Assembly (NCBI GenBank): GCA_038063715.1
Contig: JBBTUO010000007.1
Location: 1,540 to 65,539 of the forward strand
From: Patescibacteria group bacterium
GTDB lineage: Bacteria > Patescibacteriota > Minisyncoccia > Phycocordibacterales > SIBU01
Direction of reading: 5' to 3'
DNA: 64,000 nucleotides
The position numbers were made by a program, and so were the translations under genes. The notes under the pieces are model-generated. The model was not told the origin of the DNA and did no database searches. It saw nothing but the letters and a program-made list of their open reading frames with translations. The first letter of the stretch is position 1, and the number at the start of each line of letters is the position of its first letter. This document shows, piece after piece, positions 1 to 64,000 of the stretch.

Positions 1-1
1 C

Positions 2-667
2 GAGATTGTTACCGGAACTGTTCAGCGAATGGAACGTGGCAATATTTTTGTCGATATGGGTCGCACCACCGGTATTCTTCCTTTTGAGGAGCAGATTCCG
101 GGCGAACGCTACAAACAAGGCGAGCGTGTTCGTGCATATCTCTATAGAGTGGAAGAAACCCCTCGCGGGATTTTCTTGAAACTTTCCCGTTCACACCCAA
201 AATTCATGGAGGAGCTTTTCAAAATTGAGGCCCCAGAAATTGCCAACAAGACCGTTGAAATCAAAGCTGTGGCTCGCGAAGCCGGCTCTCGCACCAAAGT
301 GGCGGCGGTTTCCCACGATTCTCACATTGATCCTGTCGGTTCTCTTGTCGGTCAGCGAGGTGTTCGTGTTTCAACTGTCATGAGTGAGCTCGGTGGAGAA
401 AAAATCGATATTATTGAATGGTCAGCCGATCAGAAAAAATTTGTTGAGGATGCACTCTCCCCAGCCAAAGTAATTTCTGTTGTTTTGAGAGAAGATGAAC
501 ACAAGGCCGAGGTAACCGTAGCCGAGGACCAGCAATCGCTTGCTATTGGCAAGGGTGGCCAGAATGTCCGACTCGCAGCCAAGCTTACCGGTTGGAAAAT
601 TGATATTAAAAGCGGTGGTGGCGAAATAGTTGCGGAAGTGGCACCAGAAGAAACAGCAAAAAATTAG
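2..667 (+). CDS. nusA: Transcription termination/antitermination factor NusA, C-terminal part (5' end lies outside the window)
   Basis: Frame is open from position 2 (EIVTGTVQRMERGNIFVDMG...). S1-like segment followed by two KH-like segments (IGKGGQNVRLAAKLTGWKIDIKS), typical of NusA. A terminator follows. Confidence 0.8.
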   Translation, partial: EIVTGTVQRMERGNIFVDMGRTTGILPFEEQIPGERYKQGERVRAYLYRVEETPRGIFLKLSRSHPKFMEELFKIEAPEIANKTVEIKAVAREAGSRTKVAAVSHDSHIDPVGSLVGQRGVRVSTVMSELGGEKIDIIEWSADQKKFVEDALSPAKVISVVLREDEHKAEVTVAEDQQSLAIGKGGQNVRLAAKLTGWKIDIKSGGGEIVAEVAPEETAKN

Positions 668-674
668 GCTAAAT

Positions 675-707
675 GCCGGCGGGGCCTGGCCCCGCCGGCA
701 TTTGTTG
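675..707 (+). terminator. Rho-independent terminator after nusA
   Basis: GCCGGCGGGG-cctgg-CCCCGCCGGC hairpin followed by ATTTGTTG. Confidence 0.6.
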
Positions 708-761
708 AAAAATAAGAAGTGCTATATTATCATTTTGTCTATTAGAAATAATAATTAACAT

Positions 762-2756
762 ATGAGTACAGGAATCACTTTCTCTCTAATCTCAGCCTTC
801 GTAGCAATCGTATACGGACTTATTCTAACCAAAATAATTCTTAAAAAAGGCAAGGGTGGAATTCGAATGCAAGAAATCTCTCAAGCAATCGAGATTGGTG
901 CCAAAACATACCTCAATCGCCAGTACAAAACCATAGCACCGATAGCGATTCTATTGTTTATAGTACTTTGGTATCTATTAAATCTAACGACTGCAGTTGG
1001 TTTCCTTGTGGGGGCATTGCTTTCTGCTCTTGCAGGATATGTTGGTATGAATGTTTCTGTACGAGCAAATGTTCGCACCGCTGAGGCCGCCAAAACAAGT
1101 CTAGCCGAAGCTTTGTCTGTCGCGTTTAAGGGTGGATCTGTTACCGGCCTTTTAGTTGTTGGCCTCGCACTCCTAGGTGTTGCCGGTTTTTATGCGGTCA
1201 CTCACGATGTCAAAGCGCTCATCGGCCTTTCCTTCGGTGCCAGCCTTATTTCCGTTTTTGCCAGATTGGGTGGAGGAATATTTACAAAAGCGGCTGATGT
1301 TGGAGCCGACCTTGTCGGTAAAGTTGAAGCCGGTATTCCCGAGGACGACCCAAGAAACCCAGCCGTGATCGCAGACAATGTTGGAGACAATGTTGGTGAC
1401 TGTGCTGGTATGGCCGCCGACCTTTTTGAAACTTATGCTGTCACGACAGTCGCAGCGATGCTTCTTGGCCACTTACTTTTCCCAGATTTTGATGGTGCCC
1501 TTGTTTACCCACTAGTACTCGGTGGTGTTGCAATTGTCGCCTCAATCGTCGGCACATGGTTTGTCCGCCTTGGAAAATCAGGAAACATTATGTCTGCACT
1601 ATATAAAGGACTTGTTGCATCGGGAATTTTGGCCGCAGCAGCATTTTACCCTATCACCACACAGTTAATGGCTGGTAACGGACTCTACACTCCTTTCGCA
1701 ATATTCATTTGTAGTATTGTCGGACTTGTTGTTACCGGACTTCTAGTAATGATTACCGAATATTACACATCAACGGAATATGCTCCTGTAAAATCAATCG
1801 CTAAAGCATCAGAATCCGGACACGGCACAAACGTGATTCAAGGTTTAGCAATTTCGCTCAAATCAACAGCACTCCCTCTTCTTGTGATTGTTGCTTCAAT
1901 TATTGTTTCCTATCACTACGCCGGTCTTTACGGTATTGCAATTGCGGCAGTTTCAATGCTTTCAATGTCCGGTATTATTGTCGCCATTGATGCATACGGT
2001 CCTATTACCGACAACGCTGGAGGTATTGCCGAAATGTCCAATCTTCCTGAAGAGGTTCGCGTAATTACTGATGCTCTTGATGCCGTAGGTAACACCACTA
2101 AAGCAGTGACTAAAGGCTACGCTATCGGATCGGCCGGTTTAGCAGCATTGGTCCTTTTTGCATCGTACACTCAAGAGTTTGCAGAGCTCGGAAAAACTTT
2201 GGTGTTCACACTTGAGGATCCAAGGGTAATTGTTGGACTATTCCTCGGAGGATTACTACCTTATTACTTTGCAGCCCTTTCAATGGAATCGGTTGGCAAG
2301 GCTGCCGGCGCGGTTGTTGAAGAAGTTCGCCGACAGTTCCGAGAAATCAAAGGCATCATGGAAGGTACGGGGAAACCGGATTACGCGCGCTGTGTTGATA
2401 TCGTTACTCAAGCCGCGATCAAGGAGATGATTTTGCCAGCGTTGATTCCGGTTGTTGCACCGATTCTCGTTGGATTTATTTTAGGACCGGAAGCACTCGG
2501 AGGACTTCTTGTGGGAAGTATTGTCACCGGGCTCTTCGTCGCTATTTCAATGACCTCGGGCGGTGGAGCATGGGACAATGCAAAAAAGTATATTGAAAAG
2601 GGTAATCATGGTGGCAAGGGTGGAGCTGCACACAAAGCGGCGGTCACAGGAGATACTGTTGGCGACCCTTACAAAGATACAGCTGGTCCTGCCATAAACC
2701 CAATGATTAAAATATTAAACATTGTGGCGTTACTTATGGTGAGTCTGCTAGTTTAA
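762..2756 (+). CDS. hppA: Membrane-bound H+/Na+-translocating pyrophosphatase
   Basis: 664-aa polytopic protein with the characteristic motifs [41 protein letters not shown] and a [18 protein letters not shown] tail. Confidence 0.9.
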
Positions 2757-2772
2757 AATACCGATACGAAAA

Positions 2773-2801
2773 CCCCCACGCCGTAGGCGTGGGGGTTTTC
2801 C
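2773..2801 (+). terminator. Rho-independent terminator after hppA
   Basis: CCCCCACGC-cgtag-GCGTGGGGG followed by TTTTCC. Confidence 0.65.
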
Positions 2802-2851
2802 TTTACTAAAACTTCCTCTAGAGTATAATTAAAATTATAATAATCTCTATC

Positions 2852-3226
2852 ATGAATCCTAACGAAGAAAAATTAATCACCGGAACAGAATCGGAAACAC
2901 TGCTTCCTCCCAATAACTCCTCCACAAAAAGCGCAAAAGAATTTATGGCTACCACACCAGCCCACGAACTAGGAAATGTTTTTGGAGCGACTCCAGGCTC
3001 TCAGGTCTGGAAGCCAGAGGCAGCGACCGTAGCCCCGAAAACATGGTCAGCTCCGGAAAAAGAGACTACAAAATTTGTGCCTGTAAAACCTTTAACCGTT
3101 ATGCCGGCATCCGAACCTGCCAATAAGCCAAAAAGGTCAATTCTCAAAATAATCCGAAACATTTTCTTTACTGTACTCATCATTCTTGTCGGTCTATATA
3201 TTTGGGGAGCAATACTTGCGCGCTAG
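2852..3226 (+). CDS. Hypothetical small protein with C-terminal transmembrane anchor
   Basis: 124-aa ORF. Hydrophilic N-terminal part, then a hydrophobic tail (IFFTVLIILVGLYIWGAILA). TATAAT-like box upstream. No recognisable family. Confidence 0.35.
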   Translation: MNPNEEKLITGTESETLLPPNNSSTKSAKEFMATTPAHELGNVFGATPGSQVWKPEAATVAPKTWSAPEKETTKFVPVKPLTVMPASEPANKPKRSILKIIRNIFFTVLIILVGLYIWGAILAR

Positions 3227-3275
3227 CGTAATATCACTATACTAGTGCATGCATTAGTATAATTTTTATATTGGT

Positions 3276-4322
3276 ATGTCTAACCACAAAATAATAAGTG
3301 AGAAAAATTTGCCCGAATCGGAAGTTCAGTTTGATATTGAGATAGACCACCAGACTCTCGCAAAACACCGCACGTCTGGATTAAAAAGGCTTGCTTCAAC
3401 TGTATCGGTGCCAGGCTTTCGTGTTGGCCATGTACCAGAAAATATCGTAGTTCAAAAAGTTGGCGAGCAGGCAATTCTAAAAGAGGCAGCGTACGATGCT
3501 ATTGAAGAAGTGTTACCAGAAATAATAAAAGAGAAAAAAATTTCATCTGTAGGCGAACCCCAGATCTCGATCACTAAACTTGCAACTGGAAATCCTCTCG
3601 TCTTTACATTAGTGCTGTCACTATTTCCAGAAATTAATCTACCTGATTACAAAAAAATCGCGGGCACAGAAAACGCTAAAAAATTAGATGTAGGTGAAGT
3701 CTCTGAAAAAGAAGTAAACGATTTCATTGAAACAGTGCGTAAAAGCTTTGCACACAGCGTAGCGCCGAAGCATGAAGAAACGAAAGAACCTCATGAACAC
3801 CCTCTACCAGAACTGAACGACGAGTTTGTGAAGAAACTTGGTAACTTTAAGGATGTAGCCGATTTTAAAACAAAAATAAAAGAAAACCTCGGGCACGAAA
3901 AAACCCAAAAGGCCAAGGACAAGAAACGCCTCACCCTAGTCGAGGGCATCTTGGATAAAACCAAAATTACTGTACCAAAAGCGCTGATTGAAAATGAGCT
4001 AGTAAAAATGTTGGCACGGTTTCATGATGATGTAACGCGCATGGGAATGACCATGCCGGATTACTTGAAACAGATCAAAAAAACTGAGGATGACTTGAGG
4101 AAGGACTGGCGCAAAGATGCCGAGAAGCATGCCAAGCTTCAGCTCGTTCTAAGCTCAATCGCCGATAAAGAAAAAATTGAGGCTCCGGAAAACGAGGTAG
4201 GGCAGGAGGTGAAACACCTTACCGACGAACACAAAAATGTTGATCCTGTCCGTGCACGCGCCTACGTCACAATGATGCTCATCAACGAAAAAGTATTCGC
4301 ATTTCTGGAAGACCAGAAATAA
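3276..4322 (+). CDS. tig: Trigger factor-like chaperone (short form)
   Basis: The N-terminal ribosome-binding region (VPGFRVGHVPENIVVQKVGEQAILKEAAYDAIEEVL) resembles the tig signature GFRxGxxP. At 348 aa it is shorter than canonical trigger factor, so the PPIase domain is probably absent. Confidence 0.6.
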   Translation: MSNHKIISEKNLPESEVQFDIEIDHQTLAKHRTSGLKRLASTVSVPGFRVGHVPENIVVQKVGEQAILKEAAYDAIEEVLPEIIKEKKISSVGEPQISITKLATGNPLVFTLVLSLFPEINLPDYKKIAGTENAKKLDVGEVSEKEVNDFIETVRKSFAHSVAPKHEETKEPHEHPLPELNDEFVKKLGNFKDVADFKTKIKENLGHEKTQKAKDKKRLTLVEGILDKTKITVPKALIENELVKMLARFHDDVTRMGMTMPDYLKQIKKTEDDLRKDWRKDAEKHAKLQLVLSSIADKEKIEAPENEVGQEVKHLTDEHKNVDPVRARAYVTMMLINEKVFAFLEDQK

Positions 4323-4427
4323 ATAACTAATACCTAATTTCTAATTACCAAATGATGGGTTACCGAGAATCTAATTTGTGGCTTTAAGAATTATTTTAGA
4401 AATTGGAACTTAGAAATTAGAAATTAA

Positions 4428-4465
4428 GGGCGCCGGCAGAGACAATACTGCCGGCGCCCTTCTCG
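4428..4465 (+). terminator. Rho-independent terminator after tig
   Basis: GGGCGCCGGCAG-agacaatact-GCCGGCGCCC followed by TTCTCGCTT. Confidence 0.65.
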
Positions 4466-4980
4466 CTTGCCTAAACCAGGAAGCGGGTGTAGTGTTGTTT
4501 TCAGATCAAATCTTGGTGCGTTTGCCAAGGTTTAAACGCAACCAAACGTTGCACTGTATATGACAAGACTACTAATCTTCCTCATTGACGGACAAACTGG
4601 CGGAGTTGAAGTGGAGTTTGGGCCAGTAAAGGAGATGCGGAAAATGCTCCGAGCCCATCGAACCACAAAGGGCAACAATGCAATCGTGCACGAAGTCCGA
4701 GGCCCAGATATAAATATCAAAGCCCTAGATGTCCTTTGGACACTCCAACATGACCACCTGGAAGGGCGAGGCGAAAAGCCCGGAGGCCTGCAAAATCTGA
4801 TTCTGGACGTCTTCCTTCTTGGCGCCGAAAAAGGCGGAGAAATGCGGGCCGCCCTAAAAACTTCCACACTTCGTGTCGCAGGTGCCAGGATCCCGGGCTG
4901 GCGACGCAGGATTCCACGCTAACCAATAGTTCCTACACTCGCCCCGCTCACCCGAGCCGGGGCTTTTCTTTTGTCCTCAT
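4466..4980 (+). ncRNA. Candidate structured non-coding RNA region (identity unresolved)
   Basis: GC-elevated ~500-nt block. Overlapping ORFs on both strands (4560..4922 +, 4532..4867 -) with non-protein-like composition. Several local hairpins (GGTGCGTTT...AAACGCAACC, GCAAC-caaac-GTTGC). Ends in the hairpin GCCCCG...CGGGGC followed by TTTTCTTTT. A P4-like complementarity exists (GAAAAGCCCGG at ~4778 vs CCCGGGCTGG at ~4896), but the spacing is too short for RNase P. Confidence 0.25.
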
Positions 4981-4998
4981 AACCCTATTTTCTCTGTC

Positions 4999-5034
4999 TA
5001 CATAAATATTACGCTATAGCGTAATATTTATGTA
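4999..5034. repeat. Perfect 36-bp palindrome TACATAAATATTACGCTA|TAGCGTAATATTTATGTA (family core TACGCTATAGCGTA)
   Basis: Read directly from the sequence. Same core as the palindromes at 6964-7001 and 7589-7626. Confidence 0.85.
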
Positions 5035-5122
5035 TCTCCCTTTTTAAAAGGGCTGAATTGCAAGAAAATAAAATTAACATTCCGTCCATCAATCACATTG
5101 GTTAGTCTTTTCTTTCAAAACT

Positions 5123-5878
5123 CTAAGATTTCGGACACATGTCCCACATGTAATGAAACCATGTACGAAACGAGTCGGCCAAATTTTTATTTACAATAAC
5201 CGTAAATGTAATCTCTTCATCCGTTCCGATTTTTCCAATATATAAATGATGCAAAATATTTACGTGATCACCAAATATATCAACGCCTGAAGTGGTGGCA
5301 TATTTCTTCGGCAGAAATTTATAATGCTTTCCCACAGACCCGATAATCGGGTGTTTACTTTCTTTCACATCGTAATCAAACAAGTGGTGCATCTCAATTT
5401 TCCTACGCTTCATTTGTTCAAGAAACCCAGGGACAAATGATTTTACCCGATCATCTAGCCATGCTCCTTGTGCGGCAATAGAATAAAAAGGTTCACCGGT
5501 TTTTATAATATCTCTCATGTACTGCTTCCAACCCTCCTTCCCTTTGTATGTGCGCACTTGGTATTCCTCCGGCCGAGAAAAGTGTAATTTTTGCAATTCA
5601 GGCATCGCTGTGTCGAGCGCTTCAAATTTTTCCGCCAGCACCTCCGAGAGTTTTGTTGGCTCAACCGCCTGATACTTGTTTTCAAAAGACTCGACTATTT
5701 CAATGGCCAAGCCTTTTTCCATCAAGCGCTGTAAAGAATCGTACACATTCCTTCTGTGTACACCGGATTTTTTAGAAATGATCCCAACCCCCTGTTCCCC
5801 CATTTCAAGTAGGGTTTCGTATATTTTGGCCTCATTTTTAGCCAATCCTAGGCTCTGAAACAACTCTGTGTATTTCAT
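5123..5878 (-). CDS. TrmB-family transcriptional regulator (paralog 1)
   Basis: N-terminal wHTH LGLAKNEAKIYETLLEMGEQGVGIISKKSGVHRRNVYDSLQRLMEKGL, typical of TrmB. The C-terminal part is similar to paralogs at 13625-14362 and 24827-25642. Confidence 0.7.
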   Translation of the reverse strand: MKYTELFQSLGLAKNEAKIYETLLEMGEQGVGIISKKSGVHRRNVYDSLQRLMEKGLAIEIVESFENKYQAVEPTKLSEVLAEKFEALDTAMPELQKLHFSRPEEYQVRTYKGKEGWKQYMRDIIKTGEPFYSIAAQGAWLDDRVKSFVPGFLEQMKRRKIEMHHLFDYDVKESKHPIIGSVGKHYKFLPKKYATTSGVDIFGDHVNILHHLYIGKIGTDEEITFTVIVNKNLADSFRTWFHYMWDMCPKS

Positions 5879-6009
5879 ATATACCCACTATATACCGTCC
5901 TTTTGTTTTTGTAAAGGTGGTAACTCCCACTCGTGAGTGATATTTGCCACTCTTAAATAAAGGTATAGAGTGCCTTTCAGACAGAAACAATAAAAGAGAA
6001 AGTAGTCCT

Positions 6010-6543
6010 ATGAAACGAAATGATAATGAATTCAGCTTGTTCCTTGATAACGCGATATTCGCCAAGTATACCCGGAATAACACCTTTGCTAGAAAAATAG
6101 AGTGTGATCAGGCCAATGTGAGCCGCTGGCGGAGAGGTCTTCTTTTTCCACCAATTGTAAAACTCCCTATCATCGCAAAGGTGCTCAAAATTAGCCTCAA
6201 AGAACTCACACGCTTGTGGAAAACGCAAAAATATCCTGGATCAGCCACTGCTCATGAAAAAGTATCTGGATCATGTAAAGTGAAAGCTCGCTTGCTTCTT
6301 CACTTCTACGATGGGGAAAAGTTTCTGGGCCAAACGTTTCCAGAAGTCGAGGTGGCAAGTTGGGACGACCTGCAACAAGTGGTGATTGAAACCTACCCAG
6401 GCACAAAACGGAACCTTGATGGTATTCCGACCAAATTCTCGGGTGTTCCGATCTTGCTTCAACTACCCTCGTTGCGTGAAGGCTACGGCCCCAACACGAC
6501 CGTTCGAGTAATGCAGGTAATTCCAATGTCAAACCAAAACTGA
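6010..6543 (+). CDS. XRE-like helix-turn-helix domain protein
   Basis: HTH-like segment FAKYTRNNTFARKIECDQANVSRWRRG. The ATG at 6010 is the likely start; the ORF track begins at 5944. Confidence 0.5.
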   Translation: MKRNDNEFSLFLDNAIFAKYTRNNTFARKIECDQANVSRWRRGLLFPPIVKLPIIAKVLKISLKELTRLWKTQKYPGSATAHEKVSGSCKVKARLLLHFYDGEKFLGQTFPEVEVASWDDLQQVVIETYPGTKRNLDGIPTKFSGVPILLQLPSLREGYGPNTTVRVMQVIPMSNQN

Positions 6544-6551
6544 AAAACCGT

Positions 6552-6827
6552 ATGAAATTTATAAAAGAATACGCTTGCTTTGTTCTCATGGTGTTTCTAG
6601 CGGGTCGGTCATTGTATAAAGCGTTGTTACCTTCTGCTTTGATAAATCAGGAAGGTTTAGGTAGTCAGGCACTCTGGTTTGCAACCGCTCTCGCATGCTC
6701 CCTCACCGCGATATTCTGCGCCTTCACAAGTGCGCTATACAAAGTTATCGATGATGAAAAGAAAGAGCGCGCGCAAAATGCAGGAAACAATGCACCCTCG
6801 CGTCAGAAATCGAACATGCGCGAATAA
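6552..6827 (+). CDS. Hypothetical small membrane protein
   Basis: 91-aa ORF with two hydrophobic segments, immediately after the HTH gene. A terminator-like hairpin follows (~6843-6875). Confidence 0.3.
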   Translation: MKFIKEYACFVLMVFLAGRSLYKALLPSALINQEGLGSQALWFATALACSLTAIFCAFTSALYKVIDDEKKERAQNAGNNAPSRQKSNMRE

Positions 6828-6963
6828 GGTAAAAGTAAAACTAACAATAGGCGACCAGCAATGGCCGCCTTTTCTTTTATGCCGACAGAATGTACATCCC
6901 CCACTACACTCTATCTCCTGTTCCCTGTTCCTACCCCCTATCCACAGACCTCTATTTTCCTAC

Positions 6964-7001
6964 ATACATAAATCTTACGCTATAGCGTATAATTTATGTA
7001 T
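6964..7001. repeat. Imperfect ~38-bp palindrome ACATAAATCTTACGCTA|TAGCGTATAATTTATGT, overlapping the start codon of the downstream gene
   Basis: Core TACGCTATAGCGTATAATTT is identical to the downstream copy at 7601-7620. The ATG at 7000 lies in the right arm. Confidence 0.8.
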
Positions 7002-7566
7002 GGGAAAAATTGAAGAAGAATATCGCAAAAGACGCCGTAATGCCGAGATTCAGAAAGTTGTTCTTGGAACAATTGCGGTAGCGGGTGGTTTGAGCGTTTC
7101 CCTGCTGGCGCCGAATGCTCTGCAAGCATTAAAGATGCTTGGATTCAAAACAACTCGGCGAATTGAGTCAATAAAAGAAGCAAAAACGCGTCTGATCAGA
7201 GCTGGATTAATTTCTTACAACGGCAATGTTCTTTCACTGACGGCGAAAGGTGAAACAAAATTGTCCCTGCTGGAGCTAAATGAATATAAAATAAAAAAAC
7301 CGAAACGGTGGGACAAAAAATGGCGAGTTTTAATTTTTGATATCAGTGAGAGCAGAAAAACTTTGCGGGATAAGGTCAGAAGGACATTAATCGCCGTAGG
7401 TTTTATTCGACTTCAAGATAGCGTCTGGGTTTATCCCTATGACTGCGAAGATTTAATTGCTCTACTAAAGACTGATTTCAAAATCGGCAAGGAGTTGTTG
7501 TATATGATTGTCGACAGCATAGAAAACGACGAAATAATCAAAGAACAATTCGGCAGTATAAGTTAA
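7000..7566 (+). CDS. wHTH-like + Cas2/VapD-like domain protein (paralog 1), not in a CRISPR context
   Basis: 188 aa. The C-terminal half (KKWRVLIFDISESRKTLRDKVRRTLIAVGFIRLQDSVWVYPYDCEDLIALLK...LLYMIVD) resembles the Cas2 motif pattern (vLvvYDvs..krR.kv.k.L...G.RvQ.SVf.c.l). The N-terminal ~100 aa is basic and helix-rich (LLAPNAL...). The 295-aa ORF-track version, with its N-terminal extension through a terminator and palindrome, is rejected. Confidence 0.55.
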   Translation: MGKIEEEYRKRRRNAEIQKVVLGTIAVAGGLSVSLLAPNALQALKMLGFKTTRRIESIKEAKTRLIRAGLISYNGNVLSLTAKGETKLSLLELNEYKIKKPKRWDKKWRVLIFDISESRKTLRDKVRRTLIAVGFIRLQDSVWVYPYDCEDLIALLKTDFKIGKELLYMIVDSIENDEIIKEQFGSIS

Positions 7567-7588
7567 TATGAAAGCATCAAAAACCAAT

Positions 7589-7626
7589 ATACAGAAATTA
7601 TACGCTATAGCGTATAATTTCTGTAT
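7589..7626. repeat. Perfect 38-bp palindrome ATACAGAAATTATACGCTA|TAGCGTATAATTTCTGTAT
   Basis: Read directly. Third member of the TACGCTATAGCGTA family, 23 bp downstream of the wHTH-Cas2-like gene. Confidence 0.85.
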
Positions 7627-7687
7627 ATAATGTGTGGATGGATGCGGGCCTAAATTAAGCAGAACGCCTCCAATACAGTTTGAACTT

Positions 7688-8383
7688 TTACAATAAGAGG
7701 AGTGAGGCGACGGCGACTGCGGCGGTTTCGGCGCGGAGGATTTGAGTGCCGAGTGATAGGATTGGAATATTTTTTTCGCGAAACATTGCGAGCTCTTGGT
7801 CGGTGAAACCACCTTCTGGGCCGATGAATATGACGAGAGATTCATGATTTAGGATTTTAGATTCATGAAAGGAGGTGCCAGAGGGATCGAATGCAACTGC
7901 TGGAGCGGGTAGATCCGATAACGCTTTTTCTAGTGAAACCGGCTCAGAAAGTGTCGGTGCGATTCCCCTACCCGACTGTTCAGAAGATTCACGGACAATT
8001 TTTCCGGCACGAATAACATTAAACTTTTTCAAAATAGTTCTTTGAGTGGTCATCGGGCAAAAATGTGAAACGCCCAGCTCAGTCCCCTTTTCCAGAATCC
8101 ACTCAAATTTATCTGGCTTGATCAGCGACTGAAACAAAAAGATTTCTGACTTCGGTGCAAACATATTCTTTCTTTTTTCGAGAATCACTAGCTCCGCTTT
8201 TAAATAAGTAAGCTCGGTAAATTGCGCGGTGTATTCAAAACCGGAATTATCAAAAAGAATAACCGAACTTCCGGTGTTAAGCCGAAGGACATGTCGCCAC
8301 TGACTGAGCAAATCCGACCCCTCGATTGTGATGTGGTGCTGATCACCAATTGTCTGTTCTATAAAAAAATTGTGAAGTCGCAT
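7688..8383 (-). CDS. rsmE: 16S rRNA (uracil1498-N3)-methyltransferase RsmE
   Basis: C-terminal motif FIGPEGGFTDQELAMFREKNIPILSLGTQILRAETAAVAVASL, typical of RsmE. The start is probably MRLHNFF at 8383 rather than the ORF-track 8446. Confidence 0.75.
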   Translation of the reverse strand: MRLHNFFIEQTIGDQHHITIEGSDLLSQWRHVLRLNTGSSVILFDNSGFEYTAQFTELTYLKAELVILEKRKNMFAPKSEIFLFQSLIKPDKFEWILEKGTELGVSHFCPMTTQRTILKKFNVIRAGKIVRESSEQSGRGIAPTLSEPVSLEKALSDLPAPAVAFDPSGTSFHESKILNHESLVIFIGPEGGFTDQELAMFREKNIPILSLGTQILRAETAAVAVASLLLL

Positions 8384-8476
8384 AATCAAGAGTATATAGT
8401 ATTTTGTATATAGTATGAAGTATTGATAAAAAGAAAAGCCCGACACAGAAGTGCGGGCCTACTAGAAAACTAAACA

Positions 8477-8944
8477 TTAGGACTCCCAACGAAGAACGGC
8501 TTGAATCCGGACACCTCGCTCATCTTCAGCCGCTTGGTCAGTTATTCCCCTCAATTCCAAGGGCATCCAGTTCTCGTCAAACTTTGGTTGCCCGTCATTG
8601 ATGAGTGTGTTGATAGTGAAGAGCAAGGTGGCCACAGCAACTTTTTGCAAAAGAGTCTTACCGGAATCTGCTGAACTCAAGAAGATTGCTGACCACGCGT
8701 TGGTGCCGTGGGTAACAATTGTGGCATCCCGATATTCCCACGCATCAAAATTCTTCCCAAACACACAAATGCGACCGAGAGTCTCGGGGGACATTAAAGC
8801 AACCGCTTGCTTCACATCCAGCATAAAGATCTGCCGAACCACATCTGATGTAATACCCTTGGATTTTCTCTTCTCGAGATAATGTTGGAGACGACGCTTG
8901 CCAACAATATTCGTAGCAAGGTCAACAATATACGATTTTTTCAT
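8477..8944 (-). CDS. Hypothetical protein
   Basis: 155-aa ORF with normal composition and no recognisable motif. Confidence 0.4.
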   Translation of the reverse strand: MKKSYIVDLATNIVGKRRLQHYLEKRKSKGITSDVVRQIFMLDVKQAVALMSPETLGRICVFGKNFDAWEYRDATIVTHGTNAWSAIFLSSADSGKTLLQKVAVATLLFTINTLINDGQPKFDENWMPLELRGITDQAAEDERGVRIQAVLRWES

Positions 8945-9185
8945 TTTTATATCCTTTCAGATATTTCCCGCCACCTTTAGTGGATCGTGCAACCGAGTAA
9001 ATTCGGAAGCGTATCGATGTGAACCCGAAACAGGCTCACTGACGGCCCGGCAAGCTTTCGCAATGACGATAATGACATTGTACATAAAAAACCATGTTTG
9101 TCAAGTATAATAACTGTTACGCTCTCTGTTATACTGATTTATATCCCATTCATAATTCATTATTTCTAATTCATAATTCAACCCC

Positions 9186-9767
9186 ATGTTAATTCCCACC
9201 GTTATCGAAAAGTCACAATTTGGCGAACGCGCGTATGATATTTACTCGCGATTGTTGCGTGAAAATATTATTTTCCTCGGCGGGCCAATTGATGATCATG
9301 CCGCAAACCTTATCATTGCCCAACTTCTCTTCTTGCAATCTGAAGACCCGAAAAAAGATATTTCACTCTATGTAAACTCTCCTGGTGGATCGGTCACGGC
9401 CACGCTCGCAATTGTGGACACCATGAACTATGTTAAAAATGATGTTTCAACTGTCTGTGTTGGAATCGCCGCTTCCGGCGGGGCAATAATTCTTTCATCG
9501 GGGCAAAAAGGTAAGCGCTATGCCCTACCCAACGCCGAAGTTATGATTCACCAACCACTAGGAGGTGTTGAAGGTCAGGCCACCGACATCGCCATCACCG
9601 CCAAGCAAATTTTGAAAACCCGGGAAAACTTAAACAAAATGCTCGCTAAGAACAGCGGAAAATCAATAACGCAGATTGAAAAGGACGTAGAGCGTGATTT
9701 CTACATGGATGCGGAACAGGCAAAGAAGTACGGAATAATAGACGAAATCCTAAAAGAGCCTGCGTAA
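9186..9767 (+). CDS. clpP: ATP-dependent Clp protease proteolytic subunit
   Basis: [21 protein letters not shown]..., the active-site region NSPGGSVTA and HQPLGG. Typical length of 193 aa. Confidence 0.92.
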
Positions 9768-9781
9768 AAGGCTGATTTAAA

Positions 9782-9820
9782 GCCCCCGCTCCGCCCTTAG
9801 CGGAGCGGGGCTTTACTTTT
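9782..9820 (+). terminator. Rho-independent terminator after clpP
   Basis: GCCCCCGCTCCGC-cctta-GCGGAGCGGGGC followed by TTTACTTTT. Confidence 0.7.
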
Positions 9821-9994
9821 GATTGATTTACCCGTAACATGAGAACATTAACAATTGTTTAATATGATCTTGCTTTTCACTTTTACAGCTAGTGTTTTCT
9901 TCTTTCAAATCCTTCAGGGAAATCTTATGTTGCTCCAAAAACTAGAAATCGTTAGTCTTAGAGTAAAAGTATAAAAACAAGGTCTTTAAAGACC

Positions 9995-11524
9995 ATGTCA
10001 TTAAAAGTAGTCATACTTCTCGCGAGCGTCGCAGGCGCTCTCGGAATTGCCTTGGGCTACTATCTCCGATTGATTATTTCATTGGGCAAACGAGGCTCGA
10101 TGGAACTAGAGATCAAGGAGATGATGCTCAAGGCAAAAGAGGAAGCAAAAAAAATTGAAGGAAGTGCACAAAGTAAAGCTGATGAAGCTCTCTCTGCCGC
10201 GCGTGCAGAAGCTAAAGAAAGAGAGGAGAAGTTAAAAAAGAGCGAAGAGCGCATTATCAAAAAAGAGGACACACTGGACCAACGCCAAGCCGATATTGAT
10301 AAGGAAGTTGAAAATATCAAGGTAAAAATTGCCGAGGTCAAGAAAATAAAAGAAAAGGTCGATGCTTTGGAGATTGAAAAAACAACCGAACTTTCAAAGA
10401 TCGCTCGCCTCTCCGAAGCGGAAGCAAGGGAGGAAATAATGAAAAGCGTCGAGAAAAAGTCAGAAGAGGATATTTTGTCTCGGATGCAGAAACTGGAGAA
10501 ATTTGGTGAGGAAAAACTTGAGAAAAAAGCTCAAGATATTTTGGCTACATCGATTCAGCGTTTGGGCAATTCAGTCTCAGCAGACATGCTCACCACCCAG
10601 GTTGCAATCCCAAATGATGAGATAAAGGGTAAGATCATCGGCAAGGAGGGGCGAAATATCAAAGCCTTTGAGCGGGCAACTGGAGTTGAAGTGATTGTAG
10701 ACGATACTCCGGGAGCAATTACCATATCTTCATTTGATCCTGTACGACGCCAGGTGGCTCGAGTAGCGCTCGAAAATCTCATTCTCGATGGCCGTATTCA
10801 ACCTGCCAAAATCGAGCAAGTTGTTGAAAAAGCCCAGGAAGAAATCAACAAAATCATCAAGGAAAAGGGTAACCAAGCAGTCTACGAAACCGGGGTACTC
10901 AATCTTGATCCACGAATTATCGCTATCTTAGGAAGACTCCACTTCCGCACAAGTTACGGCCAGAATGTTTTGCAACACTCAATTGAAATGACACACATTG
11001 CCGGTATGATCGCCGAAGAATTGAGGGCAAATGTCGCAGTTACAAAGGCCGGAGCGCTTCTACATGACATTGGCAAGGCTGTAGACCACGAGGTTCAGGG
11101 TACCCATGTAGAAATCGGCCGAAGAATCTTGCAAAAATTCGGCGCGGATGAAGCGATTGTCAAAGCCATGCAGGCCCACCATGGAGAGTATCCATATGAA
11201 ACTGTCGAGTCGATCATTGTACAGACCGCTGACGCCATTTCAGGATCACGACCGGGCGCTCGCCGAGACAGTGTTGAAAATTACCTAAAACGATTGGGTG
11301 ATCTTGAGGCAATTGCAAAATCATTACCGGGAGTTGAAAAATCATTTGCCTTGCAAGCTGGGCGTGAAATTCGAGTATTCGTGAACCCTGGTGAGATTAC
11401 TGATCTAGACGCCAAGAAAATGGCCCAAGATATTGCACAGAAGATTGAAAAGGAACTGAAATATCCAGGAGAAATAAAGGTGACAGTCATCAGAGAGTTG
11501 AGGACAATAGAATACGCTAGGTAA
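9995..11524 (+). CDS. rny: Ribonuclease Y
   Basis: N-terminal TM, a long coiled-coil, a KH domain (GKIIGKEGRNIKAFE) and an HD domain (LLHDIGKAVDHE...HH). Confidence 0.9.
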   Translation: MSLKVVILLASVAGALGIALGYYLRLIISLGKRGSMELEIKEMMLKAKEEAKKIEGSAQSKADEALSAARAEAKEREEKLKKSEERIIKKEDTLDQRQADIDKEVENIKVKIAEVKKIKEKVDALEIEKTTELSKIARLSEAEAREEIMKSVEKKSEEDILSRMQKLEKFGEEKLEKKAQDILATSIQRLGNSVSADMLTTQVAIPNDEIKGKIIGKEGRNIKAFERATGVEVIVDDTPGAITISSFDPVRRQVARVALENLILDGRIQPAKIEQVVEKAQEEINKIIKEKGNQAVYETGVLNLDPRIIAILGRLHFRTSYGQNVLQHSIEMTHIAGMIAEELRANVAVTKAGALLHDIGKAVDHEVQGTHVEIGRRILQKFGADEAIVKAMQAHHGEYPYETVESIIVQTADAISGSRPGARRDSVENYLKRLGDLEAIAKSLPGVEKSFALQAGREIRVFVNPGEITDLDAKKMAQDIAQKIEKELKYPGEIKVTVIRELRTIEYAR

Positions 11525-11560
11525 AAGCTCGCTCGCCGAGGTGAAGAGAAAAAATCCGAA

Positions 11561-11604
11561 AGCCCCCGTTCCGCTGTGAAGCGGAACGGGGGCTTTCTCT
11601 TTTC
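11561..11604 (+). terminator. Rho-independent terminator after rny
   Basis: AGCCCCCGTTCCGC-tgtga-AGCGGAACGGGGGCT followed by TTCTCTTTTC. Confidence 0.7.
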
Positions 11605-11652
11605 ACAATAAAAAAATCGCGAGGGCCTGCCCCCGCGATGATAACAAAACAA

Positions 11653-12402
11653 TTAGGTGACCAACGAACCGAGACTGCGACGAAGCATGGTTTTAGCAGT
11701 TCCCAAGCGCATATACACAGCAGTCTCGCCTCTCCCAACTCTCCGAGCAATATCCTGAACAGACAGCTCAGCCCAATAACGCCAGTAAACCACTTGCGAC
11801 AATGGCGCGGGGAGTTGCTCTACCGCTTCACGCACGAGCTCTGCAAACTCCGACCGAGACAGCTCCTCTAAGGGTGTGGGTGTTTCAGAATCCGGGCACT
11901 CTTTTCTGAACTGTCCAGAGTCGGGAGTAGTTATCGCATCATAACTAAGAGGATGATACACTCCGCCCAACAACTTCCACCGGGTCAGTGGGTCACAACC
12001 ATGCCGATCCACCACTTCTTCTAGCTTCACCTCCCGACCGTGCACCTCTGAAAGAACCCACCTTTCGTCCTCAAAACTCTGAAGCCTGGCGCAAAGCTCC
12101 TTAGGCATCGAGAAATTTGATCGAAGTTCTTCGATCAGAGCTCGGTGAATCACAACCGACGCCCACCCAGAAACATTATCGTTCAAGGCTGGCTTGTAAG
12201 ACGGAAGTGTTTTGTGCAACGCAATAGCGCCCGCAACCCACAAATCCTCAGCAGAGAGACCTCCGGGCAATTTGTCTGACCAGTGGCTCCGGAGAGCACT
12301 CACCTGAACATCTACCAGTGGTAGAAGTCTATAGAACAATTCGCCGTGAGCGAATGTCGCTTTGTCAAAAGAGAAAAAATCTGAAAACAGTCCTCCACGC
12401 AT
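11653..12402 (-). CDS. RNA polymerase sigma factor, sigma-70 family (FliA/SigF-like or ECF-like)
   Basis: Region-2-like segment (VSGWASVVIHRALIEELR) and a region-4 HTH (LSVQDIARRVGRGETAVYMRLGTAKTMLRRSL). The gene is markedly more GC-rich than its neighbours. A terminator on the minus strand lies at ~11610-11640. Confidence 0.7.
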   Translation of the reverse strand: MRGGLFSDFFSFDKATFAHGELFYRLLPLVDVQVSALRSHWSDKLPGGLSAEDLWVAGAIALHKTLPSYKPALNDNVSGWASVVIHRALIEELRSNFSMPKELCARLQSFEDERWVLSEVHGREVKLEEVVDRHGCDPLTRWKLLGGVYHPLSYDAITTPDSGQFRKECPDSETPTPLEELSRSEFAELVREAVEQLPAPLSQVVYWRYWAELSVQDIARRVGRGETAVYMRLGTAKTMLRRSLGSLVT

Positions 12403-12895
12403 ATGTCATGTCCTCCGGTTGTTAGTTGTTTAAGAACGAAGGGCCTAAAAGGTCCTGATAAGCTTTAAACCGCTAGATACAGTAGCACTAGCGTGTCGGA
12501 GGGTCAAAGTTTCAATAATCTGAATGACCCAACAGTACTGTTGAGCTGTTTATATTGGCTCTACAGAGCCGTTTTAACATTTGCACAATTTTAGGCCTAA
12601 AATGCTGAATTTTAAAACTTTTTTGCTGTCCACAAGCTATGCACAAGCCAAAAAATGGCTTACTTGCGTCGAAATACCTCTGTTATATAATAAACATAGA
12701 TATTAATCAGATAAATAAGGTCGATTTAAATAAATTAAAGTTTAAAAAATAATTTAATACAATTGGAGCTTCAAAATTGGATGCAGTTCGAGGCGCGAGC
12801 GAGGCTTGTGACCAAAATGTATGTTTATTACATTGCGGGAGCAAACGAGCGAAGCAACAAAGAAATGCGCCAATTGTGAAGTTCCAAACAATACT

Positions 12896-13168
12896 ATGAA
12901 TAAACAAGCTATAGCAGAAGCAGTCCATGCCGTTCTCGGCGGGACTAAAGTTCAAGCAGAGCAGGTAGTAGATGTAGTAGTTGACTCGATCGTCAACACT
13001 TTGAAAAAAGGAGAGGAGGTTTCAATCGCAGGTCTTGGCATCTTTTCAGTAAAGGCCCGCGCCGCCCGCCAGGCTCGCAATCCTCGCACCGGTGAGTCTA
13101 TCCAGGTTGCAGCAATGAAAGTACCTAAGTTCCGCGCCGCTAAGGCGTTGAAGGATGCAGTCAAATAG
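12896..13168 (+). CDS. hup: DNA-binding protein HU
   Basis: MNKQAIAEAVHAV...GLGIFSVKARAARQARNPRTGESIQVAAMKVPKFRAAKALKDAV is the canonical HU fold signature. The real start is at 12896. Confidence 0.88.
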   Translation: MNKQAIAEAVHAVLGGTKVQAEQVVDVVVDSIVNTLKKGEEVSIAGLGIFSVKARAARQARNPRTGESIQVAAMKVPKFRAAKALKDAVK

Positions 13169-13196
13169 TAGATTCAGGATTTTAGATTAAAGATTC

Positions 13197-13229
13197 AAGA
13201 AAAAACCGCCCAAGGGCGGTTTTTTTGTT
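13197..13229. terminator. Bidirectional terminator (A-run, hairpin, T-run)
   Basis: AAAAAA-CCGCCC-aag-GGCGG-TTTTTTT. Confidence 0.7.
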
Positions 13230-13624
13230 TCTTGTACCAGCAGGAAGTAGAGAAAAGTTGACACGCAAGCATCATCGGCACATACTGAAATACGGATACA
13301 GGAACAGCTTGATATTCCACCCAGACACCCTATGAATACTGTCAAAGACGATTTGCGTCGAATGAACAGAAGTTTCGCGCGCGTTCTCATCGCACGAGGA
13401 AGAAACATGCTACCCAGGCCACTGCGTGGCAAACGCCTTTCGGTCACGGCAAAGATTTGGCACAGATGGACAGTTGAAGCTGGTGAGCGTTGGATTGCTC
13501 GCGGCAACGCGATTCTCGCAGAAAATCAATAGATCATTTCGACCAGCGCAAGTCCCCTCTCGGGACTTTTTTGTTACCACACTTTTAAATATATTGATGG
13601 CCTGGAGGCGATTCGCTACAGCAT

Positions 13625-14362
13625 TTATTTCGGCATAAATGGTTTTGCACTTCGCCATGCCATTTCAAAAATAGTTTTTAATGTTTCAGCGATAGTTACA
13701 TCTTCAATCCTAACCACAAAAAGATTCTGCTCCTGCAGTCGGAAAAATGCCACTACATTGCCGTAAATTACATTGTCATTAAAAATCGGGCCGGACGCTA
13801 AACGTGACATATACATCTCCCCCGCTGTTGTGGCCCATCGTTTAGAACTTTGGCGCGCTTCTGGCGTATCCGCAATAATTTCTCTAGTAAAAATTCGATT
13901 ATCGATCGTCGCTTGATTAATTTTACGAAAAATTTCTGGAAACCTTTTCTCTACCGAAGAAAGATCAGACCAAAAAATCAATTCTTTCGTATTTTTTATT
14001 TCCTCGTACATCTGGAGCAAACCTTCTTCTCCTTCAAAAACAGATACGCTCGGTTTACCCTGATTTTCTTGTTGCAACAATTCAAGTTCTCGAATTTGCT
14101 GCTTCCACTCAGACAAACCGTCTTCCAGTTTTTTCTGTAAAACCTTAGGATCAACGGCTCGGTAATACTCCCGCTTACCAATACATACCCGCTGGATAAA
14201 GCTTTTTTTAAGTAATTCATCCAGATACAGATAGACCGTTGGCCGCTTCAAACCAGCCTTTTGTGCGATTTTACCTACTGATGAAGTACCTAAAGCCAAG
14301 GCCGCCATATATACCTTGGCGGCTTTTTCATTTAAACCAAGGTTTTGCAGAACATAGATCAT
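13625..14362 (-). CDS. TrmB-family transcriptional regulator (paralog 2)
   Basis: N-terminal wHTH LGLNEKAAKVYMAALALGTSSVGKIAQKAGLKRPTVYLYLDELLKK. C-terminal half is similar to the other two paralogs. Confidence 0.7.
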   Translation of the reverse strand: MIYVLQNLGLNEKAAKVYMAALALGTSSVGKIAQKAGLKRPTVYLYLDELLKKSFIQRVCIGKREYYRAVDPKVLQKKLEDGLSEWKQQIRELELLQQENQGKPSVSVFEGEEGLLQMYEEIKNTKELIFWSDLSSVEKRFPEIFRKINQATIDNRIFTREIIADTPEARQSSKRWATTAGEMYMSRLASGPIFNDNVIYGNVVAFFRLQEQNLFVVRIEDVTIAETLKTIFEMAWRSAKPFMPK

Positions 14363-14533
14363 TACAATATTAGTATATAAAAATAAACATAAATGTCAAT
14401 AAAATTGACATTTATTAGTAAAATGACTCCTTATTTTAAGCCATTTTATCATAATTTTTCTATTGTTTTTATAATAAAGTGGACTAATCACAAAATTAAA
14501 ATACAATTTGTCAATTATTCGTAAAAGAAAATT

Positions 14534-15670
14534 ATGAAAAAATACTTAATAATTGCTGTTGCTATCGTAATCGTCGGCTCCCTACTTTACCGTGCGGGTC
14601 ACAATGTCGACACAAAACCTATTAAAATGGGTGGCTTGTTTGACCTGACAGGGGTTACAGCCGATATCGGTGAAAGCTTAAAAAGAGGTTCCGAAATAGC
14701 GATCGAGAAAATCAATGCTAACGGTGGTATCAATGGTCGTATGATTGAAATAGTGTACGAAGATGCAACCGACGGAGCCGCGAAACCAGCAATTAATGGT
14801 GCGCAGAAGCTCATGAATATCGACAAAGTCGATATTATTCTCGATTATCCCTACTCAGGACTTTCGTCAATCGCAAAAACAGCGGAACAACTAAAAATCC
14901 CTGTTCTTGATGTCATTGATTCTTCCGATCAGATTGCTTCATTCGGAGACTGGGTATTCGGGGTCGGTATGTATGATGATGGTGTTGGAAAGTTTGTAGC
15001 GGAATTTGCCAAAAATGAGTTAGGGGCAAAAAATGTGGCAATGTTGGTCGGAAAAGATGAGTATCTCTATGCTGTGGCAGGTGGATTTGAAGAGGGCTTT
15101 CAATCGCTCGGTGGAAATATTACTCGCCGAGAAGAATTTTTGATCGGAGAGAATGATTTCCGGACACAACTGCTCAAATTGTTCGCCAAGGAGAAGCCAG
15201 AAGCGATTTTTGTCAGTCATTTTGGCGAAGGTGGAAAAATTATTAAACAGGCCAGCGAACTGGGTTTTTCAGGGGCATTTCTTGGTAGCGATACCTTCTC
15301 TCTTGCAGATGTTCCGAGAGTGGCCGGAAAGTTACTCGACCACCGAACGTACTTTGGTTTGTGGAGAAATTTTGATTCACAAACCAAGGAGCAGCTCGAA
15401 TTTGTCGAATTGTATAAACAGAAATACGGCGAAGAGCCGGGTGACTATCTCTTCTACAATGTACTAGGTTATGATGGAGTGATGGTCGCCGCCGAGGCAT
15501 TAAAAAAGACTGGTGGTGATGGAGGAGAAAAACTCAAAAACGCTCTGTACCAAACACAAAATCATCAGGGTTTAAGCGGGCCAATCTCAATTGATCAATC
15601 CGGCATCAATCGCGACACAAAAACAATGATGGTGATGTACAAAGACGGTAAAATTGTGCGGTATAAATAA
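14534..15670 (+). CDS. ABC transporter substrate-binding protein, branched-chain amino acid (LivJ/LivK-like, type 1 PBP)
   Basis: Signal/anchor peptide, then the family pattern GGLFDLTG...IAIEKINANGGINGRMIEIVYEDATDGAAKPAINGAQKLM, typical of Leu/Ile/Val-binding proteins. Confidence 0.75.
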   Translation: MKKYLIIAVAIVIVGSLLYRAGHNVDTKPIKMGGLFDLTGVTADIGESLKRGSEIAIEKINANGGINGRMIEIVYEDATDGAAKPAINGAQKLMNIDKVDIILDYPYSGLSSIAKTAEQLKIPVLDVIDSSDQIASFGDWVFGVGMYDDGVGKFVAEFAKNELGAKNVAMLVGKDEYLYAVAGGFEEGFQSLGGNITRREEFLIGENDFRTQLLKLFAKEKPEAIFVSHFGEGGKIIKQASELGFSGAFLGSDTFSLADVPRVAGKLLDHRTYFGLWRNFDSQTKEQLEFVELYKQKYGEEPGDYLFYNVLGYDGVMVAAEALKKTGGDGGEKLKNALYQTQNHQGLSGPISIDQSGINRDTKTMMVMYKDGKIVRYK

Positions 15671-15689
15671 TTTCTATTGACGGAACAGC

Positions 15690-15722
15690 AAAAACTCCCC
15701 GATGGCCATCGGGGAGTTTTTG
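15690..15722 (+). terminator. Rho-independent terminator after the LivJ-like gene
   Basis: ACTCCCCGATGG-ccat-CGGGGAGT followed by TTTTTG. Confidence 0.7.
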
Positions 15723-15877
15723 CGTTTGTGCGAGATGGGAGACGCTACGCTATCGAACTCCTGGGAAACCCTCGGTTTTCCCAATCCTTCCTCCACGGGG
15801 AACTCCCGTTCCCCGACCCCTTCCCAGTTCAATTCTCCCGTTCGCACAAAGAACCCCTTGCGGGGCTCTTTTGTTGT

Positions 15878-15947
15878 GCGGGACGGGAGAATCGAACTCC
15901 CGCCAAGTGTTTGGAAAACACCTATTCTACCATTAAACTAGTCCCGC
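15878..15947 (-). tRNA. tRNA-Trp (anticodon CCA)
   Basis: The reverse complement gives a 7-bp acceptor stem GCGGGAC/GUCCCGC, a T-arm GGGAG-UUCGAUU-CUCCC and an anticodon loop UUCCAAA, 70 nt in all. A hairpin plus T-run terminator follows on the minus strand (~15843-15868). Confidence 0.85.
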
Positions 15948-15950
15948 TTG

Positions 15951-16616
15951 TTATTTAAGAACCTCGTCAATCCACCCATTTATCCTTCGGGCAAGAAAAA
16001 CACCAAACTCTTTCCTACCGTGACTCCTAATACTAAGATGAGCCGTCCCAAAAGGCAACTTTCTTCTATTAAAACTTTTTTTATCTTTCCGAATATCTAC
16101 ATATGTTTTTTGAAAATAAATTGGTGCAATTGAGGTAGACTTGGACCAAAAAGCAACAGATTTAGCCTCATCAGAATCTGGATACAAGTGGAGCCTAAGT
16201 CTAAAGTTAACCTGTTTTAGATCGCAAACGTCCCTAAACCATTTAACAGCAAAACGTATAACCTTTGGGTCAGAATTTATTACCCTTATAATATCGTGAG
16301 TTTTCGCACCCTCTCCAATGTATAACCCTACTCCGAGCATAAACACATCTCGTGAGGAAAGGGCTCCTATATCTTTCCTTGCTTGTGTAACGGCCTCAGC
16401 AAACGACCTGAGTTTTTGTTTATTTTTTGCTAGACCAGACGCAGTACGAGCCTTACCCATCTTTAAAAGCATTTCATTATTCGGAGTGTAAGGCACAGAA
16501 GATAGCCAAGCACTCAATGTTCCTTTAGAAATCGCTGTCTTTTCTCCAATGTAAGTATACGAATAACCCTGTTTTCTCAAAGCAAAAGCCTGTTCACGAA
16601 TAGTACTATCCTTCAT
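15951..16616 (-). CDS. HTH + LAGLIDADG-like domain protein (homing-endonuclease-like), paralog A
   Basis: N-terminal HTH (ALRKQGYSYTYIGEKTAISKGTLSAWL). Single LAGLIDADG-like motif FMLGVGLYIGEGAK. A paralog lies at 21969-22634. The stop abuts tRNA-Trp. Confidence 0.5.
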   Translation of the reverse strand: MKDSTIREQAFALRKQGYSYTYIGEKTAISKGTLSAWLSSVPYTPNNEMLLKMGKARTASGLAKNKQKLRSFAEAVTQARKDIGALSSRDVFMLGVGLYIGEGAKTHDIIRVINSDPKVIRFAVKWFRDVCDLKQVNFRLRLHLYPDSDEAKSVAFWSKSTSIAPIYFQKTYVDIRKDKKSFNRRKLPFGTAHLSIRSHGRKEFGVFLARRINGWIDEVLK

Positions 16617-16706
16617 ATCCACATCATAGCAGATATAGTAGAAATGTTCAATTAATTGAAACCACATTAATAAGGTTGAAAAAACTCTTTGTGCTAAAAT
16701 GAAACA

Positions 16707-17849
16707 ATGCTAGAAAAATTTCTTTCACTAATACTCGGACTGCTTGGGATAGTAGCCACAACTGTGTCCTCCCCTGTTCAACCTGTACCAATCACACCAA
16801 AAATTACAGTAGCAACAACTACTCCTGCGAAAATCGCTACAACCTCGCCGGCAAAAGTCGAAACAAAAGTAACTAAAACGGTCAGGCCGGCGCCGAAGGC
16901 TCCCGAGGCGCCGGCCGAAATCATACCCGCAATAAAAACCTCAACGGTTATTCCTGTAGTGCCCGTTGTCGCCACAACTACCATTGTCAATTTCGAACCT
17001 CTAAACCAAAAAGCTCGCGAAGCGACTGTCAACATACTGTGTACCTCGTCGTCGGGAGGAAGTTTCGACCCCTTGAGCGGTAGCGGTGTTATCATCGACC
17101 CTCGCGGCATTATTCTCACTAACGCGCACATAGGACAATTTATGCTCCTAGAAAATCGCGACGGTAACCCTTTTATTCGCTGTGTAGCACGCACCGGCAG
17201 TCCAGCAACACCAAAATACACCCTAAAACTGCTTTACATTTCACGACAATGGGTAAAGGATAATTATCAACAAATAACGAGCAGTAACGCTACAGGCACC
17301 GGTGAGAATGATTATGCCCTGCTTCAAATAGTTGGAAGAACTGACCAGGTTCTTAAACTCGAAACCGACTTCCCACATCTTAATCTTGAGGGAAATACCC
17401 GAACATTCAAAACCGGCGATCCCGCGCTCGCCCTCGGCTACCCTGCAGGATTTTTAGGTGGGATTTCTATACAGCGAGAACTCTATGCCGTCTCAAGTAT
17501 TATAAAAATTGGGGAACGCTTCACATTTAGAGACGGAACAGTTGACGTATTTAGTCTTGGGGGCAGTCCCGTCGCTCAAAAAGGGGCGTCCGGCGGAGGC
17601 GTTGTAAACTCTGAAGGTAAGCTTATCGGTATTATAGTCACTTCAACCACAGCACCCTCAACAGATGGGCGCGATCTTGATGCAATATCGATTGAACACG
17701 TAAACAGAAGTCTTTTTGTCGAAACACGGCTAACGCTAGATTCATTTATACAATCGGACAACACGGCATTTTCAAAAGCGTTCGATGAAGAAATTCTGCC
17801 GGGCCTCAAAAAGCTCCTGGCGGACGAGCTCAGCGCAAAAAACCGCTAG
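16707..17849 (+). CDS. Trypsin-like serine peptidase (S1 family), membrane-anchored with Pro/Thr-rich linker
   Basis: N-terminal TM and a PT-rich low-complexity region. Catalytic-triad contexts: GSGVIIDPRGIILTNAHI (His), DYALLQI (Asp), GGSPVAQKGASGGGVVNSEGKLIGI (Ser). Confidence 0.65.
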   Translation: MLEKFLSLILGLLGIVATTVSSPVQPVPITPKITVATTTPAKIATTSPAKVETKVTKTVRPAPKAPEAPAEIIPAIKTSTVIPVVPVVATTTIVNFEPLNQKAREATVNILCTSSSGGSFDPLSGSGVIIDPRGIILTNAHIGQFMLLENRDGNPFIRCVARTGSPATPKYTLKLLYISRQWVKDNYQQITSSNATGTGENDYALLQIVGRTDQVLKLETDFPHLNLEGNTRTFKTGDPALALGYPAGFLGGISIQRELYAVSSIIKIGERFTFRDGTVDVFSLGGSPVAQKGASGGGVVNSEGKLIGIIVTSTTAPSTDGRDLDAISIEHVNRSLFVETRLTLDSFIQSDNTAFSKAFDEEILPGLKKLLADELSAKNR

Positions 17850-17865
17850 CATCTGCGTAGCTCCC

Positions 17866-17906
17866 TGTATACGTTTATAATACACGACCGTGTATTATAA
17901 ACGTAT
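17866..17906. repeat. Perfect inverted repeat TATACGTTTATAATACACG-ac-CGTGTATTATAAACGTATA (19-bp arms)
   Basis: Read directly. Lies between two convergent genes. Confidence 0.8.
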
Positions 17907-17931
17907 ACCGAAAAATAAAGCGGATTATGAA

Positions 17932-18231
17932 TTATTGATTTTGAGCGAGCGCGAGCAGGGCATCGAAATTATCCGTGGGCAAAACTTTATTTTTTCGCTC
18001 AAATCCGCAACGCACGCACTGCTGAATCACTGAATACTGCTCGCCTTTTTTAATCGCTGAAACAGGCTTCATTAGTCCCCCGCAAATTTCATCTCTATCC
18101 CCTGGATTTACATCCACATGCTTGCTCCACAAGCATTTCGGACAATGATTGGTAAACCCGTCCCCTACTACTGAATTACCGCAGTGTTCGCAGGTAAAAT
18201 CTTCAACCTTTTTTTGAAATAATTTTTTCAT
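17932..18231 (-). CDS. Zinc-ribbon protein with RNHCP-like motif
   Basis: CEHCGN...FTNHCPKCLWSKH...CVRCGF, i.e. CxxC pairs and the N-H-C-P signature. Confidence 0.55.
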   Translation of the reverse strand: MKKLFQKKVEDFTCEHCGNSVVGDGFTNHCPKCLWSKHVDVNPGDRDEICGGLMKPVSAIKKGEQYSVIQQCVRCGFERKNKVLPTDNFDALLALAQNQ

Positions 18232-18354
18232 TTAATTAATATACATTACATCATATATAGCAAAACATACCTTGCTGCCTATAAACTTTAGTTCAGTAAA
18301 GTAACCAAGATTATATTTTTTCTGTTTAAATTTTGAAATGCATGTATAAAAAAC

Positions 18355-19413
18355 TTATTCCTTCTTTGATTTTTCTATGCGCTCCTTTCGCTTGTACCAG
18401 CCAGCTTGTAATTTAACCTTATTTTCGTTTGCATAGGCTTCTGCTTTTCTAAACATCTCAAGTGCTTCGCCATTGCGTCCTCCATCTGAAAGTTCCGCAA
18501 AATCCTGAAAAAGCATCTCGAGATAATTCATAAACTTTCTATCGCGGCGTGCTTCAAAACCACCCGGGTGATCTGTGCCCTTGCCTGAATAGACTGTGGC
18601 GCTTGGAAATGTCTCTCCTATCGAATATAGTGCGGTAATCACAGTACCACCTCTATCCATCATGTCATCTGCAACAATAACTGTCGTTGTCGTTCCACCG
18701 GATTCACCTGCCTCAGAAACAGCTTTCTGATTTTCCTTATCAACCGCAATAACAAACGAATCTACGGAAAAAGAATTGTCCCCGTATCTCTCAACAATTT
18801 TTTTGACCAACTCTACATAAACACTTCCTCCGCTCAAAATGCCTCCAACTTTTGTGCCTTTTTGAAAAAACTTGTTTACGGCATTTATAGTCAGATCATT
18901 CGTGCCCCGTAAAAACTCGTCGAGCACATAACGCATTTCCTCTTGTGTGAGCTTGTGATTAGGTGTCTCTACCGACTTAGCTTTTTCGGCAACCCGAGCA
19001 AGCATATCATCTGTGGCGCGCAAAAGATTTTGTATCGAAAATTGCGGAGGGAGACCGTGTCCAGAACCAGCATCCTGCTCAGAATACTGACTAGATAGAC
19101 GTTTTGTACCCTCTACAAAAGAGGGGTCGACCGGAGACGGGGTATCCTCCAAAGACTGGGCCATAATTACGTTGGCCATTTGGGTAGACAATAGATGAGC
19201 CTCCTTCAAAACATTTTGACAAACAGCATAATCCTGCTCCGTCAGCGCCTCAGTTCTCAGCTTTCTTAAAACTCTAATCCCTTCTTGTAATTTTCTTTCG
19301 TTTTCCAACTTTAATTCGCGCTCTGCCTCAGAAAGCGCTGGTCGTTCCATTTTTTTAAAGCTTGTATGGCTACCGCCAAGCAACGCTTCGAAACCTCCTG
19401 AATTAAAAGACAT
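18355..19413 (-). CDS. Protein with C-terminal type I phosphoribosyltransferase-like domain
   Basis: A PRTase-type PRPP-binding motif (TTVIVADDMMDRGGTVITAL) in the C-terminal third. The N-terminal ~230 aa is unrecognised. Confidence 0.45.
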   Translation of the reverse strand: MSFNSGGFEALLGGSHTSFKKMERPALSEAERELKLENERKLQEGIRVLRKLRTEALTEQDYAVCQNVLKEAHLLSTQMANVIMAQSLEDTPSPVDPSFVEGTKRLSSQYSEQDAGSGHGLPPQFSIQNLLRATDDMLARVAEKAKSVETPNHKLTQEEMRYVLDEFLRGTNDLTINAVNKFFQKGTKVGGILSGGSVYVELVKKIVERYGDNSFSVDSFVIAVDKENQKAVSEAGESGGTTTTVIVADDMMDRGGTVITALYSIGETFPSATVYSGKGTDHPGGFEARRDRKFMNYLEMLFQDFAELSDGGRNGEALEMFRKAEAYANENKVKLQAGWYKRKERIEKSKKE

Positions 19414-19478
19414 AAAATTATATGCTTATATTAACAATTAGCGCATTTATGAACAAGGTTTCGCAGGTTTAGCAAATT

Positions 19479-19496
19479 ACTTTAGTTAACTAAAGT
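19479..19496. repeat. Perfect palindrome ACTTTAGTTAACTAAAGT (copy 1 of 3)
   Basis: Read directly. Lies in the purD / PRT-domain gene intergenic region. Confidence 0.8.
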
Positions 19497-19506
19497 GGAA
19501 AAATTT

Positions 19507-20775
19507 CTATCGAATAGATTTTTTACCGATATCTTTTCGGTATTGCATTCCCAAAAAAGAAATTTTTTCTAAACTTTTGTAAGCTGAAGAAAGCGCCGAT
19601 TCCAGCGTAGTGCCAGTCGCAGTTACTCCTAAAACGCGTCCCCCCGCGGTAACAATTTTTTTGCCCAAAGCTTTCGTGCCTGCATGAAAAACCACAGTAT
19701 CGCTATTCTTTTCCGCATCTCGAATACCCGTGATTTCATCGCCCTTTCTAGTTTCTTCGGGGTAGTTTTCGGCGGCCGCAACAACGCAACAGGCATAGCC
19801 TGATTTCCATTGTATATTCGTTTTACTCAATTTTCCATCAATACAGGACTCAATAACATTGATAATATCGCTATCCAAAAGTCTCATAAATGATTGGGTT
19901 TCCGGATCGCCAAATCGGGCATTGAATTCAAGTACTCGTATTCCATCCCCTGTGACCATAATTCCTGGGAAAAGAACTCCTCGAAACTCTCGGCCTCCTT
20001 TTGCCAAACCGCGAATCGTCGGGATCACAACCTTGTCTTTTATTTCCACCATTAAAGATTCGGTTACCCAAGGCACTGGCACGATGGTGCCCATGCCACC
20101 CGTGTTTGGTCCTTGATCATTTTCATGAATACGTTTGTGATCCTGGGCCGGCGGAAACAAAATAATTGATTCGCCATCAGAAAAAGCGTGTATAGAAATT
20201 TCTTGACCGTCTAAAAATTCTTCGATAACAATCTCGTTTCCAGCATCACCGAAAATCTTTTCATTCATACATGAATCGAGAACCTCAAGCGCCTCTTTTT
20301 CATTCTGTACTATACTCACACCTTTGCCGAAAGCCAGACCGCTTGCCTTTATCACTAGCGGGAATTTTTGCGTCTGAATATATGACTTGGCTTTTTCATA
20401 TTTAGTAAATATCTGACACGCAGCGGTAGGAATCCCCTCTTCAGCCATAAATTGCTTAGCAAAGCTTTTTGACCATTCAATTTGAGACGCTCGTTTTGTG
20501 GGACCAAAAACTCTGATATTTTTCGATTGTAAATAATCGACTATACCGTCAGCCAGCAAATTGTCCGGACCAACAATCACTAGATCTATTTTTTGTTGTA
20601 CACAAAAATCGGCAACCGAAGCATGGTTGCCTAAGTCGAGATCAATATTTTCTACGCCTTGCGCTGTACCCGGATTACCTGGCGCGACAAAAAGTTTCTC
20701 GACCCTCGGAGATTGTTTACACTTCCACGCGAGTGCGTGTTCTCGTCCACCGCTTCCTAAGATGAGGATGTTCAT
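19507..20775 (-). CDS. purD: Phosphoribosylamine--glycine ligase
   Basis: MNILILGSGGREHALAWK... is the ATP-grasp PurD signature. The 422-aa length is canonical. Confidence 0.92.
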   Translation of the reverse strand: MNILILGSGGREHALAWKCKQSPRVEKLFVAPGNPGTAQGVENIDLDLGNHASVADFCVQQKIDLVIVGPDNLLADGIVDYLQSKNIRVFGPTKRASQIEWSKSFAKQFMAEEGIPTAACQIFTKYEKAKSYIQTQKFPLVIKASGLAFGKGVSIVQNEKEALEVLDSCMNEKIFGDAGNEIVIEEFLDGQEISIHAFSDGESIILFPPAQDHKRIHENDQGPNTGGMGTIVPVPWVTESLMVEIKDKVVIPTIRGLAKGGREFRGVLFPGIMVTGDGIRVLEFNARFGDPETQSFMRLLDSDIINVIESCIDGKLSKTNIQWKSGYACCVVAAAENYPEETRKGDEITGIRDAEKNSDTVVFHAGTKALGKKIVTAGGRVLGVTATGTTLESALSSAYKSLEKISFLGMQYRKDIGKKSIR

Positions 20776-20779
20776 GGGA

Positions 20780-21107
20780 TTTTGATCTACTGAAAGCGCC
20801 GGGAAGTTCGACCCTTACAGGGTCAGTACCCCGATTGGTTTTTCTGGCACGCTTCGCTTCCAGAAAAAGCTCAATCGGGCTTCGATTCCCGGACGACTGT
20901 GCTCCCAGCACATTCTCGCCCTCGCTTCACTTGCTTAAAGCATCGAGGAATCTGTCACAACTCTTCTGCTTCGCTAAAGCTCCGCCACGAAGGTCGCGAC
21001 CCCGCCTCGCCGTCGCAAAGCGACATGCTCCGGCCTTCGATTCCCGGACGCGAGCAAAGCAGTTTGCTCGCTCTCCCCTCACTTCACTACGCCTAGCTCC
21101 GTTTCGT
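20780..21107. repeat. Two diverged tandem repeat units (~150 nt each) containing tRNA T-arm-like TTCGATTCCCGGACG and internal hairpins, adjacent to tRNA-Pro
   Basis: GGGCTTCGATTCCCGGACG at ~20877 and GGCCTTCGATTCCCGGACG at ~21033. Each is followed by a hairpin (TGTGCTCCCAGCACA and GAGCAAAGCAGTTTGCTCG) and CTC-rich tails. Overlapping ORFs on both strands have non-protein-like composition. Confidence 0.5.
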
Positions 21108-21178
21108 TCGGGGCGCCGGGAATCGAACCCGGGCCGCATGATCCCAAATCATGAATACTACCGCTATAATACGCCCCG
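21108..21178 (-). tRNA. tRNA-Pro (anticodon TGG)
   Basis: The reverse complement gives a 7-bp acceptor stem CGGGGCG/CGCCCCG, an anticodon stem-loop CAUGA-UUUGGGA-UCAUG and a T-arm CCCGG-GUUCGAUU-CCCGG. Confidence 0.85.
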
Positions 21179-21230
21179 TAGAAACCACAGCTTATCATAA
21201 AAACTAAAAAACAGCCAAGAGGCCTTTTTT

Positions 21231-21638
21231 CTATAAAATTAGATCTTCCAAAATTTTTAATCTTGCAATTTTGTTTTTCGAATCAAGCAAAACGGTAACA
21301 ACATCAAATTGCCACTCGGTCTCCTCCCCCACCCTTTTTTCTAATAAATAAACTTGTATGGCTCGCGAGAGGCGTTTCAGCTTCCAAGGATGGACATTGT
21401 CCTCAGGCCTAGAACTGTCCGCTGTTTCAGGTGTAACATTCAAAAGATCCTCGCGGGACACGGTTTTTACTTCAACAAAGTGGATCCTCCCAGCCTTTTT
21501 AACAATTACGTCTATTTCTCCAAATTTCCTTCTATAGTTCCTGTCGATGACATCATAGCCCTTATTCACAAGGAATTTAGAGGCTATTTCCTCTCCCAAA
21601 GCCCCTATTTTCTGCTTTTCAGTAGGCTCTCGTTTCAT
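21231..21638 (-). CDS. YraN-family (UPF0102) endonuclease
   Basis: ALGEEIASKFLVNKGYDVIDRNYRRKFGEIDVIVKKAGRIHFVEVKT is the classic UPF0102 pattern. Confidence 0.7.
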   Translation of the reverse strand: MKREPTEKQKIGALGEEIASKFLVNKGYDVIDRNYRRKFGEIDVIVKKAGRIHFVEVKTVSREDLLNVTPETADSSRPEDNVHPWKLKRLSRAIQVYLLEKRVGEETEWQFDVVTVLLDSKNKIARLKILEDLIL

Positions 21639-21893
21639 AAGAAACCTTAATTAATGTTTTCACGTGAAACATTCGCTGTTTTTTATGAATAAAAGCATGT
21701 CTTTTTTAAAATACCTATATTTTAAAGCGTTTAATGGTATTTTGATGTGAAAATTCTGCTAACTCTGCAAGTGTCCTTTATACACACATCCCCACAGTTA
21801 TCCCCAGTTTTACTGTTTTTTCCTTAAAATAAGCCGTTTTGGGTAGGGGATAAGAAGTGGGTAAATCGTGTCCTTTTAGAATTATTTGAATTG

Positions 21894-21964
21894 TGCGGGT
21901 GCCGGGAATCGAACCCGGGACTAAATCTTGGCAAGATCTCGTTTTACCACTAAACCACACCCGC
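21894..21964 (-). tRNA. tRNA-Gly (anticodon GCC)
   Basis: The reverse complement is GCGGGUGUGGUUUAGUGGUAAAACGAGAUCUUGCCAAGAUUUAGUCCCGGGUUCGAUUCCCGGCACCCGCA. Anticodon loop UUGCCAA. Confidence 0.85.
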
Positions 21965-21968
21965 AATT

Positions 21969-22634
21969 TTATTTTGAAACAGAAAGATCCTCGGAGGCCA
22001 GTTGCAACCATGCTAACATCTTTTCTTTAAAATATCTATTGTGGAAAGCGACATTACAAACTCCATAGCTTAATCGACGAACTGAACTCTTGCCTTTAAT
22101 TGTAATACTATTACGAAAATTACTTTCACCTAAAGTAATTTTTTCCTTCCAAAAATTCCTACAAACATCGTCTTTTAAATCCGGGTAAAGCAACAACCAC
22201 ACAGTAATTTTTTCAACTTCAATTTTGCAAATTTCTCTTAAAAACCTAATGAAAACCTTGATCATTAGGGGTTCGGTATTCGCAATACCACAGCGATATT
22301 TTGACCTCTTATCTCCTTCGCCCCAATAAATCATTAAACCGGCTATAAATAGGGGATTTGTGCGAAATTTTTTGTACTCATCTTTGGCTTCACGCCTTGC
22401 GTCATCATACGAATCAGTCAGCTTTTTCATCCTTGCCGTGTGCATAAGTTTTAATTTGTAAGAATTTTTTGTTGACGCTTTGGAAGCCAGCCGAGATTTT
22501 ATTTCACTCGACCAAGCCTCATTCTTAAACCAATCTGACAAAATCGCCATGGACATGCCCAATATTTTCCTGATCTCCTGATAACTCCTGCCTTGCTTCC
22601 TCAATTCAAATGCTTTTTGTTTATCGAATCGCAT
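21969..22634 (-). CDS. HTH + LAGLIDADG-like domain protein, paralog B
   Basis: N-terminal HTH (ELRKQGRSYQEIRKILGMSMAILSDWF). LAGLIDADG-like motif NPLFIAGLMIYWGEGDKR. The stop abuts tRNA-Gly on the same strand. Confidence 0.5.
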   Translation of the reverse strand: MRFDKQKAFELRKQGRSYQEIRKILGMSMAILSDWFKNEAWSSEIKSRLASKASTKNSYKLKLMHTARMKKLTDSYDDARREAKDEYKKFRTNPLFIAGLMIYWGEGDKRSKYRCGIANTEPLMIKVFIRFLREICKIEVEKITVWLLLYPDLKDDVCRNFWKEKITLGESNFRNSITIKGKSSVRRLSYGVCNVAFHNRYFKEKMLAWLQLASEDLSVSK

Positions 22635-22719
22635 AAACAGTATTATATAACATCTAATAGATAGTTCAATATCAATTATTTCGGATTTTGTGTATAATAA
22701 TTAAATTAACAAATAAACT

Positions 22720-22791
22720 GCGCCTATAGTGAAATGGATATCATACCTGCCTTCGAAGCAGATGTTCCAGGTTCGAATCCTGGTGGGCGCA
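22720..22791 (+). tRNA. tRNA-Arg (anticodon TCG)
   Basis: GCGCCUAUAGUGAAAUGGAUAUCAUACCUGCCUUCGAAGCAGAUGUUCCAGGUUCGAAUCCUGGUGGGCGCA. Anticodon loop CUUCGAA and T-loop GGUUCGAAUCC. Confidence 0.85.
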
Positions 22792-22798
22792 CAAAATT

Positions 22799-24295
22799 AT
22801 GAAGAAAAGTGAGCATTTCGATCTCCCCGAAGAAGTAGTGACGATTGCAAAAACCCTTAAAACGGCTAATTTTCAGGCCTATTTGATCGGAGGCTGTGTT
22901 CGAGACATTCTACTCGATCGTAAACCGAAAGATTGGGATTTCACAACAAATGCTACACCGGAAGAAATAATAAAGCTGTTTCCAAAAACTTTTTATGAAA
23001 ACGCCTATGGAACTGTCGGGGTTGTGAATGAAACTGCTACCGATGAAACACTTAAGGTTGTGGAGATAACTCCATACCGCCTAGAAGCAACCTACAAAGA
23101 TTTTCGTCGCCCAAGCGAAGTAAAGTGGAGCGATAAATTGGAAGACGATCTACAGCGGCGAGATTTTACAATTAACGCTATCGCGCTTGAGATCGGTGAA
23201 AAAGTAGGGGATTCGTATAAGAGACAATTGACTGACCTATATAAAGGACAAGAGGATTTGGCTCGTAAAACTGTAAAGACCGTGGGCGACCCTCATGACC
23301 GTTTCAGCGAGGACGCCCTGAGAATGCTCAGGGCGATCCGAATCGCCACCGAACTTGGTTTCACCATTGATACTGAAACGGCTTCAGCTATAGCTAAATA
23401 CGCTCATTTACTTAAGGAAATAGCCCAGGAACGCATTCGGGATGAGTTTGTAAGGATAATAATGTCTGACAACCCTATGGTTGGCGTTATTTTGTGTCAA
23501 AAGCTCGGTATTTTGCAATATGTTGCACATGAAACAGAGAAGGCCATCGGAATAGAGCAAAACCAGGCCCACGCTTTTGATGTTTGGGAGCACCTCCTAC
23601 GATCGCTCCAACACGCTGCTGACAAGAAATGGCCCCTAGAAATAAGGCTTGCAGCCCTGTTTCATGATATTTCCAAGCCTGAAACACGAAGATCGTCTCC
23701 GAAAACAAAGTGGACATTCTACGGCCACGAAGTGGTTGGTTCACGTGTAACCAAGAAAATTCTTGAAAGACTCAAGTTCCCATCAAAAACCATTGAGACG
23801 GTCACGAAACTGGTTCGCTGGCACATGTTTTTCTCTGATACGGAGCAAATCACACCATCTGCCGTGAGACGCCTAATTGCCAAGGTGGGTAAGGACAATG
23901 TCTGGGATCTGATGAATCTACGCATCTGTGACCGAATAGGCACTGGCAGACCTAAAGAAAACCCTTACCGACTACGCAAATATAAGGCAATGATTGAAGA
24001 GGTAATGAGGGATCCGGTATCAGTGGGGATGCTTAAAATTGATGGAAACAAGTTAACTGATGTTACACATGTAACACCTGGACCTAAAATAGGGCAAATA
24101 TTGAACGCTTTGCTTGAGGAGGTGCTTGAAAATCCGAAACTCAATACCGAGGAATACCTAGAGAATAGGGCGGTGGAACTATCAAAGGTTTCAGATGAAA
24201 CACTAAAAACGCTCGCTGATAAGGGAAAAGAGGCCAAAAATGAGCTCGAGGAGGAGAGTATTAAGGAAATTAGAGACAAATATAAGGTGGAGTAG
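22799..24295 (+). CDS. cca: CCA-adding tRNA nucleotidyltransferase / poly(A) polymerase family with HD domain
   Basis: N-terminal Pol-beta-like motif GGCVRDILLDRKPKDWDFTT. HD motif LFHDISKP. Lies directly downstream of tRNA-Arg. Confidence 0.85.
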   Translation: MKKSEHFDLPEEVVTIAKTLKTANFQAYLIGGCVRDILLDRKPKDWDFTTNATPEEIIKLFPKTFYENAYGTVGVVNETATDETLKVVEITPYRLEATYKDFRRPSEVKWSDKLEDDLQRRDFTINAIALEIGEKVGDSYKRQLTDLYKGQEDLARKTVKTVGDPHDRFSEDALRMLRAIRIATELGFTIDTETASAIAKYAHLLKEIAQERIRDEFVRIIMSDNPMVGVILCQKLGILQYVAHETEKAIGIEQNQAHAFDVWEHLLRSLQHAADKKWPLEIRLAALFHDISKPETRRSSPKTKWTFYGHEVVGSRVTKKILERLKFPSKTIETVTKLVRWHMFFSDTEQITPSAVRRLIAKVGKDNVWDLMNLRICDRIGTGRPKENPYRLRKYKAMIEEVMRDPVSVGMLKIDGNKLTDVTHVTPGPKIGQILNALLEEVLENPKLNTEEYLENRAVELSKVSDETLKTLADKGKEAKNELEEESIKEIRDKYKVE

Positions 24296-24826
24296 TAGCA
24301 AAATGTCGGGGAGGATTTCAATTTCGAGTACAGTTCGAGGCGGGAGTTCAATTTGTGACTAAGCTGTACAGTAGTACTGCGAAGGAGCAAATTGGGCTCC
24401 CAACGATGAAATGTGCCGAAATTGGAATCCGACAAAGAGAAAACCGCCTATGGGCGGTCTTTGTCGTTAGAACATGTTTACAAAATTCATCCGGTGATAA
24501 ATCCTGGGAACATGCTCTAAATTCAAATTGGCACAAAAGCGGTTTTAAGATAGGAGATCCTGTCTTGTTTACTTGATTTAGGTTTGAAAAATATAATCCG
24601 AAAGTGAGAAAAAATGAGAAAATATTTTCAAACGAAAAGCGAAACTGTCAGGGATCTCAAAATAGAGAGTAGATTCTCAAAGAACATTTATTGGGGAAGC
24701 ACATCTTCACACCAACGACTACTTCTCTATGAAATAGTATACACCCTATCAAGGACATGTAAAAGACATACCTGTGGATAACTCTATTTCTTTTTGTCCT
24801 TTATAAAAGACAGCCGTTTTGGGCCT

Positions 24827-25642
24827 CTATATAAGGCCATTGTCCGGTCGCGTTGAAATTTCTTTTTTAGTTTCTGAGTCTAATCTTTTCGCTTCCGCCC
24901 ACGCAAGCTCATAAATTTTTTTCATTGCGTCGGCAATTTCTTCGCTTTCAATAATAATCCCGAGCTTCTCTCGCCACGACGCGATCATCACTTTGTTATC
25001 GTAGATATTTATTTCTGGAGAAAAATAATATTTCTCCGATGACACAAGTGCGGTTTCTCGTTTCTCATCTTTGTCCTGTTTTTTTCGTTCTCGCCCAATA
25101 GTTGTTTCCGGAACAATTGCACGAATTGAGATATTTTTCTCCGCTCTCTGTTTGTAATACTTCGGGAAATAGTTGGGGAGTGCTTTATGCATGTCATCTA
25201 CATTTGCATAGGCCCGAATAGGCTCGGAGCTCGTCAAAGTATCTTCATATACGTATTCAAGACCATCTGTTCCCTCGTAAAATCGGATCTTTGGGCGATT
25301 TTCAAGAGAGTAGAGAACATTCAGCTCCGGCAATATTTTTTCTGACTGTTTAATAAAGCCTTCGGTCTGTGAAATTTGCCGTTTCAAATATTCTGTAACG
25401 GCCGTTGGTGGTTCAGGTGCATATTCCTGCTTTGGCTCCTTCCCAGACACGCTGGCCAACTTTTTACTAACTAAAGAGCCGAGAATATCGTAGCCGGTAG
25501 TGCGATTTATCCCTGCCTTGAGTGAAATCTTGGAAACCGTCGCCCTTCCAAGTTCGAGTAGGGCAATATAGACATCAACTTCTTTTTCGCTAAAACCAAA
25601 TGACTGAAGGTTGATTTTTAGTTGGGTGTATTTCTGTTCCAT
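24827..25642 (-). CDS. TrmB-family transcriptional regulator (paralog 3)
   Basis: N-terminal wHTH FGFSEKEVDVYIALLELGRATVSKISLKAGINRTTGYDILGSLVSKKL. The C-terminus (EEIADAMKKIYELAWAEAKRL) is shared with the remnant at 28093-28190. Confidence 0.7.
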   Translation of the reverse strand: MEQKYTQLKINLQSFGFSEKEVDVYIALLELGRATVSKISLKAGINRTTGYDILGSLVSKKLASVSGKEPKQEYAPEPPTAVTEYLKRQISQTEGFIKQSEKILPELNVLYSLENRPKIRFYEGTDGLEYVYEDTLTSSEPIRAYANVDDMHKALPNYFPKYYKQRAEKNISIRAIVPETTIGRERKKQDKDEKRETALVSSEKYYFSPEINIYDNKVMIASWREKLGIIIESEEIADAMKKIYELAWAEAKRLDSETKKEISTRPDNGLI

Positions 25643-25978
25643 GCGGTAAGCATATCAAAAATGCCTGATTGTGTCAATTATTTTCCACAAAAATACGCCT
25701 TATTGCCTAAATAGATTGATAAATATGGCTATTTCTATATTTAAAATGACGATTATATTTGACAATAAATAGAATATTGGGTATAGTTATGCAAGATAAG
25801 TTTCGGTAGCTCATTGAAATGCGCACTCAATAATTCATAGTGAAAGCACCGTTTCGATAGATGGAAGGTGGGTGTACTCTAGAGCCCACCACCCATCTAT
25901 CGAGTGAGGCAAAAAGCCGATTCTGCCAACGCAGGATTAGAAAAATCACAATTACGATGATTTTTCTTCATAGAATAG

Positions 25979-27232
25979 GTGCTCTCCGCTATGAAAAACA
26001 TCTTCCCGAACGTCCCCGCCTCCCTTCCAAGAAAAAGTGAATTGCCTCCGAACGGCACATGTCGCATGATCTGGAAGTGGAGCTACCCCGCCACAAGAAT
26101 GAGGGAAACGGTTGTAATCAAGGGAGAGGTTGTAAAAAAACTTCTTACCCTCGACCTCAACATTCCCGAATCCGGGTTTGCAACAAAAGTGAACAATGCA
26201 TCGCTCGCTGATGCAAAGAACATTTTTGTCGCAAACTACCCGTGCCCACACAAGTGTCCGGGCTGTTTCAACAACGCTGAGCTCCACAATCCAATCCTTA
26301 CCTTGGAAGAGATTTGGGGTATTGTGGACCAGGCGCTGGAACTCGGTCTCGAATCGGTAAAGTTTCTTGGGCCAGGCGAACTTCTCGCCAACCCTGAGAT
26401 CTTCACGGTTCTTGACGGGTTCCGCAGACGGAACATCGTGGTCGGCATCTTCACCAAGGGAGCAATAATGGGAAATGATGTGCTTGCATATCATTACCAT
26501 GGGATGAGTTCGGAAGAATTCACTCGCAAGCTCGTGTCATACCCGAATATGACATTCCTTGTTGGGGGCCGGTCATTCGACCCCCACTTCGAGAACCTCT
26601 TCATTCCGAGGAATGAAAGGCAGATCGATGTGAAGTTCGACTACCACGCTGCGCGCGGACTCGCTATTGAGCGACTTTGCAAATCTGGAATGAATGCTGA
26701 CCTTGAGAAACCTAGGCTGGCAATCATCTGTAGTCCAGTGACTTCCCAAAACATTGGTTGCGTGGGTGAGATATACAAATGGGGTGCCGAAAGGAACATC
26801 CCTGTGTATCTTCCACCAACGATGGTATCTGGGAAAGGCCATAAACTGGTGAAAAGTGCTTCGGACAAAAAATTCGAGGATGACTACATCAAATTGGCCG
26901 CCGATGTTTACACTTGGGCGATTGAGCGGGGAGTTATGACCCTCGAACAATTCGAACAAGAGGGGCCACATCCCTACATCGGAGTTGCACCCTGCAACCA
27001 GCTCACTCACGGCCTCTACGTTCACTACGACGGAGCGGTGTGGCGTTGCCCCGGTAACGACACACCCGACTTCGTGGTAAATGAGAACATCCGCAACACA
27101 CCTCTCGTTGAAATCTGGCGTGGTAGCAAAAACTACCGCATCAACAAATTCAACAACGGATGTGTGAAGGATGACATCTCGCTACCTCGCCGGTTTTATC
27201 GCGAGGTGAAGGACAAGGTTCAACGGCAGTAG
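25979..27232 (+). CDS. Radical SAM protein with Cys-rich C-terminal (SPASM/twitch-like) region
   Basis: Canonical CxxxCxxC (NYPCPHKCPGC). Six further Cys in the C-terminal half (CSPVTSQNIGC, APCNQ, WRCPGN, NGCVKDD). GC content is higher than flanking DNA. The start may be at 25991 (MKNIF). Confidence 0.7.
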   Translation: MLSAMKNIFPNVPASLPRKSELPPNGTCRMIWKWSYPATRMRETVVIKGEVVKKLLTLDLNIPESGFATKVNNASLADAKNIFVANYPCPHKCPGCFNNAELHNPILTLEEIWGIVDQALELGLESVKFLGPGELLANPEIFTVLDGFRRRNIVVGIFTKGAIMGNDVLAYHYHGMSSEEFTRKLVSYPNMTFLVGGRSFDPHFENLFIPRNERQIDVKFDYHAARGLAIERLCKSGMNADLEKPRLAIICSPVTSQNIGCVGEIYKWGAERNIPVYLPPTMVSGKGHKLVKSASDKKFEDDYIKLAADVYTWAIERGVMTLEQFEQEGPHPYIGVAPCNQLTHGLYVHYDGAVWRCPGNDTPDFVVNENIRNTPLVEIWRGSKNYRINKFNNGCVKDDISLPRRFYREVKDKVQRQ

Positions 27233-27270
27233 TTCTGCCACACGCTCTGGAGAATAGCGTCCAACTCCAA

Positions 27271-27300
27271 CCTCGCAAGCAATTGCGAGGTTTTTCTTTT
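27271..27300 (+). terminator. Rho-independent terminator after the radical SAM gene
   Basis: CCTCGCAA-gcaa-TTGCGAGG followed by TTTTTCTTTT. Confidence 0.7.
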
Positions 27301-27303
27301 GCC

Positions 27304-27388
27304 CAGTTTTGCCCGCGCTACTCCGTGGTCGCAACAACTGAGGCCGTCGCACATACCTCTTTATCCATGGTTCGACGCAACTTGATCA
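27304..27388 (+). repeat. ~85-bp double-hairpin repeat, copy A (diverged)
   Basis: TTTTGCCCGCGCTACTCCGTGGTCGCAACAACTGAGGCCGTCGCAC...CGACGCAACTTGA. Aligns with copies at 29215-29300, 29366-29410, 34950-35010 and 42725-42815 (reverse orientation). Confidence 0.7.
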
Positions 27389-27396
27389 GAACCATT

Positions 27397-27416
27397 TACT
27401 TTAGTTAACTAAAGTA
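27397..27416. repeat. Perfect palindrome TACTTTAGTTAACTAAAGTA (copy 2 of 3)
   Basis: Read directly. Confidence 0.8.
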
Positions 27417-27564
27417 TCCGTAAAGAAGTTTTATTCAACATTAAAAACTAAAAGTATTCTTGTTACGAACTTGATAATTTTTTTAAAAAATTAATTTTCA
27501 AAATCAAAATAGAAAAAGAAGAGCCCGTCGCTTGTGTGCGACGGGCTTTGTGAAAGTTCACGGA

Positions 27565-28017
27565 TCAACTTGCCGGAGGGGAGACCGGAACAACGAGCGG
27601 AACCGGGAGACAAGCGCCCAGGAAATTGTCACTGGGATTAAGCAGGCGGCGAAGAACGAAACCGTGAGAGATAATTGCGCCATCGGCACAGGGCACTGTG
27701 CCCGCCTGGCCATTGGGACACAAACTTTCGATGATATCCATGGCGCCACCCTCGTTCAGCGCCTTGGCCGAGGCTAACCAAACTACACCGTTGGTGGTGA
27801 CCACGACCAAAAGGCCAGCGTCTACGTTCCAGCAGCCGAGGGCGCTGGAAGAGATTTGGCCACCATCGGTAAGGCGAGCGCCAGCCATTTTCATGACGGG
27901 CAAGCCGGTGACGTTGACAAAACCGAGAGGTGCCAAAAGGTCCTCTCCTAACAAGGTGCTGTGTGTGCTCATAAGTGCGTGGGGGGGGGTAACAGGTTTA
28001 TCTGATTGTCCGAGCAA
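27565..28017 (-). CDS. Hypothetical Gly/Ala/Val-rich protein with several Cys, in a GC-rich insert (coding strand uncertain)
   Basis: 150-aa ORF, probably starting at the internal MSTHS. Convergent with the radical SAM gene. A competing 113-aa ORF on the plus strand (27698..28039). Composition is unlike the surrounding genome. Confidence 0.3.
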   Translation of the reverse strand: MLGQSDKPVTPPHALMSTHSTLLGEDLLAPLGFVNVTGLPVMKMAGARLTDGGQISSSALGCWNVDAGLLVVVTTNGVVWLASAKALNEGGAMDIIESLCPNGQAGTVPCADGAIISHGFVLRRLLNPSDNFLGACLPVPLVVPVSPPAS

Positions 28018-28092
28018 TTCGAACTATTTTCGAGTCTAACATATTTTAAACTCACTGTCAAGTAAAACTATGGAATAGGGCTTTCCTAGATA

Positions 28093-28190
28093 GAATTTAT
28101 CTTGAGCCCTTGTCCAACCTTTTCGCCTCCGTCCACGCCAATTCGTAAATTTTTTTCATCGCGTCAGCGATCCACTAGCTCTCAATTTGG
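28093..28190 (-). pseudogene. 3' remnant of a TrmB-family regulator gene
   Basis: The minus strand encodes ...IADAMKKIYELAWTEAKRLDKGSR*, preceded by an in-frame stop. It is nearly identical at the DNA level to the 3' end of the gene at 24827-25642 (TTTTCGCCTCCGTCCACGCCAATTCGTAAATTTTTTTCATCGCGTC). Confidence 0.55.
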
Positions 28191-28257
28191 AAAAATGTCG
28201 CAATCTATTGGAAATTTTGTAGCGTGTCATTCCACACACATTTGATATACTTTTTTA

Positions 28258-29130
28258 ATGAATACAAAAAACTATTTCGTAGCTCCGACAATTGCATTGC
28301 TTATATCCCTCTCTTTCTGGTTCACCGCCAATACCGCCAACGCCACCGTCGGTGGACCAACTTTCGTCCACTCTTTTTCCTACAATCCTGCCGATGAATC
28401 TGTGTACTACATTATGAACTCGCAGAACGGACGGGGTTGCCCACCCGAATTACTCAAACTCTCTTTGGCTTCAAATACTTCTCAAGTAGTGTACTCGTGC
28501 GACGAGGGCGAGAGTTTGATCCAAAACACCAACTACGATTTTGCACCCGTGAACGCCAAAATCAGCGACATCACGGAGGGATACAAACGTCTCATCCCAA
28601 TACATTTAAAAAATAATAATATTTCTGTCAGCGTTGATTTCCATGGGCTCGAGAATATTTCTCCGGAGGTCAGCGAGATAAAGAATGCGAAGTTTACCGT
28701 AAATATCTCTCAAGACAACAAAAAGCTCGCACCCATCCCCATCGTAGGCTGTAACAACGACCAACCCTTCACCCTTGCCGGCTATGCCATACCTGGATTT
28801 GAGAAAAAAATAATTATCCTCCTATCTACAAAAGGTGATTGCTGGGAAGGTGGCTATATTCGCGAAAGTCTCCATGTTGTCGGAGGAATAAGCGACTTGG
28901 ATAAAAATTACACCACCAACTACTACAAAGAAGCGTCCGCGCTGGTACCGAACGAAGGCACCTTAGTGGTCTCAGCCTCGGATGAATCTTCACCAAATCC
29001 TATTGCAACGAACACTCATGATACAGAGACGCCTCGTGAAAACGCCTCCGGTAACAGTATTTTATTTACTCTTGCGATTATTGTCTCTTTGATAATTGGC
29101 GGTGTGATCGGAAAGCGATACCTAAAATAA
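28258..29130 (+). CDS. Hypothetical secreted protein with N-terminal signal peptide and C-terminal TM anchor
   Basis: 290 aa. Hydrophobic N-terminus (VAPTIALLISLSFWFTANTANA). C-terminal ILFTLAIIVSLIIGGVIGKRYLK. Asn/Ser-rich. Confidence 0.5.
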   Translation: MNTKNYFVAPTIALLISLSFWFTANTANATVGGPTFVHSFSYNPADESVYYIMNSQNGRGCPPELLKLSLASNTSQVVYSCDEGESLIQNTNYDFAPVNAKISDITEGYKRLIPIHLKNNNISVSVDFHGLENISPEVSEIKNAKFTVNISQDNKKLAPIPIVGCNNDQPFTLAGYAIPGFEKKIIILLSTKGDCWEGGYIRESLHVVGGISDLDKNYTTNYYKEASALVPNEGTLVVSASDESSPNPIATNTHDTETPRENASGNSILFTLAIIVSLIIGGVIGKRYLK

Positions 29131-29152
29131 ATTTCACTGGTATTTTAACCCA

Positions 29153-29182
29153 CCAGCTACTTTAGTTAACTAAAGTAGCTGG
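29153..29182. repeat. Perfect 30-bp palindrome CCAGCTACTTTAGTTAACTAAAGTAGCTGG (copy 3 of 3)
   Basis: Read directly. Begins 23 bp after the stop of the upstream gene. Confidence 0.85.
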
Positions 29183-29214
29183 GGAATGAGTTTGTATTTA
29201 TTTTTTCCCGACTT

Positions 29215-29300
29215 TCCCAATTTTGCCCACGGTACTCCGTGGTTGCAACAATTGCGGACGTCGCACCCCTCTGTTTCCGCAGCGCGACGCAAACTTGAGA
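29215..29300 (+). repeat. ~85-bp double-hairpin repeat, copy B (best-preserved)
   Basis: CCCAATTTTGCCCACGGTACTCCGTGGTTGCAACAATTGCGGACGTCGCACCCCTCTGTTTCCGCAGCGCGACGCAAACTTGAGAG. Hairpin 1 is CCACGG-tact-CCGTGG. Hairpin 2 is GACGTCGC...GCGCGACG. Confidence 0.8.
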
Positions 29301-29365
29301 GAGCCCTGAGCAACTTAGGAAACAAGAAGCACCCCTTCGAGTATCACGAAGCGTGTACCCTTGTG

Positions 29366-29410
29366 GTGCAATTTTGCCCACGGTACCCCGTGGTTGCCAC
29401 AATTGATCCC
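29366..29410 (+). repeat. Partial copy (hairpin-1 half) of the ~85-bp repeat, copy B'
   Basis: GCAATTTTGCCCACGGTACCCCGTGGTTGCCACAATTGATCCC. Confidence 0.7.
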
Positions 29411-29530
29411 AGTTTTGTTTGCGAGCTTTGCCGTCATGCGACGACAGCTCGCCGATAGGAATCGGGCGGTTGTGAGTATCTACAAAACCTGAGGAGGCGA
29501 GTAATCTCGACGTGAACTAATTCGCACTAA

Positions 29531-30325
29531 CTACTTAATGTCTATTAGGACGGGGCAATGATCCGAACCCATGACTTCGGGGAGGATTTCAGCGGATTTG
29601 AGGCGGGGAAGGAGAGCGGGAGAAATCAGGACGTAGTCGATACGCCAGCCAACGTTGCGAGCGCGGGCGTTGGCAAAATGCGACCACCAGGTGTAGTGGC
29701 CATTGCCTTTTTTGAATTGACGAAAGGTGTCGATAAATCCGGCGTCAATAAATGCCTGAAAACCGGCCCGTTCTTCTTTGGTAAACCCCTTCAAACCTTC
29801 GTTTTCCTTTGGCCGAGCCAAATCATCCGGCGTGTGAGCGACATTTAAGTCGCCGCAGAAAATGACAGGCTTTTTCTTTTCCAAAAATTTACAATAGGCC
29901 AAAAATACCGGGTCCCATTGCTTGTGGCGAAGGGGGATTCGGCTTAAATCATCTTTCGCGTTCGGAGTATAAACCGTAACAACATAAAAATCTTTATACT
30001 CGGCGGCGATCACTCGGCCTTCGGTCAGTGGATCACCGTATTTGTCCGCGCCAAGTTTACATTTTTTGATAATCGCCTCAGGAAAACCATTTATAACTGA
30101 AAGCGGTTTTTCTTTGGTAAAAATCGCCGTTCCGGAATAACCTTTTTTCTCGGCGGAGTTCCAGTATTCAGTATATTCGGCCAAATCCACCTCCGACTGG
30201 TGCTCCTGCGCCTTTGTTTCCTGCAAACACAAAATATCCGGCTGATATTTTTCGATAAACGGCACAAAAAGCCCTTTTTTGTGCACCGCGCGAATGCCGT
30301 TGACGTTCCATGAGATGAGTTTCAT
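29531..30325 (-). CDS. xth: Exodeoxyribonuclease III (AP endonuclease, Xth family)
   Basis: MKLISWNVNGIRA...LCLQETK...DLNVAHT...WWSHFANARARNVGWRIDYVL...GSDHCPV are the EEP-family catalytic motifs. Confidence 0.9.
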   Translation of the reverse strand: MKLISWNVNGIRAVHKKGLFVPFIEKYQPDILCLQETKAQEHQSEVDLAEYTEYWNSAEKKGYSGTAIFTKEKPLSVINGFPEAIIKKCKLGADKYGDPLTEGRVIAAEYKDFYVVTVYTPNAKDDLSRIPLRHKQWDPVFLAYCKFLEKKKPVIFCGDLNVAHTPDDLARPKENEGLKGFTKEERAGFQAFIDAGFIDTFRQFKKGNGHYTWWSHFANARARNVGWRIDYVLISPALLPRLKSAEILPEVMGSDHCPVLIDIK

Positions 30326-30428
30326 GGGGAAAGTATAACAGAAGACATTGGACAGTAGTAGTTAGACATTAAAAAGAAGAAATGAAAAACCCGAGGCGAA
30401 CCTCGGGTCTGGAGAGAGATAGAGTCGA

Positions 30429-30731
30429 TTAGTGATCCGCGTAAGACGGCTGCGGCCGGCGCAATCTCTTAACGGGTTTCCAAGACTGACGCGAAACACA
30501 AAAACCAGCGCTCTTAATCAACTCCTCGATCAAGGGCCCATCCGTCTGGTGCCTGTAAAGCACAGTGAACGCGCCCGTCGAAGACACTTCGAAATCGCCA
30601 CCGGAAAACCGCTTTACCGAACCCGAAACGTGACCCAGAGCTACATCGAGAAGCTTGATATCTGGCGTGGCAGGTGGATTAAGGATGTCGCGATCGGTTG
30701 CCTTTCTGGGAAGAACCTGAAACTCGTTCAT
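30429..30731 (-). CDS. Hypothetical small protein (GC-rich segment; strand choice uncertain)
   Basis: 100-aa ORF, followed on the minus strand by a hairpin plus T-run terminator (plus coordinates ~30380-30410). A competing plus-strand ORF sits at 30432..30758. Confidence 0.25.
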   Translation of the reverse strand: MNEFQVLPRKATDRDILNPPATPDIKLLDVALGHVSGSVKRFSGGDFEVSSTGAFTVLYRHQTDGPLIEELIKSAGFCVSRQSWKPVKRLRRPQPSYADH

Positions 30732-30911
30732 AGTGTTGATGGATTGATTTTTTGCTGAAGATTGTTCTGGGCAGAAAACGTCGTGTCCTCTGCTTTCCGA
30801 ACATAACTATACAGGATTTAAGAGATTTAGCAAGTCTAAAAGGTAAGAAGCCCCCGAAAAGCCTTAAAATAAGGCTTTTCGGGGGCTTAGCGTGTATATC
30901 GTATAATATGC

Positions 30912-30940
30912 TTGACAAATAGCGTGATATATGATAAGAT
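30912..30940 (+). promoter_or_regulatory. Sigma-70-like promoter (TTGACA, 17-nt spacer, TAAGAT)
   Basis: TTGACA at 30912-30917 and TAAGAT at 30935-30940, 39 bp upstream of the ATG at 30979. Confidence 0.5.
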
Positions 30941-30978
30941 AGAAGAGTAAAGATTAGAAGACCTAAACATCCAAATTT

Positions 30979-31296
30979 ATGACACAATTACTTTCAACAT
31001 TAATAGCCGCGGCCCTCGGTTCAGTCCTCGTGGTCAACGGCGTGATGATCAACACTGACGACATCATCGCTCAAGCAAAAGCTTCAGTGAACGGCGTCAA
31101 TGTCCACCAGCTCGCAACGGTTATTGAATTGTATTATTTGGACCATGATTCTTATCCGACTGTTTCCGGCGGAGAGGCGCTCGTCAACGAGCTCGCGACC
31201 GAAGGATACATTCAGAGTCGTCCGCTTGATGCAAACTCATTCAACTACGAATCAAAACTTAGTGGCCAAGATTATTCTTTGACACTAGCGCAGTAA
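30979..31296 (+). CDS. Pilin/pseudopilin-like small protein (GspG-like motif), atypical N-terminus
   Basis: Hydrophobic N-terminal helix, then ELYYLDHDSYPTVSGGEALVNEL, which resembles the GspG/PulG-type motif (YxLDNGRYPTTEQGLxAL). The canonical G|FTLIE prepilin cleavage motif is missing. Confidence 0.4.
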   Translation: MTQLLSTLIAAALGSVLVVNGVMINTDDIIAQAKASVNGVNVHQLATVIELYYLDHDSYPTVSGGEALVNELATEGYIQSRPLDANSFNYESKLSGQDYSLTLAQ

Positions 31297-31302
31297 ACAA
31301 AA

Positions 31303-31346
31303 CAAAAAAGCCCCGGCCGACTTTCGTCGGCCGGGGCTTTTTTTTG
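31303..31346. terminator. Bidirectional terminator
   Basis: AAAAAAG-CCCCGGCCGAC-tttc-GTCGGCCGGGGC-TTTTTTTT. Confidence 0.75.
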
Positions 31347-31461
31347 AATTCGTGAAAAGAAAATGCCCCGTTCCGATGTTTGCCCGTGCCGGCCCCAGGT
31401 CATCGGGGCGGTACGGGGCATCAGAACGGGGCAGAGTGCTTTTCAAAACGAAGAGACGAGG

Positions 31462-32217
31462 TCAGACCGTCGCGAGCGGCACAGTCTCGGCTGGAACCGA
31501 CGCTTGTGGCACTTCTTGTGGGTGATCTTTGACATACTTCATGTTCGCTCGGTCGAAATACGGATTCCAGACCCCCTCATGCACCTGAAGTTTCTCGCAG
31601 AGATTGATGATCGAGCGAAAGCGATCATCCAACTCGTCGATTCCCGACTTGTCATCGGGACAATCGCGCTGTTTGCAAACCAGCAGGAAGGTATTGAAGT
31701 CCAGAAACTTCCTGCAGGCGTCGCAAAACTGCTCATCGGTGACCCTGGCGATCATGAAGATGCCGTCGGGCAAGGTCGAGATGTCCACCCCTGGAAACAG
31801 GAGTCTCTTGAAGAATACGCTGTTCTTAATCAGCAAGGCGTCGAGCTCTTGCAGAGTTTTGACGAACGGCTGGGTGCTGGTCTCGTAACCGTAGATAGCG
31901 GCAAGAGCCACGGCGCTCAAACCCAAACCCACGACGATGCCCGTCCAGACAGAGGAGAAACCAATGCTCGCCAGCAGGAAAAAAAGAGCGAGCAGGGACA
32001 ACACGAGCATCAACAGCGCCTGCTGTGATCTATAGTAGTCTGACCGCAGATATTCGGCTGGGTCCCACACGGCACCGTTATACTGCGATCGCCAACCCCT
32101 CATCAAGATAGAGTTTGGGAGGAGGCAGTTGATGATGATTGCTCTCAAATGAACCTCCGAGAGGAAGTTCCTGGTTTGAACGAGTTGCATATACTGTCGA
32201 TGTGCTTTCTCCGTCAA
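31462..32217 (-). CDS. Hypothetical membrane protein (GC-rich gene)
   Basis: 251 aa with several hydrophobic segments (LLMLVLSLLALFFLLASIGF, WTGIVVGLGLSAVALAAIYGY). About 50% or more GC against an AT-rich background. Confidence 0.45.
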   Translation of the reverse strand: MTEKAHRQYMQLVQTRNFLSEVHLRAIIINCLLPNSILMRGWRSQYNGAVWDPAEYLRSDYYRSQQALLMLVLSLLALFFLLASIGFSSVWTGIVVGLGLSAVALAAIYGYETSTQPFVKTLQELDALLIKNSVFFKRLLFPGVDISTLPDGIFMIARVTDEQFCDACRKFLDFNTFLLVCKQRDCPDDKSGIDELDDRFRSIINLCEKLQVHEGVWNPYFDRANMKYVKDHPQEVPQASVPAETVPLATV

Positions 32218-32393
32218 TGTGTTTCTTGGACTGAATGGGGGTTTGGGCCCATCGAACCGTTTTTGGGACGGCCGACGTTTTCATGGTTCCAAGTCAGAAA
32301 TAATGACGGATTATTTCTGATGTAGACACTATAACAAATTCCGGCTTATGTCAATTAAGCGTACGTGTTTTTGCAATAAACTCTCCAAGCTAT

Positions 32394-32439
32394 CCATATA
32401 CAGATATTACATGCGGTCGTGTATAATAGCTGTATATGG
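32394..32439. repeat. Palindromic element CCATATACAG...CATGCGGTCG...CTGTATATGG overlapping the start codon of the downstream gene
   Basis: Perfect 10-bp outer arms (CCATATACAG / CTGTATATGG). The inner core shares CATGCGGTCG with the downstream element at 33089-33126. The ATG at 32436 lies inside the right arm. Confidence 0.75.
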
Positions 32440-33002
32440 GAAATCTTGAAAAAGATTCGCGAAGACGAACGCGCAAAGGAAATATTGAGCGGGCCGTTCT
32501 CAACACCGTTGCGGCGGCGGGAGTGTTGAGTGTTGCACTGCTTGCCCCCAACGCACTCAAAATGCTTGGGGTAAAAAACTGGGCCGGATGGAGCCGACAA
32601 AAAGAGGGGGTGGCGGAAGCGAGAAAGCGACTGATAAAAAATGGTTTGCTGGAATATAAAAATAATTCCCTGATGGTAACCGTAAAAGGGGAAGCGAAGT
32701 TGCGACATCTTGAACTGCTGAATTTCAGATATCCAAAACCGAAGCGATGGGACAAAAAGTGGCGCCTGCTAATTTTTGATATTGCTGAGAGTAAACGAAT
32801 ATTGAGAGATAAAGTCAGATTAACTTTGCAAGCAATTGGTTTTGTAAAACTGCAACACAGTGTTTGGGCATATCCCTATAATTGCGAAGACCTGATTGCG
32901 CTTTTGAAAACCGATTTTCGTGTCGGCACTGATCTCTTGTACATCATTGCCGACAACGTTGAAAACGACGCGGTGTTGAAAAAATATTTTGGGTTGCAGT
33001 AA
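32436..33002 (+). CDS. wHTH-like + Cas2/VapD-like domain protein (paralog 2)
   Basis: Clear paralog of 7000-7566 (LLAPNAL, KRWDKKWRLLIFDIAESKRILRDKVRLTLQAIGFVKLQHSVWAYPYNCEDLIALLKTDF). Confidence 0.55.
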   Translation: MGNLEKDSRRRTRKGNIERAVLNTVAAAGVLSVALLAPNALKMLGVKNWAGWSRQKEGVAEARKRLIKNGLLEYKNNSLMVTVKGEAKLRHLELLNFRYPKPKRWDKKWRLLIFDIAESKRILRDKVRLTLQAIGFVKLQHSVWAYPYNCEDLIALLKTDFRVGTDLLYIIADNVENDAVLKKYFGLQ

Positions 33003-33088
33003 AAGGCACGTTCCAAGGTGTCGCGCGAACGGACAGGTAGAAACCGAGTAGAAGCTTGGATCTCTCTAAAAAACACAGAACTCCCCGT

Positions 33089-33126
33089 CTACAGACATTG
33101 CATGCGGTCGCATGTAATGTCTGTAG
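33089..33126. repeat. 38-bp palindrome CTACAGACATTGCATGCG-gt-CGCATGTAATGTCTGTAG (1 mismatch)
   Basis: Read directly. Followed by ATGGG as in the upstream copy. Lies 87 bp downstream of paralog 2. Confidence 0.8.
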
Positions 33127-33256
33127 ATGGGTGGGGGGGGTTGTAGCAGGGATAAGAGGTGTAGTAGGGACACTAGGCGTAACAAGGTAGAACGATTGTA
33201 GACAACTAGCGGGTAACAAAGACGGGGCGTTTTATTTTTTATTGTGGAAATCTCTT

Positions 33257-34174
33257 TTACCGTTTGCGATTATGGAAATTCTTATGAATCTCCCGCAGGC
33301 GGCTATCGGTAATATGCGTGTAAATCTGAGTGGTATTGATACTGGCGTGGCCGAGTAGCATTTGGACCGAGCGGATATCGGCGCCGTTAGAAAGAAGATC
33401 GGTGGCAAAGCAGTGGCGAATTACGTGTGGCGTCACTTTTTTGGAAATACCGGCCACAATCGCATAGTGCTTCACAAGCCTTTCTACTGATCGGCGAGTC
33501 AATCGCAAATCTTTTTTCGATGCCGGATCAACGCTTACCTGCACAAAAAGAGCGTCATCGACATCAGTGCGCTTGGCAACATACTGCTTGAGCGCCTGAC
33601 GAGCCGAGTCCGAAAGAAAGACCACCCGCACTTTTTCGCCCTTGCCTCGCACCGAAAATTCATCAGAACGCAGATCGAGGTCACGCGATAGGGAACAGAG
33701 CTCGGATACGCGGAGACCGGTTGAAAACAAAAGCTCCATGATAGCCCGATCACGAAGTGATTTTATGTCATCACCTTTCGGTGCATCCATCAATCTTCGC
33801 AGTTCATTTCCCGAAATGAGATCGAGTGCACGCTCAGAAGTTTTTGCCAGCTCAATATGTTCTGGCGAAATGGTTTTCACATCACGCTTAGCCAAATATT
33901 TCAAAAAAGCTCGCAAGGCGATTAGATAATAATTTTGGGTTTTCTTCTTGAGCGTGTCGCCGGTCGGCTTGTTGTTGCCGGTCGATTGGCGGTTGAGCCA
34001 GAGGCGATATTCGCGCAAAAGTTCATCCGTAATCTTGGCCGGATCGGTAATTTTGGCAAAAACTAGAAACCGCTTCAAGTAGTGGTCGTAATTTTCCACC
34101 GTTTTTACGCTTCGACCACGTTCGATTTCAATATATTCCAAAAATTCTTGTTTGAGAATCTTGAGGTCTTTCAT
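33257..34174 (-). CDS. Tyrosine recombinase, XerC/XerD / phage-integrase family
   Basis: N-terminal SAM-like domain (EFLEYIEIERGRSVKTVENYDHYLKRF). C-terminal catalytic residues in context (HVIRHCFATDLL, LLGHASINTTQIYTH). Confidence 0.85.
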   Translation of the reverse strand: MKDLKILKQEFLEYIEIERGRSVKTVENYDHYLKRFLVFAKITDPAKITDELLREYRLWLNRQSTGNNKPTGDTLKKKTQNYYLIALRAFLKYLAKRDVKTISPEHIELAKTSERALDLISGNELRRLMDAPKGDDIKSLRDRAIMELLFSTGLRVSELCSLSRDLDLRSDEFSVRGKGEKVRVVFLSDSARQALKQYVAKRTDVDDALFVQVSVDPASKKDLRLTRRSVERLVKHYAIVAGISKKVTPHVIRHCFATDLLSNGADIRSVQMLLGHASINTTQIYTHITDSRLREIHKNFHNRKR

Positions 34175-34341
34175 TCATTCTATTATATCAAATGTCGCAC
34201 AATATTTTATCCAAAATGAGCATGGCGAGGCAGGAAGAGAAGGAGTATTGACATAAAACTACTTATATGCTAAGCTTCTTTTCGGCAATAAACAGAATGG
34301 CTCTTCGAAATAAGTAGGTTGCGTCGCCTCATAAGCGAGCA

Positions 34342-34890
34342 ATGATCCTGCCTTTTCAGGAACCCGCCACTACAGACAACACCGCCATGAGCACACAAAC
34401 CGCCGCAAAAACAGCCTCCCAGACCAAAAACCAGACGAAAGCCGCGCTCCTCGAGCAGATCGCGAGGCTGACCGCCGACCTCGGGACCGCGCAGAAAACC
34501 GTCACGGACACCAACACGCGGGTCCGCGAACTCGAGGCCTCGAATCGGGAACAGTATGCCGAGAATCGCCGGCTGACGGATGATCTCAAGCTCCAGACCA
34601 AAAAGTTCGAGGATCAGGCGAAACGCCACGCTGCCTGTCACGAACGGACGGCCATTCAACTCGCCGCGGGCCGCGCCGAGCAAGAGGGCGCCGCGAACGC
34701 GTTCAGTCGCTCGCTCGAAGTCGTCATCGCGAACCTGGGCAAGAAGGCGTCGTCGCCCAAGAGTAGCCTGTTCGGCGAGATGCCGGCGGGACTCGCACTC
34801 CTGATGAGCATGGCGGAAAGCGGCCCTTCGGCTGAAGACGCCTTCGCCGACCTGCGCCGGCATCTCGAGACCGCCGGTGGCGGCCACTAA
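34342..34890 (+). CDS. Hypothetical coiled-coil protein (GC-rich gene)
   Basis: 182-aa ORF with K/E/Q/A-rich heptad-like composition. Followed by a strong terminator. The antisense ORF 34270..34887 has R-rich nonsense composition and is rejected. The start may be the internal Met at ~34387. Confidence 0.4.
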   Translation: MILPFQEPATTDNTAMSTQTAAKTASQTKNQTKAALLEQIARLTADLGTAQKTVTDTNTRVRELEASNREQYAENRRLTDDLKLQTKKFEDQAKRHAACHERTAIQLAAGRAEQEGAANAFSRSLEVVIANLGKKASSPKSSLFGEMPAGLALLMSMAESGPSAEDAFADLRRHLETAGGGH

Positions 34891-34916
34891 GCCGACGACA
34901 ACCTACAAACCTCACA

Positions 34917-34950
34917 GCCGCTCGACGCACGTCGAGCGGCTTTTTCTTCT
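34917..34950 (+). terminator. Rho-independent terminator
   Basis: GCCGCTCGACG-cac-GTCGAGCGGC followed by TTTTTCTTCT. Confidence 0.7.
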
Positions 34951-35010
34951 CAATTTTTCTCACGGTACCCCGTGACTGAAAAATTGAGGACATCGCGCTT
35001 ACCGACTTCA
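34950..35010 (+). repeat. ~85-bp double-hairpin repeat, copy C (diverged)
   Basis: CAATTTTTCTCACGGTACCCCGTGACTGAAAAATTGAGGACATCGCGC...GCGATGCAAACT. Confidence 0.6.
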
Positions 35011-35115
35011 TACCTGGTGCGATGCAAACTAATTAGCTTTTAATCCTTTTAATTTTGTCGAAAGAAAAATGCCAGTTCCGGATTGCTCCGCGCTGGCATT
35101 TGAGAAGGAAATAGG

Positions 35116-35481
35116 TTACAGATCAAACAAAAGCTCGATCTCGGCTACCACACCTCTCTTTGGACATTTATAGCTACATCCTGCCTCCACAAGCTTTAGC
35201 GAAATTTCAGCACTGGTAGAAGAAGCGAGCATAGGACCAGTAAAACCAGCTGCCCGAAACTCATGGACCAGAGGAATCGTTGATACATCACCTGGCATAA
35301 ATCCGTCCATCACGATCAGCGCAAGGCCCGAGTTAGCGTGGAACATTATTCTTGCCTGTTCAATGGAAAACGCGTGAAGAAGGGCCACACGATCATCCAA
35401 AGCCCGACAATAGCCACTCTGAACAACCCGGTCATCCTCCACAATCAAAACTTTTTTCTTGTTCATAAGCTTGTGTTTCAA
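35116..35481 (-). CDS. Response regulator receiver-domain protein (stand-alone CheY-like)
   Basis: KKVLIVEDDRVVQ...LIVMDGFMPG is the REC-domain pattern. No output domain. A terminator on the minus strand lies at ~35060-35099. Confidence 0.65.
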   Translation of the reverse strand: MKHKLMNKKKVLIVEDDRVVQSGYCRALDDRVALLHAFSIEQARIMFHANSGLALIVMDGFMPGDVSTIPLVHEFRAAGFTGPMLASSTSAEISLKLVEAGCSYKCPKRGVVAEIELLFDL

Positions 35482-35608
35482 TGATTTGCTGGCCCTATTA
35501 AGCCAAAAAACCCTAATTTATGCAAGTTTCAGGCCAAGATAGGCGAAAACCCAATTTATATAGAAAAGGCTTGCAAAATAGAGTGAGGTGTGATATCATT
35601 AACCCACA

Positions 35609-35878
35609 ATGCTTACAAAAACCAAGAAACAGCGAGCTATCAAGGTAGTTGCCATTCATGACAAAGATACAGGCTCATCAGAGGTTCAAATTGCTTTATT
35701 GACCAAGAAAATCGAAGCTCTAGCATCCCATCTCAAGAAAAACGCCAAGGACAAGCACTCACGCCGAGGTCTTCTCTCAATGGTTGCTGATCGCCAAACG
35801 CACATGAAGTATTTGGAGAACAAAAGCTCAAAGCGATACAATTCGGTTGTGAAAAAGCTTGAACTCAAGAAAGTTTAG
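35609..35878 (+). CDS. rpsO: 30S ribosomal protein S15
   Basis: 89 aa, GSSEVQIALLTKKIEALASHLKKNAKDKHSRRGLLSMVADRQTHMKYL, the canonical S15. Confidence 0.9.
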   Translation: MLTKTKKQRAIKVVAIHDKDTGSSEVQIALLTKKIEALASHLKKNAKDKHSRRGLLSMVADRQTHMKYLENKSSKRYNSVVKKLELKKV

Positions 35879-36069
35879 AGTGGATTCAAGATTTTAAAAC
35901 TTTTCCCAGCACCTATTTTGCGGGAAATGACTTGTGATACAATAAAACCAGTGTAAGGTTTAATTTTTTATAATAAATACTATTTCATTTAGGTGAAATA
36001 GGTGCTGGATGATGATTTTGTAAAATTTCATCCTCGCAAAGCTCGATTTCAATTAACAAAATCAATCAT

Positions 36070-36639
36070 ATGGGAGTAATTAAACACAAAGAACAGAGAG
36101 TCGGGATTTTTATAGACACGCAAAATCTTTATCACACAGCACGCAATCTATACAATGCGCGAGTTAATTTCGGCCAAGTAGTCAAAGATGCTCTAGCGGG
36201 GCGCGCACTCATTCGAGCCGTCGCGTATGTAATCACGACAGAATCAGGAGATGAAAAAGGCTTTTTCGACGCACTTGAGAAAGTAGGGATCGAAGCAAAA
36301 ACCAAAGATTTACAGATTTTTGCCGGCGGTGCTAAAAAAGCCGACTGGGATGTAGGGCTTGCGGTGGATGCTATCAAACTCGCGCCAAAACTCGACGCGG
36401 TTATTTTAATATCAGGAGACGGCGACTTCGTACCGCTCGTTGAATACTTACAAGTACATGAAGGATGTCAGGTGGAGGTGGTCACATTCGGTAAATCAGC
36501 GTCGGGCCGCCTGAAAGAAGCGGCCGATGAATTTATTGACTTGGACGAAAATCCTCGCAAATATTTGATGGGCGGAGTAAACCAGAGAAGGGAACGCTCG
36601 ACACCTCGTCCAGCATCACGCCCAATCGCAAACGAATAA
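36070..36639 (+). CDS. NYN-domain (LabA/YacP-like) protein
   Basis: VGIFIDTQNL...ILISGDGDFVPLVEYLQ is the NYN/LabA signature. Confidence 0.75.
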   Translation: MGVIKHKEQRVGIFIDTQNLYHTARNLYNARVNFGQVVKDALAGRALIRAVAYVITTESGDEKGFFDALEKVGIEAKTKDLQIFAGGAKKADWDVGLAVDAIKLAPKLDAVILISGDGDFVPLVEYLQVHEGCQVEVVTFGKSASGRLKEAADEFIDLDENPRKYLMGGVNQRRERSTPRPASRPIANE

Positions 36640-36673
36640 AACTCGCTCGCAACACTTCCCAAGAACACGGATA

Positions 36674-36697
36674 ACCCCCGCCAGCGCGGGGTTTTCC
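36674..36697 (+). terminator. Rho-independent terminator after the NYN gene
   Basis: CCCCGC-cagc-GCGGGG followed by TTTT. Confidence 0.6.
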
Positions 36698-36917
36698 TAT
36701 GCTCGTTTCGCCACAGTCAAGAGCCTTTCGCGAATACACTCAAGGTCATTGACTGACCAGCTGGCTCAACTCCGCAATGTTCATGGGAAGTGTTGCTCGC
36801 TCGACGATGAAAGAGGGAAAACGAGCGCAAGCCTTTTCCAAAACAACGCTCGCTCGTTAAGGAAAGAAAAAAGCCCCGACAAACTCGGGGCTTTAGACAT
36901 TGTGCGATCTATTTTTG

Positions 36918-37271
36918 TCAATACAGAGAATCTCTTTGATAGGCCGTCACAACATCCGGGTGCAGAGCGATCGAAAAAAGGTTCAAGCAAGGGGGGTTTT
37001 GACAATTAATCACACCGACACCCGCCACATTAGGATCGCCTCGGCGGATTGTGCTGTCAAAACCAACCAGCGCGCCTCGCCAGATGGTAGCCGCAGGTCG
37101 CTTAGTGTCACCGAAACAGAAAAAAGAAAAGTTTTTGCAATGTGGACACAAAAACCCGTGTTCATCGGCGCAGGGCATTTCTGGAGTCGGATGTATGCCC
37201 CAACTAGACCAATGGATCGGCTCTGATCTGACAGGGCTGAGGATTAACGATGAAGATGCTGCGTTTCGCAT
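36918..37271 (-). CDS. Possible Cys-rich small protein (very uncertain)
   Basis: 117-aa ORF with 7 Cys, in a GC-rich unassigned region. A hairpin plus T-run on the minus strand lies immediately downstream (plus coordinates 36862-36892). A competing plus-strand ORF sits at 36900..37226. Confidence 0.2.
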   Translation of the reverse strand: MRNAASSSLILSPVRSEPIHWSSWGIHPTPEMPCADEHGFLCPHCKNFSFFCFGDTKRPAATIWRGALVGFDSTIRRGDPNVAGVGVINCQNPPCLNLFSIALHPDVVTAYQRDSLY

Positions 37272-37516
37272 AATTGAAAAGTTTTGAAGTGAACAAATTT
37301 AAAACCAAAACCACAATCAGTATGTTCATAAAGCCGATTTTTGTCAAAGTGGCCGATGTTTGGAATTTTTGCTACACTGGGCAACATTACAAGCCTGTAG
37401 CTTTGGATAGGTAGGCCTGAACAATCGTTCAAGTCTAAAATCTGAAGCTACTTTAAAATTGGATGGACGAGTATTCGTAGCAATTCGTATATTCGTACAC
37501 ATTCGTATATTTGTAT

Positions 37517-39634
37517 ATGCGCAAGCAAGAATACTCGATTGAACTTGGCGGGAAAACTTTAACAGCAACCTTTAGCGACCTAGCCGAGCAAGCCAACGGC
37601 TCAGTGCTTATTCGCTATGGCAACACTGTTTTCCTTGCCACGGCAGTGATGTCGAAAGGGCAAAAGGACGGAGACTGGTTTCCACTCACTGTGGACTACG
37701 AAGAGCGTTTTTACGCAAGCGGAAAAATTCTTGGTAGCAGATTTGTGCGACGCGAAGGACGACCGAGCGAAGAGGCGATTTTGTCCGGTAGAATTGTGGA
37801 CCGAACCATTCGTCCACTTTTCGATCAACACATCAGATACGAAGTACAGGTGGTAATCACGGTGCTTGCCGTAGACGAGGACGACCCAGATGTTTTGGGC
37901 GTCATCGGCGCCTCTCTTGCACTTGGAACCTCAAATATTCCTTGGAATGGCCCTGTTTCAGCGGTACGAATTGGAATGGAAAAAGGTAAAGATGGTTTCA
38001 TAATTAATCCGACCTACAAGGTGCGTGATGGCGCCGATTACTGCGCGGATATTCTTGCTTGTGGAAAAGATGGGCACATCAATATGATTGAGGTTGGTGG
38101 AAAAGAAGTTCCAGAAAAAACCCTCATGGCTGGACTTAAAAAAGCCTCGGAGGAAATAGAAAAATTGCAGGAATTCCAGAAAAAAATTATTGCTGAAATT
38201 GGTGTCACCAAAAAAGAGGTGCCTGTGCCTGAAATGCCTAAAGAACTTGTATCCCTTTTCAACGAGCACATTGAGAAAAAATTACCTGAATCAGTGATGT
38301 CGGGCAAACCGGGACATGACGCGATTTACGAAATAAAAGGGGAGTGGATGGAGTTGTTCAAGGCTACTTTTCCTGAAATAAAAGCAGCTTTTGCCGACTC
38401 ATATTTTGAAGAAAAGGTGAATGAAATAATTCACAGAGAAGCTGTGGAAAATGGAAAAAGACCAGACAGTAGAGGGATGGATCAGTTACGACCGCTATTT
38501 GCACAGGCAGGTGGCATTTCACCTATACTTCACGGCTCTGGAATTTTCTATCGTGGAGGAACACATATTTTTTCCGCGCTGACTTTGGGAGGCCCTGGAG
38601 AATCACAGGTGGTGGAAGGGATGGAATTTCAAACAAAAAAGCGATTCATGCATCACTACAATTTTCCTCCGTTCTCGTCTGGAGAAACAGGGAGAATTGG
38701 TTCGACCAACAGACGAATGATCGGCCACGGCGCACTTGCGGAAAAAGCATTATCGGCTGTTTTGCCACCAAAAGAAACTTTCCCATACACTATTCGTCTA
38801 GTGTCAGAAGCGTTCGCGTCCAACGGCTCGACCTCGATGGGTTCGGTCTGCGGTTCTACTATCGCAATGATGGATGGAGGAATTCCAATTACCGCGCCAG
38901 TTGCCGGTATCGCGTCCGGACTCATGATGAAGAATGAAAAAGAATACAAGGTGCTCACTGACATTCAGGGGCCAGAGGACCATCATGGTGACATGGATTT
39001 TAAAGTTGCTGGTACGACAGCGGGGGTTACTGCAGTGCAAATGGATGTGAAAGTTGGAGGTATTCCACTGCATATTCTTGAGGAAGCATTTGAAAAGGCG
39101 AAACAAGCCCGGCTTCAAATTCTCGAGGTGATTACAAAAGAAATTGCACAACCTCGCGCTGACATTTCACCAAACGCACCGAAAATTTTGGTTATAAAAA
39201 TCAACCCAGACCAAATTGGTCTTGTTATCGGAAGCGGCGGCAAAACCATAAATGAAATCCGAGATACAACGGGGGTTACCGGAATTGATATCGAGGAGGA
39301 TGGTACCGTCTTCATCACTGGTAAAGACGGAAGCGCGGAAGCGGCGAAGAAAATTATTGAGGACATGACTCGAGAATACAAACCTGGTGAAAAATTTATT
39401 GGTACTGTTGTAAAAATTGCCGAGTTCGGAGCATTTGTTTCAATCAGTCCAAACGCTGACGGACTCGTTCATGTTTCAGAAATGGCAAACTTTAGAATTG
39501 ATCGAGTAGAAATGTACCTTAAGGTGGGCGACAAAGTGCCAGTGGTAGTAAAAGAAATAGATAAAGAGAAGGGGCGGATTAAATTGTCAATAAAGGACGC
39601 TGATCCTGATTTCATTAAGCGCAAAGCCGCTTAA
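37517..39634 (+). CDS. pnp: Polyribonucleotide nucleotidyltransferase (PNPase)
   Basis: Two RNase PH domains, KH (GSGGKTINEIRD) and S1 (GTVVKIAEFGAFVSI). The ORF track starts at a TTG (37511); the ATG at 37517 is more likely. Confidence 0.92.
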   Translation: MRKQEYSIELGGKTLTATFSDLAEQANGSVLIRYGNTVFLATAVMSKGQKDGDWFPLTVDYEERFYASGKILGSRFVRREGRPSEEAILSGRIVDRTIRPLFDQHIRYEVQVVITVLAVDEDDPDVLGVIGASLALGTSNIPWNGPVSAVRIGMEKGKDGFIINPTYKVRDGADYCADILACGKDGHINMIEVGGKEVPEKTLMAGLKKASEEIEKLQEFQKKIIAEIGVTKKEVPVPEMPKELVSLFNEHIEKKLPESVMSGKPGHDAIYEIKGEWMELFKATFPEIKAAFADSYFEEKVNEIIHREAVENGKRPDSRGMDQLRPLFAQAGGISPILHGSGIFYRGGTHIFSALTLGGPGESQVVEGMEFQTKKRFMHHYNFPPFSSGETGRIGSTNRRMIGHGALAEKALSAVLPPKETFPYTIRLVSEAFASNGSTSMGSVCGSTIAMMDGGIPITAPVAGIASGLMMKNEKEYKVLTDIQGPEDHHGDMDFKVAGTTAGVTAVQMDVKVGGIPLHILEEAFEKAKQARLQILEVITKEIAQPRADISPNAPKILVIKINPDQIGLVIGSGGKTINEIRDTTGVTGIDIEEDGTVFITGKDGSAEAAKKIIEDMTREYKPGEKFIGTVVKIAEFGAFVSISPNADGLVHVSEMANFRIDRVEMYLKVGDKVPVVVKEIDKEKGRIKLSIKDADPDFIKRKAA

Positions 39635-39639
39635 TGAAA

Positions 39640-39725
39640 TAATTTCTAAATTATAATTTCTAATTTCTAAAAACCCTAGGATCATTTGGAAATTTCATTA
39701 GATATTAGGACTTAGAAAGTAGAAA
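39640..39725. repeat. AT-rich intergenic element with inverted termini (AATTTCTAAATTATAATTTCTAATTTCTAAA ... TTAGAAAGTAGAAATTTAT)
   Basis: The left 30 nt is identical to the copy at 41072-41105. Right halves are similar. Related copies at ~4335-4420, ~46370-46410, ~57215-57300 and ~9140-9180. Confidence 0.7.
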
Positions 39726-39773
39726 TTTATTTTGAAACTTGGCTCAAGCGAATTTATTTGCGACAATGTAACT

Positions 39774-40670
39774 ATGCCAGACAGCCAAGAAACACAAGAC
39801 TCGGCGCCCAAGCCTCTTCGCACATATCAAAGCGACGTTGAAGCGATCCTAAAAGAAGGTGACGGATCATTTGCAAAAATCGCAATCGCTGAAAGCGAAC
39901 GCCAAGCTCGTGGTGGTTTTGCCCCGGAGGAAGTGGCGACGCCAAACCATAATCGCCTCATCGTTGGGATAAGTGTTACGCTTATTGTTATAAGTATTGG
40001 AGTACTGTCGGGGCTATATTTTTTTAGGGACGCTTCAAAAAATCCTGTAGAAATCTCTGGACCAAAACCATTGATCGTAACTGATGCACAAAAAAATTTA
40101 AATATCGCTTTCCTTACTCGTGACCAAATTATTAATACACTTATACGAGAGCGGGATAGCAACAGTGCAACTCTATCATCAATAGTTGGTATTCAATTAA
40201 ATGAGGGGGCGGGGGAAACTGCCAAGGCTGTGACCACTAAACAATTTTTAGAAGCGCTAAACATTGAGGCACCAGAGGAACTCGCTAGAACACTGAATGA
40301 TAATTTTATGCTCGGAATCTACGCGCTAAACAGGAATCAACCTTTTCTAATATTGAAAACCAGTTATTACCAAAACGCCTTCGCGGGAATGCTCGAATGG
40401 GAAAAAACCTTGCGGGCTGACATCGGCTCTATTTTTATAGTCCCTGAACCGGCAGCCTTCGCGTCCACCAGTGATCAAATCACCAGCAGAAGTAATTTAT
40501 TTGAGGATGTCGTAGTAAAAAACAGGGATTCCAGAGCTATTCGCGGGGAAAGCGGAAAAATAATTTTCCTATATTCTTTTGCTGACAAAGAGACGATAAT
40601 TTTTACCACAAACGCAGACGCCCTAGAAAAAGTGGCGGCACAGCTCTTAGCGGGTAAACTAGTACAATAA
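39774..40670 (+). CDS. Hypothetical single-pass membrane protein
   Basis: One TM (LIVGISVTLIVISIGVLSGLYFF) after a hydrophilic N-terminus. The ATG at 39774 is the likely start; the ORF track begins at a TTG at 39732. Confidence 0.4.
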   Translation: MPDSQETQDSAPKPLRTYQSDVEAILKEGDGSFAKIAIAESERQARGGFAPEEVATPNHNRLIVGISVTLIVISIGVLSGLYFFRDASKNPVEISGPKPLIVTDAQKNLNIAFLTRDQIINTLIRERDSNSATLSSIVGIQLNEGAGETAKAVTTKQFLEALNIEAPEELARTLNDNFMLGIYALNRNQPFLILKTSYYQNAFAGMLEWEKTLRADIGSIFIVPEPAAFASTSDQITSRSNLFEDVVVKNRDSRAIRGESGKIIFLYSFADKETIIFTTNADALEKVAAQLLAGKLVQ

Positions 40671-40694
40671 AAAGAAAGTTGATATGATGTAATT

Positions 40695-41057
40695 ATGGAA
40701 AATACACATATAAAACATTTCGAAGGGCTCCTAAAAAATGAACTGTCGATCTTGGAGCAAGAACTAAAGAGCATTGGCCAAAGGAACCCCAGGAACCCAG
40801 CTGATTGGGAGGCGAAACCAGATCTAATGGACACCATGCCTGCCGATTCAAATGAAGTAGCAGACAGCATTGAATCATACGAAGAAAATACTGGCATACT
40901 AAAGCAACTTGAAATTCGTTTTAACGAAGTAAAAAAAGCACTCGAAAGAACAAAAAATGGAACGTACGGTCTCTGCGAAGTGGACCGGGAGCCAATTGAA
41001 ACAAAAAGACTCGAGGCTAATCCTGCGGCTACTACATGTACTAAGCATATGAAATAA
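40695..41057 (+). CDS. DksA/TraR-family C4 zinc-finger protein
   Basis: A coiled-coil N-terminal part, then C-terminal Cys pairs (GLCEVDREPI...TTCTKH). 120 aa. Confidence 0.55.
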   Translation: MENTHIKHFEGLLKNELSILEQELKSIGQRNPRNPADWEAKPDLMDTMPADSNEVADSIESYEENTGILKQLEIRFNEVKKALERTKNGTYGLCEVDREPIETKRLEANPAATTCTKHMK

Positions 41058-41069
41058 AGTTTTCAAAAA

Positions 41070-41155
41070 CTTTATTAATTTCTAAATTATAATTTCTAAT
41101 TTCTAAACCGGAGTCAAATTCGAATTTTATTAGACATTAGTAATTAGAAATTTAT
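41070..41155. repeat. AT-rich intergenic element, copy near-identical to 39640-39725
   Basis: ATTAATTTCTAAATTATAATTTCTAATTTCTAAA...TATTAGACATTAGTAATTAGAAATTTAT. Confidence 0.7.
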
Positions 41156-41158
41156 CCC

Positions 41159-42709
41159 ATGTCTTTTTCAAAAGTCTACAGCGCCCAAACCACACTCTTA
41201 TCGGCGCAAATTATTACCGTTGAAGTAGATCTATCAAAAGGTCTACATTCTTTTTCGATAGTTGGGCTTCCAGACAAGGGGGTGGAAGAATCGCGTGATC
41301 GGGTGTCGGCCGCTATCAAAAACTCCGGGCTACAGTCTCCGAAACAAAAGAATCAGAAAATAACTGTTTCACTAGCTCCCGCTGACGTCAAAAAGGAGGG
41401 GCCGATTTTTGATTTAGCAATTGCGCTCGCCTACATACATGCCACTGAAGAGAATCGTTTTGAGGCTGAGGGGAAAATTTTTCTCGGAGAGCTCTCACTT
41501 GATGGAAAATTACGAAGAATAAATGGTGTGCTTCCTCTAGCCCGTCGTGCACGAGATGCCGGTTTCACAGAAATATACGTTCCGGAGGAAAATGCTCGTG
41601 AGGCCGCCCTGATAGAGGGAATAAAAGTTTTTGGTGTTAAAAGTCTTGAACAAGTATTGAACCATCTCGAAACACAAGCGCAACCTGACCATGTCGGTAA
41701 AATGATAGCGCATCAAGAAAAAACAGCTCCAAGCAAAAAATCAGAATCATACGAAGTAGATTTTTCAGATATAAAAGGTCAGGAGACGGCAAAAAGAGGG
41801 TTGGAAATTGCTGCGGCTGGTGGGCACAATATCGCAATGTTCGGACCACCGGGCACCGGCAAGACAATGCTTGCCAAAGCCTTCCGTCACATTATGCCGC
41901 CACTTTCTTTTGAAAAAATTCTTGATGTGACGGCAATACATTCCGTTGCCGGGATTCTAAAAGGGGATATGCTCGCTGAACCACCACTTCGATCACCTCA
42001 CCACACAGCGTCCTATGTTTCACTTGTTGGAGGAGGAACTATACCGAAACCAGGAGAGGTTACTTTGGCTCACCATGGCATATTATTTTTAGATGAATTC
42101 GCAGAATTCGAGCGACGAGCGATTGATGCTTTGCGCGAACCACTTGAGGAGCGAGTGATGAGTGTGTCTCGAGCACGCGGGACAGTACAATTTCCAGCAC
42201 GATTTACTTTGATTGCCGCCATGAATCCGTGTCCTTGTGGTAACCACGGCTCAACTGAAAAACACTGCGTGTGCAGTCCGATAATACTGAAACGATACAA
42301 AGATAAAATTTCTGGACCAATTATCGATCGAATCGACATCTGGCTTGAAGTGCCAAGAATTTCGCATCAAACTTTGTCGGCCAAATCTGGAATTGAAACC
42401 ACAGATGAGGTACGAAAACGAGTCATCAAAGCCAGAGAGATTCAAGAAAAAAGATTTAAAAATCATAAGCGCGCAATTGATACCAACAGCGACATGAATG
42501 CGCGTGACATCAGCAACTTGATCGGGCTCGATGAAAAAGTTACAAAAACTTTAAATACATCGGCCGAACGCCTCGGACTGTCCGGCCGAGCCTATCACCG
42601 TGTCATCAAGCTCGCCCGCACCATCGCCGACCTCGACGGCGCGGAAAATATAAATGAGTCTCATGTACTAGAAGCGATTCAATATCGTCCAAGGCAGTTG
42701 ACACAGTAG
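41159..42709 (+). CDS. comM: YifB/ComM-family Mg-chelatase-like AAA+ ATPase
   Basis: N-terminal Lon-protease-like/ChlI architecture. Walker A GPPGTGKTM. Downstream C4 zinc motif (CPCGNHGSTEKHCVC). 516 aa. Confidence 0.85.
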   Translation: MSFSKVYSAQTTLLSAQIITVEVDLSKGLHSFSIVGLPDKGVEESRDRVSAAIKNSGLQSPKQKNQKITVSLAPADVKKEGPIFDLAIALAYIHATEENRFEAEGKIFLGELSLDGKLRRINGVLPLARRARDAGFTEIYVPEENAREAALIEGIKVFGVKSLEQVLNHLETQAQPDHVGKMIAHQEKTAPSKKSESYEVDFSDIKGQETAKRGLEIAAAGGHNIAMFGPPGTGKTMLAKAFRHIMPPLSFEKILDVTAIHSVAGILKGDMLAEPPLRSPHHTASYVSLVGGGTIPKPGEVTLAHHGILFLDEFAEFERRAIDALREPLEERVMSVSRARGTVQFPARFTLIAAMNPCPCGNHGSTEKHCVCSPIILKRYKDKISGPIIDRIDIWLEVPRISHQTLSAKSGIETTDEVRKRVIKAREIQEKRFKNHKRAIDTNSDMNARDISNLIGLDEKVTKTLNTSAERLGLSGRAYHRVIKLARTIADLDGAENINESHVLEAIQYRPRQLTQ

Positions 42710-42724
42710 TGCAGGTTGCTGAAT

Positions 42725-42815
42725 CAAAATGGGTTTACGTCGCGCTGCGGCAACAGAGGAGGCGCGACGTCCTCAATTGTTGCAACCGCGGAGTACCGTG
42801 GGCAAAATTGGGAAC
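42725..42815 (-). repeat. ~85-bp double-hairpin repeat, copy D (reverse orientation)
   Basis: The reverse complement is GTTCCCAATTTTGCCCACGGTACTCCGCGGTTGCAACAATTGAGGACGTCGCGCCTCCTCTGTTGCCGCAGCGCGACGTAAACCC, about 90% identical to copy B. Confidence 0.8.
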
Positions 42816-42903
42816 AAAAACCGCCCGGCTTTCGGGGGTTTTATTCTTAAATCCTAAATCTAAAATCTTGAATCCGAATCCGTTTTAGTACACCCTTGGC
42901 GTA

Positions 42904-43896
42904 CTAAAACGGATTCTTGGCTCCTCGAACCTCAAAGTGTAAGTGCGCCCCCGTCGACTTACCCGTAGAACCAACGTAACCGATTACCTGACCTTGGAAA
43001 ACATCCTGACCCTGATTCGCAATATTTGCGCTCATATGAGAATAAAGAGTTTGAGTTCCATTTGGATGCGCAATAACGACATACTCTCCGTAACCACCGT
43101 TCCAGCCATAATTTTTACTTACAATGACAGTACCCGCGGCAGCGGCCATAATCGGAGTACCATTTGGCGCGCCGAGGTCAATTCCGTTGTAACCATGTAG
43201 ACCCTGTGTTCTAACATAAGCCGCGAGAGGCGCTCGATAATAACCTGAATAATTTGGACCTCCCGCTCCTCGAAGCTTGCTCGTCGGCTGAGAAACTTTC
43301 GGAGTAGCAATTTCTCCATCGGGAATAATGAGGGTGCTACCGACAGCCAAAGGTGAATCGGCTTTCAAAGCATTGAACTGAATGATTTCATTTGCATCAG
43401 CCTTGTACTTGATGGCAATAGTCTTAATAGTATCCCCAGTCTTAACTGTGTACTGTAAACCCGAAATAGGGAGGATAACGAGCTGATCACCTGGTCGCAA
43501 AGTGCTTGCGCTCACGTCATTGGCCCACATCACCGTACTAACCGAAACACCGAACATCTTGGCAATCTGAGAAAGAGTGTCGCCTTTGCGTACTACATAG
43601 ATACTAATCTGATCTGAGTGGCTTTCTTCAATATCAACCATAGTACCGGAAGGTCCTGATTCAGGAAGAAGGGCACTGTCAGCAACAACAGTAATATCAC
43701 CCCCACCTTTGGCCAAAATTTTGTTAGGGTTTAGAGTTGCCTGGGGTAGAACAATATTTTGAGATGTAACTACAGAAGCCACCTGTGCAGCCTCAACCTT
43801 GCCCAAAAACAAGCCAGACATCACCGATAAAATGCTAGCCTGAGCAAGGGAAGGCATGGTAAGTGTAACCACAGCAATTAGGAGCCTTGTATACAA
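42904..43896 (-). CDS. M23-family metallopeptidase with two LysM domains
   Basis: LysM repeats (YVVRKGDTLSQIAKMFGVSVSTVMWAN, YTVKTGDTIKTIAIKYKADANEII). M23 motifs (HGYNGIDLGAP..., GSTGKSTGAHLHFEV). Confidence 0.8.
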   Translation of the reverse strand: MYTRLLIAVVTLTMPSLAQASILSVMSGLFLGKVEAAQVASVVTSQNIVLPQATLNPNKILAKGGGDITVVADSALLPESGPSGTMVDIEESHSDQISIYVVRKGDTLSQIAKMFGVSVSTVMWANDVSASTLRPGDQLVILPISGLQYTVKTGDTIKTIAIKYKADANEIIQFNALKADSPLAVGSTLIIPDGEIATPKVSQPTSKLRGAGGPNYSGYYRAPLAAYVRTQGLHGYNGIDLGAPNGTPIMAAAAGTVIVSKNYGWNGGYGEYVVIAHPNGTQTLYSHMSANIANQGQDVFQGQVIGYVGSTGKSTGAHLHFEVRGAKNPF

Positions 43897-44397
43897 AAGG
43901 CTCCTAATTGAGGATTTTATGGCCTTGTTGAGCCTTTTTTTGGATTTAGGCCAACAAGATATGAGAATGTCTTTTAAAATAAGCCTATATTCTTAGCTAT
44001 TCTGCCGGTCATTCGGTAAAGTGGCTCTGTGAAGCCATATAAGGAAAATCACTCTTGCCTCTCTATACCTTTTATTATAGTCTTTCCTACCCTGAAGTCA
44101 ACCTTTTAAATTACTCCTGTGGATAAGAATTGCTCGGTTAATTTCCTTCGCTGAAGCGCTTCGCAAGCTTGAAAATTGTGTCGGTTCGCTTGCGGTAAAT
44201 TAAAAACTCCTCAAAGATTCGTCAAACAGTTTAATTTACTGGCTCACCTCGTAATTTTCTAAACTTGCTACGCTAACCTGCTCAGTAAATCAACCTCGCT
44301 TACGACAACTCCCTAAAATTCAGAAATTTTATGGAGTTGTAGGTCATGAGACCTTTAATAGTTTCGTTTAATTCGTATTTTCGTATATTATTCCTGC

Positions 44398-46365
44398 ATG
44401 GAACATCTCACCGGGCTCAACGATCGACAAAAGGAAGCTGTCTTACAGACAACCGGACCACTTCTCATCATCGCGGGGGCGGGGGCGGGCAAAACGAAGA
44501 CCATAACTCACCGGATTCTAAACTTAATCAAAACCGGCGTTGCCCCTAAAAGTATCCTTGCCGTAACATTTACCAACAAAGCTGCGAAAGAAATGCGAGA
44601 CCGAGTGATGAAGCTCCTCGCCGAAGATAAAAGTCTCAATTTTCCCGTACCAAACTTTGAAACCTACAATTTCAACTCCAACATTCCTATAGTGAGTACT
44701 TTTCACTCGCTTGGCGTTCGCATCTTGCGAGAAAATTGTAAAACTCTAGGCATTCCGCTCCATTTTTCAATTTTAGACAAAGGAGACTCGATAAAATTCA
44801 TCAAAGATGCGATGGACGAGGCTGGAGTGGACAGAAAAAGTTTTGATCCAGGCCTTATTCAAAATTTAATCAGCAGAGAGAAGGGAAATGGCATATCGTG
44901 TGCCCAATTTGAAGCAAAAGCTGGTTCTGAATACATTCCAAGTACCGTGGCATCGGTCTGGAAACGTTACGAGGCCATGCTCTCAAAAGAAAAAGCCTTG
45001 GACTTTGATGATCTTCTCCTAAAAACGGCAACCTTGCTTCGGGACAATTCCGTCGTGCGAGAACACTACCAAAACACTTGGCAATATATTCACATTGATG
45101 AATATCAAGATACCAACCGGGTGCAATATCTGATTGCGAAATATTTGGCCGAGAAAAACAAAAATATCTGTGTAGTGGGGGATATCGATCAGACAATATA
45201 TTCTTGGCGAGGAGCAGACATAAAAAATATTTTGGGTTTCGAAAAAGATTATCCTGAGGCAAAAATGGTCATGCTCGAAGAAAATTATCGTTCCACCCAA
45301 ACAATTTTGACCGCGGCCAACCGAGTAATAGCCAAAAATAAAGTCAGACGGGACAAAAATTTGTTTACAAAAAACGGAGAAGGGGAGCTAGTGGGCCTTC
45401 TCGAAGCTTATGACGAAAATGACGAAGCTCGTTTTGTCGCCTTGAAATCTAAACAACTAATTGAGGAGAAGGGCGTGAAAGCTTCTGAAATCGCAGTGCT
45501 TTACCGTGCCAACTTCCAGGGTCGGGCACTAGAAGAAGCGATGCTGGGAAATGATGTGCCATACCAAGTCCTCGGAATCCGTTTTTTTGAGCGCAAGGAA
45601 GTAAAAGATGTGATTTCTTATCTAAAAGCATCATTAAACGAGGAGGGTCTGTCAGATTTGAAACGAATTATAAATGTTCCCGCTCGAGGTCTAGGTAAAG
45701 TGACCATTTTGAAAATTTTCTCGGGGCAAGAAGAAAGTTTGCCCGAAACAACTCGAAAAAAAGTGGCGAGCTTTAGGGCCATACTCGCGGGCATTAAGGA
45801 AAAAGCCCTTACAGAAAAGCCGTCACAAACTATCCGGCATATCATAAAAGAAAGTGGAATCGAGGCCGAACTACGCGCAGGAGGTAACGACGAAGCTGAA
45901 CGATTGGAAAATATTAGAGAGTTAGTAACATACGCCAGCAAATATGATGTATTTGAAAAACCAGAAGAGGGGATACTGCGCTTTATTGAAGAAGCGGCGC
46001 TCGCTTCCGATCAGGACGAACTGATGAAAGGGCACGAAGCGGTGAAACTAATGACGGTGCACGCGGCAAAAGGGCTCGAGTTTGAATATGTTTTCATCAC
46101 GGGTCTTGAGGCAGACTTGTTCCCTCACAAAAGGCATGACGGCGGCAAAATTGACGAGAGACAGGCGGAGGAAGAACGGAGACTTTTCTATGTGGCCTTG
46201 ACGCGGGCCAAGAAAAAATTGTACCTTTCATATGCAAGTATTCGGACCATTTATGGTTCAAAGCAGATCAATGTACCGTCAGAATTTGTGTTTGATATAG
46301 ATGATGAGCTCATTCAGAAAGAAGAAGCGTTTGAGGGAGGAGGTAAGATAATTTATTTAGATTAA
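44398..46365 (+). CDS. pcrA: ATP-dependent DNA helicase, UvrD/PcrA/Rep family
   Basis: LNDRQKEAVLQTTGPLLIIAGAGAGKTKTITHRI (motif I), HIDEYQDTNRVQY (motif II), and motifs III-VI including VALTRAKKKLYLSY. Confidence 0.9.
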   Translation: MEHLTGLNDRQKEAVLQTTGPLLIIAGAGAGKTKTITHRILNLIKTGVAPKSILAVTFTNKAAKEMRDRVMKLLAEDKSLNFPVPNFETYNFNSNIPIVSTFHSLGVRILRENCKTLGIPLHFSILDKGDSIKFIKDAMDEAGVDRKSFDPGLIQNLISREKGNGISCAQFEAKAGSEYIPSTVASVWKRYEAMLSKEKALDFDDLLLKTATLLRDNSVVREHYQNTWQYIHIDEYQDTNRVQYLIAKYLAEKNKNICVVGDIDQTIYSWRGADIKNILGFEKDYPEAKMVMLEENYRSTQTILTAANRVIAKNKVRRDKNLFTKNGEGELVGLLEAYDENDEARFVALKSKQLIEEKGVKASEIAVLYRANFQGRALEEAMLGNDVPYQVLGIRFFERKEVKDVISYLKASLNEEGLSDLKRIINVPARGLGKVTILKIFSGQEESLPETTRKKVASFRAILAGIKEKALTEKPSQTIRHIIKESGIEAELRAGGNDEAERLENIRELVTYASKYDVFEKPEEGILRFIEEAALASDQDELMKGHEAVKLMTVHAAKGLEFEYVFITGLEADLFPHKRHDGGKIDERQAEEERRLFYVALTRAKKKLYLSYASIRTIYGSKQINVPSEFVFDIDDELIQKEEAFEGGGKIIYLD

Positions 46366-46415
46366 GAAATCCAAATAAATAATTCCTAATGTCTAAGTAC
46401 TAATTTCCAAAATCA

Positions 46416-47189
46416 ATGTTTCAAAAGAAATCATTAGGACAAAATTTTCTTAAATCAAAAAAGGTTCTCTCGGATATTGTTCAGGCTGGAAAAATACAGC
46501 CAGGGGAAACTGTTTTGGAAATTGGTCCAGGGGAGGGGTCACTTACGGAAGTATTACTATCGGCCGGTGCAAAAGTTGTAGCTGTGGAAAAAGATCGTCG
46601 ACTCATTCCAGTACTTAAACAAAAATTTGCGAAGGAAATTGCTAATGGCTCACTCACATTAAACGAGGCCGACATTCTTGACTTTAACCCCTCTTCTTCC
46701 CTAAAAGCTAGCAGCTACAAGCTAATAGCTAATATACCCTACTACATTACCGGCATGATTTTAGAAAAATTCTTATCTGGGGAAAATCCGCCAACACTCA
46801 TGGTGCTTATGGTACAGAAAGAAGTTGCGGAAAGAATTATGGCTCGAGATGGGAAAGAAAGTATTCTTTCAATGAGCGTTAAAGTTTATGGGACGCCGCG
46901 ATATGTCGGGACAGTAAAAGCAGGCAATTTTGTCCCGGCGCCAAATGTCGATTCCGCAATTCTTGCCATCGAAAATATTTCTAAGAAATTCTTCGCTGAT
47001 GTCTCGGAAGAAAAATTCTTTGCCGTCATGAAGGCGGGCTTTGCGCACAAACGCAAACAACTCCTCGGAAATTTAAAAACAAATTGGCCAAACATTACAA
47101 CGGAAACCCTGATCAAAATCGGCCTCAACCCAAAAATCCGCGCCGAAGATTTAACGCTCGAAAATTGGCTCGTACTGGCTAGAAACTAA
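46416..47189 (+). CDS. rsmA: 16S rRNA (adenine1518/1519-N6)-dimethyltransferase
   Basis: SLGQNFLKSKKVL...VLEIGPGEGSLTEVL...NIPYYIT, the canonical KsgA/RsmA. Confidence 0.9.
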   Translation: MFQKKSLGQNFLKSKKVLSDIVQAGKIQPGETVLEIGPGEGSLTEVLLSAGAKVVAVEKDRRLIPVLKQKFAKEIANGSLTLNEADILDFNPSSSLKASSYKLIANIPYYITGMILEKFLSGENPPTLMVLMVQKEVAERIMARDGKESILSMSVKVYGTPRYVGTVKAGNFVPAPNVDSAILAIENISKKFFADVSEEKFFAVMKAGFAHKRKQLLGNLKTNWPNITTETLIKIGLNPKIRAEDLTLENWLVLARN

Positions 47190-47216
47190 TGCTTTGGGTT
47201 ACATTGTGAGCAGGCT

Positions 47217-48179
47217 CTAGATTGCCGAACTTCCGGTACCTGATCCAATCTGACCCTCAGACGGAAGACTGATACAGCTGTAACCAATGTACATCTGACA
47301 CTGAGAACCTGAGGTGTACTCGCCCACAGCATTTAATGTAAAAGGAAGATTGTATCCCATATACATTTGCGTACCGGTGTAATAAGTAAGAAGCACTACG
47401 TATGTAGGAGGAAGTGGGGTGAGCGTAACCAACCAGTTACCACTACAAGTGCAATAAAAGGGAAACAAGATTCTGCCGCCAAAAGGAGTGCCTCCCAAAG
47501 CGTAAACCTTTTTACCCGCAAAAAACTCAGATAGTGTGTTGAGAAATTTTAAAAAACTTTGACCATCGTTAAACGAACTTTGGAGTCCGTACACAGGAAC
47601 ACCAGCTTTCTGCACAGCATCTACAAACTTTTCTTCAGGTTTTTGCACAAGGATATCTTTTTCAGCACCGTCTTTTATGGTCAACAACTGATCCCTGCTA
47701 TATCCCTGTTTTACACCCACCTTATCGAGTGCCTGCAAAAAACTTGCCTGATCAAACTGTACCTTGTTAGTCACAGAAGCGGGTGCAACCAGTGGTGCCT
47801 TAGGGGTCTGAACAGTCGTCACAGGCAACACTGCAGTCGAAGCCGATGACTGTAGAGAGTTCATTTTTACCCTGGTCAACATCCCGACAAAACCAGTTCC
47901 CTGATAAAGGCCGGCAGGAATAAGCACCTCTGTTCTATATTTTTCCTGAAATCTTATAACCGCAAGCTTTGTTAATACTCCAAATCGCTCAGTCTCTTGT
48001 CCGGTTGAACCTGGGCCACTCATTGCAACAGCAGTATAAGAATCTTGATTCAAAAAGCGCTGCAACTCTAGTACCGCCTGACCGGTACTGCCAATCGACA
48101 AATTTTCGGTAAATGTATAGGCAAAAACAACAGAAGGGAAGAGTGTTGAAAGCAGAAAAAATCCTGAGAATAGTTTCAT
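47217..48179 (-). CDS. Secreted protein with peptidoglycan-binding-like domain
   Basis: Signal peptide, then GSTGQAVLELQRFLN...GPGSTGQETERFGVLTKLAVIRFQEKY (PG_binding_1-like). Cys-containing C-terminal region. Confidence 0.45.
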   Translation of the reverse strand: MKLFSGFFLLSTLFPSVVFAYTFTENLSIGSTGQAVLELQRFLNQDSYTAVAMSGPGSTGQETERFGVLTKLAVIRFQEKYRTEVLIPAGLYQGTGFVGMLTRVKMNSLQSSASTAVLPVTTVQTPKAPLVAPASVTNKVQFDQASFLQALDKVGVKQGYSRDQLLTIKDGAEKDILVQKPEEKFVDAVQKAGVPVYGLQSSFNDGQSFLKFLNTLSEFFAGKKVYALGGTPFGGRILFPFYCTCSGNWLVTLTPLPPTYVVLLTYYTGTQMYMGYNLPFTLNAVGEYTSGSQCQMYIGYSCISLPSEGQIGSGTGSSAI

Positions 48180-48315
48180 AGTAAAATAAGTATACTACAA
48201 ATGCCTACTGTTATGCATTTTGAGGTAACTGTGGAGATGTTTTGGTATTTTATCTGATATAATTAAAGGCAAAGAGCGAGCGCTTCTTGTTGCTTCTCTG
48301 TATTTGTGTAATCAA

Positions 48316-49284
48316 ATGACAACTCCCAGTAAAAAAATACTTCTCACTGCATCAGTCGCGATTGTTGTGATTGCAGGCCTGGTATTTTTTACCCAATTTC
48401 AATCAGAAATCACCTACACAGCTCCCGTAGCGAGCACCGCCACATCAACAGGCACTCTTGAAATAGACACCGATCAAGACGGCCTTAGAGATTGGGAAGA
48501 AGGATTGTGGAAAACAGACCCGATCAACCCTGACACTGACAGTGACGGTACAGAAGACAGCGCAGAAATTAAGCTAAACCGCGATCCGCTTTTGGCAGGC
48601 CCAAACGACAAACTCGACACTGACACGGTAGACAACAAAATCAACCCGGAAACAGAGGCCGACCTCACCGATACGGACAAGTTCTCACGCGAGCTCTTTG
48701 TGAAAATTATCGCCGCCGGTCAAGCCGAAAACCCGCCCACCGAAACGGACTTCCAAAACTTCTTAAATTCCACTATTCAAAACCAGGTCGTCACGCAAAA
48801 GGCGAGATCCTACACCTCAGCAGATTTTTCTGTGGACAACGAAGAAACGCCAGCAAAAATAAAGGCCTATGGCAATGCACTGGCTACAATTCTAAAAACT
48901 CCCCCTACTAAAAAATTTGAATACGAAATCAACATCGTAGAGAGAGCGCAAGAAAAAAAAGACCCAGAAATCTTGAAGCAACTAGAGCCGAACATAAGCG
49001 CTTACGCTAATCTTGAGAATACTCTGCTTAAAATGACAGTGCCTAAAAGCGCTCTGCCAGTTCATATAGCACTTACCAACGGCGCAGCTGGTATGGCATG
49101 GAGCATTACCGGGCTTTCCTATATTTTAACCGATCCAATAAAAGCATTACCCGGTGTTGCAGGGTATGGAGAAAATTTTCAGGCTTTTATCAAGAGTCTA
49201 GGTGGCTTCAATAAATATTTTATAAGCTCAAAAGTAATTTTTCAACAAAACGATGCTGGCTACCACTTCTTTGATGCGATATAA
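48316..49284 (+). CDS. Hypothetical membrane-anchored protein with Asp-rich calcium-binding-like repeats
   Basis: N-terminal TM (ILLTASVAIVVIAGLVFF). DTDQDGLRDWEE...NPDTDSDGTEDSAE...DTDTVDNKINPETEADLTDTD, thrombospondin-type-3-like. The ORF track starts at a TTG at 48304. Confidence 0.4.
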   Translation: MTTPSKKILLTASVAIVVIAGLVFFTQFQSEITYTAPVASTATSTGTLEIDTDQDGLRDWEEGLWKTDPINPDTDSDGTEDSAEIKLNRDPLLAGPNDKLDTDTVDNKINPETEADLTDTDKFSRELFVKIIAAGQAENPPTETDFQNFLNSTIQNQVVTQKARSYTSADFSVDNEETPAKIKAYGNALATILKTPPTKKFEYEINIVERAQEKKDPEILKQLEPNISAYANLENTLLKMTVPKSALPVHIALTNGAAGMAWSITGLSYILTDPIKALPGVAGYGENFQAFIKSLGGFNKYFISSKVIFQQNDAGYHFFDAI

Positions 49285-49304
49285 TTAAGCAAAGGCAATC
49301 GACA

Positions 49305-51764
49305 ATGGTCGAGGTGCCACAATTTCTCATGAACAAAAGTTGGAAACATCATATTCTAGTAACAATAATATCCTTACTCGTTGCTCTGCCGACTTTAGTT
49401 GGTTTTAGTGAAAAAGCAAACGCTGAAGCCACAGCGTGTTTGGCAGGAATCATCAGTGGTATTACCTCAGCAATGAGTGGTGGAATTGGCAATGTCGCTA
49501 CTGTCCCCGTAGGCGACTCCGCGACTCTAAACTCGACCGCGCAGACCTCTGGACAAACAACAGGATCTACAATCCAACGCTGTGTAGTCGAACCGCTCGT
49601 TACCGTGATGGCTCGCTCACTTCTTGAAAACTTTACCGCCCAGACAGTGCGTTGGATAAACTCAGGATTTCAGGGGAGCCCTATGTATGTCACCAACATT
49701 CAAGGGTTCTTTGGCGATGTCGCCGACCAGGCAGCTGGACAATTCATTGCTGGTCTTGGACCAATTGGCCAAATGCTCTGTAGTCCATTCGATCTTCAAC
49801 TTCGCCTATCACTCGGCCTACAATATTCCTCAAATTACCGGCAGCTTATTGGCTGTCGACTCTCTGACATCCAAAACAACGTCCAAAGAGCCTTCACCGG
49901 AGGTCAATTCGGAAGAAACGGCTGGGACAACTGGATTAATCTTACCGCTACACCACAAAACAACATTTACGGTTCTTACTTGAAAGCCACAGAGGCAATC
50001 GACCTGAAAATCGGTAATACTCAGATTAGCCTTGGCAAACAACTTGATTTCGGCAAAGGCTTTCTATCATCAAAAGACGCAAACGGAAACATCACAACAC
50101 CAGGATCAATCATCGAGGGCCAGCTCGACAAGACCTTGTACCAACCTCTACAAAACATCGGCCTGGCAAAGGATATTGATGCAATCTTGAATGCGTTGGT
50201 AGGACAAATGATAAACCAAGTTATGGGTGGTATTGGTGGTCTCATGGGGGCAAGCAACTCGTCCGCTGGTGGGGGACAGTCTGCTGTAGACCGGGGTATC
50301 AATCAGACAGTGACCGCTCTAATGCAACAAAACAGCCAATCACAAATTTTACCGTCTGGTTTTATTATGAATACAGGTACGGGAACACTAAATCCTACAG
50401 GAAGCGCTACTGGACCGACCCCAATATCATTCTGCTATCAGTTCAGTCAAAACATTTACGGCACCAACGCCGACCCACAAAGACCTGGTGATGTCTACGT
50501 AAAAGTAAACGGAGTGACAAATCCAAGCGCCCTTCAAACAATTACCTCTAAAATTGTCAACGCAACAACTGTTCCTTGGACCGTTTCTGACTACAACAGT
50601 ATTTATACATACTGCCAAAACGTGAACCGAACATCTGTATTAAGTGCCGGAACTAACGCCTTTACGGGCCAGGTAGAAGATATCATTGGTAACCAAGCGT
50701 CTTCCACCCCAGCAAATCCAACACTGACAAATCAAAACTTAACCAGACTCCCCGGAGTGACAGCTAAACAATCCAGTACATACCTAGGCTGGAATTATTA
50801 CCCAGAAGCCAGAATCGCAATTGATGGTCAGACCTACGGTAGCTCAAACTATGGCTTAGCTATGACGCAAGCTCGAGCGGATCAATGGTGGCAGGTGGAT
50901 TTGGGTAACACTAAACAAATCGGTACGATTAAAATATATCGCGAGCCAAACGGTAATTACTTGAGCTATCCGTTCCATGTATTTGTGTTAAACAGCGACC
51001 CAGATGATGTGCCGCTCGACGCGTTTTTGGTTGGCAGCGCCCAAAATACAGTTGTATCTCACACTTTTGTTCCCGACCCGACTGCCATGACTGCTTTCGG
51101 CACAAACGGTAGCAACTTCATGACCCTAAACTTGGGTAATGTTTCTGGGAGATTTGTTCGCGTTACACAATCTGTTGGAAGCTATGTCGGTCTGGCGGAA
51201 GTAGAGATATTTTCGCCGACAACTGGAACTAGTGCGGGAGGCCCAGCTCAACCACCTATATACTTTTCGTCTCCAGAAATTGACCGGACAGCAACACCTT
51301 TGAGCCGAATGGGTACATTTGAAAACTCGGTATTCCTAGTAGCAAACGAGGATCTGTCCGACCTAAGGGCTAAAATGACAATTGCCAAAATTGGTTATAG
51401 CTATAACCAAGGGGTGCCGGGATTCCCTACAATCTTTAGAACCTTAAATGTCACCTCAACTCGAGTGCAGACCTCAGAACAAATTGAAAACACAGACATA
51501 GTAGTACTAAATACCATCGGGTGCGGTGGGTGGCAGCAAACCTGTAACGGGAAAATAAACCCAATATTTGGACTCAACAACCTGCTCAACCCTGTCACTT
51601 ATGACCAAGCCTTATCAGTAGTTGCGGGACAACAAATTCAAATGGTGCAAAGCGGTATTATTTCTAGCCTTGCCACTTCAGGCACTTACAGAATTACACT
51701 AGACATTACGACTGCTGGCGGGAGTCTTCTGGCCAGTCAAAAAATAACGTTCAGTATTCAATAA
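49305..51764 (+). CDS. Large secreted protein with F5/8 type C (discoidin) domain
   Basis: 819 aa. Signal/anchor. C-terminal-half segment WWQVDLGNTKQIGTIKIYREPNGNYLSYPFHVFVLN...RFVRVTQSVGSYVGLAEVEIF matches the discoidin-domain pattern. Confidence 0.5.
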   Translation: MVEVPQFLMNKSWKHHILVTIISLLVALPTLVGFSEKANAEATACLAGIISGITSAMSGGIGNVATVPVGDSATLNSTAQTSGQTTGSTIQRCVVEPLVTVMARSLLENFTAQTVRWINSGFQGSPMYVTNIQGFFGDVADQAAGQFIAGLGPIGQMLCSPFDLQLRLSLGLQYSSNYRQLIGCRLSDIQNNVQRAFTGGQFGRNGWDNWINLTATPQNNIYGSYLKATEAIDLKIGNTQISLGKQLDFGKGFLSSKDANGNITTPGSIIEGQLDKTLYQPLQNIGLAKDIDAILNALVGQMINQVMGGIGGLMGASNSSAGGGQSAVDRGINQTVTALMQQNSQSQILPSGFIMNTGTGTLNPTGSATGPTPISFCYQFSQNIYGTNADPQRPGDVYVKVNGVTNPSALQTITSKIVNATTVPWTVSDYNSIYTYCQNVNRTSVLSAGTNAFTGQVEDIIGNQASSTPANPTLTNQNLTRLPGVTAKQSSTYLGWNYYPEARIAIDGQTYGSSNYGLAMTQARADQWWQVDLGNTKQIGTIKIYREPNGNYLSYPFHVFVLNSDPDDVPLDAFLVGSAQNTVVSHTFVPDPTAMTAFGTNGSNFMTLNLGNVSGRFVRVTQSVGSYVGLAEVEIFSPTTGTSAGGPAQPPIYFSSPEIDRTATPLSRMGTFENSVFLVANEDLSDLRAKMTIAKIGYSYNQGVPGFPTIFRTLNVTSTRVQTSEQIENTDIVVLNTIGCGGWQQTCNGKINPIFGLNNLLNPVTYDQALSVVAGQQIQMVQSGIISSLATSGTYRITLDITTAGGSLLASQKITFSIQ

Positions 51765-51767
51765 CAA

Positions 51768-54700
51768 ATGAGCAATAAGCAGTTTATTAAGAAAATATTC
51801 CTAGGAATTCTGTTTAGTATTATTTTACTCGCGCCCCTAGGTAATGGGGCGGCGGTTTTTGCCCAAACAACTGGTTTTAACCCTCTCGAAGGAGGGGTAG
51901 CCGACCCTGTAGATCCTGATTTTCAAGATGGGGGGCAGTACGACCCTAACACCGTCCCATCAACACCTAACCAGGGTGGTCAAGCTGGTGCAAGCGATAA
52001 CAAGACCAACCCAAAACCTGGCCCACAAACGCAGGGTTGTATAAGAACCACTCTGGGAGTGATGAGCGGAATCAATATTAATGCCTGTGTCGGACAGCTT
52101 CTAAACCTCTGGATGTGGCTCGTCGCGTGGTCACTATTTCTCGCGGGCCTAATTCTAGACACGTCGCTCTATTTCACCATCCACCTAAAAGAACTCATGG
52201 CTAGTGTGCCGACTGTCAGAATAGGCTGGACAATTTTTCGAGATCTCTCAAACATCTTCTTCATCTTTATTCTCCTGTGGGTGTCAATTGGTACAATCTT
52301 GGGTATCGTTGGTGGCAAAACCAAAGAAATTATCGTCAATTTAATTGTGGTTGCGCTTTTAATAAACTTTAGCCTTTTCATAACCCAGGCTGTAGTAGAC
52401 GCTTCAAACATTGTGGCTATTCACTTTTACAATCTAATCGTACCGGCACCCAATGGATCAAATTTAAATCCATTCGGTAGTGGTAGCTTCTCTGGAGCAT
52501 TCATGCAGGGTCTAAAAATCCAGACAATATATGACCCATCAGGGACCGGAGCTGGGGCAGTGGGCACAGGTGTTGGTGGGGCCTTTGATGTATTGCTTAA
52601 AGGTGCGAGTGGTACGGCACTAGACATACTGAAAATTATCTTTATGGGTGTTTTCGGCAGTATTCTCATGCTTACCGCGGCTTATGTTTTCGTTGTGGCT
52701 GCAGTTCTGTTTATCATCCGTATTGTCGTGCTTATGTTCTTAATGATGCTCTCACCTTTAGCGTTTTTATGCTTCGTTTTACCAGCAACCGAAAAATATG
52801 CTGAGGAGTGGAAAGAAAAACTTATTAGCCAATCGTTATTTGCGCCAATCTATCTCGCACTATCCTTTGTTGTGGTGAAAACAATACAAACCCCTGAATT
52901 TCAGGCGATTCTAGCATTAAACACGGGTGTTGGACCTGGTGGGATCTTCACATCAGCCGGAGGAATACTTATAAACTTCCTTCTTTTAATTGGTTTAATG
53001 GTTGGTTGTATTTTTGTCGCCAAGAAAATGGAGGCTGTCGGAGAGGAACTTGCGCTGGGTGCGGGGTCAAAGTTTATTACAAGCGCCTTGCAAGGCAAGC
53101 ATCTTTCGGCACCCTTCAGTGGAGCAGCTTACGGCGGTAAATGGCTCGGTGAGAAACTTCAAAAGAATAGTTTTACAAAAAGTTTTGGTGAAAAACTATA
53201 TACCGGATCAATGGCTCTAGATAAAACGACAGAGTCAATGAGAAAAAAGATTGACATGAATGAGCTTGATAAGAAATTTGGGGAAAGTGGCTTTGGAAAT
53301 ACATCTCTCGGTAGTTTACTTCGCGAACAAACAACAGGCAGAATAACCCATGCCAAATTCGGCGGAGAGGAATCTCTGCATGAAAAACATGAAGAAGATA
53401 TAAAACGACAAGAAAGGCAGGATGAGATTGGAAAAAAGAACTATGCGCTGCAGCTTTCCGAAGAAGCAAAAAAGGCCCTGAAAGACTTTGAGGAATCGAA
53501 AATAGTAAAAAAGCCTTCGATTGCTGATTTTACTGATGCCAATAACATGTTTGACCCGGTAGGTTATGATAGGGCAGCACAAAAGATGGAGGACGAGCGA
53601 AAAATAAAAGAGGCGGAGTTGAAAAAGATATCCGATGAAGCCGAGGCGAGTTATGCTACAGCAACTGGCTTTATATCACCACAGGGTTTTGCAGAAATGG
53701 GTGAACATGACATACATTCCTTGGCAAAACATGCCAGCCTTGGCCAAATTGACGCGGTAATGAAATCAACAGAGTGGACACTTGATGAGAAGAGAGAGAT
53801 GCTTGGGCCTAAGTTCGATTCGTATGTTTCTGAATTTAAGGAACTCGATAAAAAAACCGATGCGTACGAAGCAGATCAAAAAGAATTGGAACGACTTATC
53901 GTTGCAGGAGAGATCAGAATTGATGGTGAAGACGGAAGTGTCATTGAGGACGCAACTCAAAAAATTGTTGGCGGCAATATAGAGGTAAACGGCGTTATTA
54001 AATGCAAAAAACCGGTTGCGCCAGGTCTGCCTTCCCACCTAAAGGGTTGGGCCAGAAACGACATGACAGTTCATGGATATGAACTTTTGTACCAATTAGT
54101 GCCCGGGGCTTTAAAAAGTCGCTCACTGATTGGAGCGACTCGACACGGCTTTACACACAAGGAATTAAGATTCAATAACAACTTAAGTTACGCCGACAGA
54201 AACGAACTTTCACTTATAAAAGATGTGAAAATTAGAAGGTTTACTGACAAAAAAGATCCTAATTTCTTCGCGTCAAATACTGATGACGAACGACAGATAG
54301 CTTTCAATGAAGCGAAGGCTGAGGCTCAAACGCTTTTGGCAGCTATACCAGGAGCTACAGATGAGCAAAAATCTGCAATTTGGGATAAAGAGTGGGCAAA
54401 GGCAAGATCAAAACACCTTCAAAGAGATGTTATTATTGAAAAGGGTATGAAGGAGTGGGCGTCGGGACGCAGTGCAGATGAGATTGCGGCGGCAAGAGGT
54501 ATATTCAGAAACTCGGCGGCACTACACACCCTTGTTGACAAAGGAATCGCAGGAAAGTGGGAGGGTAAAGACTCAGAAGATATCGTCTTTTTGCTACGAG
54601 ATCTTGTTAGGTCATACAAAGCAGAAAAGGAGGGTAAGGGTGTAATGACATTGGAAAATCGTAAGGCCCTTGAATCAATCCTATATGATCCTCGCAACAA

Positions 54701-54869
54701 AATGCAGATACCCACACTCACCGAATCAGAGATCAGAAAAGGGGTGGACGATGTTGGGGGGGCTTCGGGTAATGGTGACGTAGCCGAACTTGAAACTTTA
54801 CTCAAGCAGCTGCGAAAGAACCCGCCAAGACCAAATTTAAAGCTAGACTCAGCAATAGACCAACTATAA
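51768..54869 (+). CDS. VirB6/TrbL-like polytopic membrane protein with long hydrophilic C-terminal extension (T4SS-like component)
   Basis: 1033 aa. Signal peptide. At least five hydrophobic helices between residues ~110 and 440 (e.g. IFFIFILLWVSIGTILGIVGG, VFVVAAVLFIIRIVVLMFLMMLSPLAFLCFVLPA). Then ~600 aa of charged coiled-coil-like sequence. Confidence 0.5.
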   Translation: MSNKQFIKKIFLGILFSIILLAPLGNGAAVFAQTTGFNPLEGGVADPVDPDFQDGGQYDPNTVPSTPNQGGQAGASDNKTNPKPGPQTQGCIRTTLGVMSGININACVGQLLNLWMWLVAWSLFLAGLILDTSLYFTIHLKELMASVPTVRIGWTIFRDLSNIFFIFILLWVSIGTILGIVGGKTKEIIVNLIVVALLINFSLFITQAVVDASNIVAIHFYNLIVPAPNGSNLNPFGSGSFSGAFMQGLKIQTIYDPSGTGAGAVGTGVGGAFDVLLKGASGTALDILKIIFMGVFGSILMLTAAYVFVVAAVLFIIRIVVLMFLMMLSPLAFLCFVLPATEKYAEEWKEKLISQSLFAPIYLALSFVVVKTIQTPEFQAILALNTGVGPGGIFTSAGGILINFLLLIGLMVGCIFVAKKMEAVGEELALGAGSKFITSALQGKHLSAPFSGAAYGGKWLGEKLQKNSFTKSFGEKLYTGSMALDKTTESMRKKIDMNELDKKFGESGFGNTSLGSLLREQTTGRITHAKFGGEESLHEKHEEDIKRQERQDEIGKKNYALQLSEEAKKALKDFEESKIVKKPSIADFTDANNMFDPVGYDRAAQKMEDERKIKEAELKKISDEAEASYATATGFISPQGFAEMGEHDIHSLAKHASLGQIDAVMKSTEWTLDEKREMLGPKFDSYVSEFKELDKKTDAYEADQKELERLIVAGEIRIDGEDGSVIEDATQKIVGGNIEVNGVIKCKKPVAPGLPSHLKGWARNDMTVHGYELLYQLVPGALKSRSLIGATRHGFTHKELRFNNNLSYADRNELSLIKDVKIRRFTDKKDPNFFASNTDDERQIAFNEAKAEAQTLLAAIPGATDEQKSAIWDKEWAKARSKHLQRDVIIEKGMKEWASGRSADEIAAARGIFRNSAALHTLVDKGIAGKWEGKDSEDIVFLLRDLVRSYKAEKEGKGVMTLENRKALESILYDPRNKMQIPTLTESEIRKGVDDVGGASGNGDVAELETLLKQLRKNPPRPNLKLDSAIDQL

Positions 54870-54911
54870 TTGCTTTGGGAATGTAGAAACGAAAATAGTA
54901 AAGCATAGAAA

Positions 54912-56654
54912 ATGCCCATGTCATACACAGATCAAAAAGAAAATCTTAATAAAACCGTCTGGCGATTAGTACCGAACGCACCGTCGGTTTTATCTGATGA
55001 CCCCGATTTCCTGATAGAAGAGGTCAGTGAGGTTTTCAACCTAACTATGGGAGAAATCGGTGAACTTTGCGAACTTGTCAGACAAGTTATCACAAAGGAA
55101 TTGCCGGTTGAAAAATTTGGTGAGGGCTTGAAAGAAAAACTGGACGAAGAGAACCGATCAAGAGTAGGGGAGATCGTGTGGGAAGTGAATGACAAAGTAT
55201 TCGTAAAGCTTTTGCCAGTACTCGGGATGAAGGCGTTACCAATCGTAGCAAGACCAGCCGCACCAGTAGCACCTGTTACCGAGCCAGCAACAACCCCAGA
55301 AGTAACAAAAACCCGTCCATCTGATGGGCCGACCTCTTCATCTCAAACCGCACCAGTTTTCCAAACAACTAAAAGCTCACAACTAAAAACCGCTCTGCCT
55401 GTCCCTCCCCGCACCGTCCCGCTATCAACTAACAACTATCAACTAAAGACTGTCTCTAACCCTTACCGCCTACCGACAGCTCCTCCCACCTTTGCCGCCC
55501 CAGTTTCTCAGCTCTCCTCCCCGCTCCCGACCCCTAAACCATCAACTGTCGACTATCAACCACCAACTAATACTGTCACCCCGACCCCAATCATCCCGAA
55601 GCCTCGCCCTCAATTTATCGCTCCAAAACTATCCTCCCCAGTCTCTACCCGGGCCAATTTTTCTCCCTCCAAGCCTGCTTCTCCAGTTCCCATCAGAATT
55701 CAAACCCCTTCAAACTCAACTCCAAACCCTCGACCATCTCTCGTTGAGCCTTCCCACAAAAGTCTTTCAGAAAATCCTACTGACTCGTTCCTAAAAATGC
55801 TCTCAGGAAAACTGAGCGAGAAAGAATTACAAACTCGTTTTGATAAATTACCCTATGCACTGAAAACTGCCCTCCGCAGTGTGGATTCGGCGCGAGTAGT
55901 AGTAGACATTGGAAGAAAGTATGCTTTGCACGTAGACAAACTCGGCGAGCTTGGAGAAGAGACCGGTCTTGTGATACTTGGAATCACTCATCCAGGAGAA
56001 TTTCTTGGTCGTCTAAGCAGAAAACTAGGTGTTAGTGAAGACAAAACCCGACTTATCGCACAGGAAATCAATACTGAAATCCTCCTAAAAATCCGTGACG
56101 CTCTAAAACAGGTCAACGGTGAACCGATACTCGCAAGACAGCCATCAACTGAATCATCAACAAAAAGAGAAATGCAACAACAAAATCCAAGCACAAACAA
56201 AGGTTCGACCTTTGTAAAAAAGGAAAGGGAGGAGATTCCAAGTCGCGAATCTCTCCTGAAAGACATTGAGGACCCCGCCTTACCGCAGGAATATGAGAGT
56301 ATGCCAAATCGTGACTCACTATTAAGGGATATTGAAAACCCAACACCGACAAACTACACGCCGATGCGCTCTCAAAGCATGTCCTACGCCCCTGAGCCCC
56401 CTCGTGATATTCCACCGCCCGTTCCACAAATAGCCGAGGAAGCTCCTGAACCAGTGGCCCAAGCCCAAACAGTGGTAACTCCCGTACAGGTTACGCCAAT
56501 TAAGACCCGCCCAACCGAGGTGGCGCCTGAGCCAACTAGCACTACTCCTGACACCCCTAAAAACATTGTGGATCAGAAACTTTCCAATACGGTTGTGTCG
56601 CCGAAATCGCAAAGTAGTTATTCGAGTGATCCGTATCGTGAACCGCTTAGTTAA
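54912..56654 (+). CDS. Proline-rich hypothetical protein
   Basis: 580 aa. Structured N-terminal ~110 aa, then a long P/T/S/A-rich low-complexity region, then a C-terminal ~150 aa with periodic acidic motifs. Confidence 0.4.
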   Translation: MPMSYTDQKENLNKTVWRLVPNAPSVLSDDPDFLIEEVSEVFNLTMGEIGELCELVRQVITKELPVEKFGEGLKEKLDEENRSRVGEIVWEVNDKVFVKLLPVLGMKALPIVARPAAPVAPVTEPATTPEVTKTRPSDGPTSSSQTAPVFQTTKSSQLKTALPVPPRTVPLSTNNYQLKTVSNPYRLPTAPPTFAAPVSQLSSPLPTPKPSTVDYQPPTNTVTPTPIIPKPRPQFIAPKLSSPVSTRANFSPSKPASPVPIRIQTPSNSTPNPRPSLVEPSHKSLSENPTDSFLKMLSGKLSEKELQTRFDKLPYALKTALRSVDSARVVVDIGRKYALHVDKLGELGEETGLVILGITHPGEFLGRLSRKLGVSEDKTRLIAQEINTEILLKIRDALKQVNGEPILARQPSTESSTKREMQQQNPSTNKGSTFVKKEREEIPSRESLLKDIEDPALPQEYESMPNRDSLLRDIENPTPTNYTPMRSQSMSYAPEPPRDIPPPVPQIAEEAPEPVAQAQTVVTPVQVTPIKTRPTEVAPEPTSTTPDTPKNIVDQKLSNTVVSPKSQSSYSSDPYREPLS

Positions 56655-56775
56655 ATTATACGAAAATACGAATGAAGACGAATATACGAACATATACGAA
56701 AGGGGAAGGGGTGCGAGATTCATTTTTCGTGACCATTTCGTATATTCGTACAATTCGTATTTTCGTATATTAATT
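56655..56775. promoter_or_regulatory. Large inverted repeat of TACGAA / TTCGTA repeats around a G-rich centre (AGGGGAAGGGGTGCG)
   Basis: Left arm ATTATACGAAAATACGAATGAAGACGAATATACGAACATATACGAA. Right arm TTTTTCGTGACCATTTCGTATATTCGTACAATTCGTATTTTCGTATATTAAT. Related elements lie upstream of 58094 and 61119. Confidence 0.6.
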
Positions 56776-56776
56776 T

Positions 56777-57208
56777 ATGAGATTTCAAGTCCCCCAATTC
56801 ATCGAGGTTGAAGATAAAATCTTCGGCCCGCTCACATTAAAACAGTTCATCTACCTAGCCGGTGGGGGAGGGTTGTCATTTGTGATATATACCTATCTAA
56901 ACTTTTTTATTGCCATATTTTTAATTGTTCCTATAGTAATTCTTGCTGTTGCCCTCGCGTTTTACAAAGTAAATAACCGCGGATTTATAAACGTACTGGA
57001 GTCTGGTTTTCAATATATTCTTTCCAACAAACTCTACATCTGGAAAAAAATGCCCAAAAAACCTGACGCCAAAACTCAAGAGCAAGCCTCTGCAACACCC
57101 GTGTATGTTCCAAAACTTTCTGATAGTAAACTCAAGGATTTAACGTGGAGTTTGGATATCAATGACAGTACTAACCCAGGAGCGTCGGAAACCATGCATA
57201 GCCGCTAG
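56777..57208 (+). CDS. Small two-TM membrane protein (possible VirB3/TcpE-like T4SS component)
   Basis: 143 aa. Two adjacent hydrophobic helices (LAGGGGLSFVIYTYLNFFIAIFLIVPIVILAVALAFY) and a hydrophilic tail. The assignment rests on architecture only. Confidence 0.35.
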   Translation: MRFQVPQFIEVEDKIFGPLTLKQFIYLAGGGGLSFVIYTYLNFFIAIFLIVPIVILAVALAFYKVNNRGFINVLESGFQYILSNKLYIWKKMPKKPDAKTQEQASATPVYVPKLSDSKLKDLTWSLDINDSTNPGASETMHSR

Positions 57209-57341
57209 ACACAAAGGTGCATGCGTCAATTTCTAAGTCCTAATATCTAATTTCTAATCAAAGATCTGGGTTAGATATTAGAAATTATAATTTAGAAATT
57301 TTGCACAATTCACCAGTAGATATATCTGATATAATAAATCA

Positions 57342-57995
57342 ATGGCAACCAGTGCAAACAGCAAGGCCACGCAGGAATTCGTCCCCATCAAAGAAGTCCG
57401 GGATGGGATTGTCGTTCTGAAGGACGGCTCTTTTCGTGCCGTGCTCATGACCTCATCCTTAAACTTCGCGCTGAAATCGGAAGAGAACCAAAATGCAATT
57501 ATTTCACAATTTCAAAATTTTCTAAACTCTCTTGATTTCTCTATACAACTTTTCATTCAATCGAGAAGGCTCGATATCAGACCCTACATCGGACTACTAG
57601 AAGGGCGTTACAAAGAGCAAGCTACCGACCTAATGAAAATTCAAACTCGGGAATACATAGAATTCATAAAGAATTTTACTGAAAACTCGAGCATAATGAC
57701 GAAAACCTTTTTTGTCGTCGTGCCGTATGCATCTGCACCAATCCAAGCGCAGGGGGGCGTGGTGGAAATGGCAGGTAAGTTTATGACGCGGAAAACCGCA
57801 GAAGAGAAGGTTCAGAAAAAACAAGATACATTTGAAGAAAACCGTAGCCAGCTCTTACAGAGAATGTCTGTTGTTGAACAAGGTTTAATGCGGTGCGGTA
57901 TACGAGGGGTTCAGCTCGGCACCGAGGAAGTGGTAGAATTGTTTTATAAGATTTTCAACCCGGGCGATACCGAGAAGCCGATACAGATAAACTAG
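57342..57995 (+). CDS. Hypothetical protein, resembles N-terminal region of VirB4/TraC-type proteins
   Basis: EFVPIKEVRDGIVVLKDGSFRAVLMTSSLNFALKSEENQNAIISQFQNFLNSLDFSIQLFIQSRRLD parallels the N-terminus of the adjacent VirB4-like protein. Confidence 0.4.
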   Translation: MATSANSKATQEFVPIKEVRDGIVVLKDGSFRAVLMTSSLNFALKSEENQNAIISQFQNFLNSLDFSIQLFIQSRRLDIRPYIGLLEGRYKEQATDLMKIQTREYIEFIKNFTENSSIMTKTFFVVVPYASAPIQAQGGVVEMAGKFMTRKTAEEKVQKKQDTFEENRSQLLQRMSVVEQGLMRCGIRGVQLGTEEVVELFYKIFNPGDTEKPIQIN

Positions 57996-58093
57996 TATCA
58001 ATGCTAATATACTAATGATACGAATGGGGAAGTTGCATTTGATTGGTATAATTAGTATGAATTCGTATATTGGTATCGCTACATAAAATAATC

Positions 58094-59914
58094 ATGAGCT
58101 TTTTAAGCAATTTATTCGGTAAAAAGGAAAAGACTCCTGATATAGCATCAATTCTTCCGCAGGAAATCTACGAGGCTGGTGTTTTGGAATTGAAAGATGT
58201 TATTGCTCCTTCGGCACTACAAATTAGTCCGAGATCCATCAACTTGGGGGATAAAATTGTCCGTACTTTTTTTGTCATTTCCTATCCTCGTTTTCTTTCG
58301 GCAGGTTGGTTTTCGCCGATTATCAATCTGGACAAGGTGTTCGACATCTCGATTTTCGTGCACCCGATTGATACAGTCACAGTGCTTCGTCAATTCCAGA
58401 AAAAAGTGGCCGAGGTGCAAAGCCAAATCGGCCAACGCCAGAAAAAGGGTCTGGTCCGAGATCCTATGCTCGACACCGCATACCAAGACCTTGAGCGTCT
58501 TCGTGACAACCTGATGCAGGCTCAAGAAAAGCTTTTTGATGTTGGTTTATATATTTCAATTTATGCAGACAACCAGGAAGAGCTCGACAAAATCGAGTCT
58601 GAAATAAAATCGCTTTTGGAATCAAAATTAATTTATCTAAAACCGGCCTTATTCCAGCAAGAACAAGGGTTCAAAAGTGTCATGCCGACCGCAACTGATC
58701 AGCTTTTGATCCACTCAAAACTCAACTCCGCGCCGCTTTCGTCCCTTTTCCCATTTACTTCTTTCGACCTCACATCAGATAAAGGTATTTTGTATGGGAT
58801 CAACAGACACAACTCGTCCTTGGTACTTTTCGACAGATTTAGTCTAGAAAACTACAACTCCATCACATTTGCTAAGTCTGGTTCAGGAAAAAGTTACAAT
58901 ACCAAACTCGAAATATTACGAACACTGATGTTCGATACTGAGGTTATCGTTATTGATCCTGAGAGGGAATATGAATACATGGCCGAGGCGACTGGCGGAA
59001 AATATTTTACCATTTCTCTCAACTCAAGCCACCACATCAACCCTTTTGATTTGCCGATGCCAACCGAAACTGAATCTTCGGCAGATGTCTTGCGATCAAA
59101 CATCATCAACCTGGTCGGACTGTTTAGAATTATGCTCGGAGGCCTTAACCCCGAAGAAGACGCCTTGATTGACCGTGCAATTAGTGAAACCTACGCACTA
59201 AAAGACATCACTCCTGATTCGGACTTTAGAAATGTGGAACCACCACTTCTTTCAGATTTTGAATTGGTGCTCGCCGGCATGGAAGGGGCAGATTCCCTTG
59301 TTCAGCGTTTGAGTAAATACACTCGAGGCACATGGGCTGGATTTATCAACAAACCTTCAAATATCGACATCGACAGTAAATTCATCGTATTTTCACTCCG
59401 TGACATGGAGGACGAGCTTAAGCCTGTCGCCATGTATATCGTAACTCACTATATCTGGAACGCGATCAGGAAAAATTTGAAAAAACGCCTTTTGGTCATT
59501 GATGAGGCGTGGTGGATGATGAAATCAGAAGACACAGCATCCTTCTTGCTCGGACTTGCAAAAAGAGGGCGAAAATATTTCTTGGGACTTTCTACAATTA
59601 CTCAGGACGTCGACGACTTCCTAAAATCTCCCTACGGTCTACCGATAATCACCAACTCATCTATCCAAATGCTCCTAAAGCAGTCGCCATCCTCGATTGA
59701 TCGGGTGCAAAAAGTGTTTAATCTTACCGACGAAGAAAAATATCTACTGCTTGAATGTGACGTGGGCGAAGGAATATTCTTTGTCGGACTAAAACACGTA
59801 GCCCTAAAGGTTATCGCTTCGTACACAGAGGACCAAATTATTACATCTGATCCATCTCAACTCTTAGCCATTAAACAGGCCAAGAAAGAACTGGAAGCGG
59901 CTCAGGGCGCATAA
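58094..59914 (+). CDS. VirB4/TrbE/TraC-type conjugal-transfer (type IV secretion) ATPase
   Basis: Walker A KSGSGKSYN...EVIVIDPEREY. Walker B-like LLVIDEAWWMM. Overall VirB4 layout. The ORF track starts at a TTG at 58070; the ATG at 58094 is more likely. Confidence 0.8.
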   Translation: MSFLSNLFGKKEKTPDIASILPQEIYEAGVLELKDVIAPSALQISPRSINLGDKIVRTFFVISYPRFLSAGWFSPIINLDKVFDISIFVHPIDTVTVLRQFQKKVAEVQSQIGQRQKKGLVRDPMLDTAYQDLERLRDNLMQAQEKLFDVGLYISIYADNQEELDKIESEIKSLLESKLIYLKPALFQQEQGFKSVMPTATDQLLIHSKLNSAPLSSLFPFTSFDLTSDKGILYGINRHNSSLVLFDRFSLENYNSITFAKSGSGKSYNTKLEILRTLMFDTEVIVIDPEREYEYMAEATGGKYFTISLNSSHHINPFDLPMPTETESSADVLRSNIINLVGLFRIMLGGLNPEEDALIDRAISETYALKDITPDSDFRNVEPPLLSDFELVLAGMEGADSLVQRLSKYTRGTWAGFINKPSNIDIDSKFIVFSLRDMEDELKPVAMYIVTHYIWNAIRKNLKKRLLVIDEAWWMMKSEDTASFLLGLAKRGRKYFLGLSTITQDVDDFLKSPYGLPIITNSSIQMLLKQSPSSIDRVQKVFNLTDEEKYLLLECDVGEGIFFVGLKHVALKVIASYTEDQIITSDPSQLLAIKQAKKELEAAQGA

Positions 59915-60003
59915 CACACAACATGGAGCATGTAACACAGGAAACCGAATTTTTGCTTTCTTTAGTGGTACGTGTTGTGTGCTCCATGTTCCATGTCTAA
60001 CCT

Positions 60004-60996
60004 ATGGCGGAAGAAAAAGAAAAAAAAGTTGGCGGAGAAAATATCAGCAACACCGAGTGGGGGATGGTAATTTTTGTTCTCCTCATCATCGATGGGATAC
60101 AAATCGGTCTTAATTTTGCTTTTTTGTCGGGGGTGATTATAAACCGCTTCCTTGATATGGGTATAGGTCTCGCGTGGAGCACCTATTTAAAATTACGTGG
60201 AGTAAAACTAGATGCAAAAAAAATCGTGAGTATAGGAGCGACCTTCGGACTTGAGATGTTACCCGGAATAGATATGCTCCCGCTGTGGACCCTAGACGGA
60301 ATCTTAATATTTGCTTTAGTAAAAGCGGAAAAGGAGCTCAAAAAGGTGGCAAAGGTGGCTATAGCTGTGGCGGCAGTGGCACTTGCACCTGAGACCGGTG
60401 GAGCTTCGGTTGCAGCTGCTGGAGCCGCCGAAGGCGCTGTTGCAGCCGGAGCTGAAGGAGCTGCTGCTGGAGCAGAGGGCGTTGCGGCAGAAGGGGCTGG
60501 TGGTGAGGTGGGTGGAGAAGGCGGCCCGTCTGACGAGTATGCCGACTCTATGGGTCAAGAAAGTGCTGACCCAGAAGCCGGTGACGGTTCTGAAAACCTA
60601 GGAGAAGAAGGGGGGCAGGGTGATGAGAATAATGACATATCGGATGAAGAGGCGGACGATCTTGGAGAAGATTCTGATAATACATTAGAGGAAAGGGAAA
60701 ACGAAACTCCCGCGGACAAAGCAAAAAGGGAAGAAGGGGAAGGAAAAAATAAAAGGCGTAATAGGCAGAAAAAATCACAGCAAGGGCAAGGAGGATCATT
60801 GTTCGGTGGTGGACAAAGAGAAGGAGAGGGTGGGGGTACAGGGGCTGACCCTCTAAATTTGCGCGACAATTCCGGTAGAAATGCAAACAATAGGGATAAC
60901 CTAAAAACCAGAAGTAACCTATTAGACCTCTCTCTGTCCTACGGCGCCAGAAAGAAACAAAAGGACGACGCGGACGAACAAAGCTTTTCAGCGTAG
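60004..60996 (+). CDS. Hypothetical membrane protein with acidic Gly/Ala/Glu-rich low-complexity tail
   Basis: Two hydrophobic helices in the first 100 aa, then AAGAAEGAVAAGAEG repeats and a D/E-rich tail. Confidence 0.4.
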   Translation: MAEEKEKKVGGENISNTEWGMVIFVLLIIDGIQIGLNFAFLSGVIINRFLDMGIGLAWSTYLKLRGVKLDAKKIVSIGATFGLEMLPGIDMLPLWTLDGILIFALVKAEKELKKVAKVAIAVAAVALAPETGGASVAAAGAAEGAVAAGAEGAAAGAEGVAAEGAGGEVGGEGGPSDEYADSMGQESADPEAGDGSENLGEEGGQGDENNDISDEEADDLGEDSDNTLEERENETPADKAKREEGEGKNKRRNRQKKSQQGQGGSLFGGGQREGEGGGTGADPLNLRDNSGRNANNRDNLKTRSNLLDLSLSYGARKKQKDDADEQSFSA

Positions 60997-61118
60997 TTAC
61001 ACTAGTAGCGATGCCGATATACGAATGAATGCTAATTATACAAATGGAGAAGGGCGGGATTCGTATCATTAGAACAATTAGTATATTAGTATCGATACTT
61101 TGTGGTAAAATAATAACC

Positions 61119-62153
61119 ATGAATAGCCTCGTTACAACACTCCTAATGTCGCTGGTTTTTACACCACTAATCACAAGTGCTCAAAACTTCCAAAACCTTG
61201 GCGGGGGACAGACCAGCAGCAACATCACTGCCCAAGTCACACCAGAAAAACCGCTACCAAACCAATTTGTAACCGTCACTGTCGAAAATTACTCGACTGA
61301 CATAAATCGAGCAAACATATCTTGGTTCCTCAACGGCAAAATGGAAAAAGAAGGTGTTGGCGAAAAAAGCTTTCTTTTTAAGACTGGTGCGCCAGGTAGC
61401 GTATCGAACATTTTGATTGTAATCAAAACAACGGAAGGTGAGACCTTGCAACACGTGCTCAACATCAGACCAGGAGCGCTCGACCTTGTGTGGGAAGCGC
61501 AATCCTATACACCACCGTTCTACAAAGGGAAGGCTCTATATCCATATCAAGGCACAGTGAAAGTAGTAGCGCTACCAAACATAGTGAACGAAAACGGGGA
61601 GATTATAAATAGTAAAAATCTTGTATATACATGGAGTGTGAACGGTGGTACGGTAGCAAGCGTATCAGGATATGGAAAAAATTTTATATACTACAACGGT
61701 ACAATACCTATCAACTCCACCGCAATATCCGTAGAGGCGTCGTCTTTAGACAAAAAGTACAGCGCGGGTGGATCTATATCACTCGAACCACAAGCCCCCC
61801 TTGCCCTTTTCTACGAGGACAGTCCAATTTATGGTTTGTTGTATAATAAAGTCTTGGGAACAAGCGAGACCCTAAAAAATGAGGAGATTAAAATCGTGGC
61901 TATCCCATATTTTGTCGGGGTAAAAGAAAGAGAGGGGAGCGGATTACTCTACGAGTGGCGATTGAATAGTAATTTGGTAAATTCCGTTAAAGGTCTCAGC
62001 AGTTTAACCTTTAAACAAGAAAATGATGCCAAGGGCACCGCTTCGGTTTCACTCCAAGTTTCCAACCCCGCAAGAATGTTCCAGTTTGCAAACAATGATC
62101 TCTCGATTACATTTGGACAAATTTCAGGTATAAACCTCTTTCCAACACAATAA
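61119..62153 (+). CDS. Hypothetical secreted protein
   Basis: Signal peptide MNSLVTTLLMSLVFTPLITSAQ. Beta-rich composition. The ORF track begins at 61029, upstream, but the signal peptide favours 61119. The stop overlaps the next start (TAATG). Confidence 0.4.
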   Translation: MNSLVTTLLMSLVFTPLITSAQNFQNLGGGQTSSNITAQVTPEKPLPNQFVTVTVENYSTDINRANISWFLNGKMEKEGVGEKSFLFKTGAPGSVSNILIVIKTTEGETLQHVLNIRPGALDLVWEAQSYTPPFYKGKALYPYQGTVKVVALPNIVNENGEIINSKNLVYTWSVNGGTVASVSGYGKNFIYYNGTIPINSTAISVEASSLDKKYSAGGSISLEPQAPLALFYEDSPIYGLLYNKVLGTSETLKNEEIKIVAIPYFVGVKEREGSGLLYEWRLNSNLVNSVKGLSSLTFKQENDAKGTASVSLQVSNPARMFQFANNDLSITFGQISGINLFPTQ

Positions 62154-63061
62154 TGTTAAAAAAAAATAAAATCTATCTTAGTATTTTCACCCTAACTTCT
62201 TTTTTCGTATTGCTTTTAGTAACCTTGTCATTCCCAGTTCTTTCGGTCAATGCCCAGGGATATATACCCCTAGCGCCGATTCCGGGAACAACAAACGCTG
62301 GAGACACAGGTACACAGGTTTTAGCCACCTACCTCACCGGAATATTTAAAATAGGAATCGCGGTTGCCGGCGCTCTAGCCTTTCTTATGATTGTCCTAGG
62401 TGGATTCCAATACCTCTCTACCGATGCCCTGACAGGCAAAGAGGAGGGGAAAGAGAGAGTAACTCATGCTGTGGGTGGATTAATCTTAGCTCTAGTCTCT
62501 TTTATTATTTTAAACACAATTAATCCAAAGTTGGTGGCGCTAAATCTTGATTTTGGACCTGGTGCCAACCCAGCAACAGGTCTTTCCACACCAGCAAATC
62601 TTGTTTCCCCCAATACAGACCCCACGGAACTTGAAGCTTTGAGGGCCCAAGCTAGAGGAGTCATTTCAGCAAATGTAAACGGTCGTATTCAGGCCTTAGC
62701 GGACAAGGAAAGAACCGGCACCTTAACCCCCGAAGAGGAACAAGAAAAGGTGGAGCTTGAGATAATAAGAGAGGGCACCGTGACAATGAATAGAATTAAT
62801 ATAGAACAAACCAACATACTCACGGCATTAAATAGAAATGGTCTGCCTTCAACTAGAGCTAGAGAGGCTAGAGAGGCTGTAGAAATATTGAGAGGCGAGG
62901 TTAACAATCGTATAGCAGCAATGGCGGCAGATGGTGCGACCGTAGCACAAATGGCCACTGTCCGGCGGTACTTTGATCGAGCTGTACAGTTAATAGAAAG
63001 ATGTATCGGATTTAGACAGAATGGCCCAGATAGTCCAAATTTCAACTCAAGCTGCAGATAA
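62153..63061 (+). CDS. Pilin-like (VirB2/TrbC-like architecture) membrane protein with C-terminal coiled-coil extension
   Basis: Signal peptide, then two hydrophobic helices separated by a short loop (IFKIGIAVAGALAFLMIVLGGFQYL ... AVGGLILALVSFIILNTINP). Architecture-based only. Confidence 0.35.
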   Translation: MLKKNKIYLSIFTLTSFFVLLLVTLSFPVLSVNAQGYIPLAPIPGTTNAGDTGTQVLATYLTGIFKIGIAVAGALAFLMIVLGGFQYLSTDALTGKEEGKERVTHAVGGLILALVSFIILNTINPKLVALNLDFGPGANPATGLSTPANLVSPNTDPTELEALRAQARGVISANVNGRIQALADKERTGTLTPEEEQEKVELEIIREGTVTMNRINIEQTNILTALNRNGLPSTRAREAREAVEILRGEVNNRIAAMAADGATVAQMATVRRYFDRAVQLIERCIGFRQNGPDSPNFNSSCR

Positions 63062-63064
63062 TAT

Positions 63065-64000
63065 ATGTCCCAAAAAACCGCCACAATCATCATAATCATT
63101 TTTGTCCTAATGCTTGCCCTAGGGTTTTTGGCATTTTATTTTTATACAAATCAAGGACAAGGGGTCGGTATTGGAACCACGGATCCTCGTGGAAACATTT
63201 TTCCTGGAGGAGGAACGGGTGGTGGGGGCACAGAAGTTCCAGGTGGCAACACAACACCGGAAGGAGGAACGGGTGGTGGACAGGGGGGTACACCGCAAAT
63301 AGTTCCTGTACTAAAAGAGCTTTCGACTCGCCCGAGTGCTGGAGCAGTATCTATTGCCACATCAACATCCGTACTAGTACGCTTTATAGAAAGGGGGAGT
63401 GGTAATGTATACGAGGTAAGTCCGCAGGACAATTCAGAAAAGCGCCTCTCAAACACCACTATTCCAAAAATTGAGGAGGCTTTATGGGACAAAACCGGTA
63501 CACAGGTGATCGCTCGTTACACAGGAGATACTGGCGATTTAATAAAAACATATAGCGCCACACTCACAGAAAACTCAGCGACAGAAATCGAAGGTAAACT
63601 CCAAGGCTCTTTTATGACCGACAACATTGATGTTGTTGCAAAAAGTCCAGATCAAACAAAAATATTTTACTTACTACAAAATTCTGCCGGTACCACGGGA
63701 ATTGTTTCTGATTTCAATGGAGGCAAAAAAACTCAGGTATTTGACTCTCCCTTGCAGGAATGGCTTGTAGAATGGCCTACCGCAACACAGGTAGCCCTTA
63801 ACACAAAACCTTCGGCGGGGGCACCCGGATTTCTATTTCTACTAAATACCGCGACTGGGGCGCTCACCAGAGCAATTTCCTCAATCAACGGTCTTACAAC
63901 TCTCGTTAATCCTAGGGGAACCATGGCTTTGTACTCAGAAAGTATTTTTCCCAACCTGTCCTTCAAAATATATTCTTTCACCGACGGATCCACAAAAGAA
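63065..64000 (+). CDS. Hypothetical membrane-anchored protein (3' end lies outside the window)
   Basis: ATG at 63065. Frame open to the window end. N-terminal TM (TATIIIIIFVLMLALGFLAFYFY), then a Gly-rich linker. Absent from the ORF track because no stop lies inside the window. Confidence 0.4.
   Translation, partial: MSQKTATIIIIIFVLMLALGFLAFYFYTNQGQGVGIGTTDPRGNIFPGGGTGGGGTEVPGGNTTPEGGTGGGQGGTPQIVPVLKELSTRPSAGAVSIATSTSVLVRFIERGSGNVYEVSPQDNSEKRLSNTTIPKIEEALWDKTGTQVIARYTGDTGDLIKTYSATLTENSATEIEGKLQGSFMTDNIDVVAKSPDQTKIFYLLQNSAGTTGIVSDFNGGKKTQVFDSPLQEWLVEWPTATQVALNTKPSAGAPGFLFLLNTATGALTRAISSINGLTTLVNPRGTMALYSESIFPNLSFKIYSFTDGSTKE

Follow-up and report, generated by a model that had tools for sequence, protein, structure and literature searches.

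A Patescibacteria family of PaaX-type proteins with a predicted winged helix and a Cas2-like domain, and the palindromes predicted to be their own operators

In E. coli, PaaX recognises TGATTC(N27)GAATCA and represses its own promoter Px by keeping RNA polymerase out (review PMC9493321). PaaX, the phenylacetyl-CoA-responsive repressor from E. coli and Pseudomonas (PDB 8A39; TIGR02277), and the PaaX-like Rv0674 (PDB 3KFW) are the closest known systems to the protein pair described here, which has the same domain order as PaaX, i.e., a (here predicted) N-terminal winged helix and then a Cas2-like dimerisation domain (PF20803). The pair is encoded in a window (the whole 64-kb stretch of patescibacterial DNA that was analysed) by the following genes:

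32436-33002, + strand: paralog 2 gene, encoding 188 aa with a predicted N-terminal winged helix (recognition helix at approximately residues 54-68, wing at 72-81) and a PaaX_M/Cas2-like domain at 103-185
7000-7566, + strand: paralog 1 gene, 188 aa; 58% identity with paralog 2

Comparison with PaaX, Cas2 and REP/RAYT

The initial annotation had called 32436-33002 a paralog of 7000-7566 with a wHTH plus Cas2-like architecture. BLASTP confirmed the relationship (32436-32999 vs. 7000-7563; 109/189 identities, 58%, E = 2e-80), and in both paralogs a predicted winged helix is indeed joined to a Cas2-like domain of PaaX type. Pfam's PaaX_M profile (PF20803, Cas2-like) scored 65.8 and 69.5 bits in the two paralogs against a gathering cut-off of 24, while TIGR02277 (PaaX), aligned over residues 62-154, reached 29.4 and 31.2 bits where equivalog level requires 264.55. 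The N-terminal part gave no match to the Pfam PaaX N-domain PF07848, its best hit being a weak one to HTH_45 (E = 0.11), and the TIGR02277 and PDB profile alignments begin at residues 55-62 of the family protein. An AF2 model contains a helix at 57-68 and a beta-hairpin wing at 72-81 (pLDDT ~90) as well as a beta-alpha-beta-beta-alpha-beta domain (pLDDT 80-90), and is unconfident for residues 1-56 (pLDDT <50). A membrane anchor was considered for the hydrophobic segment 20-42, where AF2 is unconfident, and was rejected; on comparison with the PaaX sequence of E. coli, we take the segment to be equivalent to helices 1-2 of the PaaX winged helix.

The likeness to PaaX extends to the DNA, where two short inverted boxes stand far apart (N27 in PaaX; here 8-bp boxes with inner edges 20 bp apart) and the operator, predicted in our case, overlaps the gene's own promoter. 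Unlike PaaX, the protein has no C-terminal ligand-binding domain (188 aa vs. ~310 aa): it has no Pfam match to PaaX_C (PF08223), the C-terminal effector/aryl-CoA domain, and stops at residue 188. The best 150 family representatives are all ~154-259 aa long. Other differences from PaaX are that paa (phenylacetate catabolic) genes are absent nearby, the neighbours being housekeeping genes; that the site has an extra conserved central core, which co-varies with the Cas2-like domain; that a second copy of the predicted operator lies past the stop codon; and that several presumably orthogonal paralogs occur per genome, in a family restricted to Paceibacteria/Parcubacteria. The invariant FDI..E and DCE motifs are likewise missing in PaaX. 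Indeed, the family-specific invariant residues (D115, E118, S142, D149-C150-E151, K158, D160, Y169, and E176) are absent from the aligned parts of both PaaX and Rv0674, and they adjoin the residues that co-vary with the core. The family comprises 396 representatives (50%-identity clusters) at E ≤ 1e-30 and 2530 at E ≤ 1e-10, and literature searches returned no description of this PaaX_M/Cas2-like family.

In the Cas1-Cas2 complex, a Cas2 dimer runs along the DNA duplex. The family shares the ferredoxin-like fold of Cas2 (TIGR01573, PF09827), and its LLIFDI..R.KV...L...GF..LQ.SVW parallels the vvYDI..R.kv.k.L...G..vQ.SVF of Cas2, with D115 falling in register with the catalytic Asp. It differs in having a predicted 100-aa winged-helix domain ahead of the Cas2-like part. 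TIGR01573 scored 24.7/26.5 bits against a cut-off of 24.5, over model positions 2-44 of 96 only, PF09827 scored 14.6 bits against 23.8, and PADLOC Cas2 models gave only partial matches. No CRISPR array was present in the 64-kb window, nor was cas1, and no Cas1-like family was found among the recurrent neighbours of the 80 fetched and two window loci. A genuine Cas2/CRISPR system was rejected, given that array and cas1 are missing from the window and the profile match covers part of the model only. A phage or defence element was also rejected: PHROGs gave no match, and PADLOC gave only partial Cas2 and weak WH_III-A matches. Many of the listed Patescibacteria members are labelled 'CRISPR-associated endonuclease Cas2', which would be a misannotation of DNA-binding regulators, and such mislabelling skews CRISPR censuses in the Candidate Phyla Radiation.

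REP sequences come with a RAYT gene that lies between two palindrome copies, the presumed targets of its product, and paralogs go with different palindromes. Here, too, the gene lies between two palindrome copies, and the palindromes differ between paralogs. However, the HUH/Y1 transposase fold is absent, the palindromes are not amplified genome-wide, the upstream copy is predicted also to be promoter and operator, and the read-out pattern is double-stranded and two-fold symmetric.

The flanking palindromes and their overlap with the predicted promoter

The sites located in the window, in which palindromes have no strand, were:

32395-32438: predicted upstream operator of paralog 2, within the palindrome 32394-32440; dyad 32416/32417; overlaps the predicted promoter and the start codon
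32421-32426, + strand: TATAAT −10 box of paralog 2, in the right spacer of the upstream operator
33084-33131: predicted downstream operator of paralog 2; dyad 33107/33108, 105 nt past the stop codon
6961-7004: predicted upstream operator of paralog 1, including the palindrome 6961-7002; dyad 6982/6983, 17 nt 5' of the ATG
7587-7628: predicted downstream operator of paralog 1; perfect 21+21 palindrome, dyad 7607/7608
4999-5034: orphan third site of paralog-1 type; outer box TTTATGTA, the same as in the paralog 1 upstream site
17867-17908: orphan of a third predicted specificity, with TAAACGTA as outer box and CGACCG as core

Long palindromes had been reported on both sides of each paralog gene, and palindromes of ~45 bp were found both upstream and downstream. 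The upstream site of paralog 2 has 16-nt arms at 94% plus inner arms (18/24 symmetric), core CGG/TCG, and outer boxes TACAGATA and TAGCTGTA; the downstream site, whose 23-nt arms are 91% complementary (21/24 symmetric), is the more perfect copy, and the two are 79% identical as direct repeats. Several details of the initial annotation had to be corrected. The shared core is actually CATGCGGTCG, followed in the upstream copy by TGTA and not by ATG. The outer arms, described as paralog-specific, are common to the window paralogs, both of which carry ...TCTGTA at half-site positions 13-18; the two differ in core (CGGTCG in paralog 2 vs. CTATAG in paralog 1) and in spacer. The ATGGG past the downstream copy, tentatively taken for the start of a decayed gene, mirrors the left-arm CCCGT and therefore belongs to the palindrome; the ORF that follows it has 23 codons and is without similarity to the family. 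GC content around paralog 2 is raised, as had been stated, but only mildly (0.47-0.49 vs. ~0.43). A Xer-like tyrosine recombinase gene does adjoin paralog 2, but the integrase association is incidental, and an integrase/dif-type site was rejected: no recombinase recurs beside family genes, and the palindromes follow the family gene and not the integrase.

The pattern TACAGANATT...AATNNCTGTA had 5 matches against 0.00 expected. Sites number 2-3 per locus, with 6 in the 64 kb. The orphan at 4999-5034 sits 3' of a TrmB-like gene (5123-5878, − strand), and that at 17867-17908 lies between convergent genes and has no cognate gene in the window, where tblastn finds only the two family genes. An Rfam search returned tRNAs and nothing else.

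We extended the comparison to 80 homologous loci from Paceibacteria genomes together with the window's own two loci (81 family genes). The palindrome-gene-palindrome layout was found in ~80% of the fetched Paceibacteria loci; the palindromes are not missing at orthologous or paralogous loci, and both flanking copies are present in 67/81 family genes, with most of the others at contig ends. Sites at least 15/24 symmetric occurred upstream in 64/81 and downstream in 60/81 family genes, compared to a background of 0.9% of 1977 sites having the same 6-bp core. Over 20 variable positions, identity between upstream and downstream copies was 15.3 within a locus vs. 7.8 between loci, the own downstream site was the best match to the upstream site in 45/67 cases, and outer-box positions were identical in all four half-sites of a locus in 441/536. 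The site is tripartite, consisting of two 8-bp outer boxes, AT-rich spacers, and the core GC-KRYM-GC. The outer boxes occupy positions 11-18 each side of the dyad (inner gap 20 bp, span 36 bp) and are 0.87-0.97 symmetric despite low information content, while symmetry is only 0.64-0.76 at positions 5-10 (the spacers) and 0.91-1.0, in part by construction, at positions 2-4. The central step is always purine-pyrimidine. Eighteen concerted symmetric differences were counted between the two copies of a locus, and these, with the 64-76% spacer symmetry, hint at an extra constraint on palindromy itself. Some loci (L010, 20/20; L059; L042; L007) carry their two copies inverted relative to each other, and solo sites number ~9 in 750 kb. 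A resemblance to a DnaA box, TTATCCACA, was seen in L002 and L003, and thus in a few loci only.

The TATAAT box of paralog 1 is at 6988-6993 within its upstream site; the box of upstream sites lies 6-8 nt 5' of the ATG, and that of paralog 2 lies 9 nt 5' of it. Family-wide, the consensus T A t a a T at positions 6-11 of the right arm of the upstream site is matched, position by position, in 32, 35, 22, 25, 23, and 32 of 35 loci. The distance from dyad to ATG is exactly 17 nt in 39 loci and 18-21 nt in 7, and 39 of these 46 loci have a TAnnnT box at −16 to −5. A TATAAT box so close to the ATG indicates a putative leaderless or near-leaderless promoter. The genome is largely without Shine-Dalgarno sequences, a Shine-Dalgarno-like motif being present in only 5/50 window genes. 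No sigma-70-like −35 box was recognisable in the upstream sites; the TTGTCAA / TCCAC flank, considered as a conventional −35 box, stands ~25 nt away from the −10 box and hence too far. Twenty-nine loci have the upstream site 28-78 nt 5' of the ATG, where activation is conceivable as much as repression.

The downstream site lies a median of 37.5 nt (IQR 27-59) from the stop codon. The gene beyond it is on the + strand in 38 cases and on the − strand in 29, and the distance to this next gene is not fixed. A role as promoter of the next gene was rejected, since the distances are scattered (17-900 nt), the neighbours lie on either strand, and its arms resemble a −10 box far less than the right arm of the upstream site does. 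The neighbours of family genes are housekeeping genes (LigA, GatCA, ThyA, SMC, RNase III, aminoacyl-tRNA synthetases, RsmE, and a Xer-like recombinase), and synteny is kept across genera in the arrangements LigA-x-GatCA, SHMT-x-ThyA-DHFR, SMC-x-RNase III, and GlyRS-x-M16-MetRS.

Covariation between protein and site

Three features of paralog 2 are needed to follow the covariation results:

32595-32633, + strand: codons 54-66, predicted recognition-helix segment
R54, E57, G58, E61: predicted specificity positions, set against outer-box bases 14-18
32856-32858, + strand: codon 141 (His) of the Cas2-like domain, co-varying with operator core type

Residue 61 co-varies with site position 14 (mutual information 1.46 bit, z 17.6): Arg goes with G in 28/28 loci, Ser/Ala with A in 13/13, and Glu with C in 3/3, and Asn/Leu go with T. 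Shared ancestry can inflate such statistics; this link, however, is kept in every divergence bin (0.96-1.00 vs. 0.10-0.33) while control columns are flat, and residue 61 predicts position 14 in 10-11 of 12 held-out loci. The window paralogs both have Glu61 with C14, and all four half-sites of the paralog 2 locus show C14. Residues 54, 57, and 58 track positions 15-18, with Glu57 accompanying GT in 31/34 loci, Asp57 AC, Arg57 C, and Phe58 C in 4/4. Since residues 54/57/58/61 are spaced i, i+3, i+4, i+7, they would lie on one helix face.

The core follows the Cas2-like domain. Asp141 goes with A (CTATAG) in 28/37 loci, and Asn, His, or Lys141 with C (CGRYCG) in 28/28, His alone in 7/7; accordingly, paralog 2 has His141 with CGGTCG and paralog 1 has Asp141 with CTATAG. 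Residues 138, 121, and 125 co-vary with core positions 2, 4, and 5, and the partners of core position 2 that rank highest in the covariation list include no column of the N-terminal domain. The residue 141-core link is weaker in the divergence-binned test (0.62-0.79 vs. 0.36-0.50).

The idea that protein and flanking palindrome co-vary, proposed in the initial annotation, is therefore sustained by the z of 17.6 and the held-out predictions, and among other family members, too, the protein predicts the site. The alignment of N-terminal regions with palindrome cores suggested there did turn up covariation, but the N-terminal helix tracks the outer boxes instead, and it is residues 121/125/138/141, in the Cas2-like domain, that vary with the cores. 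Covariation also supports the view that the palindromes are specifically recognised by the encoded protein and are not a generic terminator.

Proposed mechanism and alternative explanations

The protein almost certainly recognises the two long palindromes around its own gene, and each family member in the ultra-small Patescibacteria almost certainly has its own matching protein-site pair. We consider it probable that the family represents a minimal PaaX-type autorepressor acting on its own tripartite sites, with paralogs co-diversified with those sites. The gene product would be a DNA-binding protein with a winged helix-turn-helix and a Cas2-like dimerisation domain, placed as a dimer on a 36-48 bp tripartite palindrome. 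In this geometry, the Cas2-like dimer would lie over the dyad and read the core GC-KRYM-GC, while the two winged helices would reach ~14.5 bp to each side, where residues 54, 57, 58, and 61 would read the 8-bp outer boxes; the AT-rich spacers would be only loosely constrained. Since the TATAAT close to the ATG would place a leaderless promoter inside the upstream site, the gene probably represses itself. The −10 box falls within the right spacer and the start codon at the margin of the right outer box, so that protein bound to the upstream site would stop the gene's own transcription. The second, usually better, copy past the stop codon could be an auxiliary operator or a roadblock that closes the unit. 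In paralogs and orthologs alike, site and reading residues would have diversified together.

Transcription factors are scarce in Patescibacteria, for which experimental genetics hardly exists. The family combines predicted cognate sites with a layout suggesting leaderless promoters and a code in which amino acids can be read against bases, which would make regulation in this group testable in vitro or in E. coli, and for synthetic biology it would offer many mutually orthogonal repressor/operator pairs, as predicted here, on one small scaffold. The link between Cas2-like residues and central base pairs suggests a DNA-reading role of the Cas2 fold, which bears on how Cas2 came onto duplex DNA.

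A repressor without an evident target other than itself is biologically odd, and simple autoregulation does not account for the downstream site. An unlikely alternative is an insulator, roadblock, or chromosome-organising unit, with autoregulation secondary: protein bound at both ends would block read-through out of and into the densely packed neighbouring housekeeping genes of a terminator-poor genome, a task that solo sites would also perform between convergent genes. In keeping with this, the downstream site keeps to the stop codon whatever the strand of the next gene, most of 46 loci have the upstream site 20-130 nt past the stop codon of a preceding gene on the same strand, the orphan at 17867-17908 lies between convergent genes, as do the downstream sites of paralogs 1 and 2, and family genes have housekeeping neighbours with conserved synteny. 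However, the rarity of solo sites makes a general genome-insulating role unlikely, canonical GC-rich terminators with T-runs are found within the same window, and the spacing of exactly 17 nt, in register with −10 box and ATG, speaks for selection on promoter control.

The family is very probably not CRISPR Cas2, its sites are not terminators, and it is not recently mobile. It is rather improbable that the Cas2-like domain, reading the core base-specifically, may nick or strand-exchange DNA at the dyad, for which the acidic cluster D115, E118, D149-C150-E151, and D160 may provide the acting residues. If so, gene and flanking sites would in each case form a self-recognising cassette, domesticated or still active, and the family would be an example of a sequence-specific, DNA-acting Cas2 relative outside CRISPR. 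A present or ancestral selfish cassette, whose Cas2-like nuclease/strand-transferase cuts the dyads of its own flanking sites and leaves orphan palindromes as scars of excision or inter-copy recombination, is very unlikely. In its favour, palindromes stand on either side of the gene, the several paralogs of a genome have ends of their own, orphan sites and inverted copies (in the four loci named above) do occur, the family-specific invariant residues, including D115, are beside those that track the core, the central step is purine-pyrimidine in all sites, and a tyrosine recombinase gene adjoins paralog 2. Nevertheless, near-identical copies within a genome are absent (the window paralogs being 58% identical), each paralog is in cross-genus conserved synteny, the upstream copy is fused to promoter and start codon at single-nucleotide registration, no target-site duplication was seen on inspection, and no recombinase family is recurrent beside the gene. 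The family proteins matched no transposase family in Pfam, TIGRFAM, or PHROGs, and catalysis by the acidic residues is putative.

Finally, protein-independent structural hairpins, as unusual terminators, RNA-stability elements, or REP-like repeats, are hardly credible: all copies fold strongly (z −5 to −12), the predicted 3' UTR contains a 22-bp stem formed by the downstream copy, many of the downstream copies have no mismatch across 20-27 bp per arm, and concerted symmetric changes are in excess, yet the stems are AT-rich without a T-run, a terminator scan called none at either palindrome (GTGGGG or AATGTG follows the stems), and the sites are not dispersed as REPs are. Symmetry that depends on position, lower at 5-10 than at 11-18, is unlike a stem, the central 'loop' is symmetric too, and arm mismatches have no G-U signature (69 G.T, 47 A.C, 141 other). 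On these features, the missing T-run, and the protein-base covariation, a terminator or REP-like hairpin was rejected; the amino-acid/base correspondences need protein read-out.

Two family genes and their palindromes

The gene at 32436-33002 (paralog 2) had been described as a clear paralog of that at 7000-7566 (paralog 1), and the two products indeed showed 58% identity over their full length (E 2e-80). Pfam searches placed PF20803 ('PaaX protein central Cas2-like domain'; gathering score, 24) at residues 103-175 of both proteins, with 65.8 and 69.5 bits. The paralog 2 protein is identical to NCBI locus AAB511_00975, the source of the window being a Patescibacteria (Paceibacteria) metagenome-assembled genome (MAG), and tblastn of the 64-kb window found no family genes beyond the two paralogs. 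The long palindromes reported on both sides of paralog 2 proved to be real, each forming an inverted repeat, and paralog 1 has the same layout. Two further palindromes of the family type adjoin no family gene (orphan sites).

32394-32440, inverted repeat, upstream palindrome of paralog 2
32436-33002, + strand, paralog 2 ORF, 188 aa
33084-33131, inverted repeat, downstream palindrome of paralog 2
6961-7002, upstream palindrome of paralog 1
7587-7628, downstream palindrome of paralog 1
4999-5034, orphan site with the outer box of paralog 1
17867-17908, orphan site between convergent genes, perfect palindrome (20+20), outer box of a third type, TAAACGTA

As direct repeats, the upstream and downstream palindromes of paralog 2 are 79% identical. 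Matches to a pattern drawn from the shared arms, TACAGANATT...AATNNCTGTA, were confined to the palindromes of the two paralogs, with none expected by chance. The initial annotation regarded the outer arms as paralog-specific; however, the reading ...TCTGTA is common to both paralogs at an equal distance from the dyad (the palindrome centre), and they differ in the core (CGG-TCG in paralog 2 versus CTA-TAG in paralog 1, the hyphen marking the dyad) and in the spacers. Likewise, the downstream ATGGG is not the start of a decayed gene but the end of the palindrome, as CCCGT mirrors it on the left. As for the GC-rich, integrase-associated setting, the GC content around paralog 2 is raised only slightly, and the adjacent recombinase, which is Xer-like, is incidental. 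The stretch at 4999-7628 consists of two segments delimited by three paralog-1-type sites, the first comprising a minus-strand TrmB-like gene and two unknown genes; three of the homologous loci fetched (L036, L046, and L062) have a co-directional TrmB-like gene immediately 5' of the family gene. These orientations raise the question of an inversion between sites.

Distribution and anatomy of the bracketing sites

The 624 relatives returned by a word-indexed search come almost without exception from Patescibacteria, and many among the matches listed carry the name 'CRISPR-associated endonuclease Cas2'. An exhaustive profile search, in which representatives are clusters at 50% identity, gave 396 representatives at E<=1e-30 and 2530 at E<=1e-10; nearly all of the best 150 are 170-220 aa long. 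We fetched 80 loci (Taylor-, Kaiser-, Zambryski-, Nomura-, Ryan-, Adlerbacteria, and others) and located sites through a six-base core pattern and symmetry in these and the window's own two loci (81 family genes). Sites symmetric at 15 or more of 24 positions were present upstream of 64 and downstream of 60 of the 81 genes, versus 0.9% of 1977 background core occurrences. Genes without a qualifying site are mostly those at the end of a contig or those whose core falls outside the pattern (L076, L080, L067). The layout of paralog 2, including a dyad 19 nt before the ATG, recurs in its three closest homologues (62-67% identity). A single genome can contain several paralogs that differ in their sites, e.g., three in Taylorbacteria MHRQ01, three in CAZYRJ01, and four in the MAG with locus prefix Q7R65.

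Metagenome contigs often stop within the downstream palindrome (L002, 5660-5713; L031, 5626-5663; L081, contig end), probably through assembly breaks at a perfect palindrome, and such breaks may explain why many family members occur on ~1-kb contigs. In L012, a different palindrome, (T)GTTNAATAATTATCCNTACGGATAATTATTNAAC, occurs at 215-248 and again at 872-907, a spacing of 657 nt; since a family-sized gene would be expected to give this spacing, the pair may bracket a distant relative or relic.

When half-site positions were numbered outward from the dyad, positions 1-4 formed a conserved core, GC-KRYM-GC (variants CTATAG, CGGTCG/CGACCG, CGATCG, and CGGCCG), and positions 5-10 were AT-rich, with symmetry down to 64-76%. 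Positions 11-18 (the outer box) showed 87-97% symmetry despite low information content, the signature of a specificity-determining box. Across the 20 most variable positions, upstream and downstream sites agreed at a mean of 15.3 within a locus versus 7.8 between loci, and when each upstream site was compared with all 67 downstream sites, the best match came from the same locus in 45 of 67 cases. The base was identical in all four half-sites at 441 of 536 outer-box positions and varied between loci. Differences between a locus's two copies were symmetric within each copy in 18 cases versus 64 confined to a single arm, the symmetric ones being in excess. Among loci with an asymmetric spacer, the two sites are reverse complements of each other in L010 (20/20 vs 14/20), L059, L042, and L007, and direct in L040, L034, L051, and L038; therefore, site orientation is not fixed across the family. 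Symmetry that depends on position in this way argues against a stem. Arm mismatches (69 G.T, 47 A.C, and 141 other) showed no G-U bias, and no T-run was seen after the sites (both window paralogs; terminator scan); ordinary GC-rich terminators with T-runs occur elsewhere in the window.

Protein-DNA covariation

Covariation was computed for 67 proteins, each paired with the consensus half-site of its own locus, with residues in paralog 2 numbering. The top column pair overall was residue 61 and position 14 (1.46 bit, z 17.6), where Arg occurs with G (28/28), Ser or Ala with A (13/13), Glu with C (3/3, both window paralogs among them), and Asn or Leu mostly with T. Residue 57 covaries with positions 16-17, where Glu accompanies GT in 31/34 and Asp and Arg accompany AC and C, respectively; residue 54 does so with positions 16-18 and residue 58 with position 15, Phe being paired with C in 4/4. 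Residues 54, 57, 58, and 61 have the spacing of a single helix face. Commonly cited amino-acid/base preferences are Arg-G, Glu/Asp-C, Asn-A, and Ala/Ser-T·A, with which the pairings of the family agree. In every divergence bin, the probability of the same base at position 14 given the same residue 61 was 0.96-1.00 versus 0.10-0.33, a contrast absent from control columns, and the residue-61 rule was correct in 10-11 of 12 loci excluded from the covariation set. The proposal that protein and palindrome covary, in keeping with specific recognition, is thus both supported and sharpened.

The core behaved differently. It had been suggested that the N-terminal regions be compared with the cores; N-terminal residues do track the site, but in its outer box, and the core tracks residues of the Cas2-like domain. 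Residue 141 is Asp with A at position 2 (CTATAG type) in 28 of 37 cases and Asn, His, or Lys with C (CGRYCG type) in 28 of 28, and residues 138, 121, and 125 covary with positions 2, 4, and 5. In the ranked list, the strongest partners of core position 2 included no column from the N-terminal domain, and residue 141 showed no contrast against the outer box. Since the link between residue 141 and the core was weaker in the binned test (0.62-0.79 vs 0.36-0.50), we regard it as suggestive. In the window, paralog 2 combines His141 with CGGTCG and paralog 1 Asp141 with CTATAG, both having Glu61 with C14; these pairings explain why their cores differ and their outer box is shared. Overall, the analysis confirmed that the family gene has a copy of its own putative tripartite operator on either side, with a readable code tying protein to site.

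In the AF2 model (mean pLDDT 72; 80-90 for residues 57-188, <50 for residues 1-56), a helix (57-68), a beta-hairpin (72-81), and a second helix (83-94) precede a beta-alpha-beta-beta-alpha-beta domain. A winged helix reads DNA through the helix preceding the wing, and the specificity residues sit where that helix begins. Foldseek's top PDB matches were Rv0674 (3KFW) and E. coli PaaX (8A39), both with probability 1.0, followed by Cas2 proteins; sequence profiles reached PaaX weakly. This two-domain family is specific to Patescibacteria and is an offshoot of the PaaX family, and we found no earlier description of it in the searchable literature. A CRISPR Cas2 identity was rejected; in Pfam, both paralogs matched Cas2 proper only weakly.

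Proposed autorepression, the downstream copy, and other repeats

The dyad lies exactly 17 nt 5' of the ATG in 39 loci, 18-21 nt in 7 (paralog 2 included), and 28-78 nt in 29. In the 17-nt class, right-arm positions 6-11 read T-A-t-a-a-T (32, 35, 22, 25, 23, and 32 of 35 loci) and positions 18-20 are the ATG, which places a -10 box six nt before the start codon, the geometry of a leaderless mRNA. In the whole window, a Shine-Dalgarno-like motif precedes only 5 of the 50 ORFs that reach 150 aa, and this genome appears to use leaderless mRNAs as a rule. A TATAAT-like box was also noted 6-8 nt before the ATG of many ORFs, e.g., 29826(-), 41366(-), 57341(+), and 33675(-). A protein bound to the upstream palindrome would cover the -10 box and the start point, from which we infer autorepression. 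E. coli PaaX autorepresses its own Px promoter, with an operator, TGATTC(N27)GAATCA (PMC9493321), whose two short inverted boxes far apart resemble the geometry of the family sites. A TC(A/C)(A/C) / TTGTCAA flank is restricted to upstream sites.

The downstream site follows the stop codon at a median distance of 37.5 nt, irrespective of what comes next, and in most cases forms the better palindrome of the two. We favour an auxiliary operator (looping) or a roadblock sealing the unit. Chemical action of the Cas2-like domain on the dyad is improbable, and is entertained because of the downstream copy, the concerted differences, the upstream-only flank, and the invariant residues (FDI..E, DCE, K158, D160, Y169, E176, adjoining the core-covarying positions) taken together. 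Neighbours of family genes (x) are housekeeping genes, in syntenies common to different genera (LigA-x-GatC-GatA, SHMT-x-ThyA-DHFR, SMC-x-RNase III-NusB, GlyRS-x-peptidase M16-MetRS-TatD, SecY...Map-x, ParB-x, and TrmB-like-x). No recombinase recurred beside family genes in the fetched loci and window, and extra sites are rare (~9 in 750 kb), several sharing their outer box with the local paralog. The family is not recently mobile, and its paralogs are old.

Between tig (3276-4322) and the orphan palindrome at 4999-5034, 4323-4998 (~675 nt) contains no convincing ORF or Rfam match and closes with a terminator-like hairpin and T-run (about 4940-4975). A small gene or an undescribed RNA may lie in this stretch. 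The motif ATTCGTATAT (<=1 mismatch) occurs 24 times versus 3.6 expected (37483-37518, 44371-44388, 56664-56770 on both strands, 58061-58070, 61017-61026), often in tandem with an 18-nt period just 5' of start codons, and may be a promoter-proximal element for another factor. Three copies of an exact 20-mer, AATTTCTAAATTATAATTTC, versus 0.02 expected (39641-39660, 41077-41096, 57281-57300(-)), and a degenerate one at 4399-4425(-) belong to a family of 32-nt repeats containing TAATTTCTAA units. A second palindrome family, with 37-nt repeats of the form CAATTTTGCCCACGGTACTCCGTGGTTGCAACAATTG (27304-27340, 29218-29254, 29369-29405, 34951-34987), may be the operator of another factor; all copies lie within the slightly GC-richer 26-38 kb stretch that houses paralog 2. 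A third palindrome family, ACTTTAGTTAACTAAAGT, has four intergenic copies (18278-18303, 19472-19497, 27391-27416, 29152-29177).

Follow-up and report, generated by a model that had tools for sequence, protein, structure and literature searches.

The DNA analysed was a stretch of 64,000 nt (the window) of a Patescibacteria MAG from Hainich groundwater; among named groups, Ca. Taylorbacteria are its nearest relatives. The elements studied were AT-rich hairpins of 75–95 bp with arms built of tandem 7-nt repeats, located in gene spacers. The sequence AATTTCTAA occurred 15 times in the window against 1.57 expected (maximum of 5 in 100 shuffles), and all 15 occurrences were intergenic, at four sites (4336–4425, 39641–39670, 41077–41152 and 57228–57300). 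An earlier note had described an identical left part shared by the elements after pnp and after the DksA-like gene; this identity was confirmed and extended to 32 nt, TAATTTCTAAATTATAATTTCTAATTTCTAAA, at 39640–39671 and 41076–41107. A 31-mer of the shared part was not matched in any shuffle of the window, and its third copy was found on the minus strand (57270–57300, 2 mismatches). The element sequence was unchanged across independent assemblies (NCBI MAG, ENA Hainich contigs and Logan), indicating that it was not an assembly artefact.

Four hairpins of this TTTCTAA family were delimited and designated E1–E4, each predicted to fold as a long imperfect hairpin (−13.9 to −22.8 kcal/mol; z −2.1 to −5.3 against dinucleotide shuffles). 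E1 (4336–4426, minus strand; −19.8 kcal/mol, z −2.4) started 13 nt past the trigger-factor stop codon (4322), where the earlier note had placed a related copy after tig, and directly adjoined a canonical GC-rich terminator hairpin (4427–4460, z −9.0). E2 (39641–39730, plus strand; −18.5 kcal/mol, z −2.1, and z −4.0 in a second hairpin scan) started 6 nt past the pnp stop (39634) and was followed by TTTATTTTG. Its 5′ arm read TTTCTAA-ATTATAA-TTTCTAA-TTTCTAA and its 3′ arm consisted of TTAGAnn units, TRF reporting period 7 with 4.4 copies. E3 (41077–41155, plus strand; −13.9 kcal/mol, z −2.7), with a 5′ arm identical to that of E2, lay between the DksA-like stop (41057) and the ATG of a comM/yifB-like gene (41159); just before it, a small AT-only hairpin, AATAAAGTTTTCAAAAACTTTATT (41053–41076, plus strand; −5.3 kcal/mol, z −11.3), overlapped the DksA-like stop. 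E4 (57228–57302, minus strand; −22.8 kcal/mol, z −5.3) was found past a PrgI-family stop (57208), followed by TTTT, by TGATATAAT (57327–57335) and by an ATG at 57342. It was a full-length copy of E2/E3 in inverted orientation, and its homology to the other copies covered the two arms and part of the loop. In the copy at 57215–57300 of the earlier note, AGAAATTATAATTTAGAAATT (57280) fell short of a perfect palindrome, the inner 12-mer AAATTATAATTT alone being one.

All eight arms of the E family were period-7 tandem arrays, with lag 7 giving the best self-match (0.61–0.77) and TRF reporting 3.4–4.4 copies of period 7; the number of lag-7 segments was four, compared with 0.1 after shuffling. This arm structure, the defining feature of the elements, had not been mentioned in the earlier note. 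The inverted termini proposed there, AATTTCTAA ... TTAGAAATT, were present at 4/4 copies, and entire arms beyond the tips were inverted repeat arrays. The view of the earlier note that a repeat family with inverted ends is placed between tandem genes was upheld. The copies proposed at pcrA (46366–46415) and clpP (9139–9185) were tandem arrays as well, of NNNCTAA and ATTCATA units respectively, but were one-armed and hairpin-free (MFE 0 to −6 kcal/mol). It is likely that each element consists of two short heptanucleotide tandem arrays in inverted arrangement, (TTTCTAA)n ... (TTAGAAA)n, of an STRR-like kind, and that the elements form one of several motif families in the spacers of this lineage. 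They appear to originate and change at their present sites, 7-nt slippage altering the arrays and sequence being copied between loci, most simply through gene conversion; this would keep copies within one genome alike, with other motifs at the orthologous spacers of sister genomes.

The TTTCTAA/TTAGAAA hairpins were one among several repeat families in gene spacers of the window lineage; further spacer motifs in the window were ATTCGTA, GATTnnn, ATTCATA and AACATGG. An ATTCGTA-family hairpin (56657–56775, plus strand; −46.6 kcal/mol, z −9.2) occupied the spacer between a stop at 56654 and an ATG at 56777, with TATATT at 56766. An ATTAGTA/ATTCGTA-family hairpin (57994–58082, plus strand) lay between a stop at 57995 and a TraG/VirB4-like ATPase gene, and its inverted-orientation copy (61004–61099, minus strand; z −2.9) between a stop at 60996 and a TGGTAAAAT box (61103–61111) before an ATG at 61119. 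The annotated start at 61029 was visibly miscalled, the true one probably being 61119. Another hairpin (59920–59990, plus strand; −28 kcal/mol, z −3.4), with period-7 arms AACATGG AGCATGT AACACAG, lay between a stop at 59914 and an ATG at 60004. One-armed arrays were found on the plus strand at 9148–9180 (4.7 ATTCATA units, one of them TTTCTAA-like, the array ending 5 nt before the clpP ATG at 9186 and containing CATAAT at 9172), at 37473–37517 (ATTCGTA, reaching the pnp ATG at 37517, with TATATT at 37506), at 44354–44390 (TTTCGTA/ATTCGTA, before the pcrA ATG at 44398, with TATTAT at 44386) and at 46366–46415, where TTCCTAA TGTCTAA GTACTAA TTTCCAA (best lag 7; MFE −2.1, no hairpin) filled the pcrA-ksgA spacer. 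On the minus strand, a GATTnnn heptad array (42843–42880, best lag 7) was placed between the stop of a LysM/M23 peptidase gene and a GC-rich terminator, and had sister arrays at 13169–13200 and 7839–7875. A strict heptad description failed for the ATTCGTA family, in which the 7-nt motif was spaced 8–10 nt.

Altogether the window contained eight long AT-rich repeat-arm hairpins (span 71–125 nt, stem GC 0.19–0.41), all in co-directional spacers. In seven of the eight, the distance from the upstream stop to the hairpin start was −5 to +19 nt and that from the hairpin end to the next start −5 to +36 nt, and in a T4SS-like gene row (54.9–63 kb) each of five consecutive spacers held one. Predicted folding was more stable than that of shuffles (z −2.1 to −9.2), and the predicted sense RNA was more stable than the antisense in 8/8 hairpins of the window and in 17/22 when all were counted (sign test p = 0.017). 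Such a bias is expected if the transcribed strand forms G-U pairs; it was modest (Wilcoxon p = 0.07) and could also be accounted for by strand composition.

As possible terminators, E2, E4 and the hairpin at 61004–61099 were suitably placed, with a stop codon on one side and an extended −10 box on the other, and a short T-rich stretch followed about five of the eight window hairpins. Like intrinsic terminators, the hairpins lay directly 3′ of stop codons; unlike the short GC-rich stems with a direct U-tract that define such terminators, their stems were interrupted, AT-rich (GC 0.18–0.30) and comprised 24–47 pairs, and the T-tract was short or absent in 3/8. Counting against a terminator were also the abundance of GC-rich terminators in the window genome and the 4 nt from the end of E3 to the comM ATG, which leave no space for a promoter. 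A consensus promoter/terminator scan of 36–47.5 kb gave chance-level results and did not call the elements. Across seven genomes, repeat-arm hairpins were present in 15/48 co-directional, 4/18 divergent and 1/13 convergent spacers; the low convergent and high divergent counts are unlike a pure terminator, though the differences were not significant (Fisher p = 0.15). By the same test, a restriction to co-directional spacers, seen in the window (8/8), was not significant over the seven genomes. The 3′ arms of E2 and E3 were degenerate whereas their 5′ arms were identical, which strong selection for pairing does not predict. Rfam at the gathering score returned four tRNAs and nothing else in the whole window, and no meaningful match near the elements at E ≤ 1; a known RNA family was rejected.

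Most genes of the window lineage look leaderless from their start regions, with a −10 box 7–10 nt before the ATG: in seven close genomes an SD-like motif was seen at 6/100 gene starts and TANNNT ending at −10 to −7 at 44/100, and −10 boxes showed a positional peak over gene starts. After E2, a promoter-like site (39739–39767, plus strand) consisted of TTGGCT, a 17-nt spacer and TGCGACAAT, its −10 ending 7 nt before the ATG at 39774, the spacing expected of a leaderless transcript. The TTGCGACAAT..ATG motif after the pnp site was conserved in L006, L163 and L165 (L-numbers denote loci of related genomes). An extended −10 box ending 7–8 nt before the ATG followed each of E2, E4 and the 61004–61099 hairpin.

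The nearness of arrays to start codons could mean that they act on the downstream gene, by supplying or modulating its promoter (−10-like hexamers every 7 nt, a UP-like AT-rich tract) or by offering several sites to a DNA- or RNA-binding protein (S1, a Csp or a regulator, for example). One-armed arrays ended 0–8 nt before the starts of clpP, pnp, pcrA and ksgA, and −10 boxes spaced as for leaderless transcripts were frequent in 3′ arms: TATAAT, a perfect match, at −12 to −7 of ksgA in L005, TATATT or TATTAT at pnp, pcrA and the 56777 gene of the window, and CATAAT at comM and pcrA in L162. In L162, L163 and L005, divergent spacers also had hairpins directly 5′ of promoters, and the convergent spacers were poorer in them. 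Roles of this kind have been suggested both for the TAACTGA repeats and for the heptamers of Nostoc, and in Nostoc, heptamer repeats near start codons affect regulation of the recO promoter (bioRxiv 10.1101/2022.06.06.494920). Such a role leaves the matching 5′ arm unexplained; moreover, a terminator and about 100 nt separate E1 from the next gene, the promoters that follow E2 and E4 are complete by themselves and not part of the hairpins, TTAGAAA units lack a good −10 hexamer, and the variation of motifs by spacer and genome argues against a single sequence-specific binding protein. We regard it as quite unlikely.

Related genomes were compared at the same gene junctions. In the dksA-comM spacer, 9/10 had a comparable repeat-arm hairpin, usually of another motif, the arms using seven different motifs; in L167 this spacer was only 18 nt and hairpin-free, indicating that the hairpin is dispensable. 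In the slot 3′ of pnp, repeat-arm hairpins were present in the window, L005, L006 and L164, and a GC-rich hairpin with a T-run in L007, L165 and L167; heptad hairpins and GC-rich terminators thus replace each other at this slot across genomes. Between orthologues of L005 and L007, ACTGAAT/ATTCAGT had become ACTTAAT/ATTAAGT, both partners of one base pair having changed. Local alignment scored 85 between the pnp and dksA sites of the window and 48 for the L006 pair, against 25 and 35 for orthologous pairs and a background of 12–25. Copies within a genome were thus more alike than orthologues, which suggests concerted change. The window and L006 shared a U-V-U-U unit layout right after the conserved TGAAATAA, with identical substitutions in every unit, and the array 3′ of pnp was related by descent in the window, L006 and L163, again with unit-wise concerted substitutions. 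Searches with ComM against genome contigs gave relatives of ≤63% identity among the matches listed, and a metagenome search with the 298-aa neighbour protein gave relatives of ≤45% identity only.

Heptad repeats were widespread in the clade. In Paceibacteria non-ORF DNA (1.48 Mb of loci) period 7 was the commonest tandem-repeat period, with 56 arrays against 12 of period 6 and 30 of period 8, and heptad-armed hairpins were present in the distant loci L140, L081, L032, L085 and L050. The ksgA coding sequence itself contained in-frame heptad arrays, located in a variable part that precedes the NxPY motif; the heptamer differed from genome to genome, with a mean lag-7 self-match of 0.354 over 51 loci (0.24–0.29 at other lags). 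For a census of hairpins across the clade, a pair-count criterion did no better than shuffles (475 real, 424 shuffled) and BLAST self-matching missed known cases. Only a z-score filter was usable, and the set it gave mixes A/T-extended terminators with true repeat-arm hairpins, so no clade-wide rate is given.

These repeats might be neutral, a lineage-wide 7-nt slippage bias with occasional inverted duplication filling unconstrained spacers with hairpins that have no selected function. The period-7 enrichment in non-ORF DNA, the arrays inside ksgA, the fast motif turnover and the missing hairpin of L167 agree with this, as does the published record, in which heptanucleotide repeats are the most abundant long SSR class of most prokaryotic genomes and are attributed to polymerase slippage (Mrazek 2007, as cited in PMC4679880 and PMC4692102). 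However, slippage by itself yields direct arrays and no matched inverted pairs. Nor does neutrality fit well with a hairpin kept in one spacer in nine of ten genomes despite full sequence turnover, the interchange with GC-rich terminators, the sense strand favoured in 17/22 folds, the compensatory pair, or hairpin ends flush with stop codons on one side and with promoters or start codons on the other. Neutrality is unlikely on this evidence.

Mobility was the other explanation to be weighed, the earlier note having proposed MITE-like repeats. A non-autonomous MITE-, REPIN- or foldback-like unit of ~80–95 bp could be copied in either orientation by an enzyme encoded elsewhere, any effect on expression being incidental. 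The inverted termini and the existence of a family agree with this proposal. E2, E3 and E4 were homologous over both arms and part of the loop, E4 and E1 being inverted, and the hairpins at 57994–58082 and 61004–61099 were mutual inverted copies; the 32 identical nt in E2 and E3 suggest recent copying. Hairpin presence also differed between genomes: the hyp298-dksA spacer measured 24 nt in the window, whereas those of L005 (136 nt) and L163 (211 nt) both carried a hairpin, the pcrA-ksgA spacer had 8 nt in L162 as against 144 nt in L163, and the ACTGAAT family occupied different spacers in L005 and L165. Copies in both orientations together with these presence/absence differences make a copying mechanism (gene conversion or non-classical mobility) possible.

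The classical form of a MITE was rejected. Target-site duplications, for which the earlier note had suggested a check, flanked none of the four copies; the terminal TA of 3/4 copies belongs to a TAA repeat unit, so a TA duplication is conceivable. A Pfam scan of 30 window proteins found no transposase or Y1/RAYT domain. The four copies in 64 kb varied in unit number and order and had loosely similar loops, and one-armed arrays occurred. The array downstream of pnp shares descent in three genomes and hence is no independent insertion there, and no indel polymorphism at the elements was found among four strain-level assemblies. Phage origin was rejected, since no viral contig of IMG/VR matched the 28-nt core. 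The foldback (FB) transposons and IR-DR ends have inverted termini of tandem short units, but these are eukaryotic, kilobase-scale and transposase-dependent, and their likeness to the window elements is one of architecture only, an analogy. On balance a mobile unit seems unlikely, and the elements probably mark transcript ends just 5′ of the next promoter rather than being classical jumping elements. Two other candidates were rejected: a DNA uptake sequence, because there was no single dominant motif, and DnaA-box clustering near pcrA, where TTATCCACA occurred just twice, within chance.

The reading that we favour, at a probability of about 0.4–0.45, is that the element acts as an RNA hairpin at the end of the upstream transcript, a punctuation mark before the downstream leaderless unit. 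We infer that the elements are transcribed, that the RNA forms the hairpin and that it affects termination or stability. On transcription of the upstream gene the two arrays would pair as a long imperfect AT-rich RNA hairpin, placed directly between the stop codon and the next gene's own promoter. This hairpin, often with a short U-rich stretch, may serve as a weak, leaky terminator or insulator, as a barrier to 3′ exonucleases or as a processing site, and would keep the transcript of the upstream gene apart from the leaderless unit that follows. For REP hairpins, protection of upstream mRNA 3′ ends is known from malE-malF. As repeated arms can pair in several registers, the hairpin would survive point mutations and changes of unit number. 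The suggestion in the earlier note of RNA processing sites or attenuators fits this predicted hairpin ending the upstream transcription unit.

A further reading is improbable: in the Paceibacteria (CPR), heptad foldback hairpins may be an as yet undescribed system that is actively homogenised and either takes the place of most canonical terminators and operon punctuation in genomes of leaderless, SD-less genes, or represents a new class of tiny mobile hairpins with a dedicated enzyme or RNA-binding partner. The same 7-nt process would also write the in-frame ksgA arrays.

Gene expression signals are almost unstudied in Patescibacteria/CPR, because few have been cultured. If heptad hairpins are the usual punctuation between leaderless units, gene and operon calls in these genomes need revision. 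They would also offer a tractable comparative system for the old question of why bacterial intergenic DNA is so rich in heptanucleotide repeats, in which one spacer can be traced through complete motif turnover, and a clean case, from very small genomes, of dispersed micro-repeats that evolve in concert. Even as neutral slippage products, the hairpins would mark an unusual mutational bias extending into the ksgA coding sequence.

Among known systems, STRR/heptanucleotide SSRs, so far as they are described in later papers (Mazel 1990; Mrazek 2007, via PMC4692102 and PMC4679880), resemble the elements in their intergenic 7-nt tandem units of 3–5 copies, often in gene clusters, in their several lineage-specific unit families per genome and in the slippage origin proposed for them. 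The hosts of STRR are heterocystous cyanobacteria, whereas here the host is a member of the Patescibacteria (CPR), the units are AT-rich and mostly form inverted pairs spanning a whole spacer, and concerted turnover across sister genomes was documented. Since host and units (CCCCAGT, TTGGTCA and CAACAGT in STRR) differ, the likeness is a resemblance in kind and not membership. The heptamers GGGAATC in Xanthomonas and GGGGA(T/C)T in Nostoc (Rehm et al. 2015, PMC4692102) are also intergenic, keep their position among related species and vary extensively in length and sequence, with some inverted pairs and potential stem-loops or cruciforms; these are G-rich and quadruplex-forming, whereas the window elements are AT-rich without G-runs and inverted pairing is the rule. 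REP/BIME and REPIN elements (Bertels & Rainey 2011, PMC3116915) share the intergenic hairpin doublets of inverted short repeats, ~70–110 nt long, in both orientations and between convergent or co-directional genes. Their arms, however, are single imperfect palindromes with a GTAG-type end, in contrast to the tandem heptads of the E family, which have no GTAG end; for REPINs a RAYT transposase is required and copies number in the hundreds (PMC3116915), and the scanned window proteins included no RAYT domain.

The TAACTGA repeats of marine Beggiatoaceae, cyanobacteria and Bacteroidetes (MacGregor 2015, PMC4679880) resemble the direct heptamers found here near SD-less starts (the 3′ arm of E3 and, at clpP, pnp, pcrA and ksgA, the one-armed arrays): they are found within several nt of a start codon, on its upstream side, in settings with few canonical RBSs, they have been suggested to act post-transcriptionally, and their downstream genes show no functional pattern. 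That system has one dominant heptamer, with 169 direct sets and one inverted, against many motifs and inverted arrays here; in unit and in near-absence of inversion the window elements differ from it. A TAACTGA-containing 8-nt unit was seen in L005 and L165, which may be coincidence.

The earlier note had described two intergenic elements with a common left part, and this was confirmed: TAATTTCTAAATTATAATTTCTAATTTCTAAA (32 nt) was identical at 39640–39671 and 41076–41107, and a minus-strand near-copy with 2 mismatches lay at 57270–57300. A 31-mer from this part had 0 matches in shuffles of the window. The 9-mer AATTTCTAA occurred 15 times in the window (1.57 expected), always within four intergenic sites (4336–4425, 39641–39670, 41077–41152 and 57228–57300), at each of which a long imperfect hairpin was predicted (-13.9 to -22.8 kcal/mol; z-scores of -2.1 to -5.3 against dinucleotide shuffles). 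The elements were designated E1 (4336–4426, minus strand, after the trigger-factor gene tig), E2 (39641–39730, plus, after pnp), E3 (41077–41155, plus, between the dksA-like gene and comM) and E4 (57228–57302, minus, after a PrgI-family gene). E4 proved to be a full-length copy in inverted orientation; of the “perfect palindrome” ascribed to it in the note, only the inner 12-mer was palindromic. The supposed copies between pcrA and ksgA and before clpP were one-armed arrays, that is, tandem repeats without an inverted partner, and formed no hairpin. The window sequence was recovered in an NCBI MAG contig, two ENA contigs (Hainich groundwater wells) and a Logan assembly with 99.75–100% identity and 0 indels, indicating that E1–E4 were not an assembly artefact. 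It corresponded to contig CAYHIP010000002.1 of the Patescibacteria MAG GCA_964356825.1, and the closest named relatives of the source MAG were Ca. Taylorbacteria.

The arms had a tandem heptamer structure that had previously been overlooked. The strongest self-match was at lag 7 in all eight arms of E1–E4 (0.61–0.77), and Tandem Repeats Finder gave a period of 7 with 3.4–4.4 copies. The 5′ arms were composed of TTTCTAA-ATTATAA-TTTCTAA-TTTCTAA or NNNCTAA variants, and the 3′ arms of complementary TTAGAnn units. The two arms could be distinguished, occurring in one order in E2 and E3 and in the opposite order in E4 and E1, and the loop was partly common to the copies (CC-AG-ATC-TTTG). It is fairly secure that these elements consist of heptanucleotide simple-sequence repeats in inverted arrays, which evolve in concert.

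TTTCTAA was one among several short-motif families in the window spacers. An ATTCGTA/ATTAGTA family (motif every 8–10 nt) was found at 37473–37517, 44354–44390, 56657–56775 and 57994–58082, with an inverted copy at 61004–61099; GATTnnn heptads at 7839, 13169 and 42843; ATTCATA heptads at 9148; and an AACATGG-type heptad hairpin at 59920–59990. When every window spacer was folded, hairpins fell into three classes: short GC-rich stems with T-runs (classical terminators), perfect AT-rich palindromes of 36–46 nt, and long AT-rich repeat-arm hairpins spanning 71–125 nt with a stem GC of 0.19–0.41. All eight repeat-arm hairpins of the window were in co-directional spacers. The all-spacer fold detected seven of them, whose starts ranged from -5 to +19 nt relative to the stop codon of the preceding gene and whose ends ranged from -5 to +36 nt relative to the following start codon. 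E1, the remaining one, began 13 nt past the trigger-factor stop and adjoined a GC-rich terminator. Neighbouring genes encoded trigger factor, ClpP, RNase Y, PNPase, a 298-aa protein with no assigned function (hyp298), a DksA/TraR-like zinc-finger protein, a ComM/YifB-type ATPase, PcrA/UvrD and KsgA. A T4SS-like gene row (PrgI, a TraG/VirB4-like ATPase and a T4SS pilin) had one repeat-arm hairpin in each of five consecutive spacers.

The gene order pnp-hyp298-dksA-like-comM-LysM peptidase-pcrA-ksgA was kept in nine further genomes (ComM identity 78–88%; L-numbers denote loci from related Paceibacteria genomes). Of the 10 genomes, 9 had a long repeat-arm hairpin in the dksA-comM spacer, with seven arm motifs among them: TTTCTAA (window), GAATCAn/ATTCATA (L162), ACTGAAT (L005), AAATCCG (L006), AAGTTGAT (L163, L166), ACTTAAT (L007) and CGAATG (L164, L165). 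The spacer of L167 was 18 nt long, without a hairpin. Downstream of pnp, repeat-arm hairpins were found in four genomes and GC-rich classical terminators at the same site in three. In the stem, a base pair had changed on both sides, from G-C to U-A, between the orthologues of L005 and L007. The orthologous hairpins of L163 (8717–8820) and L166 (2904–3000) differed by a C-to-A change in the 3′ arm that coincided with pairing to a neighbouring 5′-arm unit, AAGTTTATAAGTT replacing AAGTTGATAAGTT; repeated arms may buffer mutations through a shifted pairing register.

The arrays downstream of pnp in the window, L006 and L163 were preceded by the same TGAAATAA and had a common U-V-U-U layout of units; they are related by descent. 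They differed by identical substitutions across all their units (TTTCTAA versus ATTCGAA), a case of concerted evolution and not of independent insertion. In local alignments, the pnp and dksA sites within a genome scored 85 (window) and 48 (L006), orthologues 25–35 and background 12–25; both loci within a genome were thus more alike than either was to its orthologue. Whole hairpins were gained and lost in spacers between species. REPIN- or MITE-like mobility is a less likely explanation of the elements. They resemble REPINs in architecture and location but lack a REP-type arm. A check for target-site duplications found no direct repeat flanking any of E1–E4.

Gene starts were surveyed in seven close genomes (100 called starts; L001, which is window 30695–51057, L005, L006, L007, L162, L163 and L164). 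An SD-like motif was present at six starts. At 44, a TANNNT hexamer ended at -10 to -7, 33 of these matching TATAAT in at least five positions (examples at window 39759–39776, 40683–40697, 57327–57344 and 61103–61121), and -10 boxes at this spacing were often TGn-extended. The near absence of SD motifs, together with a -10 box 7–10 nt before the start, is a signature of leaderless transcripts, and suggests that leaderless mRNAs are widespread in this lineage and SD sites nearly absent. An apparent promoter for the next gene stood after three of the window hairpins. E2 was followed by TTGGCT, a 17-nt spacer, TGCGACAAT and the ATG at 39774; E4 by TGATATAAT and the ATG at 57342; and the 61004–61099 hairpin by TGGTAAAAT and the ATG at 61119, likely the true start of that gene, the mechanical ORF start at 61029 being probably wrong. 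These three hairpins therefore filled the slot between a gene end and the next promoter. Where a hairpin or one-armed array reached the ATG, its final units often supplied the -10 box. A less likely reading is that the arrays are regulatory sequences near a promoter or start codon.

We favour the reading that the repeat-arm elements encode a predicted RNA hairpin ending the upstream transcript, where its role would be that of a leaky terminator or insulator, of a protector of the transcript's 3′ end, or of a processing site. This reading was preferred because of the position of the hairpins and their interchange with classical terminators, their persistence through complete sequence turnover, and a sense-strand folding bias together with one compensatory change. 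The predicted RNA folded better on the sense strand in all eight window hairpins and in 17 of 22 overall (sign test p = 0.017, Wilcoxon p = 0.07). Counting against it were the AT-rich stems, U-tracts that were short or absent, the lack of a hairpin in L167, and the distribution across seven genomes, which is not a pure-terminator pattern: such hairpins were present in 15/48 of the co-directional spacers, 4/18 of the divergent and 1/13 of the convergent ones, although these differences were not significant.

Heptad repeats were not confined to these spacers. In DNA outside long ORFs of the Paceibacteria loci (1.48 Mb), 7 was the commonest tandem period (56 arrays in 156 kb of non-ORF DNA, with 12 of period 6 and 30 of period 8); in coding DNA, periods 9 and 12 dominated. 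TTTCTAA arrays occurred again in the distant genomes L085, L070 and L080, and clear heptad-armed hairpins in L140, L081, L032, L085 and L050. In-frame period-7 arrays lay within ksgA/rsmA, just 5′ of the conserved YKLIAN-IPYY (NxPY) motif, in the window (46701–46732; ksgA 46416–47189), L163 (14861–14909), L162 (~5780–5825), L085 (6147–6190), L061 (7507–7538), L032 (15729–15755), L039 (5414–5474) and L007 (15269–15299). The heptamer differed per genome (e.g. TTTTCAA x4 in L163, encoding FSIFNFQFSN), and mean lag-7 self-match over 51 loci was 0.354, against 0.24–0.29 at lags 5, 6, 8 and 9. These in-frame arrays point to a general process making 7-nt repeats. That the spacer hairpins are just a neutral by-product of slippage is, given their persistence and folding bias, unlikely.

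Among known systems, the elements come closest to the class of heptanucleotide repeats, which includes the STRR of cyanobacteria. Heptamer repeats are generally over-represented, according to Mrazek and colleagues as cited in PMC4679880 and PMC4692102. Xanthomonas has GGGAATC repeats, some inverted (PMC4692102); direct TAACTGA repeats abound in Beggiatoaceae, cyanobacteria and Bacteroidetes, and in Beggiatoaceae they adjoin start codons (PMC4679880); and in Nostoc heptamer repeats lie near promoters (bioRxiv 10.1101/2022.06.06.494920). No description of heptad repeats like these in Patescibacteria was found in the literature, coverage of which was incomplete, so this is absence of evidence only. 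The period-8 unit AATAACTG / ACTGAATA in hairpins of L005 (9911–9940) and L165 (2367–2450) included TAACTGA, which may be coincidence.

In L005, inverted heptad arrays (AGAATCA x4, 3956–3983; ATTCTTG x4.7, 4403–4435) enclosed a whole small gene (4009–4368) with Pfam matches to 23S_rRNA_IVP and bAvd; no gene of this type was called in the rpsO-NYN interval of the window (L001) or L007. It could be a gene inserted inside a repeat-arm hairpin. The strain-level contig L002 differed from the window at 17 positions, none within repeat elements; 15 were in 242 nt of the pcrA 3′ end (46101–46342), which looks like a short recombination tract. The 877 nt from the NYN-domain gene to pnp (36640–37516) had no called gene and 0 Rfam matches, and held two GC-rich terminator-like hairpins and other significant ones (e.g. 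37397–37451, z -6.5); it could be the site of an unannotated RNA or small gene.

A family of near-perfect AT-rich palindromes (36–46 nt, z ~-5 to -11; TACATAAAT..ACGCTATAGCGT..ATTTATGTA) lay at 4999–5034, 6955–7008, 7587–7628, 17867–17908, 32394–32439 and 33085–33131. Several bracketed the PaaX_M (Cas2-like) domain genes at 6679–7566 and 32436–33002, and in L005 and L162, too, GCTATAGC-type palindromes lay 5′ of PaaX_M genes. The palindromes may serve as operators or bidirectional terminators, or form another repeat family. A GC-richer ~54-nt family (TTCCCAATTTTGCCCACGGTACTCCGTGGTTGCAACAATTG..., copies 85–94% identical, both orientations) occurred at 27299–27352, 29213–29267, 29364–29417, 34951–34974 and 42761–42814 (minus), every copy containing the palindrome CCACGGTAC(C/T)CCGTGG. 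Three TrmB-family regulator paralogues, all on the minus strand, lay within 20 kb (5123–5878, 13625–14362 and 24827–25642), an unusual density for a small genome.

Follow-up and report, generated by a model that had tools for sequence, protein, structure and literature searches.

A relaxase-free type IV secretion gene block beside the replication origin of a Paceibacteria genome

Conserved core of the gene block

The window analysed here is a stretch of 64,000 nucleotides of contig JBBTUO010000007.1 (assembly GCA_038063715.1) from a Patescibacteria group bacterium, in which a block of same-strand genes spans 48.3-64.0 kb and extends to ~64.3 kb in the source contig. The block codes for a VirB4 ATPase, a TrsD-like protein, a PrgI/VirB3-like protein, an extended VirB6-like protein and a VirB2-like pilin, together with six envelope or accessory proteins, respectively of TSP3-repeat, modular lectin-bearing, Pro-rich soluble, small membrane, Ig-like and propeller-like type. 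An earlier note on this DNA had read it as a type IV secretion (T4SS)-like envelope machine with adhesin-like accessory proteins, and every element that it listed was recovered at or near the coordinates it gave. This reading is supported by the detection of all five widely conserved Patescibacteria T4SS components, T4SS families other than that of the ATPase being matched as well. Of these, the VirB6-like, PrgI/VirB3-like, TrsD-like and VirB4 proteins are the customary parts of a translocon in the cytoplasmic membrane.

The motor of the system is a 606-aa VirB4-family ATPase (58094..59914, plus strand), in which, as originally noted, the Walker A motif GSGKS (aa 263-267; nt 58880-58894) is present together with LLVIDEAWWMM (aa 466-476; nt 59489-59521). 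It matches the Pfam family P-loop_TraG (4e-27) and the NCBIfam VirB4-like CD1110 family NF045971 (4e-109; 365.9 bits, cutoff 325), the latter alignment covering positions 185-732 of the 752 in the profile. Comparably, it aligns with residues 215-772 of pCF10 PrgJ (26% identity over 568 aa, E 9e-40) and end-to-end with TrsE of pGO1 (E 2e-30). It has more than 8000 homologues, and the top 120 are all at least 82% identical to it. The VirB4 homologues carry the names Parcubacteria, Paceibacterota or Taylorbacteria, in line with a Paceibacteria (Parcubacteria) MAG that is probably related to Taylorbacteria. Upstream lies a gene for a 217-aa protein (57342..57995, plus strand), which matches the N-terminal ends of two NCBIfam VirB4 profiles (VirB4_plasma, positions 100-233/894, 2.5e-11; CD1110, 2-130/752, 8e-9) as well as NCBIfam TrsD (7.6e-6), and to which the precomputed Pfam families PF26593 (TraC-like) and PF27097 (VirB4_TrbE_N) are assigned. 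These profile matches mark it as a separately encoded homologue of the very N-terminal portion of VirB4. VirB4 is split here in the manner of pGO1 (TrsD and TrsE), the TrsD-like protein supplying the piece that is missing from the 606-aa ATPase. The TrsD-like identity of this ORF had escaped the earlier note. The preceding gene encodes a small PrgI/VirB3-like membrane protein of 143 aa (56777..57208, plus strand; PF12666 PrgI, 3.2e-10), and both it and the TrsD-like gene are found in 79/80 related loci.

The 1033-aa protein encoded at 51768..54869 (plus strand) had been described as VirB6/TrbL-like with a charged tail of ~600 aa; we retain the identification as an extended polytopic channel protein of this kind, with a charged C-terminal tail of ~560 aa. 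It shows no direct significant sequence match, and the assignment is based on transitive Pfam matches along with a moderate fold match of its transmembrane (TM) core to TrwI/VirB6 (Foldseek E 3e-3, TM ~0.45-0.5). This protein is kept across all relatives examined. Near the other end of the block, the suspected pilin gene (62153..63061, plus strand) encodes a VirB2-like T4SS pilin domain at aa ~55-122, followed by a C-terminal extension of ~170 aa. Its match to the Pfam family T4SS_pilin (PF18895; 4.3e-5) scores 24 bits, below the cutoff of 26.6; the same family is matched by 44/45 of its orthologues (best 2e-11), TrbC/VirB2 is matched by 3 of them, and the protein also hits the NCBIfam Mbov_0395 pilin-like family (3e-4). 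The overlapping stop and start (TAATG, 62151-62155) is confirmed, and couples translation of the pilin to that of the gene upstream. Within the block, neither a VirB8-like nor a VirB1-like component was recognized.

Surface and accessory proteins

The block opens with a gene for a bitopic membrane protein (48304..49284, plus strand) that has one N-terminal TM segment and calcium-binding-type Asp repeats, and whose C-terminal domain, ~200 aa long, is conserved. Its TSP3_bac match is weak (E 0.053), and the family is matched by 16/40 orthologues (best 2.8e-10), in keeping with the Asp-repeat calcium-binding-like protein previously proposed. The gene is syntenic in 44 loci and a PDB search with the protein gave no match. 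It is followed by the gene for an 819-aa modular surface protein (49305..51764, plus strand), whose stop codon is 3 nt ahead of the VirB6-like start. The discoidin domain expected in this protein is present (F5_F8_type_C 2e-6, NedA-like 4e-8), and lies between a signal or anchor segment with a conserved, cysteine-containing N-domain of ~320 aa and a beta-rich C-terminal region. The N-domain corresponds to no known family, and W117, G124, P126, C159, C184, P266 and G267 are invariant in the family alignment. Among orthologues the C-terminal modules vary, and include discoidin (6/45), Ig-like, FN3, PKD and InlB-B domains. The protein belongs to a family whose N-domain is conserved and whose C-terminal lectin or Ig modules differ from member to member.

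Between the VirB6-like and PrgI-like genes lies that of the 580-aa proline-rich protein (54912..56654, plus strand), which is soluble, Pro/Ser/Thr-rich (13.4% Pro) and free of TM segments. It combines a conserved module of ~90 aa with an invariant C-terminal DPYREP motif (D573, Y575 and E577 being invariant in the alignment of its orthologues, which are mostly 184-390 aa long), and finds no match in Pfam or PDB. Downstream of virB4 is a gene for a small polytopic membrane protein (60004..60996, plus strand), with a conserved N-domain of ~110 aa (invariant residues D30, E84, P87, P93 and W95). Its acidic Gly/Ala-rich tail, ~200 aa long, occurs solely in the window and in the sister genome L005. 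The next gene, syntenic in 76/80 loci, encodes an anchored or secreted protein of 369 aa (61044..62153, plus strand). Its orthologues show weak matches to the Ig-type families BiPBP_C, Ig_3 and Big_2, and a PDB profile match to an Ig-fold antigen receptor was obtained (E 0.02), suggesting that it probably consists of tandem Ig-like domains. The last gene (63065..64000 at the window edge, plus strand) continues to what would be window position 64312, and the full sequence of its 415-aa product, p415, was taken from L001. That this ORF runs off the window had likewise escaped the earlier note. In p415, an N-terminal TM anchor and a Gly-rich linker are accompanied by a probable beta-propeller, to judge by a weak TolB match (E 0.025) and single matches to PD40, DPPIV_N and DUF5050. 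The gene is syntenic in 62/80 loci.

Two cell-wall genes noticed nearby were also recovered, both on the minus strand. A secreted 320-aa protein with a PG_binding_1 domain (47217..48179; 3.9e-5) is divergently transcribed and can be regarded as a peripheral member, as tblastn recovers it in 18/80 related loci, where it generally lies on the minus strand and next to the TSP3 gene, on its upstream side. A LysM-Peptidase_M23 cell-wall hydrolase (42904..43896; Pfam Peptidase_M23 8e-30, LysM 3e-25) is encoded outside the block, ~10 genes upstream of virB4. VirB1-like matches with LysM/M23 domains have been found associated with virB4 in Paceibacteria (PMC12102498), and this hydrolase is a candidate VirB1 analogue.

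Genomic position and palindromic repeats

The block is flanked by uvrD-ksgA on one side and by jag-yidC-rnpA-rpmH|dnaA-dnaN on the other, the latter genes occupying the contig downstream of window position 64000, where a coupling protein (VirD4) or relaxase might have been sought. The order uvrD-ksgA-...-VirB6-PrgI-TrsD-VirB4-...-pilin-p415 is kept in ~80 species-level related genomes, yidC and dnaA lie downstream in 43/43 full-length loci, and the position beside the replication origin is fixed in every related genome examined. Across these loci the core proteins are highly conserved (median identity 81% for VirB4, 63% for TrsD and 58% for PrgI) and the surface proteins are fast-evolving (27-40%). 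The GC content of the block is the same as that of its flanks.

Two dispersed families of palindromic repeats are inserted in intergenic gaps of the operon. One, at 56655..56776, is a near-perfect palindrome of ~115 nt built of ATACGAA/TTCGTAT units, with a predicted folding energy (MFE) of -46.6 kcal/mol (z = -9.15) and 8 occurrences of its motif against 0.05 expected. Of the other genomes only the sister genome L005 shares it, and it is an insertion specific to this lineage; further downstream, the prgI-trsD and trsD-virB4 junctions have gaps of 0-25 nt in most relatives. The palindromes also occur ahead of pnp and uvrD.

The scanned ORFs of the window (all non-overlapping ones of at least ~190 aa and several shorter) gave no relaxase or coupling-protein domain, and none is listed in the precomputed Pfam assignments for genes of the 9 kb that follow, which bears out the original observation that neither is in view. 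T4CP homologues are present in most Patescibacteria genomes, far from virB4 (PMC12102498), and this genome, too, could encode a coupling protein at another site. Based on these observations we propose, with a probability of roughly 0.85, that in this Paceibacteria (Parcubacteria) genome the block represents the chromosomal, vertically inherited T4SS of the Patescibacteria clade, and that it descends from monoderm MPF-FATA conjugation machinery of the pGO1/pCF10-like type.

Possible function

The system is already described in the literature, and is carried on the chromosome by most ultra-small Patescibacteria (CPR bacteria) (PMC12102498, PMC10633639). Quinonero-Coronel et al. 2025 reported its TrsD, PrgI, VirB6 and VirB2 repertoire without a relaxase, and its location near dnaA, dnaN, rnpA, ksgA and rpmH (PMC12102498). 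In Southlakia, which belongs to the class Saccharimonadia and not to the Paceibacteria considered here, epibiotic growth requires the T4SS genes (Wang et al. 2023, PMC10633639). A 2026 preprint describes a cultivated representative of the phylum taking up RNA from its host, together with tubular structures, possibly T4SS pili. The relaxase-free Patescibacteria T4SS cluster is both real and biologically important.

In the present block, the VirB4/TrsD/VirB3/VirB6 complex would assemble the VirB2-like pilin into a pilus or tube through the monoderm envelope, which surface proteins with variable C-terminal lectin or Ig modules might then dock to the host cell, so that the machine would serve an epibiotic lifestyle rather than conjugation. 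A role in host interaction or uptake in a small-genome lineage had been suspected from the outset, and the lack of a relaxase or VirD4 and the housekeeping genes downstream agree with it. As to what is transported, we tentatively favour uptake of host macromolecules over export, because the cluster has no coupling protein (like the ComB and Ced importers and the Ptl exporter) and the organisms have no nucleotide synthesis.

Ranked next is an export machine, which would use the VirB6 channel or the pilus to deliver Sec-delivered or secreted proteins, or cytoplasmic effectors brought by a distantly encoded coupling protein, to the host cell and so subvert it. It was suggested that the Southlakia system "may instead export proteins" (Wang et al., PMC10633639), exporters devoid of a T4CP exist (Ptl, Brucella VirB) and many proteins of the block bear signal peptides. 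However, no candidate effector or secretion signal was identified, the secreted proteins are syntenically conserved like structural parts, unlike variable cargo, and Southlakia requires the T4SS but can do without the T4CP homologue, so that we consider export possible but somewhat unlikely. The non-core genes are dominated by a VirB2-like pilin with a long extension, lectin or Ig-like surface proteins and the TSP3 calcium-binding protein, as might be expected of a pilus or surface structure used for attachment only, with no substrate transport. Yet adhesion in Patescibacteria is already served by type IV pili (PMC12206443, PMC10633639), and an adhesin scaffold would seem to call for less conservation than that of the extended VirB6 channel protein, kept in all relatives examined, and of VirB4, ~80% identical among them, making this reading improbable.

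Still less credence can be given to DNA uptake by a competence T4SS of the H. pylori ComB or archaeal Ced type, an alternative raised earlier. The block shares with these systems the lack of a coupling protein, ComM/YifB is encoded 5 kb upstream, import of DNA or other macromolecules has been proposed (PMC12102498) and the ATPase partially matches CedB (5e-9); but that match, of 35 bits against a cutoff of 700, is confined to ~70 residues in the vicinity of the P-loop, searches revealed neither CedA nor components specific to ComB, and the block has no type IV pilus or Com components. Moreover, transformation in Southlakia needs type IV pili and ComEC, and comEC is dispensable there, its deletion mutant being viable, whereas the T4SS is essential (PMC10633639; PMC12857230). 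Finally, a conventional conjugative element (ICE or integrated plasmid) with its relaxase, coupling protein and oriT outside the window is largely refuted, despite the homology of VirB4, PrgI, TrsD and VirB6 to conjugation proteins of pGO1, pCF10 and CTn2, the long palindromes within the operon and a tyrosine recombinase gene at 33257-34174: the origin-proximal housekeeping genes come next beyond the window, position and order are the same in the ~80 genomes, GC content does not depart from that of the flanks, the palindromes are dispersed repeats, the recombinase is of the general phage-integrase family, is separated from the block by 13 kb of housekeeping genes (PNPase, ComM, UvrD, KsgA) and is linked to it by nothing, and relaxases occur in only 103/3035 genomes (PMC12102498).

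Comparison with known systems

The vertically inherited T4SS proposed here can be placed among several better-known machines. H. pylori ComB, Sulfolobales Ced and Bordetella Ptl resemble the block in having a VirB4-family motor, no coupling protein and a non-conjugative role; they show no specific sequence relationship to it, and ComB and Ptl, unlike the block, are diderm systems with VirB7-10. The VirB systems of R388 and Agrobacterium (MPF-T) share with the block a VirB2-type pilin and the TrwI/VirB6 fold of the TM core. The large surface protein directly upstream of VirB6 occupies the position of virB5 in these systems, and comparison did not show VirB5 likeness. In contrast to them, the block has no outer-membrane core (VirB7, VirB9, VirB10), VirB11 or VirD4, and its VirB4 shows weak sequence similarity to theirs (E 2e-7). 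The pCF10 Prg/Pcf system (PrgH-PrgI-PrgJ-PrgK-PrgL) has the same relative order of VirB6-like, VirB3-like and VirB4 genes, and its PrgJ belongs to the CD1110 family that is the best NCBIfam match of the ATPase, but includes the N-terminal ~210 residues that are separately encoded in the block. pCF10 additionally has the hydrolase PrgK, the VirB8-like PrgL, the T4CP PcfC, a relaxase and the adhesin PrgB, and is devoid of the VirB2-like pilin that the block has. In systems of the pGO1/pSK41/pIP501 type, genes for a VirB3-like protein, TrsD and a "short" VirB4 follow one another (TrsC-TrsD-TrsE) as they do in the block, and the architecture is likewise monoderm, without VirB7, VirB9 or VirB10. 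However, pGO1 is a plasmid with the coupling protein TrsK, a relaxase, oriT, the CHAP hydrolase TrsG, a topoisomerase and SSB, none of which is found in the block, itself a fixed chromosomal locus.

The Patescibacteria-clade T4SS, including that of Southlakia epibionticum (SEML1_0006-0019), has the same set of VirB4, TrsD, PrgI/VirB3, VirB6 and VirB2-like proteins, likewise with no relaxase or T4CP nearby and, in Paceibacteria, with the same chromosomal location near ksgA, rnpA, rpmH, dnaA and dnaN (PMC12102498, PMC10633639). The local order in Southlakia is also the same, with a large "type IV secretion system protein" (0011, adjoining the TrbL/VirB6-like 0013), PrgI (0010), a hypothetical protein (0009) and VirB4 (0008). 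Unlike Southlakia, which has an array of 6 pilins, the block has a single pilin gene with the 170-aa extension, and it has no NTF2/VirB8-like gene and no peptidase or lysozyme directly downstream of virB4. Its Paceibacteria-specific accessory genes (TSP3, modular lectin, Ig-like, propeller-like and Pro-rich) were left unannotated in earlier survey work. What the present locus adds to the described Patescibacteria-clade T4SS is the pGO1-like split of VirB4, a discoidin-protein family with variable C-terminal modules and, in this lineage, the insertion of two palindromic repeat families in the operon.

Core components of the secretion apparatus

The ATPase that an earlier note had recognized at 58094-59914, from a GSGKS Walker A motif and the sequence LLVIDEAWWMM, both of which we recovered, is a 606-aa VirB4 protein of the monoderm (CD1110/MPF-FATA) type with intact Walker A/B motifs. 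It matches NCBIfam NF045971 (VirB4-like CD1110) at 4e-109 with 365.9 bits, passing the cutoff of 325, and BLASTP searches recover PrgJ (E 9e-40) and TrsE (E 2e-30), with TrwK reaching merely 2e-7. More than 8000 homologues were scored, the best 120 of which are all at least 82% identical; those that carry a name all come from Parcubacteria, Paceibacterota, (Candidatus) Taylorbacteria or Patescibacteria, so that, judged by sequence similarity, the protein groups with other Patescibacteria VirB4s. In the CD1110 profile the 606-aa ATPase covers positions 185-732 only, and in BLASTP comparisons it aligns with residues 215-772 of PrgJ from pCF10 and end-to-end with TrsE of pGO1, a 'short' VirB4. 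In pGO1 the partner of TrsE is TrsD. Directly upstream of virB4 lies a 217-aa ORF (57342-57995), an element missed in the earlier note, which is matched by TrsD (7.6e-6) and by VirB4 profiles at their N-terminal ends (2.5e-11; positions 2-130 of 752 in CD1110 and 100-233 of 894 in VirB4_plasma); its precomputed families are PF26593 and PF27097. By these profile coordinates the VirB4 function is divided in the manner of pGO1, with the TrsD-like ORF corresponding to the extreme N-terminal part and the ATPase beginning at about profile position 185. As a TrsD-like ORF is combined here with a short ATPase aligning end-to-end with TrsE, the core is of the pGO1 TrsC-TrsD-TrsE type, the combination that Quinonero-Coronel et al. 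2025 (PMC12102498) report most often for Patescibacteria T4SSs.

Three further core parts are encoded around this motor. A 143-aa protein near virB4 (56777-57208) is PrgI/VirB3-like, matching PF12666 at 3.2e-10, which is over the gathering score. The 1033-aa protein (51768-54869), previously read as VirB6/TrbL-like, has no direct Pfam or NCBIfam match; its homologues in a collection of 5.8 billion proteins repeatedly carry PF04610 (TrbL/VirB6) and PF19590, an AF2 model of residues 1-500 shows pLDDT >90 throughout the membrane core, and in a Foldseek search of the PDB with this model TrwI/VirB6 chains from the R388 T4SS take the first six places (probability 0.99-1.0). Taken together, the homologue families, the predicted structure and its matches support the identification of this protein, encoded near virB4, as a VirB6/TrbL-like polytopic protein. 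Its 560-aa tail is charged (D+E 17.7%, K+R 16.1%), and it fits the term 'extended VirB6' as used by a 2025 FEMS review (PMC12857230). The 302-aa protein at 62153-63061, described as pilin-like, carries a T4SS_pilin domain (PF18895, 4.3e-5), whose score in the window copy is marginal and just under the cutoff (24 versus 26.6 bits); the domain is matched by 44 of 45 orthologues, at best with 2.2e-11, and lengths in the family range from 106 to 628 aa. The TAATG stop/start overlap reported with this gene is indeed located at 62151-62155.

Surface and accessory proteins

The 819-aa protein (49305-51764) contains a discoidin domain according to Pfam, as had been supposed. Its family is united by a conserved N-terminal domain of about 320 aa that falls in no Pfam family; its residues C159 and C184 are invariant across the 45 sequences aligned from the loci and nearly so in a wider alignment. 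The C-terminal modules vary among orthologues, with discoidin in six of the 45 and Ig-like, FN3, PKD or InlB-B modules in others, and this pattern of domain architectures indicates that the predicted binding modules are interchangeable. An AF2 model of the N-terminal domain was poor (pLDDT 52.8) and returned only noise from Foldseek; profile searches against PDB sequences with this domain and with the TSP3 and proline-rich proteins yielded no match. The 326-aa protein formerly described as an Asp-repeat protein (48304-49284) has TSP3-type repeats, weak in the window copy and present in 16 of 40 orthologues.

The protein at 54912-56654 is proline-rich (13% Pro), as stated earlier; a search found neither a TM segment nor a known domain in it. 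With 580 aa it is an expanded member of a family whose proteins mostly measure 184-390 aa, and a conserved module of about 90 aa apparently occurs twice in the window copy; the C-terminal DPYREP motif is invariant. In the protein encoded at 60004-60996 conservation is limited to a small polytopic membrane domain formed by the N-terminal ~110 residues, where D30, E84, P87, P93 and W95 are invariant, and the acidic Gly/Ala-rich tail of about 200 aa occurs in the window genome and its sister genome L005 only. The Ig-like (61044-62153) and propeller-like (415 aa, from 63065 onward) assignments rest on weak matches. The earlier descriptions of the PG_binding_1 protein and of the LysM-M23 peptidase are confirmed.

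We could assign no VirB8-like or VirB5-like protein in the block. For each block protein, HMMs and hhalign profiles of about 35 orthologues gave nothing significant against single T4SS proteins of pCF10, pGO1 and R388. For some families the expected partners were among the top ranks, though at noise level, with PrgI paired with PrgI/TrsC and TrsD with TrsD, TrwI second for the VirB6-like protein and TrsB second for the pilin. In these profile comparisons no accessory protein could be identified as a counterpart of PrgD/E/F/G/K/L, TrsA/F/G/H/J or VirB5/8.

Chromosomal setting and conservation

By exact protein matches the window, a chromosomal stretch, corresponds to contig CAYHIP010000002.1 (86 kb) of MAG GCA_964356825.1 and to contigs with record names starting in Hain_H41. 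The last ORF of the block overruns the window edge and ends 312 nt further on; it is followed, in order, by jag, yidC, rnpA, rpmH, dnaA, dnaN and a class A PBP gene, and the block is preceded by uvrD and ksgA (46416-47189). The earlier note saw neither VirD4 nor a relaxase, and inspection beyond position 64000 bears this out, housekeeping genes being present there instead. Across 73 kb, covering the window ORFs together with the genes of the following 9 kb, we detected neither a relaxase (MOB) domain nor a T4CP domain of the VirD4, TcpA or FtsK-like kind. The synteny comparison that had been suggested was carried out by scanning one genome per GTDB species, which gave 80 loci with VirB4 proteins 77-91% identical, followed by tblastn of each window protein against these loci. 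One gene order recurs in about 80 species-level genomes: uvrD, ksgA, (PG-binding), TSP3, modular surface protein, VirB6-like and (Pro-rich) in the 5' part, and PrgI, TrsD, VirB4, (small membrane protein), Ig-like, pilin and propeller-like in the 3' part. Where loci are full-length, yidC and dnaA lie downstream in 43 of 43 and dnaN in 42 of 43. Paceibacteria loci have been reported close to dnaA, dnaN, rnpA, ksgA and rpmH (PMC12102498), and the window shows the same location. The recurring gene order and the invariable presence of yidC and dnaA downstream imply that the block is a fixed, vertically inherited chromosomal locus and not a mobile element. None of the marks of the latter, namely integrase or att flanks, patchy distribution or a GC anomaly, was found at this locus, whose synteny is fixed in the ~80 genomes and whose GC content is flat at 0.42-0.46 like that of the flanks. 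An origin as an ICE or other conjugative element is rejected on the synteny and the flanking genes.

The proteins of the locus differ in their divergence, with a median identity to the window of 81% for VirB4, 63% for TrsD and 58% for PrgI over the 80 loci, and only 27-40% for the surface and accessory proteins. The conservation of VirB4 is unusual, its 77-91% contrasting with 25-40% for surface proteins encoded beside it. We infer that motor and channel are under constraint and that the surface facing the host is diversifying. Public MAG records with a Paceibacteria-type locus (L005, L008, L010, L012 and others among the related loci) are often titled 'uncultured Candidatus Saccharibacteria bacterium'; these titles look like generic or mistaken labels, because VirB4 and synteny match Parcubacteria/Taylorbacteria records.

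The rest of the window is housekeeping in character, encoding an H+-pyrophosphatase, trigger factor, RNase Y, PurD, the CCA-adding enzyme, PNPase, ComM/YifB, a XerC/D-type recombinase, UvrD/PcrA, KsgA and four tRNAs, the last being the only Rfam matches. Scans for sigma-70 promoters (29 against 28.5 expected) and intrinsic terminators (19 against 19.8) were at chance level, so operon boundaries could not be drawn from them. The region at ~25900-35500 has a GC content of 0.47-0.51 against about 0.43 and many ORFs lacking a family match, among its contents being a 417-aa Cys-rich ORF, overlapping ORFs on both strands, a short ORF with a hydrophobic N-terminus that is pilin-like by eye (30979-31296), an Exo_endo_phos nuclease, a PaaX-like regulator and a tyrosine recombinase (33257-34174); the region is a candidate variable island. 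The window also encodes three TrmB-family regulators (5123-5878, 13625-14362, 24827-25642) and two with PaaX_M domains (6679-7566, 32436-33002), and five such regulators in 64 kb is a high transcription-factor density for a reduced genome.

Dispersed palindromic repeats

Gaps of 122 nt 5' of prgI, 133 nt between prgI and trsD and 98 nt between trsD and virB4 are found in the window, the latter two measuring 0-25 nt in most relatives; strong hairpins occupy at least two of these three enlarged gaps. They belong to two palindromic families. The first, TTCGTATNNTCGTAT, with ATTCGTA units about 9 nt apart, has 8 occurrences against 0.05 expected, and its copies are all intergenic, just upstream of the pnp, uvrD, prgI and virB4 starts (37484-37516, 44372-44386, 56658-56768, 58062-58076). 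Inverted copies form a 115-nt hairpin 5' of prgI (z = -9.15). This family is common to the window and L005 only, in which near-identical ~75-nt copies are dispersed (8147-9976, 16929, 18628, 21645). The second family, AATTTCTAA/TTAGAAATT, with 15 occurrences against about 1 expected, has intergenic sites 3' of the trigger factor gene and of pnp, 5' of comM and in the prgI-trsD gap (4336-4417, 39641-39662, 41077-41144, 57228-57292), the last forming a hairpin with z = -4.5. Both look like REP- or MITE-like palindromic elements that invaded the operon. For the long hairpin 5' of prgI, a function as oriT or as a regulatory site specific to the T4SS was weighed and rejected: its units recur upstream of both pnp and uvrD and at scattered places in L005, which favors a dispersed palindromic repeat. 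As regards an oriT, the only strong palindromes are members of these dispersed intergenic families, also present upstream of pnp, uvrD and comM, and there is no relaxase to define a nic site. Alternatively, the copies of TTCGTATNNTCGTAT could be an operator common to PNPase and the core of the T4SS.

Functional implications

Attached to host cells and unable to synthesise nucleotides, amino acids or lipids of their own, Patescibacteria account for a large part of bacterial diversity. To our knowledge, no T4SS before theirs had been shown to be essential to the bacterium carrying it. In Southlakia, and for Southlakia only, Tn-seq has shown the T4SS cluster, which is without coupling protein and relaxase, to be essential for epibiotic growth (Wang et al. 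2023, PMC10633639). A survey of 3035 Patescibacteria genomes found VirB4 in 2417, most of them in one clade nested in MPF-FATA, with TrsD, PrgI/VirB3, VirB6 and VirB2-like pilins in the vicinity of virB4, relaxases almost never present and T4CPs rarely nearby (PMC12102498). In the FEMS review these systems count as an established subgroup of T4SSs, and it is noted there that comEC can be dispensed with and the T4SS cannot (PMC12857230). The block noted earlier is real and was correctly interpreted as a T4SS-like envelope machine, and it is an ordinary member of the already described Patescibacteria T4SS rather than a new kind of system.

Starting from what is directly observed, a parts list, no conjugation-specific genes in cis and a fixed origin-proximal position, we propose that VirB4, TrsD, VirB3 and VirB6 form a membrane translocon, which would drive assembly of a VirB2-like filament across the monoderm wall. 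Docking of the filament or machine to the host would fall to the TSP3, lectin, Ig-like and propeller proteins, and the hydrolase encoded nearby (LysM-M23, with the PG-binding protein) may replace VirB1. As to what is transported, uptake of host macromolecules is our leading reading, at a probability of about 0.4; it is favored because a coupling protein is missing from the cluster, a feature of the ComB and Ced importers and likewise of the Ptl exporter, and because of the nucleotide auxotrophy. A 2026 preprint reports that a cultivated member of the phylum takes up host RNA and that tubular structures 'may be T4SS pili'. Among known import sets (CedA/CedA1/CedA2 with CedB, ComB2-4, ComB6-10), no family was matched beyond a partial CedB match of the block ATPase, at 35 bits against a cutoff of 700. 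Protein export, the direction taken by Ptl, is the next most likely reading, and a role in adhesion only is improbable. The competence-like option also raised earlier finds no support, since neither PilB/PilT ATPase nor PilC, prepilin peptidase or class III signal-peptide pilins were found among the block proteins.

A more specific form of uptake, which we put forward as a long shot, is that six conserved non-core proteins (the TSP3 protein, the Cys-N-domain modular protein with lectin/Ig heads, and the Ig-repeat, propeller, small membrane and DPYREP proteins) would constitute a Paceibacteria-specific extracellular docking module replacing the outer core complex, VirB5 and VirB8; its swappable heads would set host range, and the machine would act as an inward feeding tube for host RNA or nucleotides, upstream of PNPase. 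The strong constraint on the core (VirB4 ~80% identical) and the diverging, module-swapping surface form the pattern expected of a host-contact machine. The locus is a clean, complete Paceibacteria example with housekeeping genes on both sides, which reveals the extra envelope proteins that accompany the core machine in this group and supplies concrete candidates for host-range determinants. The gene of the 819-aa protein holds the position that virB5 has relative to virB6 in MPF-T systems. The local order is similar to that in Southlakia, where the gene of a large T4SS protein, adjacent to one of TrbL/VirB6 type, is succeeded by those of PrgI, a hypothetical protein and VirB4 (supplementary table of PMC10633639), and which likewise has PF18895 pilins.
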